Virus record (IMG/VR): IMGVR_UViG_3300031417_000416
Reading direction: 5' to 3' (one strand)
DNA length: 64,000 bases
Source of the DNA: a virus
Shown here: positions 1-64,000 of the stretch, in pieces
How the letters are laid out: the number at the start of each line of letters is the position of its first letter
Position numbering within the stretch: the stretch's first letter is position 1
The notes under the pieces: model-generated
The model's input: the letters and a program-made list of their open reading frames with translations, nothing else
Databases searched by the model: none
What the model was told of the DNA's origin: nothing
Position numbers and translations under genes: made by a program

Positions 1-219
1 CACTTCTTCCGTCCTCAGCTGATCGGCGGCACGACGCGCCTGCCCTTCATGTGGGTGCTCATCGGCATCATCGGAGGCGTGGAGACTATCGGTCTGCTCG
101 GCCTCTTCGTCGGTCCCGCGGTCATGGCCGCCTTCATCCTCGTGTGGCGAGACTTCGTCGAACGTGCACCTGCATCGCCTACGCAGCCCGTCGCACCCGC
201 GACACCCGTCAATCCATAA
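1..219 (+). CDS. AI-2E family (PerM/UPF0118) transporter, C-terminal fragment (5' end outside window)
   Basis: Frame-1 translation (not in ORF track): HFFRPQLIGGTTRLPFMWVLIGIIGGVETIGLLGLFVGPAVMAAFILVW, the typical AI-2E C-terminal motif; TAA at 217-219. Confidence 0.75.
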   Translation, partial: HFFRPQLIGGTTRLPFMWVLIGIIGGVETIGLLGLFVGPAVMAAFILVWRDFVERAPASPTQPVAPATPVNP

Positions 220-231
220 GGATATAGACAC

Positions 232-519
232 ATGGACAACATCGAGCCCACCGAATTGGCCATCCTCGCGCAGACCCTGGAAGACGACGCGACACCGCAG
301 GACATGACGCTGGTCATCAACCTGCGGGTTCTGAACGAGCGGCGTCTTCGCGGAATCGCCGCCGATCGCATGTCGCGCAGCGGCTTCGACATGGATCCGC
401 AGAGGCACGTCGACGGCCCACTGGATGAGCTCGTCTACGAGGCGATGTTCGGCAGCAATCCAGACCCCCTCGGTCCCGACCAGCTCGGCATCGAGATCGT
501 CTCCACGGAAGTCCGGTGA
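232..519 (+). CDS. hypothetical protein
   Basis: AAGGA upstream, GC3-rich codons, GTGA overlap with next ORF. Confidence 0.6.
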   Translation: MDNIEPTELAILAQTLEDDATPQDMTLVINLRVLNERRLRGIAADRMSRSGFDMDPQRHVDGPLDELVYEAMFGSNPDPLGPDQLGIEIVSTEVR

Positions 520-785
520 AGACGCTGCAGATCAAGACCGGGCGGTGGTACGCCGTGCCCGGTCCGGACGGGGCGCCCACCTACTCGCCGGTCGTGCCGG
601 GCATGTCGGCGCGCGACGTCGCCCGCGACATCGATCCGGAAAATCCACCCAAGGTGACGGAGGTCATGGGGACGGGTGTCCGGCTCCATGACGCGGAACG
701 GAAGGACGGCGAGGGCTGGCGGGTCTACGACAACAACGCGCAGGCACTGGCCGCCGCGGCGTTCAGGATCAGGGAGACGGCCTGA
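516..785 (+). CDS. hypothetical protein
   Basis: Translationally coupled on both sides (GTGA, TGATG). Confidence 0.6.
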   Translation: MKTLQIKTGRWYAVPGPDGAPTYSPVVPGMSARDVARDIDPENPPKVTEVMGTGVRLHDAERKDGEGWRVYDNNAQALAAAAFRIRETA

Positions 786-1501
786 TGGCACGGACCGAAC
801 AGTCCTTCGAGTTCCTCGGGGACCTGGTACGCATGGTCCAGGCGGGTGCGCTCGTTCCGGCCGCCTTCCAGCGCCAGTACGTCTGGAGCCGCCACGACAT
901 CGAGGAGATGTGGGCATCCATCGACATGCGCGATCCTCTCGGTGCCGTACTCCTGTGGCGTCCCGACGAAGAGGAGACGGCCCGGAGGCTCGCACGCGAG
1001 CGGCTCGGCCCGGTGACGGTCACGCCCGGCCCACGCACGGGACTGATCCTCGACGGCCAGAACAGGCTGGTGACGCTCGCCTGGTCGATGTTCGACCCCG
1101 ACGACATCGACGGGAATGCTCCGGGCGCGGAGATCTGGAGGAACGGCGACGGTCACGTGCTCGTCGCCGACCCGATCACCGATCCTTCCGCTCCCCGCAT
1201 CGTCTTCATGCCGCGCAGCGACGTGAAGGGCCTGATGATGCCGGTATGGCTGCTCTTCGACAATTCCGCATTCAACCGACACCTCCGCGAGAACTGGGAC
1301 ATCGACGACGCCGAGGAAGCCGGCAAGACCGCGGTCGACTGGCTCTCGCTGCTTCAGGAGGCGTCCCGTCAGGCACGCGTCGTCGTCTCGACCATACAGG
1401 GCGGCGACGCCGACGAGGCCAGACGGCGCTTCCTGCGCATCGCCCGGGTGGGCGTGCCGATGAGCGCATCGGACTTCGACGAGATCGCGACCGGATCGTG
1501 A
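785..1501 (+). CDS. DUF262 (GmrS-N/ParB-like) domain protein, stand-alone
   Basis: Motifs PAAFQRQYVWS, SIDMRDPLGAVLLW and ILDGQNRL. Confidence 0.75.
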   Translation: MARTEQSFEFLGDLVRMVQAGALVPAAFQRQYVWSRHDIEEMWASIDMRDPLGAVLLWRPDEEETARRLARERLGPVTVTPGPRTGLILDGQNRLVTLAWSMFDPDDIDGNAPGAEIWRNGDGHVLVADPITDPSAPRIVFMPRSDVKGLMMPVWLLFDNSAFNRHLRENWDIDDAEEAGKTAVDWLSLLQEASRQARVVVSTIQGGDADEARRRFLRIARVGVPMSASDFDEIATGS

Positions 1502-1950
1502 CCGCGATGCTGATGGCCGTCTCGCTGATGGTCGAGGACTGCGTCGTCGTCGGAGACAGCCTGGCAGCAGGCGTGGGCACGGCCATCAACCGGCAGGTCA
1601 CGGGAACGTCCTGCCGGATAGCCGCACGGCGCGAAGAGCCGGCCTCGCGGATACGCAGGACCATGGAGCCGGTCGTCGCGGACGTCGCGATCGTCTCCGC
1701 CGGCGCGAACGACGCCGCATCGCCAACGCTGGCCCAGGACATACGGATCATCCGATCGATGATCCGCGCGCGACAGGTGATATGGCTTCTACCGAGGAAT
1801 CGTCGAGCGGCCGCAGCTGCGCGCGCCGTCTGCCTGCGGACAGGCGACGTGGCGGTGGACCTGATCGGCTACGTCTCCGACGATGGAATACACCCTCGAG
1901 ACTACCGTCCTGTATCCCGACAGGCGTTCCGGACCACGACATGCGGATGA
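1498..1950 (+). CDS. small SGNH/GDSL-like hydrolase
   Basis: VVVGDSLAAG, SAGAND and DGIHP blocks; GTG start overlapping the DUF262 stop. Confidence 0.7.
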   Translation: MTAMLMAVSLMVEDCVVVGDSLAAGVGTAINRQVTGTSCRIAARREEPASRIRRTMEPVVADVAIVSAGANDAASPTLAQDIRIIRSMIRARQVIWLLPRNRRAAAAARAVCLRTGDVAVDLIGYVSDDGIHPRDYRPVSRQAFRTTTCG

Positions 1951-2417
1951 AGGACAACGAAATGGAAACGATGGACCTGTGGGACAATGCCGGCCCGTTC
2001 CTGTATCGGCACATGCCCGAGAACGGTCTCGCCGCCTTCTTCACCGAGGAGCGCGACATGCTCCAGATCAACGAGGACGGCGACGGCTACTGGCTCAGCG
2101 ACTCGGGAAGGCAGGGAGCCCACCGCCATGACACGCTTGCCGACGCCAAGGCGTCAGGCGACGAGCAGATCGCGGCCGCCGAGAGCACGCTGGATGCCAG
2201 GCTCCTGGCCGAGGCAGGTCTGCCTGCGGAATCATGGACGGTATCCTATCAGGACGGACTTCGCTTCGAGCAGAAGGACGGCGCGCTGTGGATCGTCGCC
2301 AACGATGGAACCGCAGGCACGCGACAGTCATGGGACCTGCTATCGGGCGACAAGACAGTCGTCGCAGGGGCCCGGGACATCGCGACGGTCGTCGCCGCGA
2401 TGCCCTCGAAGACCTGA
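1947..2417 (+). CDS. hypothetical protein
   Basis: ATGA overlap with upstream stop; acidic, natural composition. Confidence 0.55.
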   Translation: MKDNEMETMDLWDNAGPFLYRHMPENGLAAFFTEERDMLQINEDGDGYWLSDSGRQGAHRHDTLADAKASGDEQIAAAESTLDARLLAEAGLPAESWTVSYQDGLRFEQKDGALWIVANDGTAGTRQSWDLLSGDKTVVAGARDIATVVAAMPSKT

Positions 2418-2421
2418 TCGG

Positions 2422-2727
2422 TCAGGGCCGGCGATCGCCTCCGAAGGCCCCGCCGGCCCGCCGCTCCTGACGGTGCTCCGCCATCCTGCGATGGGCAGCG
2501 ACGAACTCGTTGCGGCTGATCGATCCCTCATGATTGGCGTCGATCCGGTCGAACATGCGCTCGGGAGAGCGCATCCCTCCGTTCGGGCCCGGACCGCGGT
2601 CCCCGCCCGGAGGTCCCATGCCGTGCTGGCTCTGCTGGTCTGACCAGCTGAAGGGAGCGGGACCAGCGGCAAGAGCCGGCAGCGGTGTCGCAAGCATGAT
2701 GGCAAACAGGACGTACGTGGACTTCAT
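2422..2727 (-). CDS. secreted EF-hand protein
   Basis: Signal peptide MKSTYVLFAIMLATPLPALA; EF-hand loop DANHEGSISRNEF; AAGGAAGA-like RBS. Confidence 0.7.
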   Translation of the reverse strand: MKSTYVLFAIMLATPLPALAAGPAPFSWSDQQSQHGMGPPGGDRGPGPNGGMRSPERMFDRIDANHEGSISRNEFVAAHRRMAEHRQERRAGGAFGGDRRP

Positions 2728-2844
2728 GGTGTCTTCCTTCGTGGAATGTGCGTGACATGCACGGTACGGGGTCTGAGGGACCAGCATTGCAGAGATGTTT
2801 CAGGATGTCGACGCATCCGCAGCGAACGACGAGGAGGAGGAACG

Positions 2845-3138
2845 ATGACCGATCCGATCGATCTGGCCCGCCGCATGGCAACCGCCATCATGCGCGATCG
2901 CACCGCCCGATCCTCTTCGCCGGTCGATGGCGACGGGCGTCAGCGCGTCACGTTCCAGCACATGCAGGCGTCACACGAGCTGGACGAGGCGATGACGGCG
3001 TTCTGTGCGGGGGTCGGGATGCCGGTCGTCATGCCGGAACAGTATTCGGACGCAGAGGCGCTGAAGAAGTGGACCGGTCACGACATCCCACAGGGATGGG
3101 ACGGCGCAGTGGCCGATTCGGACGCCGTCGTCGACTAG
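2845..3138 (+). CDS. hypothetical protein
   Basis: Strong GAGGAGGAGG RBS before ATG 2845. Confidence 0.6.
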   Translation: MTDPIDLARRMATAIMRDRTARSSSPVDGDGRQRVTFQHMQASHELDEAMTAFCAGVGMPVVMPEQYSDAEALKKWTGHDIPQGWDGAVADSDAVVD

Positions 3139-3240
3139 ACATGTTTCAGGATGACATTCATGCGCTAGTCGGTTAGCCTCGCTACGTCTCAGTATCGACG
3201 CGTAAGGACCGTCAGCATCACCGCCGGGGAGGCGCATTGC

Positions 3241-4308
3241 ATGCTAAACTACTGGAAGGCGCCGAACGGCCCTGTCGAGCGGGTGTATCTGCAGATCGCC
3301 CCGAACCGTCGCATCTACGGCCAGCGGGTGACTGGCGACCGCGTCGCATGGCGCGGAGACGGCATGGAGCCCGAGATCGCCGAGCAGACCGCCCGCCGGG
3401 AGATCGGCGATCTCCCGAGCTGGAGCGTGCTGCGCCGCATGGTGGATCCAGGCGTCCGGACCGCTGCCGATACGCCAGAGCAGGACGGTCCCGTCACCGG
3501 GCTGCGTGCCGAGCCCCTGCGACGCGAGCCGCCTGAAGCGCCCGCCCGCGTGCAGCGTCGCGAGGATCGTCGGGCCGCGCGGTCCGCCACGCCGAAGATC
3601 GACACCCCGTACGGAAAAAGGGACAGCGAGAAGCTCGATACCGCGAAGCTCGGTGCGCTTCCGCAGATCACCCGTCTCGTCGTCGATGTGCGCGAGCCAC
3701 GCGAGATCGCCGGCATACTCTCGCGCATCGAAAATCTCGAAGTCGAATATGCTCCGCTGGAACGCGGACGCTACATGGTGGACGGCTGCCTTGTCATCGA
3801 CCGCATATCGACGTTCGACCTGCATAGGGGAATCGTCGACGATCCGAAGCCCCTGCTGAAGCGCGTCTCCGATCTATCGGACGTAGACCACGCGACGCTG
3901 TTCGTCGTGGAGGGAGGCGCGAGGACGCATCGAAGGGCTTCCCTAGAGAGGATCGCCGGCGCGGTGTCGTACGTGTCCGTCGTCCACCGCGTGCCCATCA
4001 TCGAGACCATCGACGTATGGGAGACGGTCTACGTCATCGCGCGCGCCATCGGCCACGCCTGCCATCCCGTAGCTGACGATCTTCCGCAGCCGGGACATCG
4101 ACGCGGTGGACGCAAGGACCACCGCGTCTCGCCGCGATATGTTCTTGAAGGCATTCCCGGCGTATCGACGGTGCGTGCCGAGATGATCCTCGAGCGGTTC
4201 GGCTCGCTCAGGGCGGTCGCCGAAGCTCCGATCGAACAGCTTCTGGACCTGCCTGGCCTCGGACCGACCGTCGCGCAGGCGGTATACGACGCCTTCAACG
4301 GCACCTGA
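3241..4308 (+). CDS. ERCC4/XPF-family domain + (HhH)2 protein, catalytic residues degenerate
   Basis: VVDVRE motif; GRY in place of GDY and IDRIS in place of ERK; C-terminal LEGIPGV...RFGSL...LPGLG HhH pair. Confidence 0.75.
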   Translation: MLNYWKAPNGPVERVYLQIAPNRRIYGQRVTGDRVAWRGDGMEPEIAEQTARREIGDLPSWSVLRRMVDPGVRTAADTPEQDGPVTGLRAEPLRREPPEAPARVQRREDRRAARSATPKIDTPYGKRDSEKLDTAKLGALPQITRLVVDVREPREIAGILSRIENLEVEYAPLERGRYMVDGCLVIDRISTFDLHRGIVDDPKPLLKRVSDLSDVDHATLFVVEGGARTHRRASLERIAGAVSYVSVVHRVPIIETIDVWETVYVIARAIGHACHPVADDLPQPGHRRGGRKDHRVSPRYVLEGIPGVSTVRAEMILERFGSLRAVAEAPIEQLLDLPGLGPTVAQAVYDAFNGT

Positions 4309-4370
4309 TCGCACCAGTATGCACGTGCAGTGTCGGGGACGACGTTCGACGTCGGAGGAATTCCGACAGA

Positions 4371-4447
4371 TGGCGCCCACGGCAGGACTCGAACCTGCGA
4401 CCTACGCTTTCGGAAAGCGGCGCTCTATCCAGCTGAGCTACGTGGGC
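4371..4447 (-). tRNA. tRNA-Arg: tRNA-Arg(CCG)
   Basis: GCCCACG..CGTGGGC acceptor, loop TT-CCG-AA, GGTTCGAGTCC T-arm, encoded CCA. Confidence 0.95.
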
Positions 4448-4493
4448 CCGACGACGGAGCCTGCGAAGACCACATCGACGAAAGGAAAAGAAC

Positions 4494-4856
4494 ATGTCTG
4501 CAGACGCGCAGATCCTGGATCGCATCGACGTCCGCTGGTCCGTCAGGACGAGGAGCGTCGTCGACACGGTATTCGGCAAGGCGGTAGTGAACTGCAGCTT
4601 CAGCATCGTGCTGGGGACCTATGACGGGCCTACCACCCAGAAGACGCTTGCGGACAACATCAACGGCCGCGGCGTATACGAGGACGACATCGACAGCGTC
4701 TCGTGCATCGACGGCGATCCTTCGGTCACCGAGATCGTGCAGATCCTGGCGGCATGCAGCGTACGTCCCGAGGACGTTGTCGAGATGATCATTCAGGACG
4801 TGATCGTCGACGACGGTCACGAGATCGCCTCGAGCATCATGGAACCCCGTCGCTGA
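4494..4856 (+). CDS. hypothetical protein
   Basis: AAAGGAAAAG RBS; acidic 120-aa ORF. Confidence 0.6.
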   Translation: MSADAQILDRIDVRWSVRTRSVVDTVFGKAVVNCSFSIVLGTYDGPTTQKTLADNINGRGVYEDDIDSVSCIDGDPSVTEIVQILAACSVRPEDVVEMIIQDVIVDDGHEIASSIMEPRR

Positions 4857-4887
4857 CCGACGTCGTCACACAAGCGAGGAAAAAGGT

Positions 4888-5424
4888 ATGCAAGACGAAA
4901 GACCGGGCGTCGACCTGGGCAAGCGCGACGGTCCGGTGGATCCCGCCCGCAAGGACGAGTATCTCGGGCCACCGAGGGACGGCAATGTGGCCCTGTCCAG
5001 GAAGCTGATGATCTGCGTGGCCCTGGTGATCGCCGTCATTGTCGCCCTCCTGGTCGTCGGGCGCAGCAGGCAGGCACCGTCACCGCCGCCTGCCGCTCCG
5101 GTGTCGACGCCGGTACGTCGTCAGGCGATCGTGGAGCAGGCGGCACCGGAAGCGGAGCCGGTGGCCGAACCCGTCGAGGAGCCCGTCGATCCTCTGGAGA
5201 CCGCGCGAGAGAAAATCTGCCGCTCGATCGCGAGCGAGTTCGTCGACACGCCGACGCCGACGCAGGAGCAGATGCGACGTACGCTGACCATCTACAACCT
5301 CAACGAGTGCAGCAACCGCTACATCCGCGACAAGGACGCAGAAGGGCGAGGGCTCGACAAGGCCGAGCTCCAAGCCGTCCAGGCGCAGGAGAGCGTCGGC
5401 CCGCTGCGGCTCGAGGACAAGTAG
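4888..5424 (+). CDS. single-pass membrane hypothetical protein
   Basis: Hydrophobic LMICVALVIAVIVALLVVG segment followed by a Pro/Glu linker. Confidence 0.6.
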   Translation: MQDERPGVDLGKRDGPVDPARKDEYLGPPRDGNVALSRKLMICVALVIAVIVALLVVGRSRQAPSPPPAAPVSTPVRRQAIVEQAAPEAEPVAEPVEEPVDPLETAREKICRSIASEFVDTPTPTQEQMRRTLTIYNLNECSNRYIRDKDAEGRGLDKAELQAVQAQESVGPLRLEDK

Positions 5425-5444
5425 GAAGCCGTCGCCGGCCTGAC

Positions 5445-5521
5445 TGGCGCCCTCCACAGGAGTCGAACCTGTGACCTCAGCCTCCGCAAGGCTGCGCTCT
5501 ATCCGGCTGAGCTAGGAGGGC
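5445..5521 (-). tRNA. tRNA-Arg: tRNA-Arg(GCG), rare isoacceptor
   Basis: GCCCTCC..GGAGGGC acceptor, anticodon arm CAGCC-TTGCGGA-GGCTG, A20 in D-loop, encoded CCA. Confidence 0.92.
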
Positions 5522-5551
5522 CGGCGTTCCCGAAGGAACGTCGTATAGGTC

Positions 5552-5628
<77 letters not shown>

Positions 5629-5673
5629 GCAAACTCTGAAAATCGTAGACAACCAAGCAAGAGGAGAATCCCC

Positions 5674-5949
5674 ATGCCTATCGTCCGTGTAACCGTTGCA
5701 GAAGACGTCGAAGTGCCCGAGGGCAGCGTCGTTGTCCTCGCTCCCACCGGGGTCGTCTCGGCGATCCGTCTTCCCGACGGGACCGAGATCAAGCCCTGGA
5801 TCACCTACGAGGCGGACGCCGACACCGATCAGCCGCGCGATCTCTCCTTCGAGGAACTCGCGGCGTTCGGCGTCGATACCGGCCTAGACTACAGCCGTCA
5901 GATCGAAGGCGATCTCGAGGAGATCCAGCCTCAGACACTTGCGGCCTAG
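5674..5949 (+). CDS. hypothetical protein
   Basis: AGGAGA RBS; 91 aa, antisense to the flanking tRNAs. Confidence 0.65.
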   Translation: MPIVRVTVAEDVEVPEGSVVVLAPTGVVSAIRLPDGTEIKPWITYEADADTDQPRDLSFEELAAFGVDTGLDYSRQIEGDLEEIQPQTLAA

Positions 5950-5957
5950 TCGAAGAA

Positions 5958-6045
5958 TGGTGGGTAGGGCTGGATTCGAACCAGCGTAGGGGTTTCCCCC
6001 GCCAGATTTACAGTCTGGTGCCTTTAGCCACTCGGCCACCTACCC
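5958..6045 (-). tRNA. tRNA-Tyr: tRNA-Tyr(GTA)
   Basis: GGGTAGG acceptor, loop CT-GTA-AA, long variable arm, encoded CCA. Confidence 0.95.
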
Positions 6046-6074
6046 ATTGGGAAAGTATCCATACCTGATCCAAC

Positions 6075-6149
6075 TGGCTCCCTGAGTAGGACTCGAACCT
6101 ACGACCCACGCATTAACAGTGCGATGCTCTACCACTGAGCTATCAGGGA
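6075..6149 (-). tRNA. tRNA-Asn: tRNA-Asn(GTT)
   Basis: TCCCTGA..TCAGGGA acceptor, loop CT-GTT-AA, encoded CCA. Confidence 0.95.
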
Positions 6150-6167
6150 ATGTAGTTGGATCAGGAA

Positions 6168-6242
6168 TGGAGCGGGTAAGGGGATTCGAACCCCTGTCCT
6201 CAGCTTGGAAGGCTGCTGCACTAACCCCTGTGCTACACCCGC
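6168..6242 (-). tRNA. tRNA-Gly: tRNA-Gly(TCC)
   Basis: GCGGGTG acceptor, loop CT-TCC-AA, encoded CCA. Confidence 0.95.
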
Positions 6243-6305
6243 GTTCCCAATCATTGTATTCTACAGTATTGTATTACGTCACATAGTCAACTCCTAGTTA
6301 AGTGA

Positions 6306-6380
6306 TGGAGCGGGCGAAGGGATTCGAACCCTCGACCCCAACCTTGGCAAGGTTGTGCTCTACCCCTGAGCTACGCCCGC
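6306..6380 (-). tRNA. tRNA-Gly: tRNA-Gly(GCC)
   Basis: GCGGGCG..CGCCCGC acceptor, loop TT-GCC-AA, encoded CCA. Confidence 0.95.
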
Positions 6381-6458
6381 TTGCTTCAGCACTTGGTCTG
6401 TTCCTTTTTGATTGTTCAACCGCGATCGAATGTCAATCACTTATTTCAGGATGCTGCG

Positions 6459-6725
6459 ATGATCGACGACATCAAGGACGTCACCTCTCATACCGAGGGC
6501 AATATCCTCTACGAAGGCACCGCCCGCTTCCTTGCGGAAGGCGATGAGTATGCATCGCAGGCCTGGCGCTTCCGTGCGAACGACGAGGCCGGCGCCCTTG
6601 AGACGCTGGACCGTCTGTCCGACGGATGCATGTACGCCGATCCCCGCATCGACTACGTCCGGGACTTCGAGGTCGAGGAGCAGGCCGACGTGCTGGACGA
6701 GGACAGCAAACCCGTCGGAGCCTGA
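6459..6725 (+). CDS. hypothetical protein
   Basis: Acidic 88-aa ORF between tRNAs; CAGGA upstream. Confidence 0.55.
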   Translation: MIDDIKDVTSHTEGNILYEGTARFLAEGDEYASQAWRFRANDEAGALETLDRLSDGCMYADPRIDYVRDFEVEEQADVLDEDSKPVGA

Positions 6726-6775
6726 CGCCCCGACGGTTAGTTCGGAATTACACCAACGATGTCAAAGAGCGGATC

Positions 6776-6852
6776 TGGGGCGACCGACGGGGTTCGAACC
6801 CGCGGCATCGGGCACCACAAGCCCGCGCTCTACCGACTGAGCTACAGCCGCC
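6776..6852 (-). tRNA. tRNA-His: tRNA-His(GTG) with encoded G-1:C73
   Basis: G-GCGGCTG..CGGTCGC-C-CCA; arm CGGGC-TTGTGGT-GCCCG. Confidence 0.93.
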
Positions 6853-7090
6853 ATCAGATCCAACTCGCCCACGATGGAACGCGGACGAACGTCATTGTTC
6901 AGATCAGGCCTGCGCCTGGTCGATGTGTCTGGGGTCGGTTGTGTGGTAAGTCGAGGGAGATCGCGCAGATCTGTCTTCTACCGGCCAGCGCCCAGTCTAT
7001 CGACCGGGGCGCGAACGAACACCCCGGGGTCAGAGACCTCGGTTATATCGCCCGTTATTGTGATGCCGAATCTGCGTCATGATGCGGTGG

Positions 7091-7118
7091 ATAATAGAGA
7101 CACCCGGAAATTTGACAA
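7091..7118 (-). promoter_or_regulatory. putative sigma70-like promoter facing tRNA-His
   Basis: TTGTCA-N16-TATTAT on the minus strand, partly inside the imperfect palindrome CCGGAAATTT...AAAATTCCGG. Confidence 0.35.
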
Positions 7119-7168
7119 TAGGCAAAATTCCGGATGACGAAAAATCCGGTCCGGAACAGGGACGCCGG

Positions 7169-7209
7169 CTAGCGGCTAGCGGAACGGGGACGTCGACTAG
7201 CGGCTAGCG
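7169..7209. repeat. 13-bp direct repeat CTAGCGGCTAGCG x2
   Basis: Copies at 7169-7181 and 7197-7209. Confidence 0.8.
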
Positions 7210-7451
7210 ATCGCGACGTCGTAGCGCACGTTGCTGCGCAGCGGTCGCATGTCCGAAGAGGCGACGACGATGCGGTCGTGCCTGCGCTCCATCTCGAGAT
7301 AGGCTGACGCGTCGTCATGTGCGGCGGTCATTGCGGCCATCCGCACGACTCGCAGCCGATCCTCCGTGGTCGGAGCCGGATGTGCGGTCTGGGCCGAGGC
7401 CGACGCCGCAAGAAGCAGGGCGGCCCCTGCGCTGAACATGCTTGCCATCAT
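7197..7451 (-). CDS. small secreted hypothetical protein
   Basis: Signal peptide-like MMASMFSAGAALLLAASASA. Confidence 0.5.
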   Translation of the reverse strand: MMASMFSAGAALLLAASASAQTAHPAPTTEDRLRVVRMAAMTAAHDDASAYLEMERRHDRIVVASSDMRPLRSNVRYDVAIASR

Positions 7452-7544
7452 GACCGGTACAACGGACGATGCGGCCGAAAGTGCCACCACGGATGCCCGA
7501 CGTGCTCGGGTGAAGACATGATCAGGAACAGAAAGGAAAAGACC

Positions 7545-8462
7545 ATGGTCCAGATGGGACTGCCGCCCGTGATCTCGCTTACCGGCGTCGGCCAGGTCGG
7601 CAAGAGCGAGGTCGCCAGGTATCTGAAGGAACGCTACGGCTACGGCGGCGACCATATCAACGAGCCGATGGTGGCGATGGCCATTCCGCTGCTCGAGCGG
7701 ATGGGGTGCACGCACGAGGACGCGGTCTCGCGTCTGACCACCGCTCGCAAGGCGGAGGCCATACCCGGCTATGAGTGGCTCACGGGTAGGAAGATCCTCC
7801 AGGCGGTCGGCTACGATCTTCGCAATGCCCTAGGGCGTCTGACGGACGAGTCCGTCGATGCCGTCGACGAGGGGTTCTTCCTCGACATGTGGGAACGACG
7901 TCACGCGCACTTCGAGCGTCTCGTCAACGAGTCGGCCCGATATCCGGTCGAGATCGACTGGACGGAGGACCGCGGCGGCATCGTCATCCTCGTGGACGCC
8001 AAGGACGCGGAGGCCGCGAACGGACATATCTCCGAGACCAAGTCGCTTCCCCATGACTATCTCCTGTTCAACGACTTCGACGGCCTGTCTCGCCTCCACG
8101 CCAAGGTGGATGCGATCCTCATGCAGTGGAGCGCTCCGGACAACAGGCCGGAGGAACTCGCCGAACGTCGCCAGCTCCGTCTCTTCACGGACAACCCGGG
8201 TCTATGCTTCGAGGTCGACGGGCAGGTGCGCTACGGCGAGGAGAACGGACGATCGGCCTTCGAGGCCCTGGAAGGCGCCATGGCCGACACGCTGGTCGCA
8301 CGTGTCCGCCAGCGCTTTCCCGGCAGCGACGCCAAGATCGTCGAGATGGAACGATGGCTGGAAGGACAGCGCAGGATGGAGCGCATGCGGGCAGCGCTCG
8401 TCATCTCGCACTTCGGGGTCGCGGACTTCAATGCACGCTATGCCGCCCTGAAGGCGGCCTGA
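7545..8462 (+). CDS. phage-type deoxynucleoside monophosphate kinase (T4 gp1-like) with C-terminal extension
   Basis: P-loop ISLTGVGQVGKS, GRKILQAVGYDLR, ESARYPVEIDWTEDRGGIVI; AAAGGAAAAG RBS. Confidence 0.7.
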   Translation: MVQMGLPPVISLTGVGQVGKSEVARYLKERYGYGGDHINEPMVAMAIPLLERMGCTHEDAVSRLTTARKAEAIPGYEWLTGRKILQAVGYDLRNALGRLTDESVDAVDEGFFLDMWERRHAHFERLVNESARYPVEIDWTEDRGGIVILVDAKDAEAANGHISETKSLPHDYLLFNDFDGLSRLHAKVDAILMQWSAPDNRPEELAERRQLRLFTDNPGLCFEVDGQVRYGEENGRSAFEALEGAMADTLVARVRQRFPGSDAKIVEMERWLEGQRRMERMRAALVISHFGVADFNARYAALKAA

Positions 8463-8472
8463 GGAGGAGCAC

Positions 8473-9147
8473 ATGATGAAGGATGACAGGATAAGGATCG
8501 AGCTCGAGCTGCTGATGCCCGCCAGCGCGGCACGTCCGATCGCGGACGGCATGACGATCGAGGAGCTTACGGAGGCCGTGCGCGGGGCAGGGAGGACGAT
8601 GGGAAGGATTCGCGTGATCTCGACCGAAGCGGTCGAGGGAGACGACGCGGCAATCCAGGTTTCGAAGAGCGGAGTCGACATAGCGCCCTTCGTGGATAGA
8701 CCCGAGACATTCGAGGTGCTTGGCATGGTGCGCCCGGCGAGCATCGTCCAGCCCGAGGAGCACTATGCCACGGTCCCCATCGTGAGCGCGAATCGGACAG
8801 ACGCCGGATGGATCGGTCGATGGGGGTTCAGCGGCGGCGCCGTCACCGCGACGCCCGACGCCCACCCGACCCGGGAGGACGCGGTGACTGACGCGACGAG
8901 GCGTGCCAGGGCGTCCATCGATCCGGAAGCGGAGGCCGACGAGTTCGACGGGCAGGCACACGTCGACGCGTTCGACCTCTCGATTCACTACGGCGCACTG
9001 TTCATCGACGACGAGAACCGCTGGCGCGGTCGCTGGTACCGCGGCGAGTGGACCGGAGAGGGGGCCTATACTGAGGCCCTGTACGATACGCCGGGACAGG
9101 CGCGTCGTGCTGCGCACAGGCTGCGTGCGACCGGCGACGAGTCGTGA
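8473..9147 (+). CDS. hypothetical protein
   Basis: GAGGAGGAG RBS; coupled to next ORF. Confidence 0.65.
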   Translation: MMKDDRIRIELELLMPASAARPIADGMTIEELTEAVRGAGRTMGRIRVISTEAVEGDDAAIQVSKSGVDIAPFVDRPETFEVLGMVRPASIVQPEEHYATVPIVSANRTDAGWIGRWGFSGGAVTATPDAHPTREDAVTDATRRARASIDPEAEADEFDGQAHVDAFDLSIHYGALFIDDENRWRGRWYRGEWTGEGAYTEALYDTPGQARRAAHRLRATGDES

Positions 9148-9869
9148 CCGCCGCCCCGGCGACGGGGCGGCCAAAGGTCTTCGCGATCCACGGAGAGGAG
9201 GCCCTGACGCTTCCCGCCGACATCGCCCGACGCCCGGGCTGGCGCGAGTGGACGTCCGGTCACGACGTTCGCCTCTGGCATCATGCGACCGATGTCGACG
9301 AGCCCTTCTGCATCTTCGCGCGTCAGGACGAGGCTTCGATAGGCTTCCACTTCGGCACCCATGCAGCCGCTTCCGAGCGTCACCGCATCATGTTCCGGAT
9401 GGCGGACCCCGACGATCGGCCTGGCTGCGGACTGATGCTGTCGGCGCTCGTCAGGACGGCGAGACCGCTGCGACTGCGCGACAGGCACTGCTGGGACATG
9501 GATCAGGTAACTTCGGATCTCGTGGAGATCGAACTGATCGACGAAAGTCTCGAGGACGAGATCCTGGGCTCGGCCGACACCCAGGCGATATTCGCCGCCA
9601 TCGAGCGGGGCGGGTACGACGCCGTGCTGTACGCCAACGAGACCGAAGGCTGCCACGATGGGGGCCAGGACAGCATAATGGTCTGGCGCGCGGCACAGAT
9701 ACGCTCCGTTCACGCCACCGGTTTCGAAATCGACGACCCCAGGCTATGCCCGAGCTTGAGTCCGACCCCAGAAGAGTGGCAATGGTGGGAGGAGAACGAA
9801 AGGGGAATCGACCAATGGCTACGACAGTTCGGGGAGTTTCCGGATCGACGACGATGCCTTCGCGCATGA
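9144..9869 (+). CDS. ADP-ribosyltransferase-like (ART-PolyVal-like) protein
   Basis: WHHAT...F..F...IGFHFGT..AA, RPLRL, GYDAVLY.NETE and AQIRSVH.TGF.IDDP pattern. Confidence 0.55.
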   Translation: MTAAPATGRPKVFAIHGEEALTLPADIARRPGWREWTSGHDVRLWHHATDVDEPFCIFARQDEASIGFHFGTHAAASERHRIMFRMADPDDRPGCGLMLSALVRTARPLRLRDRHCWDMDQVTSDLVEIELIDESLEDEILGSADTQAIFAAIERGGYDAVLYANETEGCHDGGQDSIMVWRAAQIRSVHATGFEIDDPRLCPSLSPTPEEWQWWEENERGIDQWLRQFGEFPDRRRCLRA

Positions 9870-11641
9870 CTGCGACGGACAGGATCCGGATATACGCGTC
9901 CGACGTACGCGTCTTCTCCAAGGCGGACGCGGTGCGCCGCCTGGGCGAGGAGACGGCGCGAGCCATCCAGCCGATGGTCGCGCGCGGCGAGCTGGCGAAC
10001 CCCGCGACCGGCATCTACACGTCTCCCGGCGTGCTGGCGGACGACCCCAGGGTACTGACCAAGATCGAGCAGACCGGCGCCAAGCCGGTCAACCGCAAGA
10101 CCGTCGAGGCGCGGGCGCGGAGGATCGAGGAGCAGGCCGCCAAGCGGATCGCGAAGGACGCGGCCAAGGAGAGCACCGTCGATCTGGTACGGAAGTTCTT
10201 CGTGCGACAGGATGTGGCGCTGGTAAGCGAGCTGCGCCGCAAGATCGGCCCCAACGTCTCCTCAGGCCTCGACTCCCTCGTGAAGGAGGGATTCGTCCGG
10301 CGGATCGAGAACGGTCTCTACGCGCGTCCCGGCGTGGATCCGCTCGGGCCGGTCATGAAGGCCTACATCGAGAAGAACAGCATCGAGCTCGCGACCATCA
10401 AGCGCGAGATCGACGAGGCGAGGCGCAACCTGCCGGCCGATGCTACCTTCGCGCATTCCGACATCGACTACAGCGTATACGAACCCGAGAGCGAGGACGG
10501 CAGGCCCGCGCGCACCAGGGTGTACGTCAACATTCCCGGGTACCCGGCCATCTACGCGTCGAGCGGGACCGGCGGTGCGCCGGTGTGGGGCGGGTCGCGG
10601 GACAGCGGTCTGAGCCGACATGCTGCGGACCATCTCGCGCGCATGGTCTTCGAGCCGATGCCCGAGACCTATGCCGCGCTCGTTCGGATCGTCAGGGAGG
10701 AGCGTGCGCCCCGCCACGTGCGTCGGCGCAGCGGCGGCCACGACGTCGACGACAGCTGGCGCTCGAGGCCCGAAGAGACGGCGCGAAGCCAAAGGTCGGA
10801 CGATCGTCCTGCGGAACCCGTCAGGAGCAGGACGCAGGAGACGCCTCGCCACGACCGGGTGGACGAGCCGCGTAGGGACCAGACCGACGCGCGCCCCAGA
10901 CAGCGCGAGGAGCAGCGCTTCGGCCAGAAGGGTCCCTACGGGACACAGGATACCGACCGTCTCCACCCCGACCGCCTGTCGACGCCGCTGCCCGAGACCG
11001 TGACGCTGGAAATCGACGACCGGGAGAGCGACTGGCTCATCACCCGCCTGACGGGCGTGGAGAACCTGCACGTCATCAGGACGCGTCTCCCCGTCGGCGA
11101 TTTCCGCGCGCGACACGGCGACCGCGAGCTGCTGTTCGAACGCAAGACATCCGCCGACCTGGTGGCGTCCCTGCAGGACGGACGCATGACGACGCAGGTC
11201 CGCGCGCTGAGCGAACTCGGATCTCCGTGCTGCTTCGTCGTCGAGGGCGGCGTGTTCGGCAACAGGGGTCTTCCGATCACCAAGCTGGCGGCGATGCAGA
11301 GTCGTCTGATGTTCGGCATGCGCATGCCTATCGTCGAGACCATCGACCAGTCACATACCGCCTATGCGATGGTAACCGCCATCCGGGACCACTTCTTCGG
11401 CGTCGGCGACAAGTTCGATCTGGAACCAGTCCGCCTCAAGGGGGCCGGCCCCGTCGAGATCGCCAAGGTCATGCTCGAGACGATTCCCGGCATCTCGCCC
11501 ACCCGGTCGACCGCGCTCCTGAAGCGCTTCGGCTCGCTCGCGGGCATCACCCGCGCCACCGTCGAGCGGATCGCGGAGATCGACGGCATCGGCAAGAAGA
11601 CCGCCGAGAAACTGCACGAGGTACTCCGCGCCGGCGCATGA
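9866..11641 (+). CDS. ERCC4/XPF-family nuclease + (HhH)2 with two N-terminal wHTH-like repeats
   Basis: IDDRE, VGDF, LFERKTSADLVASLQDGRMTTQ intact; HhH pair LETIPGI..RFGSL..IDGIG; ATGA overlap supports start 9866. Confidence 0.85.
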   Translation: MTATDRIRIYASDVRVFSKADAVRRLGEETARAIQPMVARGELANPATGIYTSPGVLADDPRVLTKIEQTGAKPVNRKTVEARARRIEEQAAKRIAKDAAKESTVDLVRKFFVRQDVALVSELRRKIGPNVSSGLDSLVKEGFVRRIENGLYARPGVDPLGPVMKAYIEKNSIELATIKREIDEARRNLPADATFAHSDIDYSVYEPESEDGRPARTRVYVNIPGYPAIYASSGTGGAPVWGGSRDSGLSRHAADHLARMVFEPMPETYAALVRIVREERAPRHVRRRSGGHDVDDSWRSRPEETARSQRSDDRPAEPVRSRTQETPRHDRVDEPRRDQTDARPRQREEQRFGQKGPYGTQDTDRLHPDRLSTPLPETVTLEIDDRESDWLITRLTGVENLHVIRTRLPVGDFRARHGDRELLFERKTSADLVASLQDGRMTTQVRALSELGSPCCFVVEGGVFGNRGLPITKLAAMQSRLMFGMRMPIVETIDQSHTAYAMVTAIRDHFFGVGDKFDLEPVRLKGAGPVEIAKVMLETIPGISPTRSTALLKRFGSLAGITRATVERIAEIDGIGKKTAEKLHEVLRAGA

Positions 11642-11643
11642 GT

Positions 11644-11672
11644 TTGCGCACGTTCAACCCCCATCCTAGAAG
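11644..11672 (+). promoter_or_regulatory. recurrent promoter-like motif
   Basis: TTGCG-N13-CATCCTAGAAG just upstream of rnhB. Confidence 0.4.
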
Positions 11673-11678
11673 GTCGAC

Positions 11679-12329
11679 ATGGCAAGAGCGCTAAAGCACA
11701 TGGACTACGACCCTTCCATTCCCTGCTGCAGGGGCATGGACGAGATCGTGGCTGGAATAGACGAAGTGGGCCGCGGCTGTCTCGCCGGCCCCGTATACGC
11801 CGCGGCGGTGGCCTTCCGTACGCGCGATCTCCCTATCGGCCTGAACGATTCCAAGAAGCTCTCCGCCAAGCGGCGCGAGGCGCTGTACCCCCAGATCGTC
11901 GCGTGCGCCCACGTCGGCATCGGCTTCGCCACGGTCGAGGAGATCGATCGCCTCAACATACTGGAGGCGACGCACCTCGCCATGCGGCGCGCCTTCGGAA
12001 ACCTGCCTCTGCGCCCTCTCACGGTCCTGATCGACGGACCGGCGGATCCCGGCATAGGAGCGCGGGGCTACCGCGTGATCAATCACGACGGCCTGGACGG
12101 AGCCTGTCCCACGGTCGCCGCCGCCTCGATCGTCGCCAAGACGGTGCGCGATGCGATGATGACCGACCTGTCCCTAATCCATCCTCAGTACGACTGGGGT
12201 TCGAACAAGGGCTACGGCACGAAGAAGCACTACGCGGGACTGGAGTCTCACGGATTCACCGACCACCATCGGCGCAGCTTCTCGCCGATCAAGGAAATGG
12301 CGAGGGCTGCGGCCCGAAAAGGGAACTGA
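11679..12329 (+). CDS. rnhB: ribonuclease HII
   Basis: AGIDEVGRGCLAGPV, LNDSKKLS, VAAASIVAKTVRD, NKGYGTKKH, HRRSF. Confidence 0.95.
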   Translation: MARALKHMDYDPSIPCCRGMDEIVAGIDEVGRGCLAGPVYAAAVAFRTRDLPIGLNDSKKLSAKRREALYPQIVACAHVGIGFATVEEIDRLNILEATHLAMRRAFGNLPLRPLTVLIDGPADPGIGARGYRVINHDGLDGACPTVAAASIVAKTVRDAMMTDLSLIHPQYDWGSNKGYGTKKHYAGLESHGFTDHHRRSFSPIKEMARAAARKGN

Positions 12330-12336
12330 GGGTAAA

Positions 12337-12987
12337 ATGCACGACAAGATCATAGCCCGTCGCCACAACTCCTACAGGCTTCGCGCCGGTACCGTGACCG
12401 ATGTCGACCAGGGCAAGGGCCCCCTTCTGCAGGCGGGCATCGGACCGGCCAAGATGGAGAAGGTGACGATGGAATGGGACGGCGGCGACGTCGGCGAGAT
12501 CGTCAGGCGCTTCCCGATCGAGGTCCAGCCTGGCCAGCGCCTCTACGCGCTGACGGTCGAGAGCGGCGTCAGCGTCCACCCGGACCGGCCCATATTCGTG
12601 TTCAACGCCGCCAACGGCCATCAGCACCGCGAGATCAACGCGCCGTCCGTGCGTTCGCGCGGCCGGCTGTTCGCGGACCGGCTGCCGCTCGTGCTCGCCG
12701 CGGTGGTCGTCGGCGCCTTCATGTCGATCTACGCCACCTATTCCGGCGCCGTCTACGGAGATATCGTCATGGGACTGGGCATCGCCCTGGTGGGGCTGCT
12801 GATCGGATGGGGCGTGCTGATGACATACGACATGCGACAGAATGGCCACCGCGCAGAGCGTCTGGAGGACGAGCAGGCTGCGGCGCTCGAGGCCGTCGAG
12901 GCGCTCAACGTGGATATCCGCGACAGGATCGCGGTCCGGCAGGCGGAGCAGGCGGAACGCACGGAACAAGAGGACGCCCGAAGCTGA
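12337..12987 (+). CDS. two-TM membrane hypothetical protein
   Basis: Two hydrophobic helices followed by a coiled-coil tail. Confidence 0.65.
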   Translation: MHDKIIARRHNSYRLRAGTVTDVDQGKGPLLQAGIGPAKMEKVTMEWDGGDVGEIVRRFPIEVQPGQRLYALTVESGVSVHPDRPIFVFNAANGHQHREINAPSVRSRGRLFADRLPLVLAAVVVGAFMSIYATYSGAVYGDIVMGLGIALVGLLIGWGVLMTYDMRQNGHRAERLEDEQAAALEAVEALNVDIRDRIAVRQAEQAERTEQEDARS

Positions 12988-13589
12988 TGGCGGGCGCGGT
13001 CATAGCTGCTGAGGGCGTCGTCTTCCGATGCTCCAGCATGAGCGAGCCCGGCGTCCACCACTACATCTCGGTACCCCTCGACGGAAACGTCGAATGCTCG
13101 TGCAACGGCGTGGGGTGGTGCTCGCACATCGACGCCACCCTGGTCGCAGGAGAGCGTCACATGGTGCCTCCGGACGACTGGCGTGCCGCCAATCTCGCCT
13201 GCGTCATAGCAAGAGGAAAGATCGGCCCCACCGAGGACTGGAAGGCGACATGGCGCGATAACCGGCGCTGGCGCGGCCTGCCGACCGTACGGAGCGCCGC
13301 CGCGCTACGGGCGCTCCAGCATCGCAAGCCACTCGTCGCGTTCACGGGCAAGGGAGCGCGACGGACCAATCTGGAGTACATGTCCACAGAGCATGGCTGG
13401 GAGGTCACCGGAACCCTGGTGGAGGGGTGTGCCTATCTCGTGGTGCCGGATGCCGAGGCTCAGGGAGGCTCCGTAGACACGGCTCAGCGGCGCGGGGTGC
13501 CCGTCGTCACGTACGACGACTGGGAGGCGATCTCGGCCGATACCTGCCTCATCCTCGCATCGGCCATGAGGGGCGACGAGGGGAGGTAA
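12987..13589 (+). CDS. SWIM zinc finger + BRCT domain protein
   Basis: ECSCNGVGWCSH (CxC..CxH); VAFTGKGARR..YLVVP..TAQRRGVPVVTYDDW resembles the NAD-ligase-type BRCT; TGATG coupling. Confidence 0.65.
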   Translation: MAGAVIAAEGVVFRCSSMSEPGVHHYISVPLDGNVECSCNGVGWCSHIDATLVAGERHMVPPDDWRAANLACVIARGKIGPTEDWKATWRDNRRWRGLPTVRSAAALRALQHRKPLVAFTGKGARRTNLEYMSTEHGWEVTGTLVEGCAYLVVPDAEAQGGSVDTAQRRGVPVVTYDDWEAISADTCLILASAMRGDEGR

Positions 13590-13606
13590 GGATTTTCCGA
13601 AAACTG

Positions 13607-13634
13607 TTGCCTGACATGGGTCTCATCCTATAAC
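13607..13634 (+). promoter_or_regulatory. recurrent promoter motif upstream of virD4
   Basis: TTGCC-N15-CCTATAAC (CATCCTATAAC). Confidence 0.6.
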
Positions 13635-13664
13635 CGTATTCCGAACAGGACACGGGACGGGACC

Positions 13665-15770
13665 ATGGCTGACAATATCCCCACGCATCATTCATCCGAG
13701 AAGAACAAGGGCATGCTGGTCGTGGCCGGGGGTGTCGCGGCCTCGCTGCCGCTGATCCTGACGACGGTCCAGTTCGGGCCGCTGGTCGGACTTCTCTCGG
13801 GAAGCGACTTCAATGCCGAGACGTGGGACAAGGTCGGCAACTACATGGGCGGGCTGTACGATCCGCGCGCGATCGCCAGCTACTACAAGTACTCGTGGAG
13901 CCAGTGGCCGATGGCCACCGCCGCCGGTGGACTGATCAGCATGGCTATCGGCGCGGCGCCGGCGATCGTGGCGGCGGCGGTCAATCCGTTCCGCATGTTC
14001 GACCTCATCCACGGCGACGCCCGGCTTGGCAACAAGCGCGACGTCCGCGAGATGGAAAGGCGGTCACAGGTCGGGATCGTCGGGGCGGACAAGCTGGTTC
14101 TCGGAAACTGGCCGAAAACGACGGATCGCATGGCCCTCATAGAGACGCTCTCGGTGCTGGTTCTGGCCCCTCCCGGCACCGGAAAGACGGCCTCGTTTGT
14201 CGTACCGTCCATCATCGAAACGGACGGATCGAGCTTCATCGTAAACGATCCGAAGCCAGAGCTCTTCGAAGCCTGCTCCGGTCACCGTGCCGAGATCGGC
14301 CACGTCTTCATGATCAACTGGTCCGCGACCGACAAGGTTGATCCCGACCACCTCGACGATCCGACCAAGACGATCTTCTACCCACGCTTCAACGTGCTCT
14401 CGCCGCAGCTGACCCCGCCCGCCGGTACCGCCGAGCGCGACACGTACCTGGACGCGATCGCCAACGTGCTCTCTCCCGGCGGCGACAAGGGCGGAAAGAA
14501 CGACTATTTCGAGCAGAAGGGCCGCGCGGGACTCGTCGGCTTCCTCCACTACATCTGCTCCAAGGTGAACGACGCACGCGACTACGACGGCCTGCCCGAA
14601 TTCTGGCGCGGCAAGGAAGCGTGCATCCCGATGATCGTCGATATGATCAACGAGGGTCTGCGGCGTGCGGCGGCGGAAAACGATCGCAAGAAGGAAGAGG
14701 CAGCCGCCTCGCAGAGCTTCTACCAGGGCGACGCGATGAGCGACTGGCTGAAGGCGATCGTGGGTGAGTGCGAGGAAAAGCAGTACAATCCGCGCGCCTC
14801 GACCGAAATCACCCCGCTCATCTCGATGGCCCCCAACGAGCGGTCGGGTATCCTCGGCACGATGGACAAGGCGTTCATCCCGTTCAAGAACGCCGCCGTC
14901 CGCGAGCGCACCATGTCGTGCGACTTCCTGCCTTCCGACCTGCGCGGCATGCCGGACCCCGAAACGGGCGAGATGAAGCCCGTCACGCTCTTCGTCTGCG
15001 TCAACCAGGCGGAGGCCGCGGCGTTCGCGACGATCACGTCGCTGCTCTACGAGGTGTTCAGCCGCGAGTTCCTCGCGTACGGCCCCAGGCAGGTGAACCG
15101 CAACAACGTCAAGCTCGGACCGTACCCGGTCTGCTTCATGCTCGACGAGTTCGCCAAGCTGCCGCGCATCGAGGCCGTCATGACCGGTCCCGACCTCGGA
15201 CGTTCGAAGGCCACCTACTACTGCCTCGTGGCGCAGTCGGCGGCCCAGATCGGCAAGCTGTACTCCAAGGAGGATCAGGAGATCATCTACGCGACCACAG
15301 CGGTCAAGTACGTGCTCCCCCAGAACGACAAGGACACTGTGCAGCTGATCTGCAGCATGGTAGGCCCCACCACCATTCGGAAGTCGTCGCGGTCCAAGAG
15401 CCGCGGAGGCGACTTCAAGGAATGGGGCAAGTCGAACGAATCGATCGGGCTGGAGAAGGTCGACCTGATCCGTCCGGGAGACATCTCGGGCATGAAGCCC
15501 GGCACGCACATGCTGATCTGTCAGGGCTTCATGAACCGGCCCTTCATCATGGACAGCGTATTCTGGTTCAAGAACAAGGAAATGGCCGCCAAGGTCTACA
15601 ATCCCCGTAACGAGCAGGGTCCCAAGCCCTCTCAGCCGCTGCCGCCCCACATCAGGGCCCGGCGGATCGAGGAGTGGATGAAAAACAACGGCCACTTCCA
15701 GCCCAAGACCGTGGCTCCCCAGCCCAGGCGGAATACCGACCTGGATCCGGACGAGCCAATGGCCGCCTGA
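13665..15770 (+). CDS. virD4: type IV secretion coupling protein, VirD4/TraG family
   Basis: N-terminal TMs, IHGDARLG, Walker A APPGTGKT, VNDPKPEL, Walker B MLDEFAKL, AQSAAQI. Confidence 0.9.
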   Translation: MADNIPTHHSSEKNKGMLVVAGGVAASLPLILTTVQFGPLVGLLSGSDFNAETWDKVGNYMGGLYDPRAIASYYKYSWSQWPMATAAGGLISMAIGAAPAIVAAAVNPFRMFDLIHGDARLGNKRDVREMERRSQVGIVGADKLVLGNWPKTTDRMALIETLSVLVLAPPGTGKTASFVVPSIIETDGSSFIVNDPKPELFEACSGHRAEIGHVFMINWSATDKVDPDHLDDPTKTIFYPRFNVLSPQLTPPAGTAERDTYLDAIANVLSPGGDKGGKNDYFEQKGRAGLVGFLHYICSKVNDARDYDGLPEFWRGKEACIPMIVDMINEGLRRAAAENDRKKEEAAASQSFYQGDAMSDWLKAIVGECEEKQYNPRASTEITPLISMAPNERSGILGTMDKAFIPFKNAAVRERTMSCDFLPSDLRGMPDPETGEMKPVTLFVCVNQAEAAAFATITSLLYEVFSREFLAYGPRQVNRNNVKLGPYPVCFMLDEFAKLPRIEAVMTGPDLGRSKATYYCLVAQSAAQIGKLYSKEDQEIIYATTAVKYVLPQNDKDTVQLICSMVGPTTIRKSSRSKSRGGDFKEWGKSNESIGLEKVDLIRPGDISGMKPGTHMLICQGFMNRPFIMDSVFWFKNKEMAAKVYNPRNEQGPKPSQPLPPHIRARRIEEWMKNNGHFQPKTVAPQPRRNTDLDPDEPMAA

Positions 15771-15820
15771 GGTTCCATCGCCATGATGGGCCTCGGGATC
15801 AACTCTCAAGGAGACTCATC

Positions 15821-17884
15821 ATGGCAAAACCTCCGTCACGGAAGAACGACGACATCTTCGGCGATCTCGACCTCAATGCGACCGCCGCAGATGCACAGAA
15901 GTCCGCCGGTGCCCGGCCCAAGGTCGAGCGCAACAGCGTCGACGTCGCAGCCTGCGACGCCCTGCTGGCAGACCTCAGCGACGAGCAGCGCGAAGCGGCG
16001 CTGTCCGACGCACAGCACGCTCTGCTGATCGCGCCGGCCGGTACCGGCAAGACCCGGACCATCTCCGCCCGCGTGGCGGCCAAGCTGCGCGACGGCGTGC
16101 CAATGGACCGCATCCTGGTGTCGACCTACACCAACAAGGCGGCCCAGGAGCTGATCGACCGGATCTCGCCGATGCTCAAGACCGACGTCCGCGAGGCCTG
16201 GGTCGGCACGCTGCACTCGATCGGCCTGCGCATCCTCAAGGCCGATGCGATCCGCAAGGGGCAGAGCACCGACCGCACGATCATCGACGAGGTCGCCCAG
16301 CGCCAGATCATCGAGCAGGAGCTCGAGAACCACAACCACCCGATGGCCGACGGGGTGGACACCTTCACCCTGGTCCGCAAAATCATGAACTTCATCAAGG
16401 AGGCCAAGAACCAGATGGTCACGCCCGACGTGGCGATGACCACCTACAAACGCGATGGTCTGCGCTGGGCCACCGGCATCGGCGAGGCCGAGATCGCGAT
16501 CTACAAGGCCTATACCGACTATCTGCAGCTCTACGACATGATCGACTATTCGGACATGCTGTACCTGCCGACGCTCCTCCTCGAGCACGACGACGAGTTC
16601 AAGGATACCTGGCGCGGCAAGTTCGACGAGATCATCGTCGACGAGTACCAGGACGTCGCCAAGGCCCAGATCCGGTTCCTGAACAACCTTGTCGGCAACG
16701 ACACCGGCTTCTTCGCGGCGGCCGACGACGACCAGTCTATCTACGGCTGGCGCGGCTCGGAGATCCGCAACGTCACCAAGTTCAAGAACTACTGGCCTGA
16801 CGCGGCGGTGCTGCACCTGGCGTACAACTACCGTACGCCGAGGCCGATCTTCCGGGTCGCGGCCAATCTCATCCTCAAGAACGCGGACCGCTACGACAAG
16901 GACGTGCGCACCCGGCCGGACGAGGACGCGTTCGTGCGTGCGATCGAGTGCAAGGACCGCGCGGACGAGAAGGACCGCATCCTCGAGAACATCCGCTATG
17001 CCCACGAGCAGCTCGAGATCCCGTACGAGCGGATGGCGATCCTGTGCCGGGTCAACAAGGGCTGCGGCACGATCGCGACCCAGCTCGGCGCCGATGGCGT
17101 GCCGATCAACTTGCACGAGGAGCTGCCGCTCCACACGCAGCCGGTCGGCGCTCTCGTGGCGTGGATGCAGGCGGCGGTCGGCATGGACAACCCGCTCAAC
17201 TTCGAGAAGATGGTGCGCTACCCGCAGATCCTCTTCGACGATCAGATGATGAATCAGATCGTGCAGCGGGTGACGGGGTGGAACGAGAAGAACCGGGACC
17301 AGAAGATGGGACCGGTCGGCTTCCTGCGCCGCTATCGCGAGATGAACAAGCTGAAGGACGGCTCGGCGGGTGCCGACCTGCTCGACACGCTGGCCAAGAT
17401 CCGCGGACTCATCCACGACAACCCGACCACCCCCTTCGCGGAGGCCGGTCGGCTGCTCGGGATCCCCGAGATGGTCTCGACGTCGAAGGACCCGGACGAC
17501 CATCTCTACGGCCGGTTCATCTCTCTGGTCGACGCGATCGCCAACGACGCGTCGAACGACAAGAGCGATCCGGTCGAGGTGGTTCGTTCCATCCTCGGCT
17601 CGCTGACGTCGATCGACATGAACGCGGGCAAGACCGGCGTGAACGTCATGACGATCCACAAGGCCAAGGGCCTCGAGTTCGACGTGGTGTTCTCGCCCGC
17701 ATGGGAGGAAGGCGAGTTCCCCTCGCAGCGTCACGGCACCGTGCGCGATCTGGAGGAGGAGCGCCGGCTCGCCTACGTGGCGATCACGCGTGCGCGTCGC
17801 ATCATGATCGTGACCTGGGCCAAGGGTCGGCGTGGTCGCGGTCCATCGCAGTTCCTCCAGGAGATGGGCGTCCTGGATTCGTGA
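15821..17884 (+). CDS. UvrD/PcrA-family SF1A helicase (copy 1)
   Basis: APAGTGKT, VDEYQD, ADDDQSIYGWRG, NYRT, MTIHKAKGLEF, EERRLAYVAITRA. Confidence 0.92.
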   Translation: MAKPPSRKNDDIFGDLDLNATAADAQKSAGARPKVERNSVDVAACDALLADLSDEQREAALSDAQHALLIAPAGTGKTRTISARVAAKLRDGVPMDRILVSTYTNKAAQELIDRISPMLKTDVREAWVGTLHSIGLRILKADAIRKGQSTDRTIIDEVAQRQIIEQELENHNHPMADGVDTFTLVRKIMNFIKEAKNQMVTPDVAMTTYKRDGLRWATGIGEAEIAIYKAYTDYLQLYDMIDYSDMLYLPTLLLEHDDEFKDTWRGKFDEIIVDEYQDVAKAQIRFLNNLVGNDTGFFAAADDDQSIYGWRGSEIRNVTKFKNYWPDAAVLHLAYNYRTPRPIFRVAANLILKNADRYDKDVRTRPDEDAFVRAIECKDRADEKDRILENIRYAHEQLEIPYERMAILCRVNKGCGTIATQLGADGVPINLHEELPLHTQPVGALVAWMQAAVGMDNPLNFEKMVRYPQILFDDQMMNQIVQRVTGWNEKNRDQKMGPVGFLRRYREMNKLKDGSAGADLLDTLAKIRGLIHDNPTTPFAEAGRLLGIPEMVSTSKDPDDHLYGRFISLVDAIANDASNDKSDPVEVVRSILGSLTSIDMNAGKTGVNVMTIHKAKGLEFDVVFSPAWEEGEFPSQRHGTVRDLEEERRLAYVAITRARRIMIVTWAKGRRGRGPSQFLQEMGVLDS

Positions 17885-17889
17885 CGCAG

Positions 17890-17921
17890 AAAGGGCGGCC
17901 TCCTCGCGGAAGCCGCCCTTT
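17890..17921. terminator. bidirectional hairpin between convergent genes
   Basis: AAAGGGCGGC..GCCGCCCTTT 10-bp inverted repeat. Confidence 0.65.
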
Positions 17922-17993
17922 ACCGGCGAAGTGCCCCAGACGAGATGAAGGGCGCTCGCGCGCCCTCCATCCCAGATGGGACCACCTCCTCTC

Positions 17994-19274
17994 TTATCCG
18001 CCCAGACCGCCCTGTGCGAGCGAGTTCGCCCAGCTGCGGTTGCCGCGAGCGCGGCCCTTCTTCTCGGCTGCCGGTTCGGCAGCGGGAGCACCGGCGTCCG
18101 CCATCTCGGGCGACTTGGCGCCGGCCTGACGCTCCTGCTGCGGAGCCTGACGCTCCTGCTGGGGCGCCTGACGCTCCTGACGGGGCTCCTGAGCCTGCGA
18201 CTGGCCCTGCTCCTGCTTCTGCTCGGCCGACTGGCCCTGGCCGCGCGAACGGTCGGCGATCAGGCCGCGGGCGACCGCTTCCTTCTTCACCACGCCGTAG
18301 CCGCGCTCCAGCGCGACGAGCTGGCCGAACTCCGTCGGGCCGAGGCCCGCGCCGCCCGCCAGGTTCCGCTGGCGCTTCTCGCCCTCGAAACGGCTCTTGT
18401 CGCCTTCCTGATACCGGCCAGCCGCATAGAACTCGCGCGGGGTCAGGCCCTTCTCGGCGTTCAGGTCCAGCGCCTTGTTGAGGCGGATCTGAACCATCTT
18501 GTCGCGCAGCTCGTCGCGCGCGTCGCGGCTGCGTGCCAGGATGCGGGCGACCTCGACGTCGGGGGCCTTCTTGAGAGCCGACATCTGCGAGTCGTGGACC
18601 TTCTTGCTGTCGCGGCTCTGCGCCGGGTCGGGCAGCTTGAAGCCCGCGGCGTTGTCGGCCACGAAGTGACGGCCGGCAGCCCGCTCGGCGGTCGAGTCGA
18701 TCGCACGGTCGGCTTCCTGCGCCATCTGCTTGCGCTGCGCCTGGGTCAGCTTGGCCTCGGACTCCCACTGCGCCTTCGCCTCGGGGGTCTTGTACTTGTC
18801 GAAGCCTTCCTTCGAGCCGGCGACGACATGATATGCGCCGGCAGGACCGTCGTACTTGACCTCGACGCCTTCCTTCTTGCGCGACGCGACGTCACGGTCG
18901 AACTCAGCCTTGAGCGCCGTGTTCGGGTACATGCGGTCCTCGGCCGGGATCTCCTGGCCGCGCGGCGCCTTGGTCACGTTCGAGGCGAGCGACTGACGCT
19001 GCTGGAAGTCGGCGGTCTCCGCGAGACTGGCGGCCTTGGCCTCCTCGGTCGCGAACTTGCCGAACGTCTTGTCCACGTCCAGACCGGCGGGAACCTGGTC
19101 CTTGTACACGCGCCATTCGATGTTCTTGCCGTCGGGCTTGTCCCAGCCGACCATGTCCTTGTTGCCTGCCTCGACAGCGGCGGTGCGCAGCGCGCGGTTG
19201 CCGGTCTCGCCCTGCATCGTCGGATAGATCCGCGCGAAGTCGCGGCCCTCGGGAGTCTTCTGGTCGAAATCCAT
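17994..19274 (-). CDS. hypothetical protein, charged, with QQERQAP repeats near the C-terminus
   Basis: AAGGAGG RBS before MDFDQK; GC3-rich codons. Confidence 0.75.
   Translation of the reverse strand: MDFDQKTPEGRDFARIYPTMQGETGNRALRTAAVEAGNKDMVGWDKPDGKNIEWRVYKDQVPAGLDVDKTFGKFATEEAKAASLAETADFQQRQSLASNVTKAPRGQEIPAEDRMYPNTALKAEFDRDVASRKKEGVEVKYDGPAGAYHVVAGSKEGFDKYKTPEAKAQWESEAKLTQAQRKQMAQEADRAIDSTAERAAGRHFVADNAAGFKLPDPAQSRDSKKVHDSQMSALKKAPDVEVARILARSRDARDELRDKMVQIRLNKALDLNAEKGLTPREFYAAGRYQEGDKSRFEGEKRQRNLAGGAGLGPTEFGQLVALERGYGVVKKEAVARGLIADRSRGQGQSAEQKQEQGQSQAQEPRQERQAPQQERQAPQQERQAGAKSPEMADAGAPAAEPAAEKKGRARGNRSWANSLAQGGLGG
18124..18180. repeat. 21-bp coding tandem repeat (about 2.7 copies)
   Basis: GCCTGACGCTCCTGCTG core; encodes QERQAP(Q) on the minus strand. 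Confidence 0.8.
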
Positions 19275-19498
19275 CTTCTGTTCCTCCTTGGCGTCAGCAC
19301 GTGCTGCGCGTTGGCCTATACAATGGGGCTGGCAGCACGCCGTGCGCTCCCCACCTGAGATCACGAGACCGTCGGGCGTTTCCTCCGGCTTCGAAGCGAA
19401 TGGTAACACCCACCCGGAACGGGCCGCAAGTCCCACCTACCCAAAAATCTTCAGCTATCCTACAATGGTTGCGATAGCGCGATCCAGGGAACGGCTCG

Positions 19499-21703
19499 AT
19501 GAAGGTTTGGCTGACGGAAAAGTCCAGTGTAGGCAAGGCTCTGGCCCAGGTTCTGGGCAATCCCAAGAGGATTCCGGGGCAGCTGCACGGCCTCGACACG
19601 GACAACGGTAGGGTGCTGTGGGCCAAGGGGCATGTCGTCACGCTGGCGGAGCCGCACGACTACGATCCGAAGTACCAGTCATGGGCAGTGGAGCATCTGC
19701 CGTTCTTCCCCGATCGCTGGATGTTCAAGGTGATCGAGGACGCGCAGCCCTGGTACGACTGCATCGAGCGTGGCATGAAGGGGGCGTCGGAGGTCGTCGT
19801 CGCGACCGACGCCGGGCGCGAGGGCGAGTACATCGCCTGGCTGATCCTGACCAATCTCGGCTACAAGGGGCCGCTCAGCCGCATGTGGACGTCGGGCGCC
19901 AACGAGGCGTCGCTGCGCAAGGCCATCAACGAGCTCCTCCCGTACGAGACACACGGAAGGCTTGCCGTCGCGGCTCAGATCCGCGCCGAGTCCGACTATA
20001 TCGAGGGCATCAACCTGACGCGGATATTCAGCGAGAAGTTCCGTCCCGACGGTCACGACAAGCCGGTGTCAGCGGGACGCGTCCAGACCGCCGTGCTCGC
20101 GCTCGTCGTCAAGCGCGCCCGCGAGATCGAGGTCTTCAAGCCGCAGCAGTACTACGAAATCACGGCGAAGATGAACGCCGAGGGCAAGGACTTCGAGATG
20201 CACCTGCGGCCTCCCGAGGACCGTCGGATCCTCGACGTGACGCAGGCGCGCATGATCGCGCAGCAGATCATGGGCAAGACCGCGCCGATCGAGGTAAATA
20301 GGCAGGCGATGAGCCAGCGTCCGCCCTCGCTGTTCGAGAGCTCCACGCTCCAGATCCGCGCCCACAACCTATGGGGGTGGAGCGCCGCGAAGACGGAGGA
20401 AATCAGTCAGTCGCTGTACAACACGCACAAGCTGATCAGCTATCCGCGCACCAGCGGAACGCATCTCGAGGACGATCAGGTCAACGAGGTGGCGGAGACG
20501 CTGCGTAACATCTCGAACCTCGACATGACGCGCCCGACAGACCTGAAGGGCAGCGCGCAGTTCCCCGACCTGTCCGGCATGGTGCCGCAGGATCCGCTGA
20601 TACGTCCCGAAGTGTTCTCCTCCAAGCTGCTGCAGAAGTCGGGAGCCGATCATCACGGCATCATTCCCACGACCGAACGTCCGGACCTCTCCAGCGCCCC
20701 CCACCCGGGAACCGGTGACGCGAAGCACCTCAGCAGCGACGAGGGGCATCTCACGACCGAGGAGCGCCAGCTGTATCTCCTCGTCGTGAGGCAGTACCTC
20801 GCCCAGTTCCACCAGAACTGCGAGTACGAGCAGCTGACGATGTCCTGGACGAGTGGCGAGCACACGCTCACGGCGTCGGGCCGGACCATACTCAGCCCCG
20901 GATGGAAGACGCTGTTCGGCGACGCCGACGCCGCTGCCGACAAGGACGAGAAGACGATCGTGGAGGAAGATGGCGACGCCTCGCTTCCGCGGCTGCAGAA
21001 CGGCACGCCGGGAACGGCGGCGCACGCCTCCCCCATCGCAAAGACGACGCGGGCTCCCAAGGCGTTCACCGAGGCTACGCTGCTTGCGGCGATGAAGAAC
21101 CTCGCGACGGTCATCGACGATCCCGAGACCAAGCGTCTGCTCAAGGACGCCGGCGTGCTCGGGACCCAGACGACGTGGGGCTCGATGCTGAAAAAGCTGA
21201 AGGAGCGCGAGTACGTCTTCGTCAACAAGGGGCAGTTCTCGCCGTCCTCGCTCGGGCGTAGCCTGGTCGAGTTCTGCGAGAAGCACGTGCCCCAGCTTGT
21301 CAATCCGGTGTCGACGGCACGTCTGGAGATGATGCTGCGGGACGTGGAGCAGGGCGCTCTCGACCCGAACGAGGCTCGCAAGACGCTTCAGAGCCGCAAC
21401 ATCCAGTCGATCCGCATCTGCCTCGAGCTGCCCGTGTCGAAGCTCTCTCCTCCCCAGGGCAACGGCGGTCTGCGCAAGGCTGCCCGCGCCCAGGACGACA
21501 CGCGCCAGAAGCGCCCGTTCAAGCCCATCGTCGGCGAGTTCGTCGTCCTGTACGTGCCCTTCGACGACAAGGACAAGGTCAAAGCCATGGGCGCCATCTT
21601 CAACGGCGAGATCGGCAAGTGGGTCATGATGAAGGACCGGTTCCCGCAGTTCGAGGACGAGATCCGCAACGCAGGCTGGCTCGAGGAGCAGAAGGCCGCG
21701 TAG
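19499..21703 (+). CDS. topB: DNA topoisomerase III (type IA) with C-terminal DUF5710-like domain
   Basis: TEK, ATDAGREGE, SAGRVQT, active-site LISYPRT, LGTQTT; tail LYVPFDDKDKVKAMGAIF..KW. Confidence 0.9.
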   Translation: MKVWLTEKSSVGKALAQVLGNPKRIPGQLHGLDTDNGRVLWAKGHVVTLAEPHDYDPKYQSWAVEHLPFFPDRWMFKVIEDAQPWYDCIERGMKGASEVVVATDAGREGEYIAWLILTNLGYKGPLSRMWTSGANEASLRKAINELLPYETHGRLAVAAQIRAESDYIEGINLTRIFSEKFRPDGHDKPVSAGRVQTAVLALVVKRAREIEVFKPQQYYEITAKMNAEGKDFEMHLRPPEDRRILDVTQARMIAQQIMGKTAPIEVNRQAMSQRPPSLFESSTLQIRAHNLWGWSAAKTEEISQSLYNTHKLISYPRTSGTHLEDDQVNEVAETLRNISNLDMTRPTDLKGSAQFPDLSGMVPQDPLIRPEVFSSKLLQKSGADHHGIIPTTERPDLSSAPHPGTGDAKHLSSDEGHLTTEERQLYLLVVRQYLAQFHQNCEYEQLTMSWTSGEHTLTASGRTILSPGWKTLFGDADAAADKDEKTIVEEDGDASLPRLQNGTPGTAAHASPIAKTTRAPKAFTEATLLAAMKNLATVIDDPETKRLLKDAGVLGTQTTWGSMLKKLKEREYVFVNKGQFSPSSLGRSLVEFCEKHVPQLVNPVSTARLEMMLRDVEQGALDPNEARKTLQSRNIQSIRICLELPVSKLSPPQGNGGLRKAARAQDDTRQKRPFKPIVGEFVVLYVPFDDKDKVKAMGAIFNGEIGKWVMMKDRFPQFEDEIRNAGWLEEQKAA

Positions 21704-21735
21704 ACTACGCGCATCCCGTCGACGAATACCTATCC

Positions 21736-21770
21736 GCACCCCGGAGGCCATGCCTCCGGGGTGCTTCGCT
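21736..21770 (+). terminator. intrinsic terminator after topB
   Basis: Perfect 12-bp stem GCACCCCGGAGG/CCTCCGGGGTGC followed by TTCGCTTT. Confidence 0.7.
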
Positions 21771-21792
21771 TTCCACCTCCATAGGAGTGACC

Positions 21793-22647
21793 ATGACGAC
21801 CAGGAACTATCTGCGCGCCGGCGAGGTGCCGACCCTGTACGGCGACAACTCGCGCCAGTCCGACTACCAGCTGTGGAACGAGCTGATGGCGGGCGAGGAA
21901 CGCGACATGAGCGAGGGCGGCATCTGGAAGGGGCGGCTCGCCTCCGAGATCATGAAGGGCATCTGCGACGATCATGCGCTGAAGGCCGGTGCGGCGCTCA
22001 GCCCGCGCGACGCCGCCGCGGCGACGGGCGTGATGCCGTCCAAGGCCTGGCCGCTCGCGCCGAGCCTGCGCACCGAAGGCAGGGACGCCGTACTCATCGT
22101 GGACATCCGCGCATCGACCACCATGCGGGAATGGCAGGCGCCGGACCGCATGCCTGCCAAGGCGCTCCGCCGCTACAAGGCCGTGGCGTTCGCCTACGGC
22201 GTCGAGCGCGTGGTCGTAGGCGTCCTGGTGGACGGCTACAGCAGCCAGCTGTTCGTCGTCAGCCTTTCCGCCGAGGAGCGCGCCGAGATGAAGGAGCGCG
22301 TCGACGCCTTCCTGCAGTCCGTGATCGACGGCGAAGAGCCCGACCTCGACATGGATCGGGACGCACGCCAGATCCGCTCCGGCGCCGCCGTGCAGAAGGT
22401 GGCGGCCTCGGCCGAGCAGGTCGACCAGATCAGCACCGAGCGGATCGATCTCGTCAAGAAGCTCGTGCCTGCCAAGACGCAGGTCGGACAGTACGAGGCG
22501 CGCATCTCCCAGATCGACACCATGCTCATCGCAATGGCCGGAACAAAAGAAAAACTAGAGACTCCGGCGCACGTCGTCGATATAACCCGGGACGCCAAAG
22601 GCACCCCGAAGGTGACGGTCGTGAAAAAGGGGCAGTCCCTCTTCTGA
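21793..22647 (+). CDS. YqaJ-like (lambda-exonuclease family) protein, catalytically degenerate
   Basis: RNYLRAGEVPTLYG..SDYQLWNELMAG N-terminus and W...P...VVVGVLVDG...AFLQSV..GEEP C-terminus follow YqaJ; E-x-K replaced by D-I-R. Confidence 0.55.
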   Translation: MTTRNYLRAGEVPTLYGDNSRQSDYQLWNELMAGEERDMSEGGIWKGRLASEIMKGICDDHALKAGAALSPRDAAAATGVMPSKAWPLAPSLRTEGRDAVLIVDIRASTTMREWQAPDRMPAKALRRYKAVAFAYGVERVVVGVLVDGYSSQLFVVSLSAEERAEMKERVDAFLQSVIDGEEPDLDMDRDARQIRSGAAVQKVAASAEQVDQISTERIDLVKKLVPAKTQVGQYEARISQIDTMLIAMAGTKEKLETPAHVVDITRDAKGTPKVTVVKKGQSLF

Positions 22648-22702
22648 TCGATCCGATCCTGAAACCGGCCCATCGGGTCAACCCCTCAGGGAGTATCACG
22701 AT

Positions 22703-24088
22703 ATGAACGACATGACGTACCGCTATTGCCCCGTCGATCTGGCCAAGAGCCTCGACGCCGACATCCATCCCTGGCTGCTGTCCGAGCGCGAGGGCGGCAA
22801 CAAGACCAAGCTCTCGTACGTGAAGGTCGACATCCTCACGGACACCCTCAACAAGCTGTTCGGTCCGCTTGGCTGGGGCGTCGAGGCCGAGATCCAGAAG
22901 ATGGAGGACTTCCAGTACGACAAGCCGGGCTACCAGGGCGCGGCGTCGAGCGAGATGTACGTGTTCCAGGTCATCTCGCAGGTGAAGCTGACCATCAAGC
23001 CGCAGACCGACGGCGGCACGCCGACCGTCTTCATCCAGTCCGGCATCGGCTACGGCGAGGTGAAGGTCAACGCGCATCGCAAGGACGCGGTCGGCATGGC
23101 GGTCAAGGGCGCCGAAAGCGACGGACTCAAGCGCTGCTGCAACTTCCTCGGTCGCGCGCTCGGCATGTTCCTAGTCGGCGGCAAGCAGGACCCGGTGATG
23201 TATGCGCACAACGGCAACCGCAACGCCTCGGTCGTGAGCCGCGCCAAGCGCGACCGCGACGACTACGAGGACAGCCGGCGCAGCCGCGGACGGCGCGACG
23301 ACCATGACGACAGCGGCGATCGCGGCGGCAGGGACGACGGCCGCTCCGAGGGGCGTGAGCGCGACAGTCGCGGCGGTGGCGAGGGGCGTCGTCAGGAGAC
23401 GCAGGACCGCGACGAGCGTCCGCGCGATGAACGTCCGCGCGATGAACGTCCACGTGACGAGCGTCCGCATGACGAGCGTCCGCGTGGCGACCGTCAGGGG
23501 ACCGAGCGTTCGGAGGGCGGCCGTACGCGCGACGAGCAGCCTCGCGACGACCGCGGCCGTGACGACCGACCTCGCGACGATCGCCAGGGCGAGGGGCGTC
23601 AGGGGGGCGACCGTCAGGCCGACGATCACGGCCGCGAGGAGCAGGCCCGCGACGGCAAGGGCGGCGACGGTGGATCGCGCGACCGTGCCGAGGCCGCTCC
23701 CCGCAAGGACGAGCCGCAGGACGCCGGGCGCGGTGCCGACGCTCCGTCGGGAGAGGAGCCTGAGACGTCCTCGCGTCGTCGGCCGGCCTCGCGCGGCGCG
23801 ACCGAAGCCGGCAAGGACGAGGCCGTCGAGAAGGGCAAGCCCGAGGTGAAGGGAGTGCGCAAGGCCAATACGAACTACGATCTGCGCAAGGTTCCCGTCA
23901 CCAGGGAGAACCAGCAGGACTTCGGCGCGACCTTCATCAAGCAGATGGAGGGCATGCGTCAGGCCGAGGATCAGGTCACGATGGTCAAGAACTACGCGCA
24001 GCGCATCAACGAGCTCGATCCGGACGTGCGCGCCCTGGTCGTCGCCCGCCTGCGCGAGCGGAACGTCGACGTGACGCTGCTCGACTGA
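22703..24088 (+). CDS. Rad52/22 (Sak)-family single-strand annealing protein with long R/D/E-rich disordered region
   Basis: LSYV...LNKLFGPLGW, GIGYG, AVKGAESDGLKRCCNFLGRALG. Confidence 0.85.
   Translation: MNDMTYRYCPVDLAKSLDADIHPWLLSEREGGNKTKLSYVKVDILTDTLNKLFGPLGWGVEAEIQKMEDFQYDKPGYQGAASSEMYVFQVISQVKLTIKPQTDGGTPTVFIQSGIGYGEVKVNAHRKDAVGMAVKGAESDGLKRCCNFLGRALGMFLVGGKQDPVMYAHNGNRNASVVSRAKRDRDDYEDSRRSRGRRDDHDDSGDRGGRDDGRSEGRERDSRGGGEGRRQETQDRDERPRDERPRDERPRDERPHDERPRGDRQGTERSEGGRTRDEQPRDDRGRDDRPRDDRQGEGRQGGDRQADDHGREEQARDGKGGDGGSRDRAEAAPRKDEPQDAGRGADAPSGEEPETSSRRRPASRGATEAGKDEAVEKGKPEVKGVRKANTNYDLRKVPVTRENQQDFGATFIKQMEGMRQAEDQVTMVKNYAQRINELDPDVRALVVARLRERNVDVTLLD
23411..23485 (+). repeat. 15-bp coding tandem repeat x5 (DERPR)
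   Basis: GAYGARCGTCC-N4 units at 23411, 23426, 23441, 23456, 23471. Confidence 0.9.
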
Positions 24089-24116
24089 CTACCTACCAGC
24101 GACTGAAAGGACCGCC

Positions 24117-25142
24117 ATGCTAGTAACCGAATGGTCGGCCAAGGACGTCGCCAACCTCCTCTCCAGACCCGGACGCGGCAAGGCCAAGCCTTCCGGCCGG
24201 GGCTGGAAGGTGTGCTGCCCCGCGCATGACGACCGCACCCCGTCGCTCCAGCTGGACGACGGGACTGCGGGCCTCATCTGGCACTGCTTCGGGGGATGCG
24301 ATTCCCGCTCGGTGTTCGACTCGCTGCGAGCCGTCCTGTCCGGACAGAACGCGCCGACGCCGCTCACCAGGACCGAGCGCAAGGTAAAGCCCAAGGCCGA
24401 GGACGATCCCTTCACGCAGATCACGCCGGTGCCGGATACCGTGGCCGTGTCGATCGACGACTTCTATCACTTCGAGTACGGGTCGCCCGCCAACGTCTGG
24501 ACCTACCGCAACGCGGACGGCTCGCTCTACGGCTGGGTGTGCCGGTACAACATGAAGGACGGACACAAGGAGATAATCCCCTGGCTCTGGGGGCACGACA
24601 GGGCGAAGGGGAAGGACATGTTCAGGATGAAGGGCTTTCCCGAGCCCCGACCGCTGTACAATCTCCACCGGATAGCCGCCAGCGCCGACGCGCCACAGAT
24701 GCCGCCGATCCTCTACAACGAGGGAGAGAAGGACGCCGACGCGTCGGGAGCCCTGTTTCCCAACTGGATCCCGACGACGCCGCAGGGCGGCGCCAAGGCA
24801 TGGCACAAGTCAGACCATTCGCCACTCAGGGGACGACTGGTGATCCGGGCGCCCGACAACGACGGTCCGGGCTACGACATGGCTCTGGAGATGGAGCAGC
24901 TCTACGGTATACCCGTGCGCGATCTCCGGATCCTGCGCTTTCCGACGCACGTGCGCCCCCGCAACGGCGTGCTCGTCCCGGAACCCTACGTCATCGGCGA
25001 CGGATGGGGCGCGGCCGACCACGTCCGCGAGGGCTGGACCCACGGGCTTCTCAAGGAAGCCGTGAGGACGTCGCCGCACCCGCTCGTCGACACGGTCAGA
25101 AAGCTCGGGACGCCGTTCGAACCTATCGATTTCGAGGACTGA
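24117..25142 (+). CDS. zinc-binding domain + TOPRIM primase-like protein
   Basis: CCPAHDDRTPSL...WHCFGGC; NEGEKDADA, GGAKAW, APDNDGPG. Confidence 0.75.
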   Translation: MLVTEWSAKDVANLLSRPGRGKAKPSGRGWKVCCPAHDDRTPSLQLDDGTAGLIWHCFGGCDSRSVFDSLRAVLSGQNAPTPLTRTERKVKPKAEDDPFTQITPVPDTVAVSIDDFYHFEYGSPANVWTYRNADGSLYGWVCRYNMKDGHKEIIPWLWGHDRAKGKDMFRMKGFPEPRPLYNLHRIAASADAPQMPPILYNEGEKDADASGALFPNWIPTTPQGGAKAWHKSDHSPLRGRLVIRAPDNDGPGYDMALEMEQLYGIPVRDLRILRFPTHVRPRNGVLVPEPYVIGDGWGAADHVREGWTHGLLKEAVRTSPHPLVDTVRKLGTPFEPIDFED

Positions 25143-25262
25143 TACGCCTGCAGAGTCACAGTGATTTTAGGATGGGAGGAAAATATTTTACGAACGGCAC
25201 TTGCGTAGCCGATTCGAGACTGTGACAATTCGCCTCAGACATCCAGCAGGAGCGTATATAGC

Positions 25263-28200
25263 ATGTCGTCCTACAGCTACACTGACTGGGCCCAGCTCAG
25301 CGAGAATGACAAGAAGAACCTCCCGGGGGTCTCGATCCCGCGCGACCACAAGCTCAACAACCCCAACCGGGGCGTGTACTGGAGCCCGGAGACGTCGGCG
25401 CAGGCGCTGTCCGCTCACCTCGAGCAGATGCTGACCCACCCCGAGGACGCCATCCGCCAGCAGACCTTCAACGAGCTGCGCGGCGTCGCTGACGACGCCT
25501 TCCGCTCCTCGCGTCTGGTCGAGCGCGCGATGAACGTGCGTCGTGACGACGCCAACCGCGCCAGCGACGGCTACGCCGGCTTCATGGACGACACCCAGCT
25601 GACGCTGCTCGCCGACATCCAGAAGGACGTCTCGGTCATCCAGAAGGAGGCGCGTGCGCTCGGCCTCGACCCGATCGAGAACTCCAAGCGTGCGATGAAC
25701 ATCGCCTCTGGCCATGCCGTCGGCTTCGACATGGCCTCCGCCGAGGCCTCGTTCGCCAGGACCGGCCTGTCGATCGGCCCGGTCGAGACCATGAAGGACT
25801 CGGCTCGCCAGCTCAACAACTCGCTCTCGAACCGCGATCTCGACGCCATGGACATGGTCGAGTCGATCGGACGTTCGCGCAGCTTCGACGAGGACAGCCG
25901 CGACGAGCATCGCCGCATGGCCGACGTCATGAAGTCGATCCCGCTCGCGCTCGACTACGCGCAGCTGGCGACCGAGAACAATCCGTCGTTCCGCATGGAA
26001 ACGGCGGCCGAGGCGAGCGTCATGGAGACGCTGTCGCGCCAGGTCATGAAGTGGGAGACGCTGCCGGAGCGCGAGACCGTCCACGAGGCGTTCTCCGCAT
26101 GGCGCGACGCCGGCGTCGCCGAGTCGCCGTTCTCCAAGGACATCCCGCAGACCGTCGCCGTCATCGTCGGCGCGGGTCCGCAGGCTGCCGAGAACCTCGC
26201 CGACATGCTCGAGACGATCCGCGGCGATCAGCGCATGGGCGACCGTGACGTCACGATCCTGGCCGTCGAGCCGGACAAGGACTTCTACGACACGCTCAAG
26301 GAGCATGGCCGTCCGACCATCGAGGTCGTGGCGCTCGCCAGCACCAACGGCGTGTACGTCGACGCGCGCAACCAGGGCGAGGGCAAGGGCGATGACCCGA
26401 CCATCGAGCTGATGACGCTCAACCGCGAGGAGGCTCACGATCCGATCCGCCGCTCGCTCAGCGCGAACGCGCTGGTCGCGCGCGCCGCGACCGTCGCCTA
26501 CGTGCAGGGCGCCAACATGACGGTGGCGGAGGCGCAGGCCCTCCACATCGCCGGCACCGCGCGCAAGCTGTCGCTCGGCATCGACCGCGACGGCGAGAAG
26601 ATGGACGGCCAGGCTCTCGCTCGGGCGCGCGCCACCGCGATCTCGATCGACAAGAAGGACGATCCGCAGCGCTACTACACCGCAGGCCTGGCGCGTCCCG
26701 CCGACGGCATCTACGGCGTGGCGTTCGAGGCGTCGCGCTTCGCCGACCGCGGTCATGCCAAGCACGCTCCGGGTCAGGACATCATGGGCGACGCCTATGA
26801 CCGCGTGCCCAAGCACGCCACGATCTGGGCCGTCGACCAGCAGGAGAACGCCAACGTCCGCTGGCTGCAGGAGAACGCCACCGAGCGCACCATCCTGTAC
26901 GCCGAGGCCAAGCGCACCCTGTCCTTCTCGACCGTGGCCGGCATGGGCCTCGAGCGCCAGAAGGTCCGCACCCGCGAGGCCGGCACGGACATCACGATCT
27001 ATGACCGTCCGCGCGACCAGCGCGAGTACGAGATCGATCCGGCCACCGGCAAGGAGCGCTGCCTGACGCGTCCGCTGCAGCTCAACTCGTCGCGCGAAGC
27101 GTCGCCCGAGGAGAACGAGCAGGTCATGATCGACCGTCGCAAGATGCGCGGCGCGATCGTGCTCGTCACCGGCAGCGCCCACGACAAGGGCACCCTGAAC
27201 ACCAGCGCCCAGGAGGTGAAGGTGGCCCAGGAGGCCGTGGCCGACCGTGCGCACACGTTCGTGATCCTCAGCGACGCCAAGCACCCGGCGCTGTCCAAGG
27301 ACATGCACATGGCCCACATGACGCGTCTCGCCTACGAGACGAACAAGAAGGCCACGTTCATCAACGGCGACGGCAGCGAGATGCCGCTTGACGAGGCGCG
27401 CCGTCACACCACGCGCCTGGGTCCGAACCAGGAGGACGCGATCAACCTGAAGTTCGACGAGCGCATGCGGAAGATCGACAAGGACAACCGTCCGAAGGCA
27501 TCGTCCGACTACGCGCTCGACAGCGACGAGGGCCGTCTGGCGCTCGCGGCGCTGCCGGGCATGGATGCCCGTCGCGCGGCTGCCATCGCCTCCACGGAGG
27601 AGCTGGCAACCCTGACGATCAAGGAGGTCGCGACGAACCACGATCCGGAATTCCACCGTCAGCTTCACCAGGTGGTGCTGCGCGGTCCGGACGGACAGCC
27701 CGAGCTGGGCTCGAACGGCAAGGAGATTCCCGCCATGCCGGCCGAGACCCTGCGCGTCATCAACGACAAGGGCGAGTGGGCGACGGCTCTCGATCGCGCC
27801 GAGGCGATCACCGCCGAGACGAACAAGTTCGGCATGACCGTCTACCACCCGGACGAGCAGATGCACCCGCTGAAGCTGGTCAACGGACCCGACTATCAGC
27901 CCAAGAGCGTGATGATCGAGCACACGGCCAACCCCGATGCGTTCGACTTCTCGCAGCTCAAGCTGGCGGCGTTCATCGGTGGCAGCCAGTCGTACAACGA
28001 GCCGGGCGAGCTGCGCCGTCGCGAGGACGCGCGTCGCGAGATGGAGGACAAGCTGAAGGGCGTCACTGCCGACACGCTGGCCACCGAGGAGGGCCGCAAG
28101 ACCCGTGACGACGCGATCTCGTCGTACCGGGAGGCGGTCCGCGACACGCACGCGAGCCGCGATCCGGGCGAGAAGGTCGACCGCGAGCAGCTGCGTGCGG

Positions 28201-29390
28201 GCATGGAGCAGTTCACCAAGAACGGCTTCGGCATCGCCGTGGCTCTCGAGGAGGGCGTCTCCAAGGTCGTGCTCGAGGAGGTGATGAAGATCCCCGACGC
28301 CAAGGTCGTGATCGTCACCCCGGGTTCGGTCGAGGCGGCTCCCGTCGAGATGCGCAGCATGGTCAACCAGCTCGTCGAGAGCGGGCGCGGTTCGGTCATG
28401 ATGCCCGAGCAGATCTCGCAGTCCGGCGTCCGGGTCGACGATCCGAGCCCCAAGAAGGACGAGGAGGTCTTCCACTACGACGCGAGCAACAAGAAGTTCG
28501 TCCGCGAATCCGACAGTGCCCCGTCCGTCCCGCGTGCGGGTGCGGTACAGGACAACGGCGAGATCGACTGGAACGCCTCGGCCAAGACCAACACCATCAC
28601 GCAGGCCGAGATGGACTCCGCGATCGAGCCCGTGACCGTTCCGGTCTACGTCGAGAACCGCGACGCCATGCGTGCCAACCTCGCCGGGATCGCCTCGGTC
28701 GCGGTGGTGGTCGCCTCCAACGAGCGCGATCCGGCCATGCATGTCGTCCGGCAGATGATCGAGCAGGACAAGCCCGTCGCGGCCCTCGTCCCCACGGACG
28801 TGGCCGACATCCACTCCGAGGCCTACTCGGCGAACCGTCGTCTTCTCCGTCCCGACGGCAAGATGATGATCCAGAGCGAGCGCCTCGCACAGGGCGTCTC
28901 GGCTCAGGGTTTCGCCGAGATCCTCGAGGGCGACACGGAAGTGACGCTGCAAGGTGGCGTGATGCGGGGCAACTCGGGCACGTTCGTCAGCTCGCGCTTC
29001 GCGAAGGACGACATGCTGCGCAGCGGCAACCACGCTCACACCTTCGAGTGGGAGAACGGTGCGCGTCCGATCAGCTCGGCCAGGTCGATCGACACCCTCG
29101 CGGCGGACATCGAGCAGGGCCAGGCTCCGGTCATGGGCAGCCCGGGCGTCTACGTCGATCGCAAGATCGGCCTCGAGGGCGAGCACGGCGTCGAGAAGAT
29201 CGGTCGCATCGGCGTCCAGGAGGAGCAGCGCACGCTGTCTCGCCAGGGTGCCGCCAACACCGAGGTGCAGGAGGAGTTCGCCCAGCTGAGCCGCGTGCAC
29301 GGCATGGACGAGCGCACGATCGAGAACCAGACCCAGAGCAAGAAGGCAGCGTACGCCGCCCTCGAGCAGATGGGCGCCATGGGCCGCTGA
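25263..29390 (+). CDS. giant (1375 aa) multidomain protein with DprA/SLOG-like domains
   Basis: CAGGAG RBS, strong GC3 bias; about 27530-28860 follows DprA layout (LALAALPGM HhH; YHPDEQMHP.KL; AAFIGG; IAVALEEG; ENRD...LAGIASVAVVV; DKPVAALVP; ANRRLL). Confidence 0.8.
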   Translation: MSSYSYTDWAQLSENDKKNLPGVSIPRDHKLNNPNRGVYWSPETSAQALSAHLEQMLTHPEDAIRQQTFNELRGVADDAFRSSRLVERAMNVRRDDANRASDGYAGFMDDTQLTLLADIQKDVSVIQKEARALGLDPIENSKRAMNIASGHAVGFDMASAEASFARTGLSIGPVETMKDSARQLNNSLSNRDLDAMDMVESIGRSRSFDEDSRDEHRRMADVMKSIPLALDYAQLATENNPSFRMETAAEASVMETLSRQVMKWETLPERETVHEAFSAWRDAGVAESPFSKDIPQTVAVIVGAGPQAAENLADMLETIRGDQRMGDRDVTILAVEPDKDFYDTLKEHGRPTIEVVALASTNGVYVDARNQGEGKGDDPTIELMTLNREEAHDPIRRSLSANALVARAATVAYVQGANMTVAEAQALHIAGTARKLSLGIDRDGEKMDGQALARARATAISIDKKDDPQRYYTAGLARPADGIYGVAFEASRFADRGHAKHAPGQDIMGDAYDRVPKHATIWAVDQQENANVRWLQENATERTILYAEAKRTLSFSTVAGMGLERQKVRTREAGTDITIYDRPRDQREYEIDPATGKERCLTRPLQLNSSREASPEENEQVMIDRRKMRGAIVLVTGSAHDKGTLNTSAQEVKVAQEAVADRAHTFVILSDAKHPALSKDMHMAHMTRLAYETNKKATFINGDGSEMPLDEARRHTTRLGPNQEDAINLKFDERMRKIDKDNRPKASSDYALDSDEGRLALAALPGMDARRAAAIASTEELATLTIKEVATNHDPEFHRQLHQVVLRGPDGQPELGSNGKEIPAMPAETLRVINDKGEWATALDRAEAITAETNKFGMTVYHPDEQMHPLKLVNGPDYQPKSVMIEHTANPDAFDFSQLKLAAFIGGSQSYNEPGELRRREDARREMEDKLKGVTADTLATEEGRKTRDDAISSYREAVRDTHASRDPGEKVDREQLRAGMEQFTKNGFGIAVALEEGVSKVVLEEVMKIPDAKVVIVTPGSVEAAPVEMRSMVNQLVESGRGSVMMPEQISQSGVRVDDPSPKKDEEVFHYDASNKKFVRESDSAPSVPRAGAVQDNGEIDWNASAKTNTITQAEMDSAIEPVTVPVYVENRDAMRANLAGIASVAVVVASNERDPAMHVVRQMIEQDKPVAALVPTDVADIHSEAYSANRRLLRPDGKMMIQSERLAQGVSAQGFAEILEGDTEVTLQGGVMRGNSGTFVSSRFAKDDMLRSGNHAHTFEWENGARPISSARSIDTLAADIEQGQAPVMGSPGVYVDRKIGLEGEHGVEKIGRIGVQEEQRTLSRQGAANTEVQEEFAQLSRVHGMDERTIENQTQSKKAAYAALEQMGAMGR

Positions 29391-29417
29391 TCTCCGGCAT
29401 CATTGAGGAACTACCCG

Positions 29418-29454
29418 GAGGGGTCCGACGCAAGTCGGGCCCCTCTCTCTTTTT
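29418..29454 (+). terminator. intrinsic terminator
   Basis: GAGGGGTCCGAC-GCAA-GTCGGGCCCCTC followed by TCTCTTTTT. Confidence 0.8.
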
Positions 29455-29475
29455 CAGCACGAAAGGAACGACAAC

Positions 29476-30225
29476 ATGGCCAAGAAGCAAGAGGCACCGG
29501 CATCAGACCGGATCGTCGCCAGCACCGACAACAATCCGCCGGAGGCGCTCACGCTCCCGGTCGCGACCGACGTCGCCGCTCGCCACAAGGAGGCGGCCGA
29601 GGCGCTTCGGGACAAGCACCTCGAGACGTTCCTGACCTATCGTCGCGTTCCGGCGGTGATCGAGGACAAGGAGGTGTACGACCGCGTCACCACGCTGAGC
29701 GTGATGGTGAAGCAGGCGTTCGATGCGATCGACAAGGCGCGCAGCGCGGCCAAGAAGCCGTACCTGGACGGCGGTACGGCCGTCGACAAGGCGTACGCGC
29801 TCCCGGTTGAGGTGATTGATGCCGAGAAGCCGGACGAGAAGAAGACCGTTAACATGCTCGCCGAGCTGAAGGGGGCCCACGACTCCCTGAAGAAGCGTCT
29901 CTCCGCGTACGACACGGAGGAGTACAAGCGGACCGAGGCTCTGCGCATCGCCGAGCAGACCGGTATCGCTGCCGCCGCGGCCGGTGACGGCATCGCCATG
30001 GACGTGGCTCAGGCCGGCAGCGCCAAGATGCAGTCGAGCCACTCGGAGCACGGCGGCATGGCCATCAAGCGCGTGGAGAAGACCTTCACGATCGTCGACC
30101 CCTCGAAGGTGCCTGCGAGCCTCTGCTCGCCCGACCCCGTGAAGATCCAGGCGGCCATCGACGCCGGTGCCAGCGAGATCGCTGGCATCCAGATCGACGT
30201 GCAGGTAAAGACGCACGTCCGCTAG
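29476..30225 (+). CDS. phage-like coiled-coil protein (C-terminus resembles siphovirus Gp157-like proteins)
   Basis: GAAAGGAA RBS; tail FTIVDPSKVP...DPVKIQAAIDAGASEIAGIQI. Confidence 0.6.
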   Translation: MAKKQEAPASDRIVASTDNNPPEALTLPVATDVAARHKEAAEALRDKHLETFLTYRRVPAVIEDKEVYDRVTTLSVMVKQAFDAIDKARSAAKKPYLDGGTAVDKAYALPVEVIDAEKPDEKKTVNMLAELKGAHDSLKKRLSAYDTEEYKRTEALRIAEQTGIAAAAAGDGIAMDVAQAGSAKMQSSHSEHGGMAIKRVEKTFTIVDPSKVPASLCSPDPVKIQAAIDAGASEIAGIQIDVQVKTHVR

Positions 30226-30263
30226 ACGAAGAAAATCGTTACAGTGATGCGAATCTCCGTGCT

Positions 30264-30291
30264 TTACGCGGCTTCGCATTCATCCTAAAAT
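30264..30291 (+). promoter_or_regulatory. recurrent promoter-like motif upstream of the nrd operon
   Basis: TTACGC-N4-TCGCATTCATCCTAAAAT, close to 52780-52808. Confidence 0.5.
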
Positions 30292-30346
30292 CACGACATA
30301 CGCACAGCCCCAAGGGGTAGACGCGCAGAGCATCAAGGAGCACAAC

Positions 30347-30769
30347 ATGTTGAAGGAATACCGGGTCATGGCCCAAACCGCCAGCCTGGTCGAGATCGCC
30401 CGGTTCCAGGCCGACGACAAGGCGCTCGATGCCCGCGTGTCGGCCGTCATCCGCCAGGCTCGCAGCGAGGGCGATCTCCGGTCGCTCTCGCTCGGTGGCG
30501 GCGGACCTGCGATCGTCGCGCAGCAGCTCGGCGAGGGCGACGCCCTGGGGCATCCGGGCGAGCCGGCCGTCGACCAGCACTTCGCGTACGATGCCGACGG
30601 CCGTCCCCTCGACCAGCGCCAGACGCGCGTCACCACCATCAAGGAGACGCACATCCTGGAGGGCAGCCGCGACAACGGCCATACCTTCGACGAGGTGATC
30701 GGCGCCTTCAACGACGAGGCCCGCGCGGAGCGGATCGCGACGATGTGGAAGGCGGGTCATCTGGGATGA
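30347..30769 (+). CDS. hypothetical protein
   Basis: AAGGAG RBS; GC3-rich. Confidence 0.65.
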   Translation: MLKEYRVMAQTASLVEIARFQADDKALDARVSAVIRQARSEGDLRSLSLGGGGPAIVAQQLGEGDALGHPGEPAVDQHFAYDADGRPLDQRQTRVTTIKETHILEGSRDNGHTFDEVIGAFNDEARAERIATMWKAGHLG

Positions 30770-30996
30770 CGGTCCTCCTGGCATATCTGCGTGACGGACA
30801 CGTCTATGCGGACCACGATGCATGGGAGCATGGCCTCGACCATGCTCCCTTCGACATCGTCTGCGAGGATCCGCCGTTTGCCAGGACCCGCATCGCAGGA
30901 GTGGACTACGTCAGCACCTGGTTCTGGGCGCTGGACGCGAAGAGACAGTACGGCGCGGTGCCGATGGTGCCCGCAAGCGAGCTCCACGGGAAATGA
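30766..30996 (+). CDS. hypothetical protein
   Basis: ATGA overlap with upstream stop. Confidence 0.5.
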   Translation: MTVLLAYLRDGHVYADHDAWEHGLDHAPFDIVCEDPPFARTRIAGVDYVSTWFWALDAKRQYGAVPMVPASELHGK

Positions 30997-31051
30997 TCCC
31001 GACACCGGTCCCTAAGGGAATAACGACGGCACAGTCCGGAAAGGTAGAACG

Positions 31052-33004
31052 ATGACCTACGAAGCAAGTGACAGCAAGACGATCGCCAGCGGCTCCCAGG
31101 ATGCCGCGACTCTCGCCGAAGCCCTCGCCGAAGGCACGACCAAGACCGTCGCCAAGGCGCTGGCCCCGGAGACCAACTCCTCGACCATCATGGAACGTCG
31201 TTTCGACGTGGTGACCGACAACAGCCGCGATGCGCTGCTGACCGAATTCGGCAAGGACACACTGCGCGATCGCTATCTGCTCCCAGGCGAGGGCTTTCAG
31301 GACATGTTCGCGCGCGTCGCGTCGGCCTATGCGGACGACCAGGAGCATGCGCAGCGCATCTACGACGCGATCTCGAAGCTCTGGTTCATGCCGGCCACGC
31401 CCGTCCTCTCAAACGGCGGCACCGGTCGCGGCCTGCCGATCAGCTGCTATCTCAACTCCGTTCCCGACAGTCTCGAGGGCATCGTCGACACCTGGAACGA
31501 GAATGTCTGGCTCGCGTCGCGCGGCGGCGGCATCGGCACCTACTGGGGCAACGTGCGCGGCATCGGCGAGCCAGTCGGCCTGAACGGCAAGACCAGCGGC
31601 ATCATCCCGTTCGTCCGCGTCATGGACTCGCTGACGCTGGCGATCAGCCAGGGCTCGCTGCGCCGCGGCTCGGCAGCCTGCTATCTCGACGTCTCGCATC
31701 CCGAGATCGAGGAGTTCCTCGAGATCCGGAAACCCTCGGGCGACTTCAACCGCAAGGCACTCAATCTCCATCACGGCGTGCTGATCACGGACGCCTTCAT
31801 GGAGGCCGTCCGCAACGGCGACACCTGGATCCTGCGCTCGCCCAAGACGAACGAGCCGCGCGGCGAGGTCGATGCGCGATCGCTGTTCCAGAAGCTGGTC
31901 GAGACCCGGCTCCAGACGGGCGAGCCCTATCTCGTCTTCGCCGATCACGTTAACCGGGCAATGCCCAAGTTCCAGCGCGACGTCGGCCTGAAGGTCTCCA
32001 CGTCGAACCTGTGCTCGGAAATCACGCTGCCGACCGGTAAGGATCAGTTCGGCAAGGAGCGCACCGCGGTCTGCTGCCTGTCGTCGATGAACCTCGAGAC
32101 CTGGGATCAGTGGAAGGACGTGAAGACGCTCCTGGAAGACGTCATGCGCTTCCTCGACAACGTCCTGCAGGACTACATCGACAGGTCCGAGCCGAGCATG
32201 GAGCGTGCCAAGTATGCGGCTGGGCGCGAGCGCTCGGTAGGCCTGGGCGTGATGGGCTTCCACAGCTTCCTGCAGTCGAAGGGCCTGGCTTTCGAAGGGG
32301 CGATGGCCAAGTCGTACAACCTGCGGATGTTCAAGCACATCAGCGCCGGCGTGAACGAGGCTTCGATGATCCTCGCTCAGGAGCGTGGGCCGTGCCCGGA
32401 CGCCGCCGACCAGGGCGTGATGGAGCGGTTCAGCTGCAAGACCGCGATCGCGCCTACCGCGTCGATCTCGATCATCTGCGGCGGCACGTCGGCATGCATC
32501 GAGCCGATCCCGGCGAACGTCTATACCCACAAGACGCTTTCGGGGTCGTTCGACGTGCGCAACCCGCACCTCCAGGCGCTGCTTGCGTCGAAGTCGAAGG
32601 ACTCGGCCGGAGTGTGGGCTTCGATCCTCGAGCATGGAGGTTCGGTCCAGCATCTCGACTTCCTGAGCCCCGAGGAGAAGGACTGCTACAAGACGTCCTT
32701 CGAGATCGACCAGCGGTGGCTGCTCGAGCTCGCGGCCGACCGTACGCCGTATATCGACCAGGCCCAGTCGCTCAACCTCTACATCCCGGCTGACGTCGAG
32801 AAGTGGGATCTCCTCATGCTGCACTTCCGCGCATGGGAGCTGGGCGTGAAGTCGCTCTACTATCTGCGCTCGAAGTCGGTACAGCGTGCAGGCTTCGCCG
32901 GCAGCGGCATGGACGGCGGCGTGGAGGCGGACAACACGTCCGAACCCAAGCATATCCAGATGCCCGAAAGTACGGATTATGATGAGTGTCTAGCTTGCCA
33001 ATGA
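31052..33004 (+). CDS. nrdA: class I ribonucleotide reductase alpha subunit (no ATP cone)
   Basis: PATPVLSN, ISCYL, SNLCSEI, TAIAPTASIS, SLYYLRS, C-terminal CLAC. Confidence 0.97.
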   Translation: MTYEASDSKTIASGSQDAATLAEALAEGTTKTVAKALAPETNSSTIMERRFDVVTDNSRDALLTEFGKDTLRDRYLLPGEGFQDMFARVASAYADDQEHAQRIYDAISKLWFMPATPVLSNGGTGRGLPISCYLNSVPDSLEGIVDTWNENVWLASRGGGIGTYWGNVRGIGEPVGLNGKTSGIIPFVRVMDSLTLAISQGSLRRGSAACYLDVSHPEIEEFLEIRKPSGDFNRKALNLHHGVLITDAFMEAVRNGDTWILRSPKTNEPRGEVDARSLFQKLVETRLQTGEPYLVFADHVNRAMPKFQRDVGLKVSTSNLCSEITLPTGKDQFGKERTAVCCLSSMNLETWDQWKDVKTLLEDVMRFLDNVLQDYIDRSEPSMERAKYAAGRERSVGLGVMGFHSFLQSKGLAFEGAMAKSYNLRMFKHISAGVNEASMILAQERGPCPDAADQGVMERFSCKTAIAPTASISIICGGTSACIEPIPANVYTHKTLSGSFDVRNPHLQALLASKSKDSAGVWASILEHGGSVQHLDFLSPEEKDCYKTSFEIDQRWLLELAADRTPYIDQAQSLNLYIPADVEKWDLLMLHFRAWELGVKSLYYLRSKSVQRAGFAGSGMDGGVEADNTSEPKHIQMPESTDYDECLACQ

Positions 33005-33052
33005 GGTCATTATTCTCTTGCATTGAATCGGCGGCTTTAGCACCACCCTTCA

Positions 33053-33682
33053 ATGCTCGAGAAAACGCCTTTGAGAGAGTCCATGTTCTGGGCTCACGTT
33101 ACCAAACACCAGGGTGAGGACGCTTGTTGGGAGTGGAACGCGTACATAACCACATCCGGATATGGCGCCTTAGGGACCACAGACAGTGGTCACCGAGAAA
33201 AGTTCTACGCCCACAAGGTCTCGTTCGAATGGTACGTGGGTATCCTAAAGCCAGGGCAGATGGTGAGACACACATGCGACAATCGCCCGTGTATACGGCC
33301 AAAACATCTGATTCCTGGCACACACCAGGACAACATGGACGACATGGTGGTGCGCAAGCGCCATGTCGGCAATCGCGAGATCGACGCGGAAACGGCCATC
33401 CGAATCCGGGTTCGTCGAGCGGCCGGCGAAAGCGCCAAACTGCTGGGGGCGGAGTACGGCCTCACTCCCCAGCACGTCAGCAACATCTGCACCGGCGTCT
33501 ATTGGCCGGATGCGGGAGGTCCTCTCACCAGGAGGTTCGAGATCGATGATAAAATGATCCTCGACGTCCTCATGGACCTCCCTACAATGACACAGTCAGC
33601 GTGCGCTGCGAAGCACGGCATCTCGAAGGCGGCGGTCCAGCAGATCGCAGCCGGGAAACGCAAACCAAGGAATACGACATGA
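33053..33682 (+). mobile_element. free-standing HNH homing endonuclease (HNH_3 / I-HmuI-like) between nrdA and nrdB
   Basis: CWEWNA..GYG..YAHKVS..VRHTCDNRPCIRPKHL..GTHQDNMDD; C-terminal HTH-like repeats; visibly AT-richer than flanks; ATGA overlap with nrdB. Confidence 0.85.
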
Positions 33683-34728
33683 GCCTTCTCTCCGCATCGC
33701 GCGTCTACAAGCCCTTCGAATATCCATGGGCATTCGAGTTCTGGAAGCGTCAGCAGCAGCTCCACTGGCTTCCCGAGGAAGTGCCGCTGGGCGAGGACTG
33801 CCGCGACTGGGCGCAGAAGCTGACGGATCACGAGCGCAACCTGCTCACCCAGATCTTCCGGTTCTTCACGCAGGCCGACATCGAGGTCCAGGACTGCTAC
33901 CACGAGAAGTACGGCCGCGTGTTCAAGCCGACCGAGATCAAGATGATGCTGACCGCGTTCAGCAACATGGAGACCGTCCACATCGCGGCCTACAGCCACT
34001 TGCTCGACACGATCGGCATGCCCGAAAGCGAGTACAGCGCCTTCCTCCAGTACAAGGAGATGAAGGACAAGGTCGACTTCATGGACAAGTTCGGCGTCGA
34101 CAGCGACGCGGATATCGCGCGGACGCTGGCCATGTTCGGCGGCTTCACCGAGGGCGTCCAGCTGTTCGCGTCGTTCGCGATGCTGATGAACTTCCCGCGC
34201 TTCAACAAGATGAAGGGCATGGGCCAGATCGTCACCTGGTCGATCCGTGACGAATCGCTCCACTGCGAGGGCATCATCAAGATGTTCCACGCCTTCTGTG
34301 CCGAGCGCCAGTGTCTGACGGCGGCCGTCAAGGACGACATCCACGACTGCTGCGTCACGACCGTCAAGAACGAGGACGCGTTCATCGATCTGGCGTTCGA
34401 GATGGGTCCGGTCGAAGGCATGAAGCCGAAGGACATCAAGAAGTACATCCGCTACATCGCGGACTGGCGTCTCGGCCAGCTCGGCCTGAAGCCGATCTAC
34501 ATGATCGACGAGCACCCGCTGCCCTGGCTCGTGCCGATGCTGAACGGCGTCGAGCATGCCAACTTCTTCGAGCAGCGCGCGACCGAGTATTCGAAGGCCG
34601 CGACGAAGGGCCAGTGGAACGACGTGTGGGACACGTTCGACAAGCGCCAGAAGGTGCGCATCGGCGCCCCCGAGAGCGACGAGGAGCCCGAGGGCGGCCT
34701 GTTCGCGACGGCCGTCGCCGCGGAATAG
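33679..34728 (+). CDS. nrdB: class Ia ribonucleotide reductase beta subunit
   Basis: YKPFEYPWA, FFTQAD, ETVHIAAYS (radical Tyr retained), EGVQLFASF, IRDESLH, NFFE. Confidence 0.97.
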   Translation: MSLLSASRVYKPFEYPWAFEFWKRQQQLHWLPEEVPLGEDCRDWAQKLTDHERNLLTQIFRFFTQADIEVQDCYHEKYGRVFKPTEIKMMLTAFSNMETVHIAAYSHLLDTIGMPESEYSAFLQYKEMKDKVDFMDKFGVDSDADIARTLAMFGGFTEGVQLFASFAMLMNFPRFNKMKGMGQIVTWSIRDESLHCEGIIKMFHAFCAERQCLTAAVKDDIHDCCVTTVKNEDAFIDLAFEMGPVEGMKPKDIKKYIRYIADWRLGQLGLKPIYMIDEHPLPWLVPMLNGVEHANFFEQRATEYSKAATKGQWNDVWDTFDKRQKVRIGAPESDEEPEGGLFATAVAAE

Positions 34729-34822
34729 TCCTCCACGCCACTAGACGCACTACCGATCCCGGCGGCTCATCAAGCCGTCGGGACCTCTCATTTCAGGGCC
34801 ATCGCGCCCAAGCGAACAAGGA

Positions 34823-35509
34823 ATGCCCATGAGCAAGCAGGCACATATCCTCGCACTGAAGGCAGACACTCTGCCAGGCGGTCTCGGGTTCGGGATCCGG
34901 GCACTCGGCGACGCCGCTCTTGCGCCGGTTCTGGAGGCGCAGGCATGGATCGGGCCGCGTCCGATGCTCGAGGACGATACCTCGTTCGTCCAGTTCATCC
35001 CCTACGTGCTCGTCCGCCACGGTACGCGTCTGCTGGCGTACGTGCGCGAGGAAAGCGGCGGCGAGGCGCGTCTTCACGGCAAGTTCTCCGTCGGCGTCGG
35101 CGGCCACATCGATCTGCCCGACGTGATCGTCGACGAGACGCTGATCATGGAGAAGGGAAAGCAGGTTCCGGTCAACAGGATCGACATCGCCCGCACCCTG
35201 GTCCGCTCGGCCGTGCGAGAGATCTCCGAGGAGATCAACATGGACGTGCCCGAGGACGCGGTGATGTGGACGCATCTGATCCACGTGACGACCACCGAGG
35301 TCGACGCGGTGCATCTGGGCTTCGTCGCCGTGCTCGACATCGAGGCTGCGGGCATTTCCGAACTGGTGTTCGAGGAGTGCATCGGCAGCGCCCGGTTCGA
35401 GGAGATCTCGGAGCTGGCGGCGGGACGGGTCGGCGGGCGTGACGCGACGCCGGAGACCTGGACCGGCCTCGTCCTCGACATGCTCGTGAAAGACGCGGCC
35501 GCCGCCTGA
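34823..35509 (+). CDS. NUDIX-like phosphoesterase (COG4112-like)
   Basis: RPMLEDDTSFVQFIPY...GEARLHGKFSVGVGGHID...REISEE...HLG. Confidence 0.75.
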   Translation: MPMSKQAHILALKADTLPGGLGFGIRALGDAALAPVLEAQAWIGPRPMLEDDTSFVQFIPYVLVRHGTRLLAYVREESGGEARLHGKFSVGVGGHIDLPDVIVDETLIMEKGKQVPVNRIDIARTLVRSAVREISEEINMDVPEDAVMWTHLIHVTTTEVDAVHLGFVAVLDIEAAGISELVFEECIGSARFEEISELAAGRVGGRDATPETWTGLVLDMLVKDAAAA

Positions 35510-35547
35510 TGGCGTCAGCGTCCGCAACCCTGTACGAGAGAGAGATC

Positions 35548-37629
35548 ATGGCCACACGCTTCGACGACGACGAATTCTTCGACGCCTACGGTTTCGGCCC
35601 TTCGCCGGAACCGGAGCTCGAGGCGCCTCGGCCTGCACCCGCCAGCGAGCGCGCGGAGGCGCTCCTGGTCGGGCTGACCGATCAGCAGCGCGAGGCCGTG
35701 CTGCACCGGGGCTCCCCGCTGGTGATCCTGGCAGGTGCCGGCACGGGCAAGACCGAGACGATGACGCGACGCATCGCCCATCTCATCGCGAGCGGCGACG
35801 CGCGTCCGGAAGAGGTCCTGGCGATCACCTTCACCCAGAAGGCCGCAGCCGAGCTCGAGGAACGCATCAAGCACAAGCTCGACGACGACCTGAACGGGCT
35901 GTCTGTCGGCACGTTCCACCGGATCAGCGGACGGCTGCTGCGCGAGCACTACCATCTGTTCGACGTTCCCGAGGACTATGCGATCCTCGATCCCGCCGAA
36001 TCCAAGCGGATCATCCGAAATCTCGCCAAGGCCCGATGGGGCAAGGACGTCGACAAGGAGACCATCGAGGAGGCGGAGAAGTTCATCGAGGACGTCGCCA
36101 ACGACCCTCTCACGATGGCCCAGAAGATCGGCGAGGCCGACTACGACATCCGCGGCATCTACAACGACTACCGCGACGAGAAGCGTCGCATGAACAGCCT
36201 CGACTTCAACGACATGATCCAGATCGTGCACGACGCCTTCGCCGGCGGTGCCGTCGATCCCGAGCAGATATGCGGCCACTGGCGCCATATCGTGGTCGAC
36301 GAGTACCAGGACACGAACGGGATGCAGTACGAGTGGCTGCGCTACGTGCTCGGGTCGAATCCCAATATCGCCGTCGTCGGAGACGACGATCAGTCGATCT
36401 ACGGCTGGCGCGGCGCGAAGATCGAGAACATCCTGGAGTTCCACAAGAACTTCGCCAACACCCGGACGATCAAGCTGGAGGAGAACTTCCGCTCCTACAA
36501 GCCGATCCTCGAGGCTGCCAACGGCATCATCGGAAAGAACCGGAACCGGCTCGGCAAGAAGCTCTTCACCAACCGCAGGCCGCCCGACGACGAGAGCGGC
36601 CAGCCTCGCGATCCTGATCCCGTCGTCATCCGCTACTTCATCAACTCGGACATCGAGGCCAGATGGATCACCGGCGAGATCAAGGCGGCGATCGCCGGCG
36701 GAATGGAGCCGACCGACATCGCGGTCCTCTCGCGCGCGGGAACGCCCCTTCAGGTCATCCAGCAGAGGCTGACCATGGCCGGGGTGCCGTACGTCGTATC
36801 GGGCGGCCAGAAGCTCCAGGAGAAGGCCGAGATCAAGGACGCCCTCGCGTACCTGCGTCTCGCGGTCAATCCGGACGACGGCGCGGCGCTCGATCGGATC
36901 ATCAACATGCCTCGGCGAGGCGTGGGCGACACGTACGTGAAGAAGATCCTCGACGCCGCCGATCTTGCGCGCAAGCAGGGCATCGAGCTGTCGCTCATGC
37001 AGGTCGTCGAGTCCTTCGCCAGATCCAAGACGTTCCCCGGCTCGACGCCGGAACGCGTGCGCGAGTTCGTCGACGTCATGCAGAAGGCCAACGCCCTCTT
37101 CTGGACGGATGCCAATGCGGGTCAGCTCATGTCCTTCCTGATGGAGGAGACCGGCTACCGCGCAGCGGTGAAGGCCGATCTGGAGGAGGCGAAGCTCTCC
37201 GGCGATCACAAGAAGTCGGAGCTGCTGGGCAACCGACTGGACAGCCTGGCCGACCTCGAGATCCTCGGCAAGACCATGGGGCCCATCGAGCTCATCGAGC
37301 AGATCGGCTTCGCCGACGAGGGGCGCGGCCGGAACGCGACTGGCGTATGGCTCGGCACCATCCACGGGGCCAAGGGGCTCGAGTGGCCGATCGTGTTCGG
37401 CATCGGCTGGGAGGAGAACATCTTCCCGACGTGGCAGTCGCTTCAGGAGAAGGGCGAGAAGCTCGCGGAGGAGCGCCGCTGCGCCTACGTGCAGATTACC
37501 CGTGCACGCGAGACGCTGATCCTGACCACCACAGGCGAGCGAAACCTGAAGCCCGCCAGCCCGAGCCGGTTCCTCAACGAGCTGCCCGATTCGGTGCTCT
37601 ACATCGACAATCAGCCGGCATACGACTGA
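35548..37629 (+). CDS. UvrD/PcrA-family SF1A helicase (copy 2)
   Basis: LAGAGTGKT, VDEYQDTN, VGDDDQSIYGWRGA, ENFRS, TIHGAKGLEW, EERRCAYVQITRA. Confidence 0.93.
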   Translation: MATRFDDDEFFDAYGFGPSPEPELEAPRPAPASERAEALLVGLTDQQREAVLHRGSPLVILAGAGTGKTETMTRRIAHLIASGDARPEEVLAITFTQKAAAELEERIKHKLDDDLNGLSVGTFHRISGRLLREHYHLFDVPEDYAILDPAESKRIIRNLAKARWGKDVDKETIEEAEKFIEDVANDPLTMAQKIGEADYDIRGIYNDYRDEKRRMNSLDFNDMIQIVHDAFAGGAVDPEQICGHWRHIVVDEYQDTNGMQYEWLRYVLGSNPNIAVVGDDDQSIYGWRGAKIENILEFHKNFANTRTIKLEENFRSYKPILEAANGIIGKNRNRLGKKLFTNRRPPDDESGQPRDPDPVVIRYFINSDIEARWITGEIKAAIAGGMEPTDIAVLSRAGTPLQVIQQRLTMAGVPYVVSGGQKLQEKAEIKDALAYLRLAVNPDDGAALDRIINMPRRGVGDTYVKKILDAADLARKQGIELSLMQVVESFARSKTFPGSTPERVREFVDVMQKANALFWTDANAGQLMSFLMEETGYRAAVKADLEEAKLSGDHKKSELLGNRLDSLADLEILGKTMGPIELIEQIGFADEGRGRNATGVWLGTIHGAKGLEWPIVFGIGWEENIFPTWQSLQEKGEKLAEERRCAYVQITRARETLILTTTGERNLKPASPSRFLNELPDSVLYIDNQPAYD

Positions 37630-37649
37630 GCCGGTCCAGGGAGGCCCAC

Positions 37650-37919
37650 ATGGCTGAAGAACTCGACGCCGCGGACCGTGTCCGCGGCGTTCATTTTGCG
37701 CACTGCTACCAGGGCGAGTACCGGCATGGCTGCAAGTACGACGAGCCCGACTGCCCGGCGGTCGTCAACGACGTCCCCGATCACCCCAACGATCGCCATC
37801 TCGACTTCGACGATCGGGCGATCGCGCTGGTACGGTATCTGGCACGTAGCGACGAACCGTCCGAGCTCGAGCAGGCCCGCGAATGGGCACGCCAGATGAT
37901 TATCGAAATGGGAGAATGA
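37650..37919 (+). CDS. hypothetical protein
   Basis: GGGAGG RBS; HC..C..C cluster. Confidence 0.55.
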   Translation: MAEELDAADRVRGVHFAHCYQGEYRHGCKYDEPDCPAVVNDVPDHPNDRHLDFDDRAIALVRYLARSDEPSELEQAREWARQMIIEMGE

Positions 37920-37920
37920 G

Positions 37921-38211
37921 ATGGGACCGTACGACAACGAGGGCGCCGGCGGAACCGGCTGCTACTGCCAGGATCCGGACTGGATGGAAGGCCAGTGGCT
38001 CGTCGACGAGGAGGGTGCGCTCTACATCGTGCCCCGTAACGGCGACGGTGTGGAGGGACCCGACGAGGACGTATCCGACACGGTACTCGGCATGCTCAGG
38101 GACAGCCATGCGGATCGGCTCGACGACGCCTCAATCGCCGTCATGGGCATGACCGAGGTCCCGGACGTCCTCAGGCGGTTCTCGCCCGAGATCGGCTACT
38201 ATTCGGCCTGA
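37921..38211 (+). CDS. hypothetical protein
   Basis: GGAGA RBS; acidic 96 aa. Confidence 0.55.
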   Translation: MGPYDNEGAGGTGCYCQDPDWMEGQWLVDEEGALYIVPRNGDGVEGPDEDVSDTVLGMLRDSHADRLDDASIAVMGMTEVPDVLRRFSPEIGYYSA

Positions 38212-38213
38212 AA

Positions 38214-38243
38214 CGAAAAGGGGGAGGCTTCCGCCTCCCCCTT
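38214..38243. terminator. bidirectional terminator
   Basis: AAGGGGGAGGC-TTCC-GCCTCCCCCTT with an A-tract (U-tract on minus) between convergent genes. Confidence 0.75.
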
Positions 38244-38270
38244 CCGCGATACGAACTGACGGCCGTGGGA

Positions 38271-39605
38271 TCAGTCCTTGCCGAGCGCCTGGGCTATTTT
38301 GCCGCTCATGATGTTGGCGTTCATGCGGCTGCCCATGTAGGACTTGCCAAGCGAGACGGGAGCGCCAGCGACAGCGCCTGCACCCTTGCCCGCCATGCTG
38401 GCCACCGAGGACACAGCACCACCGACCGCGTCGCCGACGCCGCCACCGCCACCCTTGAAGCCGGAGAACTCCTTGGCAAGCGCCGGAGCCATCTGGATCA
38501 TGGCCGAGAAGACGATGCCGCCGCCGATCAGGATGATGCCGTTGACGATGGTCGTCACCGCATCCTCCGAGGCTCCCTGCATGCCGGCGAGCGCGGTATT
38601 GAGCACGCCCGAGAAGACCGACGCACCGAGGTTGAACATGATCCCGGTGAAGGCGAAAAGACAGCCCACGTACAGGACGTTCTCGACGGCCGTGGTCACG
38701 TAGCTCCTCGTCGGCTTGAAGACCGCCAGCACGATGATGACAGGCGATAGGATGCCGATGATCGTCAGACGGATCAGGATGTCGATGAAGCGCAGCGGGA
38801 AGGTGATCGCCACCCAGCAGAACACCGCCATGAGGATGACGCCGCAGAAGATGTTGGTGATGGTACCGAAGAAGCCGTTGGTATGCGTCATCAGCGCCCA
38901 GCCGTAGGCCATGCCTGCGCCGCTGAGTCGATGACCGCCGCAGACGATGCCCTGCATGCCTTCCATGATGCCTGCCGAACCCGACGGCCCGGAGACGTTG
39001 GCGAGCGAACACTGGATGGCATTGCCGGCGATCGAGAGGGTGTTGACGTTGGTGAGGCCGAATTCCTTGTTGATCGCTATCGGCACGGCCATGACCGGTC
39101 CGTACACCCAGTTCCACATGTTGGCGAAGGCGCTGCCCACGAAGATGCTGCCGAGCGCCGCGCCCAGCAGGAACTTCCACACCGTGGTCCAGCGCGTGGC
39201 GATGTCCTGTGCATTGCCGACCGCGAGACCGCCGCCGAGGAACACCAGGCAGAACACCACTGATACCGTACCGATGATACGACGCATCGGGCCCGCGGCG
39301 TTGGCGGATACCTGCTCGCCCTTTGAGAACACGTTCTCCGCGAACTTGTCGAAGATCAGACAGGGCCAGCAGACGCGGTTGTAGACGGTAAGGAACTCGG
39401 TGACCGACTGGTCCATGTTCTTCGCGTTCGCGGGCGTCAGCACGTTGGAGAGGTCGAAACCGAACCACCCGCCACCGCCGCCGCCGCCGCCGTTGTCGGC
39501 GGGAGGCGCCTGCGCGTAGGCCGGCTGAACGACGACGACGTTCCCGACGCCGAACGCCAGGAACGCCAGGATCCCGAGGATCCAGGTCTTGATGCTACTG
39601 TTCAT
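38271..39605 (-). CDS. polytopic membrane protein, VirB6/TrbL-like T4SS component
   Basis: Signal peptide, several TM helices, Gly-rich C-terminal tail after MAPALAKEFSG; VirD4 in the same window. Confidence 0.55.
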   Translation of the reverse strand: MNSSIKTWILGILAFLAFGVGNVVVVQPAYAQAPPADNGGGGGGGGWFGFDLSNVLTPANAKNMDQSVTEFLTVYNRVCWPCLIFDKFAENVFSKGEQVSANAAGPMRRIIGTVSVVFCLVFLGGGLAVGNAQDIATRWTTVWKFLLGAALGSIFVGSAFANMWNWVYGPVMAVPIAINKEFGLTNVNTLSIAGNAIQCSLANVSGPSGSAGIMEGMQGIVCGGHRLSGAGMAYGWALMTHTNGFFGTITNIFCGVILMAVFCWVAITFPLRFIDILIRLTIIGILSPVIIVLAVFKPTRSYVTTAVENVLYVGCLFAFTGIMFNLGASVFSGVLNTALAGMQGASEDAVTTIVNGIILIGGGIVFSAMIQMAPALAKEFSGFKGGGGGVGDAVGGAVSSVASMAGKGAGAVAGAPVSLGKSYMGSRMNANIMSGKIAQALGKD

Positions 39606-39882
39606 GGCTGCGGGTCCTGTCGATGCCGTCCGGTTCCTTCTCGTCCGGTACGGGTACTGGTTGAACGGCGGGGATATCCTCCCCTGTGAACTTGGCCCGG
39701 ACCTCGTCGATGAGGACCGTAGGGGGAACGAAAAGGTCGCGGTCGATGAGCTTCCAGACGACGTAGGCGAGAGCCACGCCCCCGATCATCACGACCCCCA
39801 TGAACACCCACTTGTTGATCACCGTCGCGAGGACGGCGACGACGAGGCCGAGGACCACGATGCTGGGGAAGCGGTTGTTCAC
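39595..39882 (-). CDS. small two-TM membrane protein
   Basis: Two hydrophobic helices; overlaps neighbours in an operon. Confidence 0.6.
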   Translation of the reverse strand: MNNRFPSIVVLGLVVAVLATVINKWVFMGVVMIGGVALAYVVWKLIDRDLFVPPTVLIDEVRAKFTGEDIPAVQPVPVPDEKEPDGIDRTRSHEQ

Positions 39883-40394
39883 GCGGCCTCCTCGAGCGAT
39901 TCGCGCTGCGCCTGCAGATCGTCCATGTCGTGGTCGCTCTCGGAGATGATGCGGTCGACGGGCGAGCGGAAGAACGCCTGGTTGACGCTGACCCAGAGGC
40001 CGAGCGCCAGCGAGTCGTAGACCTGCGAGCCGTCGTGACGAAGCAGATGGACAAAGTTGTCGAACTGGTAGCCGTAGGCGTTCGAGATCATGACGATGCC
40101 GATGAGGAACTCGATGTTGATCTCGTCCTCGGCCATCTCCTCGCCGTATGGATTGTGCGCGATGATCTCGTCGAAGACGATCTGGCGATAGTCGTCGACC
40201 CGGGCCTGCTCGATGCCGATGGCGCCGAACTCGTCCTTGAACACGGCGAAGAGATCGCCGTCCTTCTTGGGCATGCGGACGTATTCCTCCTGCGTCATGC
40301 GACGCCGGTTGAACTTCGGCATTCCATTGCTCTCGAAGACGGAGAGACCCCGCTCCCTCGCCTCGTCGTAGAGCGGAAATTCGCTCGAAACCAT
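39879..40394 (-). CDS. hypothetical protein
   Basis: CAGGAGA RBS before MVSSEF; acidic, GC3-rich. Confidence 0.65.
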   Translation of the reverse strand: MVSSEFPLYDEARERGLSVFESNGMPKFNRRRMTQEEYVRMPKKDGDLFAVFKDEFGAIGIEQARVDDYRQIVFDEIIAHNPYGEEMAEDEINIEFLIGIVMISNAYGYQFDNFVHLLRHDGSQVYDSLALGLWVSVNQAFFRSPVDRIISESDHDMDDLQAQRESLEEAA

Positions 40395-40429
40395 CGGAGT
40401 CTCCTGATGACGCACCTATCCTGACGACC

Positions 40430-40457
40430 GTTATAGGATGGTACGCGATTTTGGCAA
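40430..40457 (-). promoter_or_regulatory. recurrent promoter motif for the virB6-like operon
   Basis: Minus strand TTGCC-N15-CCTATAAC (CATCCTATAAC). Confidence 0.6.
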
Positions 40458-40501
40458 ACCGGTAATCGTTCCGGCCATCCTATCCGAAAAATACTCCGGG
40501 T

Positions 40502-40530
40502 TTGCTCCCGGAGGCCAATAATCCTACAAC
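40502..40530 (+). promoter_or_regulatory. recurrent promoter motif for recD2 (divergent pair)
   Basis: TTGCT-N16-CCTACAAC. Confidence 0.5.
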
Positions 40531-40536
40531 CAAGGG

Positions 40537-43116
40537 ATGACGATGAACGAGGAAGAGCTGAAGGGGAGCGTCCAGAGCGTCATCTTCGGACCGGCGCCGG
40601 ACAACGGCTTCACGGTAATGTCCATCCATGACGCGACCGCGCGACGCATGGTCATCGTCGGCTACGCGGCCCTGCACGGCATCCAGGTCGGCGACGACGT
40701 CGAGTTGCTGGGCAAGTGGAAGACCGGCCCCAAGGGCGAGCAGTTCTCGGTGAGCCGTGCGGTCAAGCGCATGCCGCAGACGCTGCGCGGCATCGAGAAG
40801 TGGCTCGCCAAGGCCAAGCTGCCAGGGGTCGGACCGACGATATCGGCGAAGCTCGTCAAGCAGTTCGGTCTCGAGACGATCGACCGGATGATCGAGGGCG
40901 ACGAGGGCGTGATCGCGATCGTCGGCAAGAAGAAGGCGCCGAAGATCATCGCGGCGATAACCGCCAAGTCGGCGGAGGCGGCGGTCGGCACCATGCTGGC
41001 CGCGCACGACATCGGTCCGGCCATCCAGAAGAAGATATTCGAGCGCTACAAGGGCGACGCGCAGTCGGTCCTGCAGACCGACCCCTACCGTCTGATCCTC
41101 GATCTCGACGGCGTGGCGTTCACGACCGCCGACAAGATCGCGCAGTCGACCGGTCTGTCGAAGGAGGCTCCGTCCCGTATCCGTGCCGGCATCATCGAGA
41201 CGCTGCGCGAGGCGTCCCTCAACGGGGACTGCGCCCTCTACCACGGTCAGCTGCTGGAGAAGTGCAGGCAGAAGCTCTACGTCTCCGAGGGCCTGATCGA
41301 GGACCAGCTCGAGGAGCTGTCGCCGCGCCGGATCGTGCCTACCCGGATCCGCGGCCAGAAGGCCTGGGCGCTCGTGAAGCTGCACAAGCTCGAGCGGGAG
41401 TATGCACGTCGCCTGATGCGCAAGCTGCGCGATCGCGGCGTTCCGGACTTCGGCATCGAGGCGGTCGAGCAGGCAGTCGACCAGGCATGCTCCAACCTGA
41501 AGATCTCGCTGAACGCCGAACAGCGCGACGGCGCCATCATGGCCCTCAGGGAGCGGTTCTCGATCCTGACGGGCGGTCCCGGCACCGGGAAGACCAGCAC
41601 GCTCAAGGTGATCTGCGAGGCATGGCGCCTGCTGGCACCGCGCATCCTGATGAAGGTGTCGGAAAACAGGCAGTTCGCGCTCGCGGCTCCGACCGGCAAG
41701 GCGTCCAAGCGCATCACCGAGTCGACGGGCTTCGAGGCCAAGACGATCCACCGGCTGCTCGAGTTCAAGCCCGAGAAGGGGGGCTTCGACCGTGGCGAGG
41801 CGAACCCGCTCGACTTCGGCATGATCTGCATCGACGAGGGGTCGATGCCCGACATCAAGATCATGACGGACCTCGCGCGCGCATGGGGGCAGGCGCGGGT
41901 GCTCATCGTCGGCGACACCGATCAGCTGCCGTCGGTCGGCCCAGGCAAGGTGCTGGCAGACATGCTCGCCAGCGGACATGTGCCGCACGTCCGGCTTGTC
42001 CAGATCTGGCGGCAGGCGGCAGGTTCGGCCGTCGCGGTCGGCGCTGACGCCATCCGCAACGGGCACATGCCGGTGATGGGAATGCCGGGGCGGTCCGATC
42101 TCGTGCACATCGACCTCAGCGATCCCGAGGCCGTGGCCGACCGGATCGTCGACATGTACGTCGACAAGCTGCCGAAATATCTGGCCTCGCTCGAGCTCGA
42201 TCCGGCGAGCATCCAGGTGCTGTGCCCCGCCCGCGTCAACGCGGTCGGGACGATCTCGATCAATCGGCGTATCCAGAACGGCCTTCGTCGCCAGCGCTAC
42301 GAGGGCGGGTGGGCACGCATCTCGGACGACATGGAGATCGTGGTCGGAGACCGGGTCGTGCAGACGCTGTCCGTCCACGCCGGCGTGCAGGCCAACGTCG
42401 CAGGCGAGGTCGTGCGGATCGACCGGAACGACGACGACCGTCTGCAGGTCCACGTCGAGTTCGGGTCGCGGCCGTACGCCTATGCCGGCCGAGACCTCGA
42501 CGCCCTGGCCGTGCACTCGCGCAGGGACGGCTCGGTGCTGCTCGCAGACCGGGTAAAGAGGGCCGATGGAAAGGCAATACAGACCGAGGGCGGTCCCGGG
42601 GACAAGGTGATCCAGCTCGAGAACGACTACGAGCGCAACATCTTCAACGGCGATACCGGCTCGATCGTCGAGATCGACCGGGACATCGCAGGGCATGCGG
42701 TACGCACCCATGTCGACTTCGGCGGCACCATCCAGACGTTCGAAGGGCGGAGCCTGACGAATCTAGCGCTTGCATATGCGCTCACCATCCATAAAAGCCA
42801 GGGTTCCGAATACCAGGCGGTGGTGATTCCGGTGACCACCTCCCACTACGCCATGCTGAAGCGCACGCTGATCTACACGGGAGTGACCCGCGCCAAGCGG
42901 CTCTGCATCCTGCTGGGGACCAAGAAGGCGATGCAGCGGGCGCTCGACGAGGAGGATGCGGCGGCAAGGGTGACCACTCTGGCCGACGCCATCCGGGAAG
43001 AGGCGGACGACGGGGCGGCCGACCAGGAGACGGGTCCGAACGAACGGATCACCACCCTGGAGACCGCCATCCAGGACGCATCGTACGACGAGTCCATGGA
43101 AGATGTGGAATTTTGA
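40537..43116 (+). CDS. recD2: RecD2-like SF1B helicase with duplicated SH3 (2B) domain
   Basis: N-terminal OB/HhH region, LTGGPGTGKT, TIHRLL, IDEGSM, VGDTDQLPSVGPG, AYALTIHKSQGSE, IYTGVTRAK. Confidence 0.92.
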   Translation: MTMNEEELKGSVQSVIFGPAPDNGFTVMSIHDATARRMVIVGYAALHGIQVGDDVELLGKWKTGPKGEQFSVSRAVKRMPQTLRGIEKWLAKAKLPGVGPTISAKLVKQFGLETIDRMIEGDEGVIAIVGKKKAPKIIAAITAKSAEAAVGTMLAAHDIGPAIQKKIFERYKGDAQSVLQTDPYRLILDLDGVAFTTADKIAQSTGLSKEAPSRIRAGIIETLREASLNGDCALYHGQLLEKCRQKLYVSEGLIEDQLEELSPRRIVPTRIRGQKAWALVKLHKLEREYARRLMRKLRDRGVPDFGIEAVEQAVDQACSNLKISLNAEQRDGAIMALRERFSILTGGPGTGKTSTLKVICEAWRLLAPRILMKVSENRQFALAAPTGKASKRITESTGFEAKTIHRLLEFKPEKGGFDRGEANPLDFGMICIDEGSMPDIKIMTDLARAWGQARVLIVGDTDQLPSVGPGKVLADMLASGHVPHVRLVQIWRQAAGSAVAVGADAIRNGHMPVMGMPGRSDLVHIDLSDPEAVADRIVDMYVDKLPKYLASLELDPASIQVLCPARVNAVGTISINRRIQNGLRRQRYEGGWARISDDMEIVVGDRVVQTLSVHAGVQANVAGEVVRIDRNDDDRLQVHVEFGSRPYAYAGRDLDALAVHSRRDGSVLLADRVKRADGKAIQTEGGPGDKVIQLENDYERNIFNGDTGSIVEIDRDIAGHAVRTHVDFGGTIQTFEGRSLTNLALAYALTIHKSQGSEYQAVVIPVTTSHYAMLKRTLIYTGVTRAKRLCILLGTKKAMQRALDEEDAAARVTTLADAIREEADDGAADQETGPNERITTLETAIQDASYDESMEDVEF

Positions 43117-43954
43117 GGACGTGGAATTGAAGGATCGCAGCAGGATCACGGCAGTGCTGGTAGCGGCTCTAGTGGCGGCATCGCCGTCGCTCGCCCAGGC
43201 GCAGGTCTTCGCCTCCGGCAAGGGGCGCCGGCCTGCCGCCCCGGCGATGTCCAGCTGGAACGCCGCGGCGGTCAGCAGCATCGTCCAGGAGACGCGAGCC
43301 GCCGTGAAGGCCGCGCGCTCGGCAGGCGGCAAGGTGGGCTCCATCCCGTCCGAAAGCGTCTCCGTCTACGACCAGAAGGTCATCGCGGCCTCGGCTCCAT
43401 CAACCGCGGTCACCCGCAGCTACGGGGTCGACATGTCGCCCGACCGCTGCGAGTTCTACATCCGCCAGGCCGAGCGACAGTACGGCATCCCGCCGTATCT
43501 GCTCCATGCCATATCGCTGACGGAGAGCGGACGCGGAGGTCGTCCGAACCCCTATGCGATGAACATAGGCGGTCGGGCCTATTCCGCCCCGGACGTGAGC
43601 GACATGGTAAGGGTCGCCAATGCGAACTGGGGCGTGCAGAACGTCGACGTCGGGTGCATGCAGATCAGTCTCAAGCATCACGGCAGCCGCTTCTACGACT
43701 GGAAGACGCTGCTCAACCCGCAGTACAACGTCGAGTACGCCGCCTACTACCTTACCCAGCTGAAGAAGGAGCTGGGCACGTGGACTAGGGCGGTCGGCGC
43801 GTACCACAGCCGCACGCAGTGGCGCGGAGCCAACTACGTATGTCTGGTCACGCGCCGATGGGGCCAGATCTTCGGATCGGAACGCTCCGGGTGCGGTCCC
43901 AATCTCGAGATGATGGCTCAGCTCGTCTACCGAAACGCCTCCTGGACGAAGTGA
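43103..43954 (+). CDS. soluble lytic transglycosylase (SLT; VirB1-like role possible)
   Basis: Signal-like N-terminus; YGIP..LLHAISLTESG, VDVGCMQI, NVEYAAYYL, AVGAYHS. Confidence 0.85.
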   Translation: MWNFEDVELKDRSRITAVLVAALVAASPSLAQAQVFASGKGRRPAAPAMSSWNAAAVSSIVQETRAAVKAARSAGGKVGSIPSESVSVYDQKVIAASAPSTAVTRSYGVDMSPDRCEFYIRQAERQYGIPPYLLHAISLTESGRGGRPNPYAMNIGGRAYSAPDVSDMVRVANANWGVQNVDVGCMQISLKHHGSRFYDWKTLLNPQYNVEYAAYYLTQLKKELGTWTRAVGAYHSRTQWRGANYVCLVTRRWGQIFGSERSGCGPNLEMMAQLVYRNASWTK

Positions 43955-44087
43955 ATCTGGAAAAGGTAGGCGAAGGCATGACGGAGATGCTATCTCCGTC
44001 ATGGAGCGCATGCGCGCGCTCGGCGACGAAGACCGATTTTTCAGGGGAAGTTCGGATCGAAGAAGGATTCGAAAGGAAAAACAGGCC

Positions 44088-44840
44088 ATGACGTACATAG
44101 TGCCGGCAACGGCCGGAGCGACCGGCTACGCCGCAGCAGTGGCGACGGGACACCCGACGGCGGGGATCTTCGTCGGGCTTGCATGCGCCGGCGTGGGATT
44201 CATCGGCCGGTTCGGCGGCCACGGCTTCCACATCAATCGCGGCCAGATGCGCAAGGTCACCCACCTGATGCATCGCTCGATCGCGGCGAACTGGGGCATT
44301 CGCCCTCTCGCCCAGAGGTTCACCGACGCGGAGCAGCAGAAGCTGGTCGGATCGGTGTTCGACTCGGTCGCGGGCGAGGCCATTCAGGATCTCGTGGAGC
44401 AGTGGCCGATCATCTGGGCACACGTCCAGCGGGTGCACTTCAGCGGCATCCCGCCGCTGGCGTCCCTCAAGGCGATGCGGCGTGCCTACCGTCCTGGCCT
44501 GTTCGGCAAGGACAAGGGCAAGGCGCGGGAGCTGGCCCGGCCTGTGATCGACGCCTACGCGACGCTGCATCCAAACCCCGAGGACGACCGCGAGTGGTTC
44601 ATGCGCTGGTCGACGGCGGTAGGCCTTCCGCAGGAGATCGCACACCAGATGTGGGCCGACACCATGAACGCCCGCAGCTCGGCTCCGGCACCTCGGGCGG
44701 CTCCTGCTCAGGACGAGCAGGAAGTGGACGTCGTCGCTCGGCCTGCGCCGCAGCGCGCTCCGCCGGCCAGGACCCGCCCGCCCGCGACCCACCTCTCGGA
44801 CGCCGAAATCGAGCGCAGGCTCGCCGCCTCGCGGGCATAG
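44088..44840 (+). CDS. membrane-anchored hypothetical protein
   Basis: AAAGGAAAA RBS; N-terminal hydrophobic segment. Confidence 0.65.
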   Translation: MTYIVPATAGATGYAAAVATGHPTAGIFVGLACAGVGFIGRFGGHGFHINRGQMRKVTHLMHRSIAANWGIRPLAQRFTDAEQQKLVGSVFDSVAGEAIQDLVEQWPIIWAHVQRVHFSGIPPLASLKAMRRAYRPGLFGKDKGKARELARPVIDAYATLHPNPEDDREWFMRWSTAVGLPQEIAHQMWADTMNARSSAPAPRAAPAQDEQEVDVVARPAPQRAPPARTRPPATHLSDAEIERRLAASRA

Positions 44841-44908
44841 TCCAGAAAAGTCTACCGTTGCAGGATGGAACGTCCTAGAATGTACGAAACCATTCTGCAG
44901 CGGAGACC

Positions 44909-46204
44909 GTGATGGCGGACGACAACGACAGCAAGCCTAACCAGACCCCAGAAGCCGAGCGGCAGGCGGCGCCTTCCGCTGCCGCCGAGCCTTCGGTGGC
45001 CGCAGGAGCCGCACAGCCGGCCGGCAGTGCCAAGAGCGCGGCCGGAAAGTTCACCGAGACCGTCGGCAAGGCTGCGGACTTCGGCGCTCGCGCAGGCGGC
45101 GCCGAGAAGGACATGGGTCTGGGAGCGGGTGCCGGCCAGGACAGCGGCAAGGGCGGCGCCAAGGACAGCGCCAAGGACAGCGCCAAGGACAGCGCCAAGG
45201 AAAGCGCCAAGGACAGCGCCAAGGACGCGGCCGCCAAGGACGCGGGCGACACCGGCAAGGACGGCGACAGCAGCAAGGCGTTCCAGCTCCTCGACAAGGC
45301 TCTCAAGGGCACCGACTGGGGATGGAAGAACAAGACCGGCGACGATCGGGAACTGGGTCGCCTGACCTACGTGAACGCGCAGAACGCATGGGTCGAGGCC
45401 GCGGTCGAGGATCCCAAGCGCGCGACTGCCATCTGGTTCAAGAACAACCGTCGCAATCCAAGCTCCGAGATGGAGCAGAACCTGGCCGATCGCATGAAGA
45501 CCGTCGGCGAGACCGGCAAGAAGGCCGACGGCCCCGGAGACAATCTGGAGAAGGTCACGGCCGACATCGGCGAGCTCTCGAAGCGTCGCGGTCTCAGCGA
45601 GAACAAGACCCGCAAGACCGCCCTCAACTCGTCGCTCGGCGAATGGCACATCATGCGCGGCGATTCGCAGCAGCGGGCCGAGCAGGCGAAGCGCTCGCGC
45701 AGCAACGAGCTGTGGAGCCCGGAACCCGACAAGAACCAGGACGGCATGCATCTGCTCAAGTCGTTCTTCAAGGGCTACGCGACGCACCGAGAGGCCGTGC
45801 AGAAGAAGGTCGCCAACCACAAGGCCAAGATGGCCGGCAAGGTCATCGGCGAGATCCGCACGGAGCTCGGCAAGGTCAGCACGGAAATCAAGAAGTTCGA
45901 GACCGAGCTCGACGTGCCGATGGACGAGCGCGATACCAGCGGCGTGGTCGGCCGTTCGCGCAAGGCAGTGGCCAACAACAAGGCGTTCCGCCTCGGCAAG
46001 GGCACTGCGACGATCGTCGCGAAGGTCAGCAAGAGGGTCGCCGAGAAGGGGGCCGAGGTCGCAAAGGGCATCGCCATCCAGGGCGCCGCCCTCACGGCAA
46101 ATCCGGGAGCCATCGACGGCAACAACGGCAGCGCGTCCTACCAGTCGCGCATGGCCGCGTTCCACCAGTTCCAGCGCGGGCGCGCGGGGGCCGGTCCTTC
46201 CTGA
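44909..46204 (+). CDS. hypothetical protein with AKDS repeats
   Basis: GGAGA RBS; GC3-rich; terminator downstream. Confidence 0.7.
   Translation: MMADDNDSKPNQTPEAERQAAPSAAAEPSVAAGAAQPAGSAKSAAGKFTETVGKAADFGARAGGAEKDMGLGAGAGQDSGKGGAKDSAKDSAKDSAKESAKDSAKDAAAKDAGDTGKDGDSSKAFQLLDKALKGTDWGWKNKTGDDRELGRLTYVNAQNAWVEAAVEDPKRATAIWFKNNRRNPSSEMEQNLADRMKTVGETGKKADGPGDNLEKVTADIGELSKRRGLSENKTRKTALNSSLGEWHIMRGDSQQRAEQAKRSRSNELWSPEPDKNQDGMHLLKSFFKGYATHREAVQKKVANHKAKMAGKVIGEIRTELGKVSTEIKKFETELDVPMDERDTSGVVGRSRKAVANNKAFRLGKGTATIVAKVSKRVAEKGAEVAKGIAIQGAALTANPGAIDGNNGSASYQSRMAAFHQFQRGRAGAGPS
45158..45226 (+). repeat. 12-bp coding tandem repeat GCCAAGGACAGC (5 copies plus a partial)
   Basis: Direct reading; one copy is GCCAAGGAAAGC. 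Confidence 0.9.
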
Positions 46205-46231
46205 CGAAGCGCCGTCAGGACCAGATACATC

Positions 46232-46260
46232 AGGGGCGGTCCTTCGGGGCCGCCCCTTTC
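46232..46260 (+). terminator. intrinsic terminator
   Basis: AGGGGCGGTCC-TTCG-GGGCCGCCCCT followed by TTCCGTTT. Confidence 0.7.
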
Positions 46261-46283
46261 CGTTTCAGCATGAGGAGATATCC

Positions 46284-47852
46284 ATGCAGACCATCTCGCA
46301 CATGAGAGCGCCGGACTATGCCGGCGACATCCACTACCCGGCTGCAGGCCTCGGATACGAACTGCGCGACGACGAGATCGTGGTGGACAGCTTCGCCGGC
46401 GGCGGCGGCGTGTCGACCGGTTTCGAGATGGCGCTCGGGCTCTCTCCCCAGATCGCCATCAACCACAATCCGGTCGCGCTCGGTGTCCACGAGGCGAACC
46501 ACCCCGAGACGATCCACTACGTCAACGACGTGTTCGCGGTCGAGCCGCACGACGCGGTTCCTCCCGGGAAGAAGGTCGGCGTGTTCTGGTCCTCGCCCGA
46601 CTGCCGCAGCTTCTCTCGGGCGCGCGGCAAGGCCCCGGTCTCGGCACCGGTGCGCGATCTCGCCTGGGTCGTCATCAAGTGGGCACGTGCCGTGCGTCCT
46701 CGGGTCATCTGCCTCGAGAACGTGCCCGAGTTCCTCGGCTGGGGACCGGTGAGCGCCAACGGCGTTCCGGACAAGAAGCGTGCGGGCGAGACCTTCCACG
46801 AATGGCGGACGCAGCTCGAGGCTCTTGGCTACGTGGTCGACCACAAGATCTTCGTCGCGGCCGACTACGGAGCGGCCACCACGCGCCGGCGGCTGTTCCT
46901 CGTCGCACGCTGCGACGGCCTGCCGATCCGCTGGCCGCAGCCGACGCACACCAAGGAACGCTCCGGCCTGTTCGAGACGCGTCTGCGTCCATGGCTGACC
47001 GGCCGCGACGTACTCGACTTCCACGAACCGGTGCACAGCATCTTCCTGACCAAGGAGGAGGGAAAGCTGGTCGGAGTGAAGCGTCCCCTCGTCGAGAAGA
47101 CGATGCGTCGCATCGCGCGCGGCATGTACATGAAGGTCATCGAGACCAACGAGCCAGCCATCGTCTCCTACTACGGAGAGAAGCGACCCGACGAGGGGTT
47201 CCGAGGACGCGGCATGGACGAGACCCTGCCGACGCAGACCACCGCCAACCGCTTCGGCCTGGTGGTGCCGCTCACGCATGCGGGCGACGACCGGGTATAT
47301 GGCGCAGGAGACACGCTGCGCACGATAACATCGGCAAATCGCGGCGAGTTCGGATTCGTGGCTCCCACCCTCATCCAGGTAGGATACGGCGAGCGCGAGG
47401 GGCAACAGCCGCGCGTTCCGGGGATCTCCAAGCCGCTCGGCACGATGGTCGCGGGTGGCAACAAGCATGCGCTCGTCACCGCACACGTCGGCGAGGCGGA
47501 TGCACCGTCGCCAATCCTCGTCGACCGCAGCGAGGAGGTCGCGAGGTTCCTGTGGGAATACCGGCACTATGCGACACGCGAAGTCGAGCTCAACAGCGCA
47601 GGCCGGATCGTATACGACGGTCGCGAGATGCGTATCTCCGATATCGGCATGCGCATGATCACGCCCCGCGAGATGGCGAACAGCCACGGCTTCCCGCGCG
47701 ACTACAACATCAACCGGACCGCGGCCGGCAAGGCGCTGACGCTGACCCAGCAGACCGCGCTGCTCGGAAACTCGGTGCCGCCGCCGATGGCCGCTGCCAT
47801 CATCGCCGCCAACGTGCGGCCGCCCCGGACGACCATGCGTCTGGCGGCCTGA
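46284..47852 (+). CDS. DNA (cytosine-5) methyltransferase, phage/plasmid orphan type
   Basis: DSFAGGGG (motif I), SPDC (IV), ENVPEF (VI), TRRRLFL (VIII), LLGNSVPP (X). Confidence 0.92.
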   Translation: MQTISHMRAPDYAGDIHYPAAGLGYELRDDEIVVDSFAGGGGVSTGFEMALGLSPQIAINHNPVALGVHEANHPETIHYVNDVFAVEPHDAVPPGKKVGVFWSSPDCRSFSRARGKAPVSAPVRDLAWVVIKWARAVRPRVICLENVPEFLGWGPVSANGVPDKKRAGETFHEWRTQLEALGYVVDHKIFVAADYGAATTRRRLFLVARCDGLPIRWPQPTHTKERSGLFETRLRPWLTGRDVLDFHEPVHSIFLTKEEGKLVGVKRPLVEKTMRRIARGMYMKVIETNEPAIVSYYGEKRPDEGFRGRGMDETLPTQTTANRFGLVVPLTHAGDDRVYGAGDTLRTITSANRGEFGFVAPTLIQVGYGEREGQQPRVPGISKPLGTMVAGGNKHALVTAHVGEADAPSPILVDRSEEVARFLWEYRHYATREVELNSAGRIVYDGREMRISDIGMRMITPREMANSHGFPRDYNINRTAAGKALTLTQQTALLGNSVPPPMAAAIIAANVRPPRTTMRLAA

Positions 47853-47855
47853 GCC

Positions 47856-48341
47856 ATGGCACTCGTCAAGCCGTACCTGCTGCGCCTCATGAGCAGGCCC
47901 AATGCCGACCATCTGCGGTACGGCCCGGAGGACAGCGAGGCCAAGCGGTTCGCCGACCGGGTGCGCCAGTGGACGATGGAAGGCCATCTCCGGGGCATCT
48001 GGAACCATGTCGCCAACGAGATCGCAGGCGAGAGCGGCGGACACGCAGACGAGCAGGTCCGCAAGAGTCTGAGGCGCAAGGCCCAGATCCGCTACACCAA
48101 GGCGCAGGCGCTCGGCATGATCGTCGGATGGTCGGACTACGTCTTCTGTCGATCGGACGCGTCGCTGGCACTGGAGTGCAAGTCGGCACGCGGCGCCCAG
48201 CGCGACGGCCAGCAGGACTTCGAGAAGTGGTGCGTCGACCAGAGCATCCCCTACCGCATCTTCAGGACCGCGGAAGAGGGATGGGACATCCTGGTCGAGG
48301 AGGGATACCTGGATCCGTCGGTCTGGCCCCCGCGCGGATAG
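47856..48341 (+). CDS. VRR-NUC-like PD-(D/E)XK nuclease
   Basis: GMIVGWSDY...ALECKS..GAQRDGQQDF. Confidence 0.7.
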   Translation: MALVKPYLLRLMSRPNADHLRYGPEDSEAKRFADRVRQWTMEGHLRGIWNHVANEIAGESGGHADEQVRKSLRRKAQIRYTKAQALGMIVGWSDYVFCRSDASLALECKSARGAQRDGQQDFEKWCVDQSIPYRIFRTAEEGWDILVEEGYLDPSVWPPRG

Positions 48342-48414
48342 GCATATCGACACGGAAAAGATGGAGAAGAACGGTGCGCAACAGAACCATGGCGTCGGAA
48401 GATGCCGTATGACT

Positions 48415-48443
48415 TTGCCTGATGGCCGTGGCGATCCTATAAC
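48415..48443 (+). promoter_or_regulatory. recurrent promoter motif upstream of the histidine kinase
   Basis: TTGCC-N16-CCTATAAC; implies the kinase starts at or after 48448. Confidence 0.5.
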
Positions 48444-48447
48444 CAGC

Positions 48448-50457
48448 ATGATGATCGACGATTCCATGATCGCAGGGCGAGCGGAATCCGCCTGGAACGA
48501 CCCGTCGGAGCGCGATGAGCGTGCGCGTGTCTGCGGCAACGGCGGCATAGGAGACCTGGTCGGGATGGCCGCGGATGCGTCGCGCACGGTCATGCTGGCG
48601 CAGACGGACGAGGAAATCATCTCGGCGGTGCGCATGCTGGCCACGGCTATGGCCTCTTCCGCATACGGAGAGGCTGACGCCTCCGACGCCACAGTTCTCC
48701 TGGAGCTGCGGGATTCCATGGACGTGGCGAGAGGCGCCGTCGAGGTTCCGGCGAACGTCATGCAGGGGCCTGCCGGAGAGATACTCGGCGTCGTAGCGGC
48801 ACAGGCCGGTACGGCCATGGGCTGCCGGGTGCTGCAGGCCGCGTCCGCACAGGCCGTGTCGTCGCGTCAGGTGGCCGAGTTCGAGAGCGAACGCCTGCGC
48901 AGGCTCTTCGACCGCCGCCTCGAGGCGGCGCTGGCCGAGCGAAGCATATGGGCCGAGGTGTTCAAGGGGTCGCAGTACGGCGTCTGCATCATCGGGACCG
49001 ACCTGCGCTACCTGTCGTTCAACCCGGCGTTCGAGGAATGGTTCTCGCGACACGGCGTCATTCCGCCCATGCAGGGGCAGCCGGTCGCCGATGCGCTGTC
49101 GACACGCCCGGAAGTGTTCGACGAAGCGAAGGCCTGCTGGCATCGAGCGCTGGGCGGCGAGGACTTCACGCACAGCTGGTGCATCGTCTCGAGAGGGAGG
49201 GAATTCCACTACGAGACGAGATACACGCCGCTCTACGACGAGACCGGGGAGGTCAAGGCAGCCGTCCAGTTCTCGCTGGACGTGTCGGACCGTATCGTCG
49301 AGCGACGACGGCTGGAAGTTGCGGAAGAGGCTCTGCGTCAGTCCCAGAAGATGGAGGCCGTAGGCAAGCTGACCGGGGGCATCGCCCACGACTTCAACAA
49401 CATCCTCACCGGTATCGTCGGAGCGATCGACATCATCGGTCGGAAGATGTCGGAAGGAAAGACGGAGGCGGTTCCGCGCTATCTCGACATGGCCGCCACC
49501 TCGGCCAACAGGGCGGCGTCGCTGACCCACCGACTGCTCGCGTTCTCGCGACGCCAGCCAGTGGATCCCAGGCTGACGGACGTGGATGCGCTGGTGCTCG
49601 GCATGGGCGAGATGATCACACGTACCCTAGGACCGGACATCCTGGTGGAGACTTCGACAAGTGGTCTGTCGGCGCGCGTGCTGTGCGATGCCTCGCAGCT
49701 CGAGAGCGCCATCATGAACCTCGTAGTCAACAGCCGCGAGGCGATGCCGACCGGAGGACGCGTGCTCATAGCGACGGGTACCGTGGAGATCGATGACGCG
49801 CCGGCGGGCGCGGATCTGCGTCCGGGTCTGTTCATGCGTATTGCCGTGTCGGATAGCGGAACCGGCATGACGCCGGAGGTTCTCTCCCGCGCCACCGAGC
49901 CCTTCTACACCACCAAGGGGATCGGCAACGGCACGGGTCTAGGTCTGTCGATGGTGTACGGCTTCGCCCGCCAGACCGGAGGATATCTCGACATCCGCTC
50001 GGACGAGGCGGACGGCACGACCGTTTCCATATTCCTGCCGGCGACGACCATGGTGCCCGTCGTCGAGGCCGAGCCGAGCGATCCGATCCGCATCAGGCGC
50101 GACGCCACGGTGCTGGTCGTCGAGGACGAGCCCGCGGTGCGGGCGATCGTCGTCGAGCTTCTCGAGGAGATGGGCTGCACGGTCCTGCAGGCGGAGGACG
50201 GCGGCGTCGGCGCATCGATACTTTCGTCGGACGTCAGCATCGACGTCCTGGTGACGGACATAGGCCTGCCCGTCCTGAACGGCCGGCAGGTCGCGACGGC
50301 CGCGCGATCGTCGAGGCCGGGCATTCCCATTCTCTTCATGACGGGGTATTCGGACAATGCCGCCATCACGGAGGGCTTCACGGGGCGGACCACGCTCGTA
50401 ACCAAGCCTTTCCGTCCCGCACAGATCGCCGACGCCATGGAACGACTGCTCGGATAG
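48448..50457 (+). CDS. hybrid sensor histidine kinase (PAS-HisKA-HATPase-REC)
   Basis: QSQKMEAVGKLTGGIAHDFNNIL, NLVVNSREAM, GTGLGLS, REC VLVVEDE..VTDIGLP..KPF; start uncertain (ORF opens at 48361). Confidence 0.92.
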   Translation: MMIDDSMIAGRAESAWNDPSERDERARVCGNGGIGDLVGMAADASRTVMLAQTDEEIISAVRMLATAMASSAYGEADASDATVLLELRDSMDVARGAVEVPANVMQGPAGEILGVVAAQAGTAMGCRVLQAASAQAVSSRQVAEFESERLRRLFDRRLEAALAERSIWAEVFKGSQYGVCIIGTDLRYLSFNPAFEEWFSRHGVIPPMQGQPVADALSTRPEVFDEAKACWHRALGGEDFTHSWCIVSRGREFHYETRYTPLYDETGEVKAAVQFSLDVSDRIVERRRLEVAEEALRQSQKMEAVGKLTGGIAHDFNNILTGIVGAIDIIGRKMSEGKTEAVPRYLDMAATSANRAASLTHRLLAFSRRQPVDPRLTDVDALVLGMGEMITRTLGPDILVETSTSGLSARVLCDASQLESAIMNLVVNSREAMPTGGRVLIATGTVEIDDAPAGADLRPGLFMRIAVSDSGTGMTPEVLSRATEPFYTTKGIGNGTGLGLSMVYGFARQTGGYLDIRSDEADGTTVSIFLPATTMVPVVEAEPSDPIRIRRDATVLVVEDEPAVRAIVVELLEEMGCTVLQAEDGGVGASILSSDVSIDVLVTDIGLPVLNGRQVATAARSSRPGIPILFMTGYSDNAAITEGFTGRTTLVTKPFRPAQIADAMERLLG

Positions 50458-50501
50458 CCGACCCCCTACGCGGAAGACATGAACCGTCCTATAACCCGGA
50501 A

Positions 50502-51011
50502 ATGACGGAAAAGGGCATCATGGCAGACAGCAGGAAGAAGGCGGCGGCGATCGTCGCTACCGTCTCGGGCATGCTAATCGCCGGAGCGCTGGTATTCGAG
50601 ACGCTGGGGTATTCTCCATGCGAAATGTGCATGTGGCAGCGGTGGGGGCACGTGGCCGCAGCGGTCCTGGCGACCGTCGCGTTCGTGTCCGCTTCGAGGT
50701 CACGGCGCCTCTCCCTCGTGGCTCTCATGGCCGCGGTCGCATCAATGGTGGCCAGCGGTGCCGTAGGCGTCTTCCACGCAGGCGTGGAATGGAAGCTATG
50801 GGAAGGCCTGACCACCTGCTCGGCAAGACTGCACCACGGGGACGGAGACGTTCTCGTCGATATCATGAAGGCGCCGCTCGTGCGGTGCGACGAGGCCGCC
50901 TGGCGCCTCATGGGCCTGTCCATGGCCGGATACAATGCAGTCATATCCCTGGGCACGGCGGGACTTGCGACGCTGGTGGCAGTACGAAAACACAGGAACG
51001 GAAAGGCATAG
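50502..51011 (+). CDS. dsbB: disulfide bond formation protein, DsbB family
   Basis: PCEMCMWQR, FHAGVEWKLW, TTC, VRCD, GLSMAGYN. Confidence 0.85.
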   Translation: MTEKGIMADSRKKAAAIVATVSGMLIAGALVFETLGYSPCEMCMWQRWGHVAAAVLATVAFVSASRSRRLSLVALMAAVASMVASGAVGVFHAGVEWKLWEGLTTCSARLHHGDGDVLVDIMKAPLVRCDEAAWRLMGLSMAGYNAVISLGTAGLATLVAVRKHRNGKA

Positions 51012-51014
51012 AAG

Positions 51015-51422
51015 ATGCACATGAGGACATTCGGGATGATCAAGCCTGACGCCACCCAGCGAGGCGTCCAGGACAACATGATCCGCGACATCGAGGCGGC
51101 CGGCTTCGTGGTCGAGCAGCGCGAACAGCGTCCGCTGACGCGGGACGAGGCCGAATGGCTGTACCGCGAGCATGAGGGACGGGACCATTTCCAGGGGCTG
51201 ATCGACTACACGGTATCCGGCGACGTCGTCATGCTGCTGCTGTCGCACGCCTCGGGCGATGCGCCGAAGCGCTTCAGGAATCTGATGGGGCCGACCGACC
51301 ACTCCAAGGCGCCCAGGGGCACGCTTCGCCACCACTACGCGGTAGGATATCGCGAGAACAGCGTGCACGGGTCGGACTCGCCCGAGGCCGCAGCCGCCGA
51401 GATCGCGCACTTCTTCGGCTAG
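51015..51422 (+). CDS. ndk: nucleoside diphosphate kinase
   Basis: RTFGMIKPDA, YREH, RNLMGPTD, NSVHGSDS. Confidence 0.93.
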   Translation: MHMRTFGMIKPDATQRGVQDNMIRDIEAAGFVVEQREQRPLTRDEAEWLYREHEGRDHFQGLIDYTVSGDVVMLLLSHASGDAPKRFRNLMGPTDHSKAPRGTLRHHYAVGYRENSVHGSDSPEAAAAEIAHFFG

Positions 51423-52561
51423 TAGCCGAGCGCATCGGTGGATCTCAGCGCGAGCACGATGTCCTGGCGCGGTCTCGACCGATCCTCGGGATGCCATGAG
51501 GTCTCGGCACGGAACCCCCGCTGCATGCGGGACTCGGCGACCGCCCGTCCCGTCGGATCGTCGGATCCGCCGCGGTCCGCATCGAGTGCACGGGCCGACC
51601 TGTCGAGAAGTATCACCGACGTGCTCCCGATCTCGATAGACGAGAAGAGGGCATGCTCGCCGATGGTGGCGCCGCGACCTTCGAAGAACATGCCGCCGTC
51701 AAGAGACGACGCGACCATGGACGAGGCGATCGCGAACGACTGCTGGTCGTCCCTGGCGCCCGCTTCCTGCGCGAACGACAGGGCCTCCCCAGGCAGGAGC
51801 CTTGCACCAAACAGCGACGCCATGGCCGGTATGCCCTGCCAGAGCACCGTCGCCTGTGAGCCGCCGTCGTCGTCGATCGCGAGACGGGTCCGGACGTCCC
51901 TGGCCTGATCGAGCACCTCGGCCGCAAGCTGACGGTCGTCAAGGGAGAAGGAACAGCGGGAATAGGCGCGCACGTCGGCCTGAGGATCGCCTGGAGCCTC
52001 CTGCCATCCGGGAGACCATTCGGGAACGAGACCCGCGCCCCTGCGGATGCTCTCGGAGACCATGTGCGCGGCGAGGGCGTCGCGAGGTCCGTCCTCGTCG
52101 ATCCTGGCGACCCCGGCCAGTCGGGCGACCCTGTCGATCAGAAGCGCCGCCACGTTGCCTCTGACGGGATCCGAAAGCAGTGCATTGTCAGGCATGGCCA
52201 TCGAGAACGCCGTCGATCGCATGACGTGGCGTGCGGAATCGGCGATGCTCCTGTCCCTTGATCTGGCGCCCGACAGATGCGGATTCGAGGTCCTCTCGAC
52301 ATCGTTCATCGTCGCTCCGGCGACGGAGGCCAGGAAAGGGATGTCGTGGTGGAGAAGCGCACCGAGATCCGTATGCGAAGCATGGATGCCCAGACGGTCG
52401 CGAGTCCTGCGGGCATAGGCGATCGCGGCGACCGCGAGGCGCAGATCGGACGCTCCCGACAGGATCGTCGCGTCGCAGTTGCGGTCGATCAACCCATTCC
52501 CCCTTCCCCGCCGTCTTCCTCGCCAGAGCCTTAATCCATCCTGAAAAGACCTCGCCGGCAA
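51419..52561 (-). CDS. hypothetical protein with internal duplication (start uncertain)
   Basis: Two similar halves: AR..R.RL.I...IP..AS..GA ... LLIDRVARL / LLDRSARAL. Confidence 0.5.
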   Translation of the reverse strand: MPARSFQDGLRLWRGRRRGRGNGLIDRNCDATILSGASDLRLAVAAIAYARRTRDRLGIHASHTDLGALLHHDIPFLASVAGATMNDVERTSNPHLSGARSRDRSIADSARHVMRSTAFSMAMPDNALLSDPVRGNVAALLIDRVARLAGVARIDEDGPRDALAAHMVSESIRRGAGLVPEWSPGWQEAPGDPQADVRAYSRCSFSLDDRQLAAEVLDQARDVRTRLAIDDDGGSQATVLWQGIPAMASLFGARLLPGEALSFAQEAGARDDQQSFAIASSMVASSLDGGMFFEGRGATIGEHALFSSIEIGSTSVILLDRSARALDADRGGSDDPTGRAVAESRMQRGFRAETSWHPEDRSRPRQDIVLALRSTDALGY

Positions 52562-52610
52562 CCACTATGCTTCAAGAACGTTGAGAGGTGAAGGGGACAG
52601 GAGAAACGCG

Positions 52611-52763
52611 ATGACGAAAGTTGCCGTAGCAGTGCCGACCGTGTGGGTGTCCACCCTGTGGTCGGAGGCGTGGAGCGCAGTACTCCTGCTCGTCTGCCTC
52701 TCGCTGCTCGCCCTGGTGGCGGCCTGGAAGATGCGGCAGATCGAGGCGGCGGAAAAGGCCTGA
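52611..52763 (+). CDS. small membrane peptide
   Basis: CAGGAGA RBS; one TM. Confidence 0.4.
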   Translation: MTKVAVAVPTVWVSTLWSEAWSAVLLLVCLSLLALVAAWKMRQIEAAEKA

Positions 52764-52779
52764 GTCCGAAACTCAGCCG

Positions 52780-52808
52780 TTACGCTGAATCGCATTTCAT
52801 CCTATAAC
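52780..52808 (+). promoter_or_regulatory. recurrent promoter-like motif upstream of the rnhA operon
   Basis: TTACGC-N4-TCGCATTTCATCCTATAAC. Confidence 0.5.
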
Positions 52809-52834
52809 GATCCCTCTGCAGAGAGGGATACGCC

Positions 52835-53227
52835 GTGCTACGCCAGATCCGGGCCTCGCGCCTGAAGACATTCGCCCTGGTGACCGCCGTCAGCGTCGTC
52901 GCCCTCCCGGTAGCGGCCACTCTACTGTGGACGCGCTGGAGACTGGACCTCTTCGCGCAGGCGGTGGGTCTGGTCCGGAGCCCGGTCGTTCTCGGCCTGG
53001 TGCTCGCTCTTGTGCCGATGTACTTCGCCGCAATCGAGATCTGGCTTCCCTTCCGCCAGCTTCGGCCCCGCAAGCCGAAGCGTAGGCGGCTGCCGCTCAC
53101 CGAGACGCAGCTGCACTGGAATGCGGTGCGGATCGTCGCCATCGTCTGTATCCTGGTCGTGGAGCTGGTCGCCCAGTCGGTGCCCGACCACCGCGCGGCG
53201 CACGCCGCCACCATCGGCGTACGCTGA
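52835..53227 (+). CDS. membrane hypothetical protein
   Basis: Three hydrophobic segments. Confidence 0.55.
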   Translation: MLRQIRASRLKTFALVTAVSVVALPVAATLLWTRWRLDLFAQAVGLVRSPVVLGLVLALVPMYFAAIEIWLPFRQLRPRKPKRRRLPLTETQLHWNAVRIVAIVCILVVELVAQSVPDHRAAHAATIGVR

Positions 53228-53231
53228 GGCC

Positions 53232-53723
53232 GTGCGGACGTTTCACGACACAGCCGAGCGCAGACACGTCATCATCGCGATAGATGGAGCATGCCGGGGC
53301 AATCCCGGACCTGGCGGATGGTCCGCGATCATCGTGGAGGACGGTTCGACGAGGACGCTGTGCGGCGGGGTAGCCGACACGACCTGCAGCAGGATGGAGA
53401 TCCTGGCGGCCACGGAAGGGCTTGCAGCCCTCGAGATGCCGAGCAGGGTTACGCTCCATACCGATTCGCGCTACCTCTTCGAAGGCGTCACGCGCTGGAT
53501 GAGGGGCTGGAGCGAACGGGGATGGAAAAACGCCGACGGACGCCCCGTCAGGAACAGGGACCTGTGGGAGCGCCTGACAGGCAAGGCGTCACGCCATGAT
53601 ATAGCATGGATCTGGTGCCAGGAGCACTCGGGTCATTTCCGAAACGAGATAGCGGACACGGATACGGCACATGCCGGTCCGGGTAGCGCCATCAGGATGA
53701 AAACCGAAAGGAGCTGCGCATGA
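53232..53723 (+). CDS. rnhA: ribonuclease HI
   Basis: IDGACRGNPGPGGW, RMEI, TDSRY, GWKNADGRPVRNRDLW, HSGHFRNEIAD; GTG start inferred. Confidence 0.88.
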   Translation: MRTFHDTAERRHVIIAIDGACRGNPGPGGWSAIIVEDGSTRTLCGGVADTTCSRMEILAATEGLAALEMPSRVTLHTDSRYLFEGVTRWMRGWSERGWKNADGRPVRNRDLWERLTGKASRHDIAWIWCQEHSGHFRNEIADTDTAHAGPGSAIRMKTERSCA

Positions 53724-55285
53724 GCGGCGCGAACCACTCAACGGTCATCGGTCGATCCGAATACAGGCCAGAGGCACACGACCGTAATCCCGTGAGCCAG
53801 GAGCGCACGCTGACCGACGAGCAGTCGCAGATCGTGGCTCACGATCCCAGCGCCACGCTCATCGTCGAGGCGTTCGCGGGCACGGGAAAGACAAGTACGC
53901 TGGTGGAATATGCGAAGCGCTGGCGCCAGAAGGGGCTGTATCTCTGCTTCAACGCGACCGTCGCCACCGAGGCCAAGATGCGGTTTCGCGGTACCAACGT
54001 GACGGCCCAGACAGCGAACTCGTATGCGTGGCAGGCGCTCGGCGTAAGCCGGTACAGCGGTCGCCGCGTGAACAAGATCAGGCGGCCGCACATCCGCGAG
54101 GCCGGGATCTCGCTGGGCAACATGTACGTGTCGGAGGAGCGCATGATGAAGGCGCTGCTGATGGCGCTCACCAGCTTCATGAACGACGAGGGGCCGGAAC
54201 TGAAGCCCGAACACTGCGGCCTTCAGGGAATGACCGAGCGTGCGCTCGCGGTCGTCATGCCCATGCTGTCGGCGATCATCGAGCGGTTCGTCAACTTCCA
54301 GACGTCGAACCTCCCCTTCACGCACGAGATCTACCTGAAGCATCTCGAGATGTTCGGGGGCATCTCGAACGACTATGACTATCTGCTCATCGACGAGGCT
54401 CAGGACCTGAATCCCGTGCTCATCAGCCTGGTCAAGAACAGCCGCCTCCCGATGATCGTCGTCGGCGATCCCTTCCAGAGCATCTACGCGTTCCGCGGTG
54501 CGGTATCCGCGATGCGGATGTTCGACGCCCCGCGTCTTCCGCTCTCGCAGAGCTGGCGCTTCGGTCCCGACGTGGCCGACGTGGCGAACCATGTCCTCAC
54601 CCACGTGTCCGAGCCTCCCGAGCGCCCGATCGTCGGTCGGCCCAACCACGAGACGACCGTGGAGCGCTATTCCGGCTCCGCCCCCAAGAAGTGCTTCATC
54701 CTGGCGCGGACCAATGCGCGTCTGTTCGAGGGGCTGATCAACATCCGGGACAAGCCGTTCCACGTCGCAGGAGGATTCGGCCCGCTCTCGTCGCAGCTGA
54801 TGTCGGCCTACCACCTCTCCCGGTCGGAGATGTTCAAGGTCACGGACCATTTCGTGCGCCAGTTCCCCAGCTGGCAGGAGTTCTCCAGCGAGGCCGAGGA
54901 AGGCGATCCCGACGCGAAGCGCCTCGTCAAGATGATCGCCGAGCACGGCGACCAGATCCCTGCGATCATCGAGCGGCTGCAGGTGCTGGCGAGGGAAAAG
55001 CAGGAGGACGCCTACATCGTCCTCTCGACGGCGCACAAGGCAAAGGGCATGGAGGCGGACGTCGTCGTCATGCTCGACGACTTCGAGACGCCGCGGGAGC
55101 TGAAGGACAAGATGGTCGAGGGAAAGACCGACCAGATCACCTTCGACCAGGAGATCCATCTCCTCTACGTCGCCGTGACGCGCGCCAAGGAGCGGCTGCT
55201 CCTGACCGACCGTCTGTTCGACGCGTTCCATCCGCATATCGGCGACGGGAATACCGCCCGCGCCCCACAGGAGTCCGTCGAATGA
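53720..55285 (+). CDS. UvrD-like SF1 helicase, short FBH1/plasmid-type (copy 3)
   Basis: AFAGTGKT, DEAQDLNP, VGDPFQSIYAFRGA, LSQSWRFG, TAHKAKGME, LYVAVTRAK. Confidence 0.88.
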   Translation: MSGANHSTVIGRSEYRPEAHDRNPVSQERTLTDEQSQIVAHDPSATLIVEAFAGTGKTSTLVEYAKRWRQKGLYLCFNATVATEAKMRFRGTNVTAQTANSYAWQALGVSRYSGRRVNKIRRPHIREAGISLGNMYVSEERMMKALLMALTSFMNDEGPELKPEHCGLQGMTERALAVVMPMLSAIIERFVNFQTSNLPFTHEIYLKHLEMFGGISNDYDYLLIDEAQDLNPVLISLVKNSRLPMIVVGDPFQSIYAFRGAVSAMRMFDAPRLPLSQSWRFGPDVADVANHVLTHVSEPPERPIVGRPNHETTVERYSGSAPKKCFILARTNARLFEGLINIRDKPFHVAGGFGPLSSQLMSAYHLSRSEMFKVTDHFVRQFPSWQEFSSEAEEGDPDAKRLVKMIAEHGDQIPAIIERLQVLAREKQEDAYIVLSTAHKAKGMEADVVVMLDDFETPRELKDKMVEGKTDQITFDQEIHLLYVAVTRAKERLLLTDRLFDAFHPHIGDGNTARAPQESVE

Positions 55286-55536
55286 AGAACGCCATGCTTC
55301 CGCTGCTCGTGGCCCTCGCCTGCCTGTCGGCCTGCGACGGCGCCGAATCCGGAAAGAAGACGGACAAGGCTCCGCCGCCGCTCTACGAGAACCCTCCGTT
55401 CGGGGCCAGCGACATCGACGCGACCGTCGACGAGACGCGCAAGCGCATGGCGCCGGAACGGCCGGTGGGCCAGCCCCAGCCCGGCAACGCGCAGGATTCC
55501 GCTGCGCCCGCCGAGGGCGGCTCAGCCCCGCAGTGA
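55282..55536 (+). CDS. small lipoprotein
   Basis: MKNAMLPLLVALACLSAC lipobox; ATGA overlap. Confidence 0.6.
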   Translation: MKNAMLPLLVALACLSACDGAESGKKTDKAPPPLYENPPFGASDIDATVDETRKRMAPERPVGQPQPGNAQDSAAPAEGGSAPQ

Positions 55537-55687
55537 CGCGGGCCCGAGAGGGCCCCGTACGCTGACCAATCCCCGCCGGACGGACACGAACGTCCCTACG
55601 GCGCAGGATCCGCCGACGTCGATGCCTCCGTACGAGAGGTCCATGGCGTCTGCGGTCGATCGCTCAAACCAGGACAAGGAAAAGAAT

Positions 55688-56272
55688 ATGGGAGTATCCC
55701 TCAAGAAGGGCGACCGCGTGTCGCTGAGCAAGAACGTCGAATCCGGCCTCACGAGCGTCAAGCTCGGCCTGGGCTGGGACGAGCGCAAGAAGGGCGGCCT
55801 CGGCGGCCTCTTCGGCGGTGGCGGCGGCGGGATCGATCTCGACGCGTCGGCGGTGCTGTTCGGCAGCGATGGCTCGAAGGTCGACCAGGTGTGGTTCCGC
55901 CAGCTCAAGAGCCGTGACGGCAGCGTCGTGCACAGCGGCGACAACCTGACCGGCGCCGGCGACGGTGACGACGAGGTCATCACCGTCGACCTGACGCGCG
56001 TGCCGTCGCAGGTCGAGACCATCGTGTTCGTGGTCTCGAGCTTCCGCGGCGACACGTTCGACTCGATCGCCAACGCCTTCGCGCGTGCGGTCGATGCCAG
56101 GACCGGCACCGAGATCGCCCGCTATGACATCACCGGCGGCGGCAGCCACACCGGTCTGATCATGGCGTCGCTGTCCCGCAAGTCGGGCAGCTGGGAAGTG
56201 CTGGCGATCGGCGAGCCGGGCCGTTCGAAGACCTTCGACGACCTGCTGCCGCAGATGCGCGCGCACATCTGA
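55688..56272 (+). CDS. terZ: TerD-family protein (TerZ-like)
   Basis: VSLKKG..SL, LGLGWD, DLDAS, HSGDNLTGAGDGDDE, RYDI. Confidence 0.85.
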   Translation: MGVSLKKGDRVSLSKNVESGLTSVKLGLGWDERKKGGLGGLFGGGGGGIDLDASAVLFGSDGSKVDQVWFRQLKSRDGSVVHSGDNLTGAGDGDDEVITVDLTRVPSQVETIVFVVSSFRGDTFDSIANAFARAVDARTGTEIARYDITGGGSHTGLIMASLSRKSGSWEVLAIGEPGRSKTFDDLLPQMRAHI

Positions 56273-56279
56273 TCCCGAG

Positions 56280-56312
56280 GCCGTCCGGACGGGCATTCCC
56301 CGTCCGGGCGGC
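56280..56312. other. 14-bp intergenic hairpin without U-tract
   Basis: GCCGTCCGGACGGG-CATTC-CCCGTCCGGGCGGC. Confidence 0.6.
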
Positions 56313-56361
56313 ACGGATCATCTGAAGGACCGGACATTCGCAACCGGAACGGGAGAACGCG

Positions 56362-56742
56362 ATGACCAAGAACGAGCGAGGCCTGCGTCTTCACGACGGC
56401 CTCACATGCATGGGCTGGATCGCAGGAGGCGAGGCCCACTCGCTGGCGTACTGGACGATGCGACTCGCCGACGAGATCGAGGAGGTCGGGCGCTACGCCG
56501 TGGCGTATCGGAACCTGCGCGAGCTCGCGTGGGAGAACGTGCGCCCCTTCACGAGCAGCCAGAACGCCGTATCGGCAAGATATGCCTACGACATCCAGCA
56601 GTTCCTGAGTCGACACGAGGGGCGATTCTCGTCCAAGTATCGTCAGACGCTGGACGAGATCCGCAGGGCCCTGCGGTCGATCGGCACGGTCCCGGCCATC
56701 ACCGGCCGGATCGACGACGACCGCCAGTCGCTCGCGGCCTGA
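56362..56742 (+). CDS. hypothetical protein within the ter cluster
   Basis: GGGAGA RBS. Confidence 0.55.
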   Translation: MTKNERGLRLHDGLTCMGWIAGGEAHSLAYWTMRLADEIEEVGRYAVAYRNLRELAWENVRPFTSSQNAVSARYAYDIQQFLSRHEGRFSSKYRQTLDEIRRALRSIGTVPAITGRIDDDRQSLAA

Positions 56743-56751
56743 GGAGACGAA

Positions 56752-57960
56752 ATGACAATCAAGCTCACCATAGGGGAAAAGAAGCCCCTCTCCGCAATCG
56801 GGGTGGGACAGCGGCTGACCGTGATCGTCGATCATGGCGCAGCCGACCTCGACATCGCAGTCTTCTCGCTGGACGCGTCCCAGCGCATATCGGACGACCG
56901 CTACACCGCACTGTTCAGCCAGCCGGAGACGCCGGGCGGCGAGATCCGCATGACGAGGCCTGTAACGGGAAGCACGCAGTTCGAGATCGACCTGGCGCGT
57001 CTTCCCTCGACGGTCGAGCGCATGGTGCTCACCGCGACGCACGACAGTCTCCCGGTCGCGCAGACCGTTCCGCTGGTGGTGACGCTCGGGGACGCGACCT
57101 TCGACGTCGGGCCCTACCTCAAGCAGGAGAAGGCGGTAAAGCTCGTCGAGATCTACCGCTACAAGGGAGAGTGGCGTCTCGGCGCGGTCGCGCAGGGCTT
57201 CAGCGGCGGCCTGGCCGATCTGGTACGGCACTTCGGTGGCGATGTCGACGGAGACGGCGGGCAGACGACGACGCAGACGCGCGCCGTCGCCACGCCACCA
57301 GCTCCACCAGCTCCTCCGCCTCCGCCTCCTCCACCTCCACCTCCACCGCCACCGCCTCCGCCTCCGCCACCTGCGCCGGACATGAAGAAGGTCAGTCTGC
57401 GCAAGAACGAGAGCGTGAGCCTGGCGAAGCGGGGCGGCAGCTTCGGCGAGGCGATCCTCAACCTCAACTGGACGCAGCCGCGCGGCATGTTCGCCAAGGC
57501 GATCGATCTCGATCTTGGATGTCTGTTCGAGCTCGAGGACGGCCGCTGCGGCGTCGTCCAGGCGCTGGGTCATTCGTTTGGCAACTACCATTCGGAGCCG
57601 TATCTGGAGCTATCCGGGGACGACCGAACCGGCGCCATCTCGGCGGGCGAGACCATCAGGATCAACGGCAGCCAGTTCCAGCGCATCCGCCGACTGGCCG
57701 TGTTCGGCCTGATCTACGACGGCGCGCCCAACTGGAACGCGACCGACGGCGTCATCACGATCAAGATGCCCGACCAGCCCGAGATCGAGGTTCGCCTGAC
57801 AGGCGGCGACAACGCCAAGCGGCTGTGCGGCGTGGCGCTGATCGAGAACGTGCGGGGCGAGATGAAGATCACCAGTCTCGTCAGCTATCACCGTGACCAG
57901 GAGGACTACGCGAACAGCCAGGGCTTCCGCATGCGCTGGCAGTCCGCGACCAAGGACTGA
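56752..57960 (+). CDS. terA: TerA-like protein (degenerate TerD domain, poly-Pro linker, TerA C-domain)
   Basis: YRYKGEWRLGAVAQGFSGGL; about 20 Pro; NLNW..DLDLGC..VQALG..LSGDDRTG..GE. Confidence 0.75.
   Translation: MTIKLTIGEKKPLSAIGVGQRLTVIVDHGAADLDIAVFSLDASQRISDDRYTALFSQPETPGGEIRMTRPVTGSTQFEIDLARLPSTVERMVLTATHDSLPVAQTVPLVVTLGDATFDVGPYLKQEKAVKLVEIYRYKGEWRLGAVAQGFSGGLADLVRHFGGDVDGDGGQTTTQTRAVATPPAPPAPPPPPPPPPPPPPPPPPPPPAPDMKKVSLRKNESVSLAKRGGSFGEAILNLNWTQPRGMFAKAIDLDLGCLFELEDGRCGVVQALGHSFGNYHSEPYLELSGDDRTGAISAGETIRINGSQFQRIRRLAVFGLIYDGAPNWNATDGVITIKMPDQPEIEVRLTGGDNAKRLCGVALIENVRGEMKITSLVSYHRDQEDYANSQGFRMRWQSATKD
57313..57372 (+). repeat. CCN run encoding about 20 consecutive prolines
   Basis: Direct codon reading (mixed CCT/CCG/CCA). 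Confidence 0.9.
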
Positions 57961-58048
57961 CCCGAACCACCTTCAATGAATCGTTACCGGTCTACAGGAA
58001 GAAATCAGAAGGCCGGGACGAGATCGTCTCTCTTCCAAGGAAACCAAT

Positions 58049-59149
58049 ATGCTCAGAAACTTCATGGGCTCCATCGTATTCACGGTGGTGGCCCTCCTGC
58101 TCGCAGGCGTGCTGGGATACGTCGAGACGGGGGTCGCGCTCGCCGGCCTCCAGATGATGTTCCTCGCCGCCATTCTCGGCGTCATGGAGACGTCGCTCAG
58201 CCTCGACAACGCCGTTGTCAACGCGGCCATCCTCAAGGACATGGATCCCAAGTGGCAGCGCCGCTTCCTGACCTGGGGCATCCTCATCGCCGTCTTCGGC
58301 ATGCGAATCCTGTTTCCGCTGATCATCGTATCGGTCTCCGCCTGGGTGAACCCGATCGAGGCCGGCCGAATCGCGCTGTTCGATCATGAGCGCTACGAGC
58401 AGATCGTGACCGGCGCCCACGTCGGCATCTCCGGCTTCGGTGGTGCATTCCTGATGCTGGTCGGTCTGACGTTCTTCCTCGACGAGGATCGCGAGCATCA
58501 CTGGATCCCGTTCATCGAGAAGCCCCTCTCGATGCTCGCCCGGATCCCATATGCGCCGTACATCGTCAGCGCGATCGTCATCGGGCTCGTGTCGCTGATG
58601 GCGCCTGCCGAGGAAGCCAAGACGTTCCTCTACGCAGGCGGTGCAGGCATCGCGACCTACTTCGCAGTGCAGAAGTTCGGCGACTGGATGGGCGGCGAAG
58701 CCGATGCCACCGGCAAGATCGTACGCAGCGGCGCAGGGGCGTTCGTCTATCTCGAATTCCTCGACGCGTCGTTCTCGTTCGACGGCGTGATCGGCGCGTT
58801 CGCGATCACCAACGACATCGTGCTCATCGCACTCGGTCTCGGCATCGGCGCCATGTTCGTGCGTTCGATGACGATCGCCCTGGTCCGCGGCGGGCATCTG
58901 TCCGAGTACCGCTTCCTCGAGCCAGGTGCGTTCTACGCCATCATGGCGCTGGCGACGATCATGCTGCTCAGCATCCGCGTCGAGACCCCGGAGGTCATCA
59001 CTGGCCTGATCGGTGCCGCGTTCATCGGCGCTGCACTCTGGTACTCGATCCGTCACAAGCGCCTGAATCCGGACGACTACGCCGAGGACGGCGAGGCCGA
59101 CGCGATCATGCCTGACGGCAACGTCGTTCCCGGCGTCCACACGCGCTGA
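58049..59149 (+). CDS. terC: TerC-family (DUF475-type) integral membrane protein
   Basis: [54 protein letters not shown]. Confidence 0.9.
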
Positions 59150-59156
59150 TAGAGAT

Positions 59157-59188
59157 ACGTCCGGTCCTGCGGCGGGAGGGCCGGACGT
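59157..59188. other. 12-bp intergenic hairpin without U-tract
   Basis: ACGTCCGGTCCT..AGGGCCGGACGT. Confidence 0.55.
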
Positions 59189-59221
59189 CACGGTTCCCGT
59201 CTTCAACACCAAGGAGTAAAC

Positions 59222-59842
59222 ATGGGTATTTCACTTTCCAAGGGCGGCAACGTCAGCCTGAGCAAGGAAGAGCCTGGCCTCAACGAGATCACCATCGGCC
59301 TGGGCTGGGACGCCCGCGCCACCGATGGCGGCGACTTCGATCTCGACGCATCGCTATTCGCGCTCGGCGCGTCCGGCAAGGTCCGCGCCTCGGCGAATTC
59401 CGCCAACGGCCTGACCGACGACATCGCGGACTTCTGCTTCTACGGCAACCTGAAGATCCTGAACGACGCGGTCGTACACAAGGGCGACAACCGCACCGGC
59501 GCGGGCGAGGGCGACGACGAGTCGATCGACGTCACGCTGAACGCGGTGCCGCAGGACGTGCAGAAGCTCGCCGTCGTGATCACCATCGCCAAGGCCCGCG
59601 AGCTCGGCCTGAACTTCGGCATGGTCACCAACGCGTTCGCGCGCATCGTCAACACCAAGACCGGCCGCGAGATCGCGCGCTACGACCTCTCCGAGGACGC
59701 GGCGACCGAGACGGCCATCATCATCGGCGAGGTCTATCGCCATGGTGCCGAGTGGAAGTTCAAGGCCGTCAGCCAGGGCTTCGCCGGCGGCCTCTACAAG
59801 GTCTGCCACTTGTTCGGCATCAACGCCGACGACAACGGCTGA
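59222..59842 (+). CDS. terD: TerD-family protein
   Basis: [58 protein letters not shown]. Confidence 0.9.
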
Positions 59843-59849
59843 TAACGCA

Positions 59850-59877
59850 GGCCATCCTGCACTCCAGCAGGATGGCC
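59850..59877. other. 11-bp intergenic hairpin without U-tract
   Basis: GGCCATCCTGC-ACTCCA-GCAGGATGGCC. Confidence 0.6.
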
Positions 59878-59952
59878 GCGTCTACCGTCCGGGAAGTATC
59901 CGGACGTCACGTGCGTACCAATCGCTCCGCAACACGAAAGAAGGAATTTCAC

Positions 59953-60537
59953 ATGGCAGTTTCACTCAAGAAGGGCGGCAACGTCTCGCTGACCAAGAGC
60001 GACCCGAGCCTCACCTCGCTGATCATCGGCCTCGGCTGGAATCCGCGCAAGACCGACGGCGAGAAGTTCGATCTCGACGCCTCGGCATTCATGCTGGGTG
60101 ACAGCGGCAAGGTCGCCTCCGATGCCGACTTCATCTTCTACGGCAAGAAGACCTCGGACGACGGCTCGGTCGTCTATGGCGGCGACAACCGCACCGGCGA
60201 GGGCGACGGCGACGACGAGAAGATCACCATCGATCTGGCCAAGGTGCCCGCCAACGTCAAGAAGATCGCGATCACCGTCACGATCGACGAATGGGAAGCG
60301 CGCAAGCAGAACTTCGGCATGGTCGACGGCGCGTATGCACGCTGCGTCAACGGCACCTCGAACGTCGAAGTCGCGCGCTTCGACCTGTCGGAGGACTCGG
60401 CCGGCGAGACCGCGATGATCTTCGTCGAGATCTACCGCGGCAGCGAAGCCGAAGAGTGGAAGTTCAAGGCGATCGGGCAGGGCTACGAGGGCGGTCTCGC
60501 CCGTCTGGCAACCGACTACGGCGTCAACCTGGGCTGA
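59953..60537 (+). CDS. terE: TerD-family protein (TerE-like)
   Basis: [45 protein letters not shown]. Confidence 0.88.
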
Positions 60538-60592
60538 TGTTTCCCCATAAGATGGCGGTCTAGTCTTTGACTTCTCCGTCATCTACTGGCGT

Positions 60593-60623
60593 ATGCCGTT
60601 GCGCTTGTATGGCGCAACGGCAT
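60593..60623. other. perfect 12-bp inverted repeat (terminator or operator)
   Basis: ATGCCGTTGCGC-N7-GCGCAACGGCAT. Confidence 0.6.
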
Positions 60624-60654
60624 TTCGCTGTCAAATGACTTATTGCCGCGGAAC

Positions 60655-61980
60655 ATGATCATGCAGACGATGAAGCCGGGCGAGAAACGCCCCATCTCGG
60701 ACGTGACGACCGATCGCAGGATCCAGGTCGCCGTCACCCATTCTCCCGCGGACATCGACATCGCCGCCTTCGGTCTGAACGACCGGAAGATGATCGGCGA
60801 CGACCGCTACGTCGTACTGTTCAGCAACGAGCGCAGCCCCGAAGGCGCGATCGCCTTCGCGAAGGGCAGCGGCTCGACCGTCATCACGGTCGATCTCGAC
60901 CGTCTTCCCGCGGACATCCACCGCGTATCCATCACGGCGACGCATGACGACATGCCGCTGCGACAGGCGACCGCGCTCAGCGCAGACGTCGCCGGCGCGG
61001 TCACAATCGACGCCAAGCCCATGCTGGGAGACGAGAAGGCGGTCATGCTGCTCGACCTCTACCGCCACGGCGGCGACTGGCGGCTCGGATCGATCGTACA
61101 GGGCTTCAACGGCGGTCTCGCCGCCCTCGTAGAGCACTTCGGCGGCGACGTCGCAGGCGACGAGGAGGCCGCGGCACCCTCGCCGACACCCGCGCCTGCT
61201 GTTGCTGCTCCGGCGGCGCCGCCCCCGGAAGCTCCCCTGCCGACCGGCAAGGTGGATCTGCGCAAGCACAAGGTCGGCGTGTCGCTGAAGAAGCTCGGCA
61301 TCGAGAACGAGAAGGCCGACGTCACCTTCGTCATGGACGGCAGTGGCTCCATGGCCGGCCTATATGCGAACGGCACCGTGCAGGAGACCATCGAGCGCGG
61401 CGCTCCAGTGGCGCTACGTATCGATCCGGACGGCAGCATGGACACCTGGTACTATGCCAGCTCGTGCAAGCAGGTGGCCTCGCTGACCGCCGACAATCTC
61501 GAGGGCTTCGTCGCCCGTACGCTCCCGTCGCCCGGCGAGCGCATCGGCGGTATCGAGACGGGCAAGAAGGGCTTCTTCGGCGGCATGGCCAAGACCGGTG
61601 GAGAGTCCATCGGCTTCGGCAACAACGAGCCCGTCGTAATGAACGCGATCCTGGCCACCGAACCCGCCAGGCGTACGGTTCCCCGGCTCGTGATCTTCGT
61701 CACCGACGGCGGCATCGACGGCGGCACGTCGGCGGTCATCAAGGACATCCTGCGCAAGAGCTCGCGGCAGGCCATCTTCTGGCAGTTCGTCGGCGTCGGC
61801 AACGCGAACTACGGGGTCCTGCGCGAGCTGGACACCGTCGAGGGGCGCGTGGTCGACAACGCCGGCTTCTTCAGCATCGACGATCTTTCGGCCATCAGCG
61901 ACGACGATCTCTACGACCGCGTGCTCTCGGAATTCCCGGCATGGCTCCGGGCGGCGCGCGCGGCCGGAATCATCGGATAG
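60655..61980 (+). CDS. TerD-like domain + vWA domain protein (TerF-like)
   Basis: YRHGGDWRL..QGFNGGL; MIDAS DGSGS; VIFVTDGG, FWQFVGVG, VVDNAGFF. Confidence 0.85.
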   Translation: MIMQTMKPGEKRPISDVTTDRRIQVAVTHSPADIDIAAFGLNDRKMIGDDRYVVLFSNERSPEGAIAFAKGSGSTVITVDLDRLPADIHRVSITATHDDMPLRQATALSADVAGAVTIDAKPMLGDEKAVMLLDLYRHGGDWRLGSIVQGFNGGLAALVEHFGGDVAGDEEAAAPSPTPAPAVAAPAAPPPEAPLPTGKVDLRKHKVGVSLKKLGIENEKADVTFVMDGSGSMAGLYANGTVQETIERGAPVALRIDPDGSMDTWYYASSCKQVASLTADNLEGFVARTLPSPGERIGGIETGKKGFFGGMAKTGGESIGFGNNEPVVMNAILATEPARRTVPRLVIFVTDGGIDGGTSAVIKDILRKSSRQAIFWQFVGVGNANYGVLRELDTVEGRVVDNAGFFSIDDLSAISDDDLYDRVLSEFPAWLRAARAAGIIG

Positions 61981-61986
61981 GGGAGA

Positions 61987-62277
61987 ATGCCCGTGACAGA
62001 GGAAAACGAGAGCGTCGAGACGCAGGTCGAGCCGGCAGCGGAGGCAAAGAGCCCGGGGATCTACCAGATCGTCGAGGCCGGCGTGCTCGGCGTGGGCTTC
62101 GCCGTCATCTACGCCTTCGGCATCCTGCGCTTCTCGCAGATGGTGGCCATGGCATGGGGACCGCTGCCCGCGATCGGGATGGCCCTGTTCGGCGTGGTCA
62201 TCGCGATCGGCTTCATCGACGCGGTAAGCGCACTCATCAACGACACACGCAAGACGAAGGACGACGAGAAGGCATGA
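61987..62277 (+). CDS. small two-TM membrane protein
   Basis: GGGAGA RBS; two hydrophobic helices; ATGA coupling. Confidence 0.6.
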   Translation: MPVTEENESVETQVEPAAEAKSPGIYQIVEAGVLGVGFAVIYAFGILRFSQMVAMAWGPLPAIGMALFGVVIAIGFIDAVSALINDTRKTKDDEKA

Positions 62278-63290
62278 GGATCTGGTTCAATCAAGGCCAT
62301 ACCCTGTTCCAGACGCTACGAGGGATGGAGGAGCGCGTACCGGGAGTGACCATGCTGGTCAGCGCGAAGAACGCGATGTCGCCCTCGGCGATGGCCGGCA
62401 GCGAGACGTGGGTCGAGCCAGCCGATCTCGAGGGCGCCGACTATGCGCGCTGGGCCCTGGATCGCGCCATCGAGGCTCGCGTCGACGTCTTCTTCCCGCA
62501 GAAGGAGGTCCTGGCCATCGCCGACGCGGCCGACGACTTCCGCAGGGCCGGCATCCGCCTCGAGCTGCCGGGGTCGGCGGCGACGATCCGCCTGCTGGAC
62601 GACAAGGCCGCGATGTCCGAGGACCTTGCCGGAGATCCGATCCTAGCTCCCACGATCCGTGCCCGAAGCGCAGCCGAGGTCGACGAGGCCGTCCGGACGA
62701 TCCGCGCAGCGGGCGTCGACGCATGCGTGAAGCCTGCACACGGCGTGTTCGCCCGGGGCTACTGGCATCTGGTCGAGGACGACCTCCTCGAATGCCTCGA
62801 CGACGTCGGCAGCCGACGGATGCCGCTGGCGACGTATGTGCAGGCGGTCGAGCAGGCGGAACGACGCGGCGTACCCGTCGACCTCATCGTCATGGAGCAT
62901 CTCCCCGGTACCGAGGCCTCGGTAGACGTGCATGCACGCGACGGCGAGCTCCTGCGCGCGGTGACGCGGGTCAAGATCAAGTCGTCACGTCAGCTGATCG
63001 TCGGCGGACACGAGCTCGTGGAGACGGCCGCGAGGCTGGTGTCGCGCTATCGCCTCAACGGGGTGGTCAACGTCCAGTTCAAGCCGACGGCTTCCGGCGA
63101 GTGGCGAATCCTGGAGATCAACCCCCGAATGGCCGGCGGGCTCTCCTACGCCATGCCGGTGGGCATGGATCTGGCCGCGGACTGGGTACGTGCCGCGACC
63201 GGCCAGTGCATCCATCCAGTTCAGGATGCGTTCGAGCGGGTAATCAACTTCCACACAGAGGCCACCCTGCGCGGGAACACTACCCCCTAG
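62274..63290 (+). CDS. ATP-grasp enzyme of the Ter-associated type
   Basis: MRIWFNQG, DVFFPQ, LDDKA, CVKP..G..ARGY, MEHLPG.E.SVD, NVQFK, LEINPRMAGG. Confidence 0.8.
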   Translation: MRIWFNQGHTLFQTLRGMEERVPGVTMLVSAKNAMSPSAMAGSETWVEPADLEGADYARWALDRAIEARVDVFFPQKEVLAIADAADDFRRAGIRLELPGSAATIRLLDDKAAMSEDLAGDPILAPTIRARSAAEVDEAVRTIRAAGVDACVKPAHGVFARGYWHLVEDDLLECLDDVGSRRMPLATYVQAVEQAERRGVPVDLIVMEHLPGTEASVDVHARDGELLRAVTRVKIKSSRQLIVGGHELVETAARLVSRYRLNGVVNVQFKPTASGEWRILEINPRMAGGLSYAMPVGMDLAADWVRAATGQCIHPVQDAFERVINFHTEATLRGNTTP

Positions 63291-63332
63291 TGGGGATTCC
63301 CCAGCTGCCGAGAGCGAGTTAAGGATGAGAAC

Positions 63333-63881
63333 GTGAACGATATTTCGTGGCCTGTCTGGACACTGGAGATGACGCCTTCGAGCGCCACCTCCGACAGCTA
63401 CCCCATCGAGGTGGGCGTGGCCTGCTGGACGTCGCCCACGGCATCGGTCACGACCTGGTCGACTCCGATAGGCTCTGGGGGGCAGGAAGACTGGGGCGAG
63501 CCGCATCCGCTGCTGCTCGAAAGAGTGGGCATCACGCATGCCCAGCTCGCCTCAGCACCCCCCGCGGAGGAGGTCGCTCGCCAGCTGAACGACATCTTCA
63601 TGGCCGCGACGGTCTACGGACGAGGCGGCACGGTGGACGTGCATCTCGCCAACCGGCTCAATCTCGCCGCACGCGTATGGCCGAGCTACAGTCTGCGCAC
63701 GTGGCGCGACATCTGCGAGCGCCACCAGGACCGCGCGAGCGGTGCCTGGGACATCGTCCGGGCATCGGACGGCGACGCGGCAAAGAAGGCCTGCGGCACG
63801 ATGATGGGCATCGCGCACGTGCTGGGATGCAGGCCGGCATGCCGTAGCGTCCCGACGATGGCAGTCTCGCTGCCGATCTGA
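63333..63881 (+). CDS. DnaQ/DEDD-like exonuclease-fold protein, degenerate
   Basis: SYPIEVGVA..W...VGIT...L..A.PAEEVARQLN pattern, but ExoI reads TLEMT (first Asp lost) and ExoIII is not recognisable. Confidence 0.5.
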   Translation: MNDISWPVWTLEMTPSSATSDSYPIEVGVACWTSPTASVTTWSTPIGSGGQEDWGEPHPLLLERVGITHAQLASAPPAEEVARQLNDIFMAATVYGRGGTVDVHLANRLNLAARVWPSYSLRTWRDICERHQDRASGAWDIVRASDGDAAKKACGTMMGIAHVLGCRPACRSVPTMAVSLPI

Positions 63882-63918
63882 CATCGACATGGGGCATCGC
63901 CCCAGAAGGAACCATAAC

Positions 63919-64000
63919 ATGATCGAGAAGGCTGGAAGCCGCGTCGAGCTGTCGACGTGGCCCACGACGCTCGTCCTGAGCGCATCCGCCGGAGAAGGCC
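63919..64000 (+). CDS. hypothetical protein, 5' fragment
   Basis: GAAGGA RBS then ATG 63919; open to window end. Confidence 0.4.
   Translation, partial: MIEKAGSRVELSTWPTTLVLSASAGEG

Follow-up and report, generated by a model that had tools for sequence, protein, structure and literature searches.

What kind of replicon would carry conjugation genes together with a tRNA array, a nucleotide-supply pathway, and a large set of DNA-processing enzymes was the question raised by the 64-kb stretch of DNA analyzed here (the window). We consider it likely that the window comes from within the backbone of a giant conjugative megaplasmid of a Sphingomonas-like alphaproteobacterium, and the plasmid carrying it probably measures 0.35 to 0.6 Mb. 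Codon-model gene calling gave ~63 genes, 56 of them on the plus strand, and gene assignments rest on searches with Pfam, PHROGs, NCBIfam, and PADLOC (Table 1). Among the ~60 window ORFs scanned against Pfam and PHROGs, no capsid, terminase, portal, tail, or transposase family was matched, in agreement with the initial annotation, which had reported neither virion genes nor transposases. At the DNA level, no relatives of the window were found among 72,556 plasmid records.

Table 1. Features of the 64-kb window, with supporting matches (E values unless stated otherwise)
Feature	Position	Strand	Evidence or remark
GmrSD_N/DUF262 (ParB-like nuclease N-domain) protein	785..1501	+	PF03235 4.3e-13; PADLOC PDC-M55C 4.6e-13
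ERCC4-like + (HhH)2 protein, divergent paralogue	3241..4308	+	HHH_5 8.9e-9; ERCC4 just 0.0024
Cluster of 8 tRNAs: Arg-CCG, Arg-GCG, Arg-ACG, Tyr-GTA, Asn-GTT, Gly-TCC, Gly-GCC, His-GTG	4371..6851	-	ARAGORN; Rfam RF00005 63-71 bits
T4-type deoxynucleoside monophosphate kinase	7518..8462	+	phrog_139 3.9e-23
XPF/Mus81-type ERCC4 nuclease, C-terminal (HhH)2	9854..11641	+	ERCC4 3.3e-10; HHH_5 3.2e-12
RNase HII	11736..12329	+	PF01351 6.7e-38
BRCT-domain protein	12987..13589	+	PTCB-BRCT 7.7e-5; immediately upstream of virD4
Promoter-like motif CATCCTAWAA	13624..13633	+	41 nt upstream of virD4; other copies at 2798(-), 3144(-), 6444(-), 11662, 25165(-), 30281, 40431(-), 48433, 50485, 52537, 52798
VirD4-type type IV coupling protein	13665..15770	+	PF02534 1.5e-44; TraG-D_C 2.4e-19
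UvrD/Rep-type SF1 helicase, first of three	15821..17884	+	PF00580 3.4e-62
Conserved hypothetical protein, opposite strand	17994..19274	-	Positional orthologue across family
DNA topoisomerase III	19499..21703	+	PF01131 9.1e-87; TIGR01056 1.5e-125
RecE/YqaJ-like exonuclease	21787-22647	+	phrog_434 7.1e-8; paired with Rad52
Rad52/Rad22-type annealase	22703-24088	+	PF04098 3.1e-16
CHC2 zinc-finger, primase-like protein	24117..25142	+	PF01807 1.9e-5; dnaG domain 4.4e-5
1375-aa lineage-restricted protein	25263..29390	+	Faint DprA-like segment, PF02481 0.004
Class I ribonucleotide reductase (RNR) alpha	31052-33004	+	PF02867 7.9e-115
Free-standing HNH homing-type endonuclease, between RNR genes	33053-33682	+	HNH_3 2.4e-6
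Class I RNR beta	33679-34728	+	PF00268 2e-75
UvrD-type helicase, second	35509..37629	+	PF00580 1.4e-72
Three-gene operon, last gene VirB6/TrbL-like	38271..40415	-	
VirB6/TrbL-like membrane protein	38271-39605	-	TrbL 0.0013, below Pfam threshold
RecD2 SF1B helicase	40537..43116	+	TIGR01448 1.4e-191, above cutoff; Pfam
SLT lytic transglycosylase	43172..43954	+	PF01464 2.2e-11
C5 cytosine DNA methyltransferase	46284..47852	+	PF00145 8.6e-31; PADLOC MTase_II
Hybrid PAS histidine kinase/receiver	48448-50457	+	
DsbB	50502-51011	+	
Nucleoside diphosphate kinase (NDK)	51036-51422	+	
RNase HI	53010-53723	+	PF00075 2.1e-32
UvrD-like helicase, third	53792-55285	+	PF00580 2.1e-18
Ter stress/defence cluster	55622..63290	+	PF02342, PF04332, PF10138, PF15632

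The conjugation hallmarks named by the initial annotation (VirD4, a VirB6-like protein, SLT, and topoisomerase III) were all recovered, the VirB6-like protein by a weak match. VirD4 has an intact Walker A motif and no intein; it scores below every NCBIfam equivalog cutoff, as a divergent lineage, and is 90% identical to its counterpart on a contig of Sphingomonas sp. 3-13AW and 48% identical to that on a plasmid of Erythrobacter aureus. The position of the BRCT gene upstream of virD4 is kept in the subfamily (synteny in loci L056-L058 and L060). The E. aureus plasmid has an arrangement identical to the minus-strand three-gene operon, and the gene there in the place of the VirB6-like one, its positional orthologue, is annotated as a T4SS protein, while a VirB1-like role is predicted for SLT. 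Counting against a conjugative plasmid, genes for a relaxase, VirB4, VirB8-11, a pilin, Rep, and Par are all missing from the 64 kb; because the window by itself lacks them, replicon type and transfer genes were extrapolated from the closest relative (~77% nucleotide identity).

The phage-like genes noted initially were likewise present, namely, RNR genes split by an HNH endonuclease, a T4-like dNMP kinase, Rad52 with a RecE/YqaJ-like exonuclease, an orphan C5 methyltransferase, and many short unnamed ORFs. The Rad52 gene contains a 15-nt coding tandem repeat, and no partner nuclease was recognizable beside the methyltransferase, whose neighbors are unnamed in Pfam, PHROGs, and PADLOC. The tRNAs, described initially as interspersed, do lie among small plus-strand ORFs, which interleave with the minus-strand tRNAs, but in a single 2.5-kb cluster rather than throughout the window. 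In addition, the window encodes two ERCC4+HhH nucleases, both RNases H, the BRCT protein, three UvrD-type helicases, RecD2, NDK, DsbB, a hybrid histidine kinase, and an 8-kb Ter cluster, none of which the initial annotation had listed. The Ter cluster comprises four stand-alone TerD-domain proteins (three of ~200 aa and one of 402 aa), TerC/DUF475, a TerF-like TerD+vWA protein, and a Ter-linked ATP-grasp protein. An ORF at 9144-9869, weakly ART-PolyVal-like (0.0017, below cutoff), overlaps the ERCC4 nuclease gene from upstream. The motif CATCCTAWAA occurs in 12 intergenic copies against 0.76 expected (none of 100 shuffles reached 12), and copies are conserved at orthologous sites on the 3-13AW contig.

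Two proteins without an informative name are fixtures of the locus. The opposite-strand protein at 17994..19274 had no Pfam, PHROG, or PADLOC match and is 26% identical to the E. aureus gene at the WP_115418085 position. A giant ORF occupies the position of the 1375-aa protein throughout the family, and this protein had just seven homologues, one with PF02481, and no match in PDB, Atlas, or PHROG.

The closest relative of the window is the 581-kb contig NZ_JASNVZ010000001.1 of Sphingomonas sp. 3-13AW, with which it is collinear along its entire length (177.3-237.3 kb; 52 of 63 genes at 55-90% amino acid identity), the Ter cluster included (177.9-186.1 kb). The HNH gene of the RNR locus had no match in 3-13AW, the GmrSD_N/DUF262 gene had no tblastn match on the contig, and the syntenic site of the tRNA cluster holds just one tRNA-Asp (232152-232225). 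The replication, transfer, and replisome modules sought outside the window were observed on this contig: a MobA/MobL relaxase (1177 aa), VirB11/10/9/8/5-like genes, a VirB4 sharing 33% identity across 843 aa with the VirB4 annotated in E. aureus, RepA_C, ParA/ParB, DnaE, DnaQ, and DnaN (Pol III alpha/epsilon/beta), RecA, LigA, ClpX, a sigma-70-type protein, and a homologue of the Wadjet subunit JetC. The initial annotation had considered, as evidence against its view, flanks of ordinary chromosome or a complete phage morphogenesis module with no T4SS core; in 3-13AW, the flanks are neither of these but make up a single 581-kb replicon with most genes on one strand. The contig has a 127-bp terminal overlap, which is ambiguous because the same 127-mer is also present internally. 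VirD4, of the window-type subfamily, lies ~93 kb from the T4SS core in 3-13AW, unlike in three more distant plasmids, which counts against our reading.

These three relatives are complete circular plasmids: Erythrobacter aureus YH-07 NZ_CP031358.1 (408 kb), Sphingosinicella sp. BN140058 p1 NZ_CP035502.1 (347 kb), and Microvirga sp. VF16 pMVF16-3 NZ_CP069357.1 (731 kb). Their gene order is MobA, VirB2..B11, VirD4, (UvrD), TopoIII, Rad52, CHC2, giant ORF, SSB, RNR, UvrD, VirB6-like, RecD, and SLT; of these, VirD4, TopoIII, Rad52, CHC2, the giant ORF, RNR, UvrD, the VirB6-like gene, RecD, and SLT form the backbone in common with the window, and the plasmids add MobA/MobL and VirB2-B11. CHC2 orthologues occur in all three. 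In the window and the 3-13AW contig, VirD4 follows BRCT, RNase HII, and ERCC4 genes, whereas in the three plasmids it directly follows VirB11. tRNAs number 8 in the window, 19 on the 3-13AW contig, and 3 on the E. aureus plasmid, and the E. aureus plasmid and the ~42-kb Sphingosinicella and Microvirga stretches compared showed no Ter cluster. RepA_C was detected just in 3-13AW and E. aureus and is lacking in the other two complete plasmids, so that the replication module varies within the family.

The window's plasmid is probably a member of a family of 0.35-0.8 Mb replicons, in which a transfer apparatus made up of a VirB/D4-type T4SS, a long relaxase of the MobA/MobL type, and a VirD4 of divergent lineage is fused with a block of conserved DNA-handling genes (UvrD, Topo III, exonuclease and Rad52, CHC2 primase-like protein, giant lineage-specific protein, RNR, second UvrD, VirB6-like protein, RecD2, and SLT). 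The VirD4 clade comprises 279 protein clusters at E<=1e-50, many on 400-820 kb contigs, and window-type synteny is retained in metagenome contigs whose VirD4 is 66-69% identical. The family is widespread and, although sequenced, apparently undescribed: no paper describing these plasmids and no transfer experiment for any member was found in the literature searched, and MOB-suite types two of the three circular plasmids as nonmobilizable. The earlier view of a poorly described, self-transmissible replicon blurring plasmid and jumbo-phage gene content is supported by the closest relative and the three circular plasmids, from which the self-transmissibility of the window's element is inferred.

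The window copy is presumably extrachromosomal; that it instead sits in the source chromosome, within a large genomic island or an integrative conjugative element, is quite unlikely. In favor of such an insertion, Rep and Par genes are absent from the window, there is a tyrosine recombinase gene on the E. aureus plasmid, and the 1.27-Mb metagenome contig Ga0308163_10000002, with a window-type VirD4 locus, could be a chromosome with an insert. However, the 64 kb contains no integrase or tRNA-flanked junction, the collinear region of 3-13AW lies on a RepA_C/ParAB replicon without rplB, which is on a different contig, the GC content of that replicon is 5-6 points below most host contigs sampled (61.3% against 66-68% in five of six), and the three circular relatives were deposited as complete plasmids.

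A vertically inherited, no longer mobile chromid or secondary chromosome with relic T4SS genes appears quite unlikely. It would fit the very large size, the Pol III subunits, RecA, and tRNAs of the relatives, the flagellar gene set in E. aureus, and the two nonmobilizable MOB-suite calls, but the lower GC content is not chromid-like, no core gene was found, rplB lying elsewhere, and the 340-360 kb region of the 3-13AW contig is not conserved in 30 related genomes. Of the 401 species genomes of the order that were sampled, just one carries the VirD4 clade, and such patchiness is typical of mobile elements. The ORFs for the T4SS, the relaxase, and VirD4 run their full length with no internal stops.

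A jumbo phage or phage-plasmid with structural genes outside the window could account for the tRNA cluster, RNR with HNH insertion, T4-type kinase, Rad52-exonuclease pair, Ter genes (known also from Caulobacter jumbo phages [PMC7824862]), numerous small unnamed ORFs, and strong one-strand orientation (88% of genes on the 3-13AW contig), but is highly improbable, given that capsid (PF05065), terminase (PF03237 and PF03354), and portal (PF04860) families are absent from the 3-13AW contig and the three plasmids in searches that did detect prophages on other 3-13AW contigs, that no virion protein is named among E. aureus plasmid products (bases 10,001-407,975 of 407,975), that IMG/VR contains no true relatives of either VirD4 or the CHC2 protein, and that megablast of the first 25 kb against 50,697 phage records gave tRNA matches only.

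With a conjugative megaplasmid as the preferred reading, the closest published analogue is the pMPPla107 Pseudomonas megaplasmid family, for which the broad concept, tRNAs and DNA/dNTP genes carried by a conjugative megaplasmid, has already been published (PMC6482414). The pMPPla107/pBASL58 plasmids are self-transmissible, ~0.9-1 Mb in size, carry 44-54 tRNAs, and have a GC content below that of the host; their genes are mostly hypothetical, and the shared ones are biased to making and repairing DNA and producing dNTPs, with Pol III subunits, helicases, primase, and ligases among them (PMC6482414). The overall design is alike, as judged by description rather than sequence homology, but their hosts are Gammaproteobacteria, a different class, and no close relatives of VirD4 or the giant protein outside Alphaproteobacteria were found in the plasmid set searched, which may not include pMPPla107. 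The T4SS of pMPPla107 is Dot/Icm-like rather than of the VirB type. Jumbo phages encode tRNAs, RNR, nucleotide kinases, homing endonucleases as well as inteins within essential genes, ART-type modifiers, many small orphan ORFs, and, in Caulobacter phages, TerD/TerC/TerF (PMC7824862). The window's family has this content in common with them, but with a T4SS, relaxase, and plasmid Rep/Par in place of capsid, terminase, and portal genes, which were not found. Leading regions of conjugative plasmids, with their establishment and anti-defence genes, likewise place orphan methyltransferases, SSB, annealase, ART-like proteins, and small co-oriented genes beside transfer genes (PMC11541004), over a few kilobases in F-/IncP-type plasmids against >60-180 kb in the window's family. 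Immediately beside mobA, both the 3-13AW contig and the E. aureus plasmid have the start of a long series of ~130-aa genes transcribed toward it; part of these replicons may therefore be a candidate leading region.

The roles of the gene modules can be proposed from their content. The relaxase would nick oriT, and VirD4 would deliver the resulting single strand to the T4SS. Once in the recipient, the annealase/exonuclease pair, topoisomerase, helicases, RNases H, primase-like protein, and XPF-like nucleases may process the incoming DNA, converting, repairing, and decatenating a very long single strand, which the orphan methyltransferase could have protected beforehand against restriction. RNR, dNMP kinase, and NDK would supply dNTPs for a replicon adding >10% to the cell's DNA, and in the relatives, genes for ThyA, DHFR, Tmk, and a separate Pol III alpha/epsilon/beta set are present as well. 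The tRNA cluster may counter translational load or tRNA-targeting defences, and the Ter cluster may be stress or superinfection-defence cargo. The element combines phage-style self-sufficiency genes, from tRNAs and dNTP synthesis to many DNA-handling enzymes, with no genes for a virus particle.

The window has a GC content of 65% with no compositional break, and its genes were called with a codon model trained on its longest high-GC3 ORFs because spurious frames swamp raw ORF lists at this GC content. About 63 genes were obtained, of which 56 were on the plus strand. Scans with Pfam, PHROGs, NCBIfam, and PADLOC, together with ARAGORN and Rfam for tRNAs, confirmed every item listed in the initial annotation, which had proposed a self-transmissible replicon blending plasmid and jumbo-phage gene content (see the table). 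Beyond that list, the window encodes RNase HII, RNase HI, a BRCT protein, three UvrD-type helicases, NDK, DsbB, a hybrid histidine kinase, and RecD2 (score above the TIGR01448 cutoff), as well as a Ter cluster and two ERCC4 proteins. Capsid, terminase, portal, tail, and transposase families had no match among the window ORFs scanned with Pfam and PHROGs, and repeats were limited to tandem repeats within coding sequence and to the paralogs among the Ter and UvrD genes. The ERCC4-(HhH)2 pair sits here on a bacterial element; the score of the first ERCC4 domain is only marginal, and the second protein is kept across the subfamily that shares the window-type gene order (the window/3-13AW subfamily), metagenome relatives included.

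Table. Features located in the window and on contig C1 of Sphingomonas sp. 3-13AW, the latter searched with Erythrobacter aureus plasmid proteins as tblastn queries
Sequence	Feature	Coordinates	Basis or remark
Window	ERCC4 (XPF/Mus81-type) + (HhH)2 protein, first	3241-4308	Beyond the initial list
Window	Eight tRNAs, all on the minus strand	4371-6851	ARAGORN and Rfam concordant
Window	T4-type dNMP kinase	7518-8462	
Window	ERCC4 (XPF/Mus81-type) + (HhH)2 protein, second	9854-11641	Beyond the initial list
Window	VirD4	13665-15770	PF02534 1.5e-44, TraG-D_C, TrwB_AAD_bind; Walker A intact
Window	Topo III	19499-21703	
Window	RecE/YqaJ-like exonuclease and Rad52	21787-24088	
Window	Class I RNR alpha and beta, free-standing HNH endonuclease between	31052-34728	
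Window	VirB6/TrbL-like membrane protein, weak	38271-39605 (minus strand)	
Window	SLT	43172-43954	
Window	C5 methyltransferase	46284-47852	
Window	Ter cluster, 8 kb: TerD-domain proteins, TerC/DUF475, TerF-vWA, Ter-linked ATP-grasp	55622-63290	Beyond the initial list
C1	ThyA, DHFR	50-52 kb	tblastn
C1	DnaN	56-57 kb	tblastn
C1	DnaE, DnaQ	135-139 kb	tblastn
C1	LigA	247-249 kb	tblastn
C1	RecA	258-259 kb	tblastn
C1	ClpX	308-309 kb	tblastn
C1	JetC (Wadjet subunit) homologue	310-314 kb	tblastn
C1	VirB5-like, VirB8, B9, B10, B11	319-327.5 kb	
C1	VirB4	327.6-330.0 kb	tblastn
C1	DnaB-like	331-333 kb	tblastn
C1	MobA	336.9-340.4 kb	tblastn; MobA/MobL 1177 aa, PF03389 1.8e-17
C1	RepA, ParA, ParB	517-522 kb	tblastn; RepA_C by Pfam

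The window also encodes a giant protein of 1375 aa (25263..29390) with a faint DprA-like segment and only seven homologues; it had no phage match, a sole plasmid match of 119 residues, no PDB match, no usable Atlas neighbor, and no PHROG. A protein-guided scan covering one genome per species returned a single relative of it, on the 581,572-bp contig NZ_JASNVZ010000001.1 (C1) of Sphingomonas sp. 3-13AW. The window is collinear with C1:177.3-237.3 kb at 70 to 77% nucleotide identity, and 52 of its 63 genes are common to C1 at 55 to 90% amino acid identity. The two differ in the tRNA cluster, a few small ORFs, and three genes, namely, GmrSD_N, the HNH gene, and the extra ERCC4 paralogue. JGI metagenome contigs 96.5 to 98% identical to the window also exist, and megablast of window positions 1-25000 against 50,697 phage and 72,556 plasmid records gave tRNA matches only.

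Pfam confirmed on C1 the MobA_MobL, RepA_C, and sigma-70 region 2 and 4 families, along with T2SSE (VirB11), TrbI (VirB10), CagX (VirB9), VirB8, and the T4SS (VirB5) family. The contig carries 19 tRNAs, 88% of its 567 called genes share one strand, and its GC content is 61.3%, versus 66 to 68% in five of the six other contigs sampled from this genome (62.3% in the sixth). Its ends have 127 bp in common, which suggests a circular molecule, ambiguously so given that the same 127-mer is also present internally. A GC and skew shift at ∼340 kb raised the reading that the element comprises C1:50-340 kb only; this was rejected on two grounds: the stretch at 380-522 kb contains orthologues of E. aureus plasmid genes (RepA/ParAB, RNA ligase, macro-domain, and S8), and both the strand bias and the promoter motif described below extend over the whole contig. 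Near RepA/ParAB, at 500-507 kb, C1 has a second, unrelated T4SS with strong VirB4, VirB10, and VirB11 matches, and a truncated second VirD4-like ORF (542 aa) is located at 282.2-283.9 kb; together these may be the trace of a smaller, co-integrated plasmid.

Among complete plasmids, VirD4 had three clear relatives, namely, those of the 408-kb Erythrobacter aureus YH-07 plasmid (NZ_CP031358.1; 48% identity), the 347-kb Sphingosinicella sp. BN140058 p1 (NZ_CP035502.1, L035; 47%), and the 731-kb Microvirga sp. VF16 pMVF16-3 (NZ_CP069357.1; 37%). According to their annotation, the three share one conserved gene order, namely, MobA/MobL, (DnaB-like), VirB2/3/4..B8/B9/B10/B11, VirD4, (UvrD), an opposite-strand hypothetical gene, Topo III, Rad52, a CHC2 zinc finger, a hypothetical protein of 1100 to 1400 aa, SSB, RNR, UvrD, VirB6-like, RecD-like, and SLT. 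Two of the three, although equipped with a full set of transfer genes, were typed as non-mobilizable by MOB-suite. From base 10,001 to its end, the E. aureus plasmid is annotated with RepA and ParA/ParB (298-302 kb), dnaE, dnaQ, dnaN, recA, radA, recJ, ligA, clpX, HU, a sigma factor, thyA, DHFR, tmk, MazG, and about ten DNA methyltransferases, and no virion genes are annotated over this range. An apparently complete flagellar gene set at 1-25 kb and 378-408 kb is unusual plasmid cargo, as are a type IV pilus-like cluster and Wadjet on the same molecule. The RNR alpha and beta subunits of the window are 79% identical to the pair on Sphingosinicella p1, compared with just 47% for VirD4; RNR is either far more constrained or was exchanged separately.

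The T4SS-related genes of the window itself are VirD4, the weak VirB6-like protein, and SLT; VirB4, the VirB5-like protein, and VirB8 to VirB11 are known from C1, and VirB2 to VirB11 from the three plasmids. The 64-kb window contains no relaxase, and MobA/MobL is found on C1 and annotated on all three plasmids. Likewise, no replication initiator or partition genes occur in the 64 kb; RepA_C, ParA, and ParB are present on C1 and the E. aureus plasmid, and RepA_C was not found on Sphingosinicella p1 or the Microvirga plasmid. The window VirD4 scores far under every NCBIfam VirD4, TraG, and TraD cutoff and thus represents a divergent coupling-protein lineage. Its clade was detected in 1 of 401 species genomes sampled from the order, that of strain 3-13AW, and in 279 clusters at an E value of ≤1e-50 in a collection of 5.8 billion proteins, many of them on contigs of 400 to 820 kb, with source names including Sphingorhabdus, Croceicoccus, Microvirga, and Camelimonas. 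The family spans Sphingomonadales and Hyphomicrobiales. Metagenome contigs with a VirD4 66 to 69% identical to that of the window retain the window-type neighborhood (dNMP kinase, ERCC4, RNase HII, BRCT, VirD4, UvrD, Topo III, exonuclease, Rad52, and CHC2), indicating a subfamily in which VirD4 is separated from the T4SS core, by ∼93 kb in strain 3-13AW.

About 25 of the best 120 VirD4 relatives are ∼1050 aa long and contain intein/LAGLIDADG domains; in one of them, P0021, the intein lies exactly within the Walker A motif (PPGTGK / intein / TA..), and the window VirD4 is intein-free. The 1,270,031-bp metagenome contig Ga0308163_10000002 (L057) shows the window-type neighborhood with a 69% identical VirD4, and could be a still larger family member, an integrated copy, or a misassembly.

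A promoter-like motif, TTGcc-N12-yCATCCTAWAAc, recurs over the element. The window has 12 matches with at most one mismatch (one at 13624-13633), versus 0.76 expected, all of them intergenic. On C1, 45 exact 9-mers were counted versus ∼3.5 expected from base composition by hand calculation; 37 of the 45 fall between genes, and for 31 a co-oriented gene starts <200 nt downstream. The copies in front of virD4, rnhB, and the gene at 30347 are kept at orthologous positions, and the family encodes a sigma-70-type protein (C1 155061-156683; E. aureus 377214-378260). CATCCTA was also considered as a family-wide signal and rejected: the E. aureus plasmid shows no enrichment (15 copies on one strand and 0 on the other, versus ∼17 per strand expected from base composition by hand calculation), and so the motif appears specific to the window/3-13AW subfamily. 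Beside mobA, the median gene size drops to ∼130 aa (C1 340-400 kb; E. aureus 119-300 kb), and these small genes are transcribed toward mobA in both; the E. aureus plasmid has >180 kb of these co-oriented hypothetical genes in one run that begins beside mobA. Judged from gene layout, such a run looks like a giant leading region.

The tRNA cluster differs between the window and C1 despite ∼77% nucleotide identity: the window has Arg (three), Tyr, Asn, Gly (two), and His, and the corresponding C1 site (232152-232225) has one tRNA-Asp. The window tRNA-Gly(GCC) is 100% identical to a copy on contig C13 of strain 3-13AW and to Sphingomonas/Azospirillum plasmid copies, and the remaining tRNAs are only ∼80 to 88% identical to copies on other contigs of the Sphingomonas genome. 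A motif copy at 6444-6453 (minus strand), 64 nt upstream of tRNA-Gly(GCC), points into the cluster and thus may drive the array.

The simplest reading, in which all but the gene content is inferred, is that the window is part of a conjugative megaplasmid. A jumbo phage would account for RNR, dNMP kinase, NDK, eight tRNAs, HNH, and Rad52 with its exonuclease, all present in the window. No structural PHROG matched the window ORFs, however, and the window VirD4 and CHC2 protein had no true relative in IMG/VR, with at most a zinc-finger match. The capsid and terminase tests, which used common Pfam models only, were also negative for C1 and the three plasmids, both for the HK97-type Phage_capsid model (PF05065), which recovered prophage capsids on contigs C4, C9, and C28 of strain 3-13AW as a positive control, and for Terminase_6N (PF03237), TerL_ATPase (PF03354), and Phage_portal (PF04860); taken together, the capsid, terminase, and portal searches detected prophages on C2, C4, C9, and C28. 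In this nearest relative, the region is flanked neither by ordinary chromosome nor by a morphogenesis module without a T4SS core, the two findings that the initial annotation had regarded as contrary to its proposal. A chromid is disfavored, since rplB is on contig C6 rather than C1, C1:340-360 kb is not conserved in 30 related genomes, and the GC content of C1 is 5 to 6 points under that of most host contigs sampled. As for an integrative conjugative element, the 64-kb window has no integrase, and the relatives are plasmids.

For a conjugative megaplasmid of this kind, the MobA/MobL relaxase and VirD4 would pass a very long single strand through the VirB-type channel, and the adjacent conserved block (SF1 helicases, Topo III, annealase and exonuclease, RNases H, XPF-like nucleases, primase-like protein, and giant protein) may handle and repair the transferred DNA. 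RNR, dNMP kinase, and NDK would supply the replication of a replicon adding >10% to the cell DNA; the relatives extend this dNTP set with ThyA, DHFR, and Tmk. Genes of plasmid leading regions have been described as acting in anti-restriction or establishment (PMC11541004), and the orphan methyltransferase and a weak ART-like ORF may do the same here. The tRNAs might ease the cost of translation, an idea put forward for megaplasmids (PMC8628078, PMC6482414), or instead counter tRNA-targeting defenses, the function suggested for tRNA arrays on mycobacterial plasmids (PMC12803027). Stress response and superinfection defense are known functions of Ter clusters, a module that Caulobacter jumbo phages carry too (PMC7824862).

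The overall design is already published for the pMPPla107/pBASL58 family of Pseudomonas, comprising self-transmissible megaplasmids with GC content below that of the host, dozens of tRNAs, a bias toward DNA synthesis, repair, and dNTP genes, and mostly hypothetical ORFs (PMC6482414). C1 matches this kind in size (581 kb; >350 kb), its 19 tRNAs, and GC content below the host's, and the window matches it in tRNA and DNA/dNTP content, a likeness of kind rather than a claim of homology; PLSDB searches gave no close Pseudomonas matches for VirD4 or the giant protein. Compared with pMPPla107, the present family is alphaproteobacterial, with a VirB-type T4SS, a MobA/MobL relaxase, and extreme gene co-orientation, and the window/3-13AW subfamily has the element-wide promoter motif. 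The literature searched held no description of the family, in agreement with the earlier view of a poorly described class, and no cell-to-cell transfer experiment was found there. We put forward tentatively, with more doubt than confidence, that the family is one coherent, widespread, undescribed lineage of alphaproteobacterial "conjugative mega-elements" of 0.35 to 0.8 Mb (perhaps >1 Mb) with virus-grade autonomy, i.e., its own Pol III core, a sigma factor and element-wide promoter, variable tRNA arrays, dNTP synthesis, inteins/homing endonucleases in essential transfer/replication genes, ∼90% of genes oriented one way, and a >60-kb leading region; it would be a T4SS-borne counterpart of jumbo phages missed by standard plasmid typing.

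Very large conjugative plasmids shift hundreds of genes at once, and few families, such as pMPPla107, have been characterized. The window is now tied to a family common in environmental data (279 VirD4 clusters, on contigs of up to 0.8 Mb). Testable questions include how a half-megabase single strand is transferred and established, why a plasmid would need its own replisome, sigma factor, and tRNAs, what the reason is for near-total gene co-orientation, and where plasmid and jumbo-phage gene repertoires divide. The cultured Erythrobacter aureus YH-07 and Sphingomonas sp. 3-13AW put these questions within experimental reach.

Follow-up and report, generated by a model that had tools for sequence, protein, structure and literature searches.

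Two XPF-family genes on a large conjugative element

The DNA analyzed here (the window, 64,000 nucleotides at its full length) belongs to a large conjugative element whose host type is leaf-surface Sphingomonas-like bacteria. An initial sequence-only reading had described two proteins with an ERCC4 domain and (HhH)2, encoded about 5.5 kb apart. Both ORFs are present as described and match Pfam and NCBIfam models; we refer to them as the short and the long paralogue. The locus comprises the following features:

3241–4308, + strand: short paralogue (355 aa), an XPF-family protein with a degenerate catalytic site and putative pseudo-nuclease (translation, Pfam/NCBIfam, AF2, orthologues, dN/dS)
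3241–3444, + strand: N-terminal beta/alpha domain of the short paralogue (aa 1–68) with the RVY...W motif (pLDDT, dN/dS)
3670–4062, + strand: ERCC4 nuclease-fold domain of the short paralogue (aa 144–274; alignments, Hef structure match)
4132–4299, + strand: (HhH)2 domain of the short paralogue (aa 298–353; Pfam HHH_5, invariant columns, model)
4371–6851, - strand: array of eight tRNA genes between the paralogues (ARAGORN)
9144–9869, + strand: upstream gene (241 aa), weakly ART-PolyVal-like (Pfam PF18760, E 0.0017, below cutoff)
9866–11641, + strand: long paralogue (591 aa), a predicted XPF-family nuclease with the full catalytic signature (translation, Pfam, 19 homologues, dN/dS)
9866–10435, + strand: N-terminal pair of tandem winged-helix (AbiEi-like) domains in the long paralogue (aa 1–190; AF2, weak Foldseek/AbiEi matches)
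10466–10696, + strand: internal copy in the long paralogue (aa 201–277) of the N-terminal beta/alpha domain of the short paralogue (topology, BLASTP)
11003–11629, + strand: ERCC4 nuclease (aa 380–510) and (HhH)2 (aa 536–588) of the long paralogue (Pfam, alignments)

The short gene is preceded by the RBS GGGGAGG, located 7 nt upstream of the ATG at 3241. The start codon of the long gene at 9866 overlaps the stop codon of the upstream gene as ATGA, an arrangement also found in the related contig L001; the in-frame ATG at 9854 could serve as start instead and would give a protein of 595 aa. A 912-aa ORF spanning 8903–11641 was dismissed as an artefact of high-GC read-through, because the homologues and the overlapping upstream gene place the start at 9866 or 9854. 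The 5.5 kb gap holds the tRNA array on the opposite strand, which separates the two paralogues into different transcription units. Contigs from metatranscriptome libraries fall on both genes; we do not count them as proof of expression since carried-over DNA is possible and no levels are given.

Domain architecture and catalytic residues

Both proteins belong to the XPF/ERCC4-(HhH)2 superfamily, each having the ERCC4 fold and a C-terminal (HhH)2 domain. Their common layout consists of a small N-terminal beta/alpha domain, a disordered linker, the ERCC4 nuclease fold and the (HhH)2 domain, with an arm conserved in the subfamily (PYGxxDxxxLD) between linker and nuclease fold. Pfam matches are clear for the long protein (ERCC4 3.3e-10, HHH_5 3e-12); for the short protein HHH_5 reaches 9e-9 and ERCC4 stays below cutoff (0.0024). 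The NCBIfam Hef nuclease model matches both (short 5e-25, long 1.6e-27), HHH_5 and HHH_2 exceed their cutoffs in both, and both hairpin motifs are present in each. The AF2 model of the short protein (pLDDT 86.7) has Aeropyrum pernix XPF (2bgw) as top Foldseek match (E 8e-13), and its ERCC4 domain superimposes on the Hef nuclease domain (1j22) with a TM of 0.82.

The N-terminal domain of the short protein is predicted to form four strands and two helices (pLDDT 90–96). The same topology is seen in the internal domain of the long protein, where Y220, P227 and W241 do not vary. Among 53 short-type family members W5 and Y16 are nearly invariant, and the pairs Y16/Y220 and W37/W241 of the RVY...W motif are invariant across the short and long clades. 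A search of the atlas and with Foldseek yielded no convincing structural match to this shared domain. The extreme N-terminus of the long protein was modelled with a pLDDT of 83 and found weak Foldseek matches only to winged-helix proteins, e.g. TrmBL2, SelB and IclR. In a search for defence systems (PADLOC) the short protein had no match and the long protein only weak AbiEi winged-helix matches; neither ERCC4 protein is a member of the phage-family libraries.

The signature D-x-R-E ... G-D-x(n)-E-R-K-x3-D is complete in the long paralogue (IDDRE, GDF, ERKTSADL). As had been read from the sequence, 9866–11641 keeps all catalytic residues: D384, R386, D412, E425, R426, K427 and D431 are invariant among 19 homologues, and E387 is nearly so (at least 90%). 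The short paralogue departs from the signature (VDVRE, GRY, IDRISTFDL), with R177 in place of the GD Asp (3769–3771) and D187-R188-I189 in place of ERK (3799–3807). Profile alignment to A. pernix XPF (VDVRE, GDY, ERKTSSD; E 1e-30) confirms the correspondence of the residues. The initial claim that 3241–4308 has lost the metal-binding Asp/Glu and the Lys needs a correction in one point: Arg has taken the place of the GD Asp and Ile that of the catalytic Lys, but the ERK Glu is conservatively exchanged for Asp. The Asp and Glu of the first motif and the final Asp (D149, E152, D193) are retained. GR and the lost Lys are fixed in all ten short orthologues (50–98% identity), i.e. down to 50% identity, two of them having ERI or DRV; the more distant members of the clade, P0009–P0012, are 50–70% identical. 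Both hairpins of the short (HhH)2 domain are intact (IPGVS, LPGLG) with invariant columns, and a conserved basic linker (HRRGGRKDHR, aa 286–295) precedes the domain.

Paralogy and selection

BLASTP aligns the short and long proteins over ~340 residues with 27% identity (E 5e-27). The small motif that had been noticed in both (RVY) lies inside this alignment, and the two genes are paralogues, as suspected. In the tree the short clade groups with P0033, an active short-type protein (SH-aLRT 85), and its stem is long, at 1.33 changes per site; the data are also compatible with the short and long clades being sisters (AU p 0.72). A recent tandem or in-place duplication is ruled out by the 27% identity and by the grouping of the short clade with an active short-type protein.

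The dN/dS of the short gene is on the order of 0.1: 0.13–0.22 over its full length and 0.08–0.16 for its N-terminal domain. Over ERCC4 and HhH2 it is 0.09–0.19 compared to 0–0.03 for the long gene. The short copy has a four- to five-fold higher dN/dS than the active paralogue. The short gene is kept by purifying selection, weaker than that on the long gene. Its dN/dS and conservation rule out that it is a pseudogene.

These data also bear on whether the short protein could still be a nuclease with a non-canonical active site. D149, E152, D187 (for Glu), R188 and D193 are kept, which speaks for such an enzyme. The GD Asp and the ERK Lys, however, are required in characterised XPF enzymes according to XPF mutagenesis, and an Arg at the metal-ligand position would fill the metal site. 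Together with the raised dN/dS and the long stem of the short clade, this makes residual cleavage by the short protein highly improbable.

Distribution of the two genes in related elements

If the paralogues act together they may be expected to co-occur, a check that the sequence-only reading had itself proposed. The short gene is found beside the long gene in 4/4 other informative contigs (L001, L036, L037, L039) in addition to the window, so that one catalytic and one non-catalytic paralogue are encoded together in all five. It was never seen without the long gene in this set. These contigs represent one close clade with 88–96% nucleotide identity plus one more divergent contig (short protein 83%, long protein 92% identical to those of the window), and the co-occurrence is therefore not independent evidence. 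The reverse does not hold: the catalytic gene does occur without the short gene, and in this direction the outcome is the one that the sequence-only reading had named as refuting. In a syntenic element of Sphingomonas sp. 3-13AW the long gene is present (79% identity) and the backbone flanking the site of the missing short gene is conserved on either side; the short gene is absent from the entire genome of this strain. Two more distant elements, L034 and L035, carry the long gene without a short gene within 6.6–10 kb upstream and 10 kb downstream. The short gene is dispensable in a syntenic relative.

Searching 401 Sphingomonadaceae genomes with the short protein gave the long homologue of Sphingomonas sp. 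3-13AW as sole relevant match, the rest being UvrC HhH domains. Among 185,579 species genomes scanned we found no short-clade gene and only one long-clade gene. Since the species genomes are nearly empty of both clades, the phyletic statistics rest on metagenome contigs. For two further degenerate family members we looked for a second ERCC4 gene nearby: there is none within 10 kb on each side of P0107, nor within 447 bp upstream and 10 kb downstream of P0037, although partners could lie beyond these stretches. The contigs of P0070, P0128 and P0033 do not reach far enough to show their gene neighbourhood. Plasmids with a homologue carry exactly one copy in 143/143 cases.

Modelled complex and dimer surface

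Archaeal XPF-family nucleases are homodimers of active subunits, whereas the eukaryotic ones are heterodimers of an active and an inactive subunit. To our knowledge every characterised dead XPF-family protein (ERCC1, EME1/2, FAAP24) forms a heterodimer with a paralogue, and we know of no stand-alone dead XPF-family dimer. The short protein could accordingly be the dead half of an XPF-ERCC1-like heterodimer, joined to the active long protein via the helices of the nuclease domains and the (HhH)2 domains. Such an enzyme would be asymmetric, having a single active site and a single pair of winged-helix domains, and would have arisen in bacteria independently of eukaryotes.

A model of the short and long proteins together reached an ipSAE of 0.77 compared to 0.00 for the best of 3 controls; the runs share at least 68% of contacts with a partner pLDDT of at least 78. 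The ipSAE mark is reached by 58 of 80 solved complexes and by 2 of 110 mismatched pairs. The modelled interface is the canonical pseudo-symmetric two-interface XPF dimer: helices 471–484 and 495–510 of the long protein pack on helices 235–248 and 259–274 of the short protein, the HhH2 domains pair with each other, and the PYG arm reaches over to the other subunit. This model does not separate a heterodimer from two homodimers, because near relatives of a true partner also pass. At the predicted interface positions the short clade is identical to the consensus of active short-type proteins in 38% compared to 35% elsewhere; with interface positions matching about as often as others, the short copy shows no remodelling of its dimer surface. 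The first interface helix of the long copy departs from this consensus at most positions.

The proposal of an active/inactive heterodimer made from the sequence is supported in part: it gains from the model and from co-occurrence but is weakened by relatives with the long gene alone. In its favor are the score, the agreement between runs and the canonical geometry, the confinement of the short gene to elements with the long gene, the metatranscriptome-library contigs on both genes, and the fate of all known dead family members. Against it, the model would probably pass for homodimers too, the co-occurrence stems from one close clade and one contig, syntenic and more distant relatives have the long gene only, and the genes are neither adjacent nor co-operonic. 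Moreover, the short copy keeps the interface consensus of its presumably homodimeric relatives, from which the first interface helix of the long copy differs. We regard a heterodimer as a serious candidate, if on balance a doubtful one. It is rather unlikely, in our estimate, that a bacterial conjugative element has independently reached the eukaryote-style XPF design, the dead and active paralogues forming an asymmetric flap/fork nuclease that possibly works with the element's Rad52-type annealase, either in repair of the single-strand-annealing kind or in the establishment of transferred DNA.

A possible role as accessory junction binder

In the reading that we tentatively prefer, the short copy is an accessory protein that binds DNA junctions without cleaving them and is not an obligate subunit of the long nuclease. 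Both proteins fall into a subfamily of XPF/ERCC4-(HhH)2 proteins that is carried by bacterial mobile elements. The long protein, judged by its residues, is probably the element's active structure-specific endonuclease; since related elements carry its gene alone it may well be self-sufficient, presumably as a homodimer like archaeal XPF. The short protein would be a conserved pseudo-nuclease that keeps the fold, a family-typical dimer surface, both HhH hairpins and the basic linker, and, as a dimer, it would bind but not cut branched or flapped DNA. As an accessory factor apparently gained by one sub-lineage of the element, it may shield, mark or compete for the DNA structures cut by the active nuclease, i.e. 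have a regulatory role.

This reading is favored by the preserved fold and domains together with fixed catalytic substitutions and purifying selection, by the long gene standing alone in relatives, the 5.5 kb gap and the unremodelled interface, as well as by P0107 and P0037 lacking a partner within the stretches searched, the 143/143 single-copy plasmids and the grouping with P0033. What speaks against an accessory binder is that all characterised dead XPF-family proteins work as heterodimers, that the short gene is never seen without the long one, that the heterodimer model clearly passes its controls, and that partners of P0107 and P0037 may lie outside the stretches covered. A variant in which the short protein acts as a dominant-negative or titrating regulator overlaps with both the binder and the heterodimer and is inseparable from them by sequence data. 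Here inactive or weaker mixed dimers, or occupation of substrates, would restrain the element's nuclease and protect replication or transfer intermediates. The structural evidence is the same as for the other two, and the accessory, lineage-restricted short gene with its conserved basic linker and intact HhH hairpins would fit; we nevertheless consider restraint of the nuclease improbable.

Relation to known XPF-family proteins

Archaeal XPF and Hef are the best sequence and structure matches of the paralogues. In the short XPF of A. pernix (PDB 2BGW/2BHN) and the Pyrococcus furiosus Hef nuclease domain (1J22–1J25) the ERCC4 fold is followed by (HhH)2, as here, and the catalytic signature of archaeal XPF is identical to that of the long paralogue, which likewise is a single gene in most elements. 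Unlike archaeal XPF/Hef, the bacterial proteins add the N-terminal beta/alpha domain, a disordered charged linker and the PYG arm; the long protein further adds two winged-helix domains, and the genes lie on a conjugative element, not on a chromosome. ERCC1, EME1/EME2 and FAAP24, the partners of XPF, MUS81 and FANCM, resemble the short copy in having kept the fold and (HhH)2 and lost catalytic residues. Chains of FANCM-FAAP24, MUS81-EME1 and XPF-ERCC1 are structural matches of the short model (E 2e-9 to 1e-4), and the predicted short–long dimer would use the same two interfaces as ERCC1-type dimers. In contrast to these partners, the short copy is dispensable in a syntenic relative and not co-inherited across the family, it still has most of the acidic residues of the active site, it is encoded on a bacterial plasmid and has an origin independent of the eukaryotic duplications, and its partnership is a modelled one.

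Bacterial XPF-family members are almost unstudied, and our literature search found no paper on the plasmid-borne ERCC4 family and no functionally characterised member in it. A conserved dead paralogue beside a live one is a small, tractable system of two soluble-sized proteins that serve no essential function of the host. With it one can ask whether heterodimerisation accompanies the loss of one active site or whether a dead dimer of the XPF type can have its own job, and either answer bears on the origin of the ERCC1, EME1 and FAAP24 partners.

Large proteobacterial plasmids (Pseudomonas megaplasmids, Variovorax, Vibrio, Microvirga) encode ERCC4 domain-containing proteins of this subfamily, which share the short architecture together with its N-terminal domain; WP_203447042 of Microvirga pMVF16-3 aligns with 99% of the short paralogue. 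Unlike the short copy they have intact GDY/ERK, and each plasmid encodes just one (143 records, 143 places). The locus also draws attention to ERCC4 proteins as a family encoded on large plasmids, with a putative role in plasmid DNA processing. Genes of this family are surrounded by those for Rad52, RNase HII, topoisomerase III and helicases.

Two ERCC4-(HhH)2 paralogues on one element

A single bacterial element bears an active XPF paralogue together with a conserved dead one, as far as catalytic states can be read from motifs. The window has a G+C content of 65% and holds nearly every gene on the plus strand, including the two paralogues:

3241-4308, plus strand: short paralogue, a 355-aa ORF with a good ribosome-binding site
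9866-11641, plus strand: long paralogue, a 591-aa ORF; its start codon and the stop codon of the preceding gene overlap as ATGA

The long paralogue could also start at an in-frame ATG lying 12 nt further upstream; a 912-aa frame from 8903 was rejected as a high-GC artefact. Pfam detected (HhH)2 in both proteins; its ERCC4 match is clear for the long paralogue (3e-10) but below the cutoff for the short one (0.0024). The NCBIfam Hef-nuclease model matches both (5e-25 for the short, 1.6e-27 for the long paralogue). They are 27% identical over approximately 340 residues (E 5e-27), an alignment that spans the common upstream motif (RVY...W) noted in the sequence-only reading. The distinction drawn there between an active-signature copy (GDF/ERK) and a degenerate one (GRY/DRI) was likewise borne out.

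The AlphaFold2 model of the short paralogue (pLDDT 86.7) is composed of the following parts:

aa 1-68: confidently modelled N-terminal domain, four strands plus two helices
aa 73-120: disordered stretch
aa 144-274: nuclease fold
between nuclease fold and (HhH)2: short basic linker of low confidence
aa 298-353: (HhH)2 domain

The top Foldseek match of this model is Aeropyrum pernix XPF (E 8e-13); the Hef nuclease domain (TM 0.82) is followed by chains of FANCM-FAAP24, MUS81-EME1 and XPF-ERCC1. The model of aa 1-285 of the long paralogue (pLDDT 83) predicts a pair of winged-helix units, each with a long helix after it, and then, at aa 201-277, the same four-strand, two-helix domain as at the short N-terminus. 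By this layout the long paralogue consists of two winged helices plus the entire architecture of the short one. Structural matches of its N-terminal model are weak and to winged-helix proteins only, consistent with its weak AbiEi matches.

Catalytic residues and selection

Residue correspondence was set by profile alignment to A. pernix XPF (VDVRE, GDY, ERKTSSD). Among 19 homologues, with identities as low as 42%, the motif residues of the long paralogue (IDDRE, GDF, ERKTSADL) are invariant, the motif-I Glu E387 being nearly so. In the short paralogue (VDVRE, GRY, IDRISTFDL) the metal-ligand Asp is replaced by Arg, the Lys by Ile and, conservatively, the Glu by Asp. These degenerate states are fixed: they recur in 10 of 10 short-clade members, even at 50% identity, with ERI in one and DRV in another. 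Both HhH hairpins and the invariant basic linker HRRGGRKDHR are kept throughout the clade. Against five relatives, dN/dS of the short gene is 0.09-0.19 for ERCC4 plus HhH2, 0.08-0.16 for the N-terminal domain and 0.4-1.2 for the disordered linker; the low values in the folded domains led us to reject decay of the gene. The active long paralogue is under constraint four to five times as strong (dN/dS 0-0.03).

Family and phylogeny

An exhaustive search found 1180 relatives of the short paralogue at E up to 0.001. Most of the 178 aligned proteins carry the canonical signature, and about ten scattered lineages besides the short clade are degenerate. In PLSDB, 143 plasmids, mostly Pseudomonas megaplasmids, encode a homologue, with exactly one copy on each. 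The protein of Microvirga pMVF16-3 is built like the short paralogue, N-terminal domain included. Its GDY/ERK signature is intact. Our literature search on this bacterial plasmid-borne family found no paper.

In an IQ-TREE phylogeny of 65 members the stem of the short clade is long, at 1.33 changes per site, and the clade adjoins P0033, an active short-type protein (SH-aLRT 85), with the long clade adjacent. This position and the long stem argue against a recent in-place duplication as origin of the pair, which was rejected. The pair may derive from a more ancient duplication; the AU test does not reject the two clades as sisters (p 0.72).

Two other, unrelated ERCC4-(HhH)2 proteins, both on plasmid-like contigs, have degenerate motifs, P0107 (contig L042, 10001-11023; GGY/ERI) and P0037 (contig L043, 448-1596; GQF/GRR), indicating that catalytic loss recurs in this bacterial family. 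A second ERCC4 gene was not found within 10 kb on each side of P0107, nor within 447 bp upstream and 10 kb downstream of P0037.

Co-occurrence of the two genes

The long gene follows the short one at a distance of 5.5-6.3 kb in the window and in contigs L001, L036, L037 and L039, every contig of sufficient length to tell. These contigs are closely related (L036, L037 and L039 with 88-96% DNA identity to the window; L001 with 83% identity for the short and 92% for the long protein) and therefore represent one lineage rather than independent evidence. Within this lineage the short gene was seen together with the long one; in the opposite direction, from the long gene to the short, the association breaks down. 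The long gene of Sphingomonas sp. 3-13AW (79% identity) shares the RNase HII, coupling protein, UvrD and topoisomerase III context, and the backbone matches the window on either side of the short gene's position, yet the short gene is absent from the whole genome. Two more distant elements (long proteins 43% and 51% identical) contain no second ERCC4 gene in the sequence around the long one, which covers 10 kb on each side in one of them and 6.6 kb upstream and 10 kb downstream in the other. As an accessory, the dead copy is confined to a single lineage; it is not co-operonic with the active copy, which in relatives does not need it. The element is scarcely sampled by isolate genomes (1 of 401 Sphingomonadaceae; 1 of 185,579 species representatives).

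In Sphingomonas sp. 3-13AW a different segment (4424-7293 of L002) takes the place of the short gene and the tRNA array; a 370-aa minus-strand gene within it has no Pfam match.

A predicted heterodimer

Modelled as a complex, aa 350-591 of the long and aa 118-355 of the short paralogue reached an ipSAE of 0.77 (best control 0.00). Of 80 solved complexes 58 attained this mark, as did 2 of the 110 mismatched pairs, and close cousins of a true partner pass as well. At least 68% of contacts were common to three runs, with partner pLDDT of at least 78. The modelled interface is that of the canonical pseudo-symmetric XPF dimer, comprising two nuclease-domain helices per chain, the HhH2 pair and a PYG arm onto the partner. 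The model speaks for compatible surfaces, not for a preference of the heterodimer over a pair of homodimers. In the short clade, agreement with the consensus of active short-type relatives is about as frequent at predicted interface positions (38% identical) as at others (35%), hence the dimer surface of the dead copy is without visible remodelling. The first interface helix of the long paralogue departs from that consensus at most positions.

We tentatively favour the reading that the dead copy would form a non-cleaving, junction-binding dimer working alongside the nuclease. The XPF-ERCC1-like active/dead heterodimer originally proposed is partly supported, being structurally plausible according to the model, with an active and a conserved dead paralogue on the same element; the restriction of the dead copy to one lineage, the separate operons and the relatives' self-sufficient active copy speak against it, and we regard it as possible but somewhat doubtful. 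A dominant-negative regulator or residual activity of a copy with these replaced residues is, even jointly, unlikely.

The surrounding element

Both genes reside on a large conjugative plasmid or integrative element, which has the following further features:

785-1501: GmrSD_N-like protein
4371-6851, minus strand: eight tRNA genes, between the paralogues
7317-8462, plus strand: dNMP-kinase-like gene, 381 aa (phage dNMP kinase family phrog_139, E 2e-23)
9144-9869, plus strand: ART-PolyVal-like gene, 241 aa (weak match, E 0.0017), translationally coupled (ATGA) to the long nuclease
11679-12329: RNase HII
12337-12987 and 12474-13589, plus strand: two long overlapping ORFs in different frames
13665-15770: VirD4/TraG-type coupling protein
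22703-24088, plus strand: Rad52/Rad22-family annealase (E 3e-16)
25263-29390, plus strand: 1375-aa protein whose sole match is faint (DprA-like)
31052-34728: class I ribonucleotide reductase
55622-63290, plus strand: tellurite-resistance-type cluster (several TerD, TerC/DUF475, TerF-vWA, ATP-grasp_Ter)

After the coupling protein follow, in order, UvrD-type helicases, topoisomerase III, the Rad52-type annealase, a primase-like protein, the 1375-aa protein, the ribonucleotide reductase, RecD2, a lytic transglycosylase, a C5 methylase and the ter cluster. In yeast, Rad52-mediated single-strand annealing requires Rad1-Rad10 (XPF-ERCC1) for trimming of 3' flaps. By analogy, an element encoding an XPF-type nuclease alongside a Rad52-type annealase may carry out a similar reaction on its own DNA, the annealase being the possible functional partner of a flap nuclease of this type. 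The dNMP-kinase-like gene and the ribonucleotide reductase point to phage-like nucleotide metabolism.

Phyllosphere and plant metagenomes of 17 studies contain DNA of the element. Contigs from metatranscriptome libraries fall on both ERCC4 genes, which is compatible with their expression but no proof of it. The tRNA array (Arg-CCG, Arg-GCG, Arg-ACG, Tyr, Asn, Gly-UCC, Gly-GCC, His) runs opposite to the neighbouring ORFs; variants omitting parts of it were seen among the metatranscriptome contigs, and the syntenic Sphingomonas element is without most of it. The ART-PolyVal-like gene also precedes the long gene in L001; in L002 there is no called gene just upstream. The ORF at 12474-13589 has a weak BRCT match and a PADLOC PDC-S48 match; boundaries of this and the overlapping ORF are ambiguous, genes of 213 and 200 aa being called at their position in L001. 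The ter cluster is preceded by a UvrD-like helicase, a hybrid histidine kinase and a C5 cytosine methylase.
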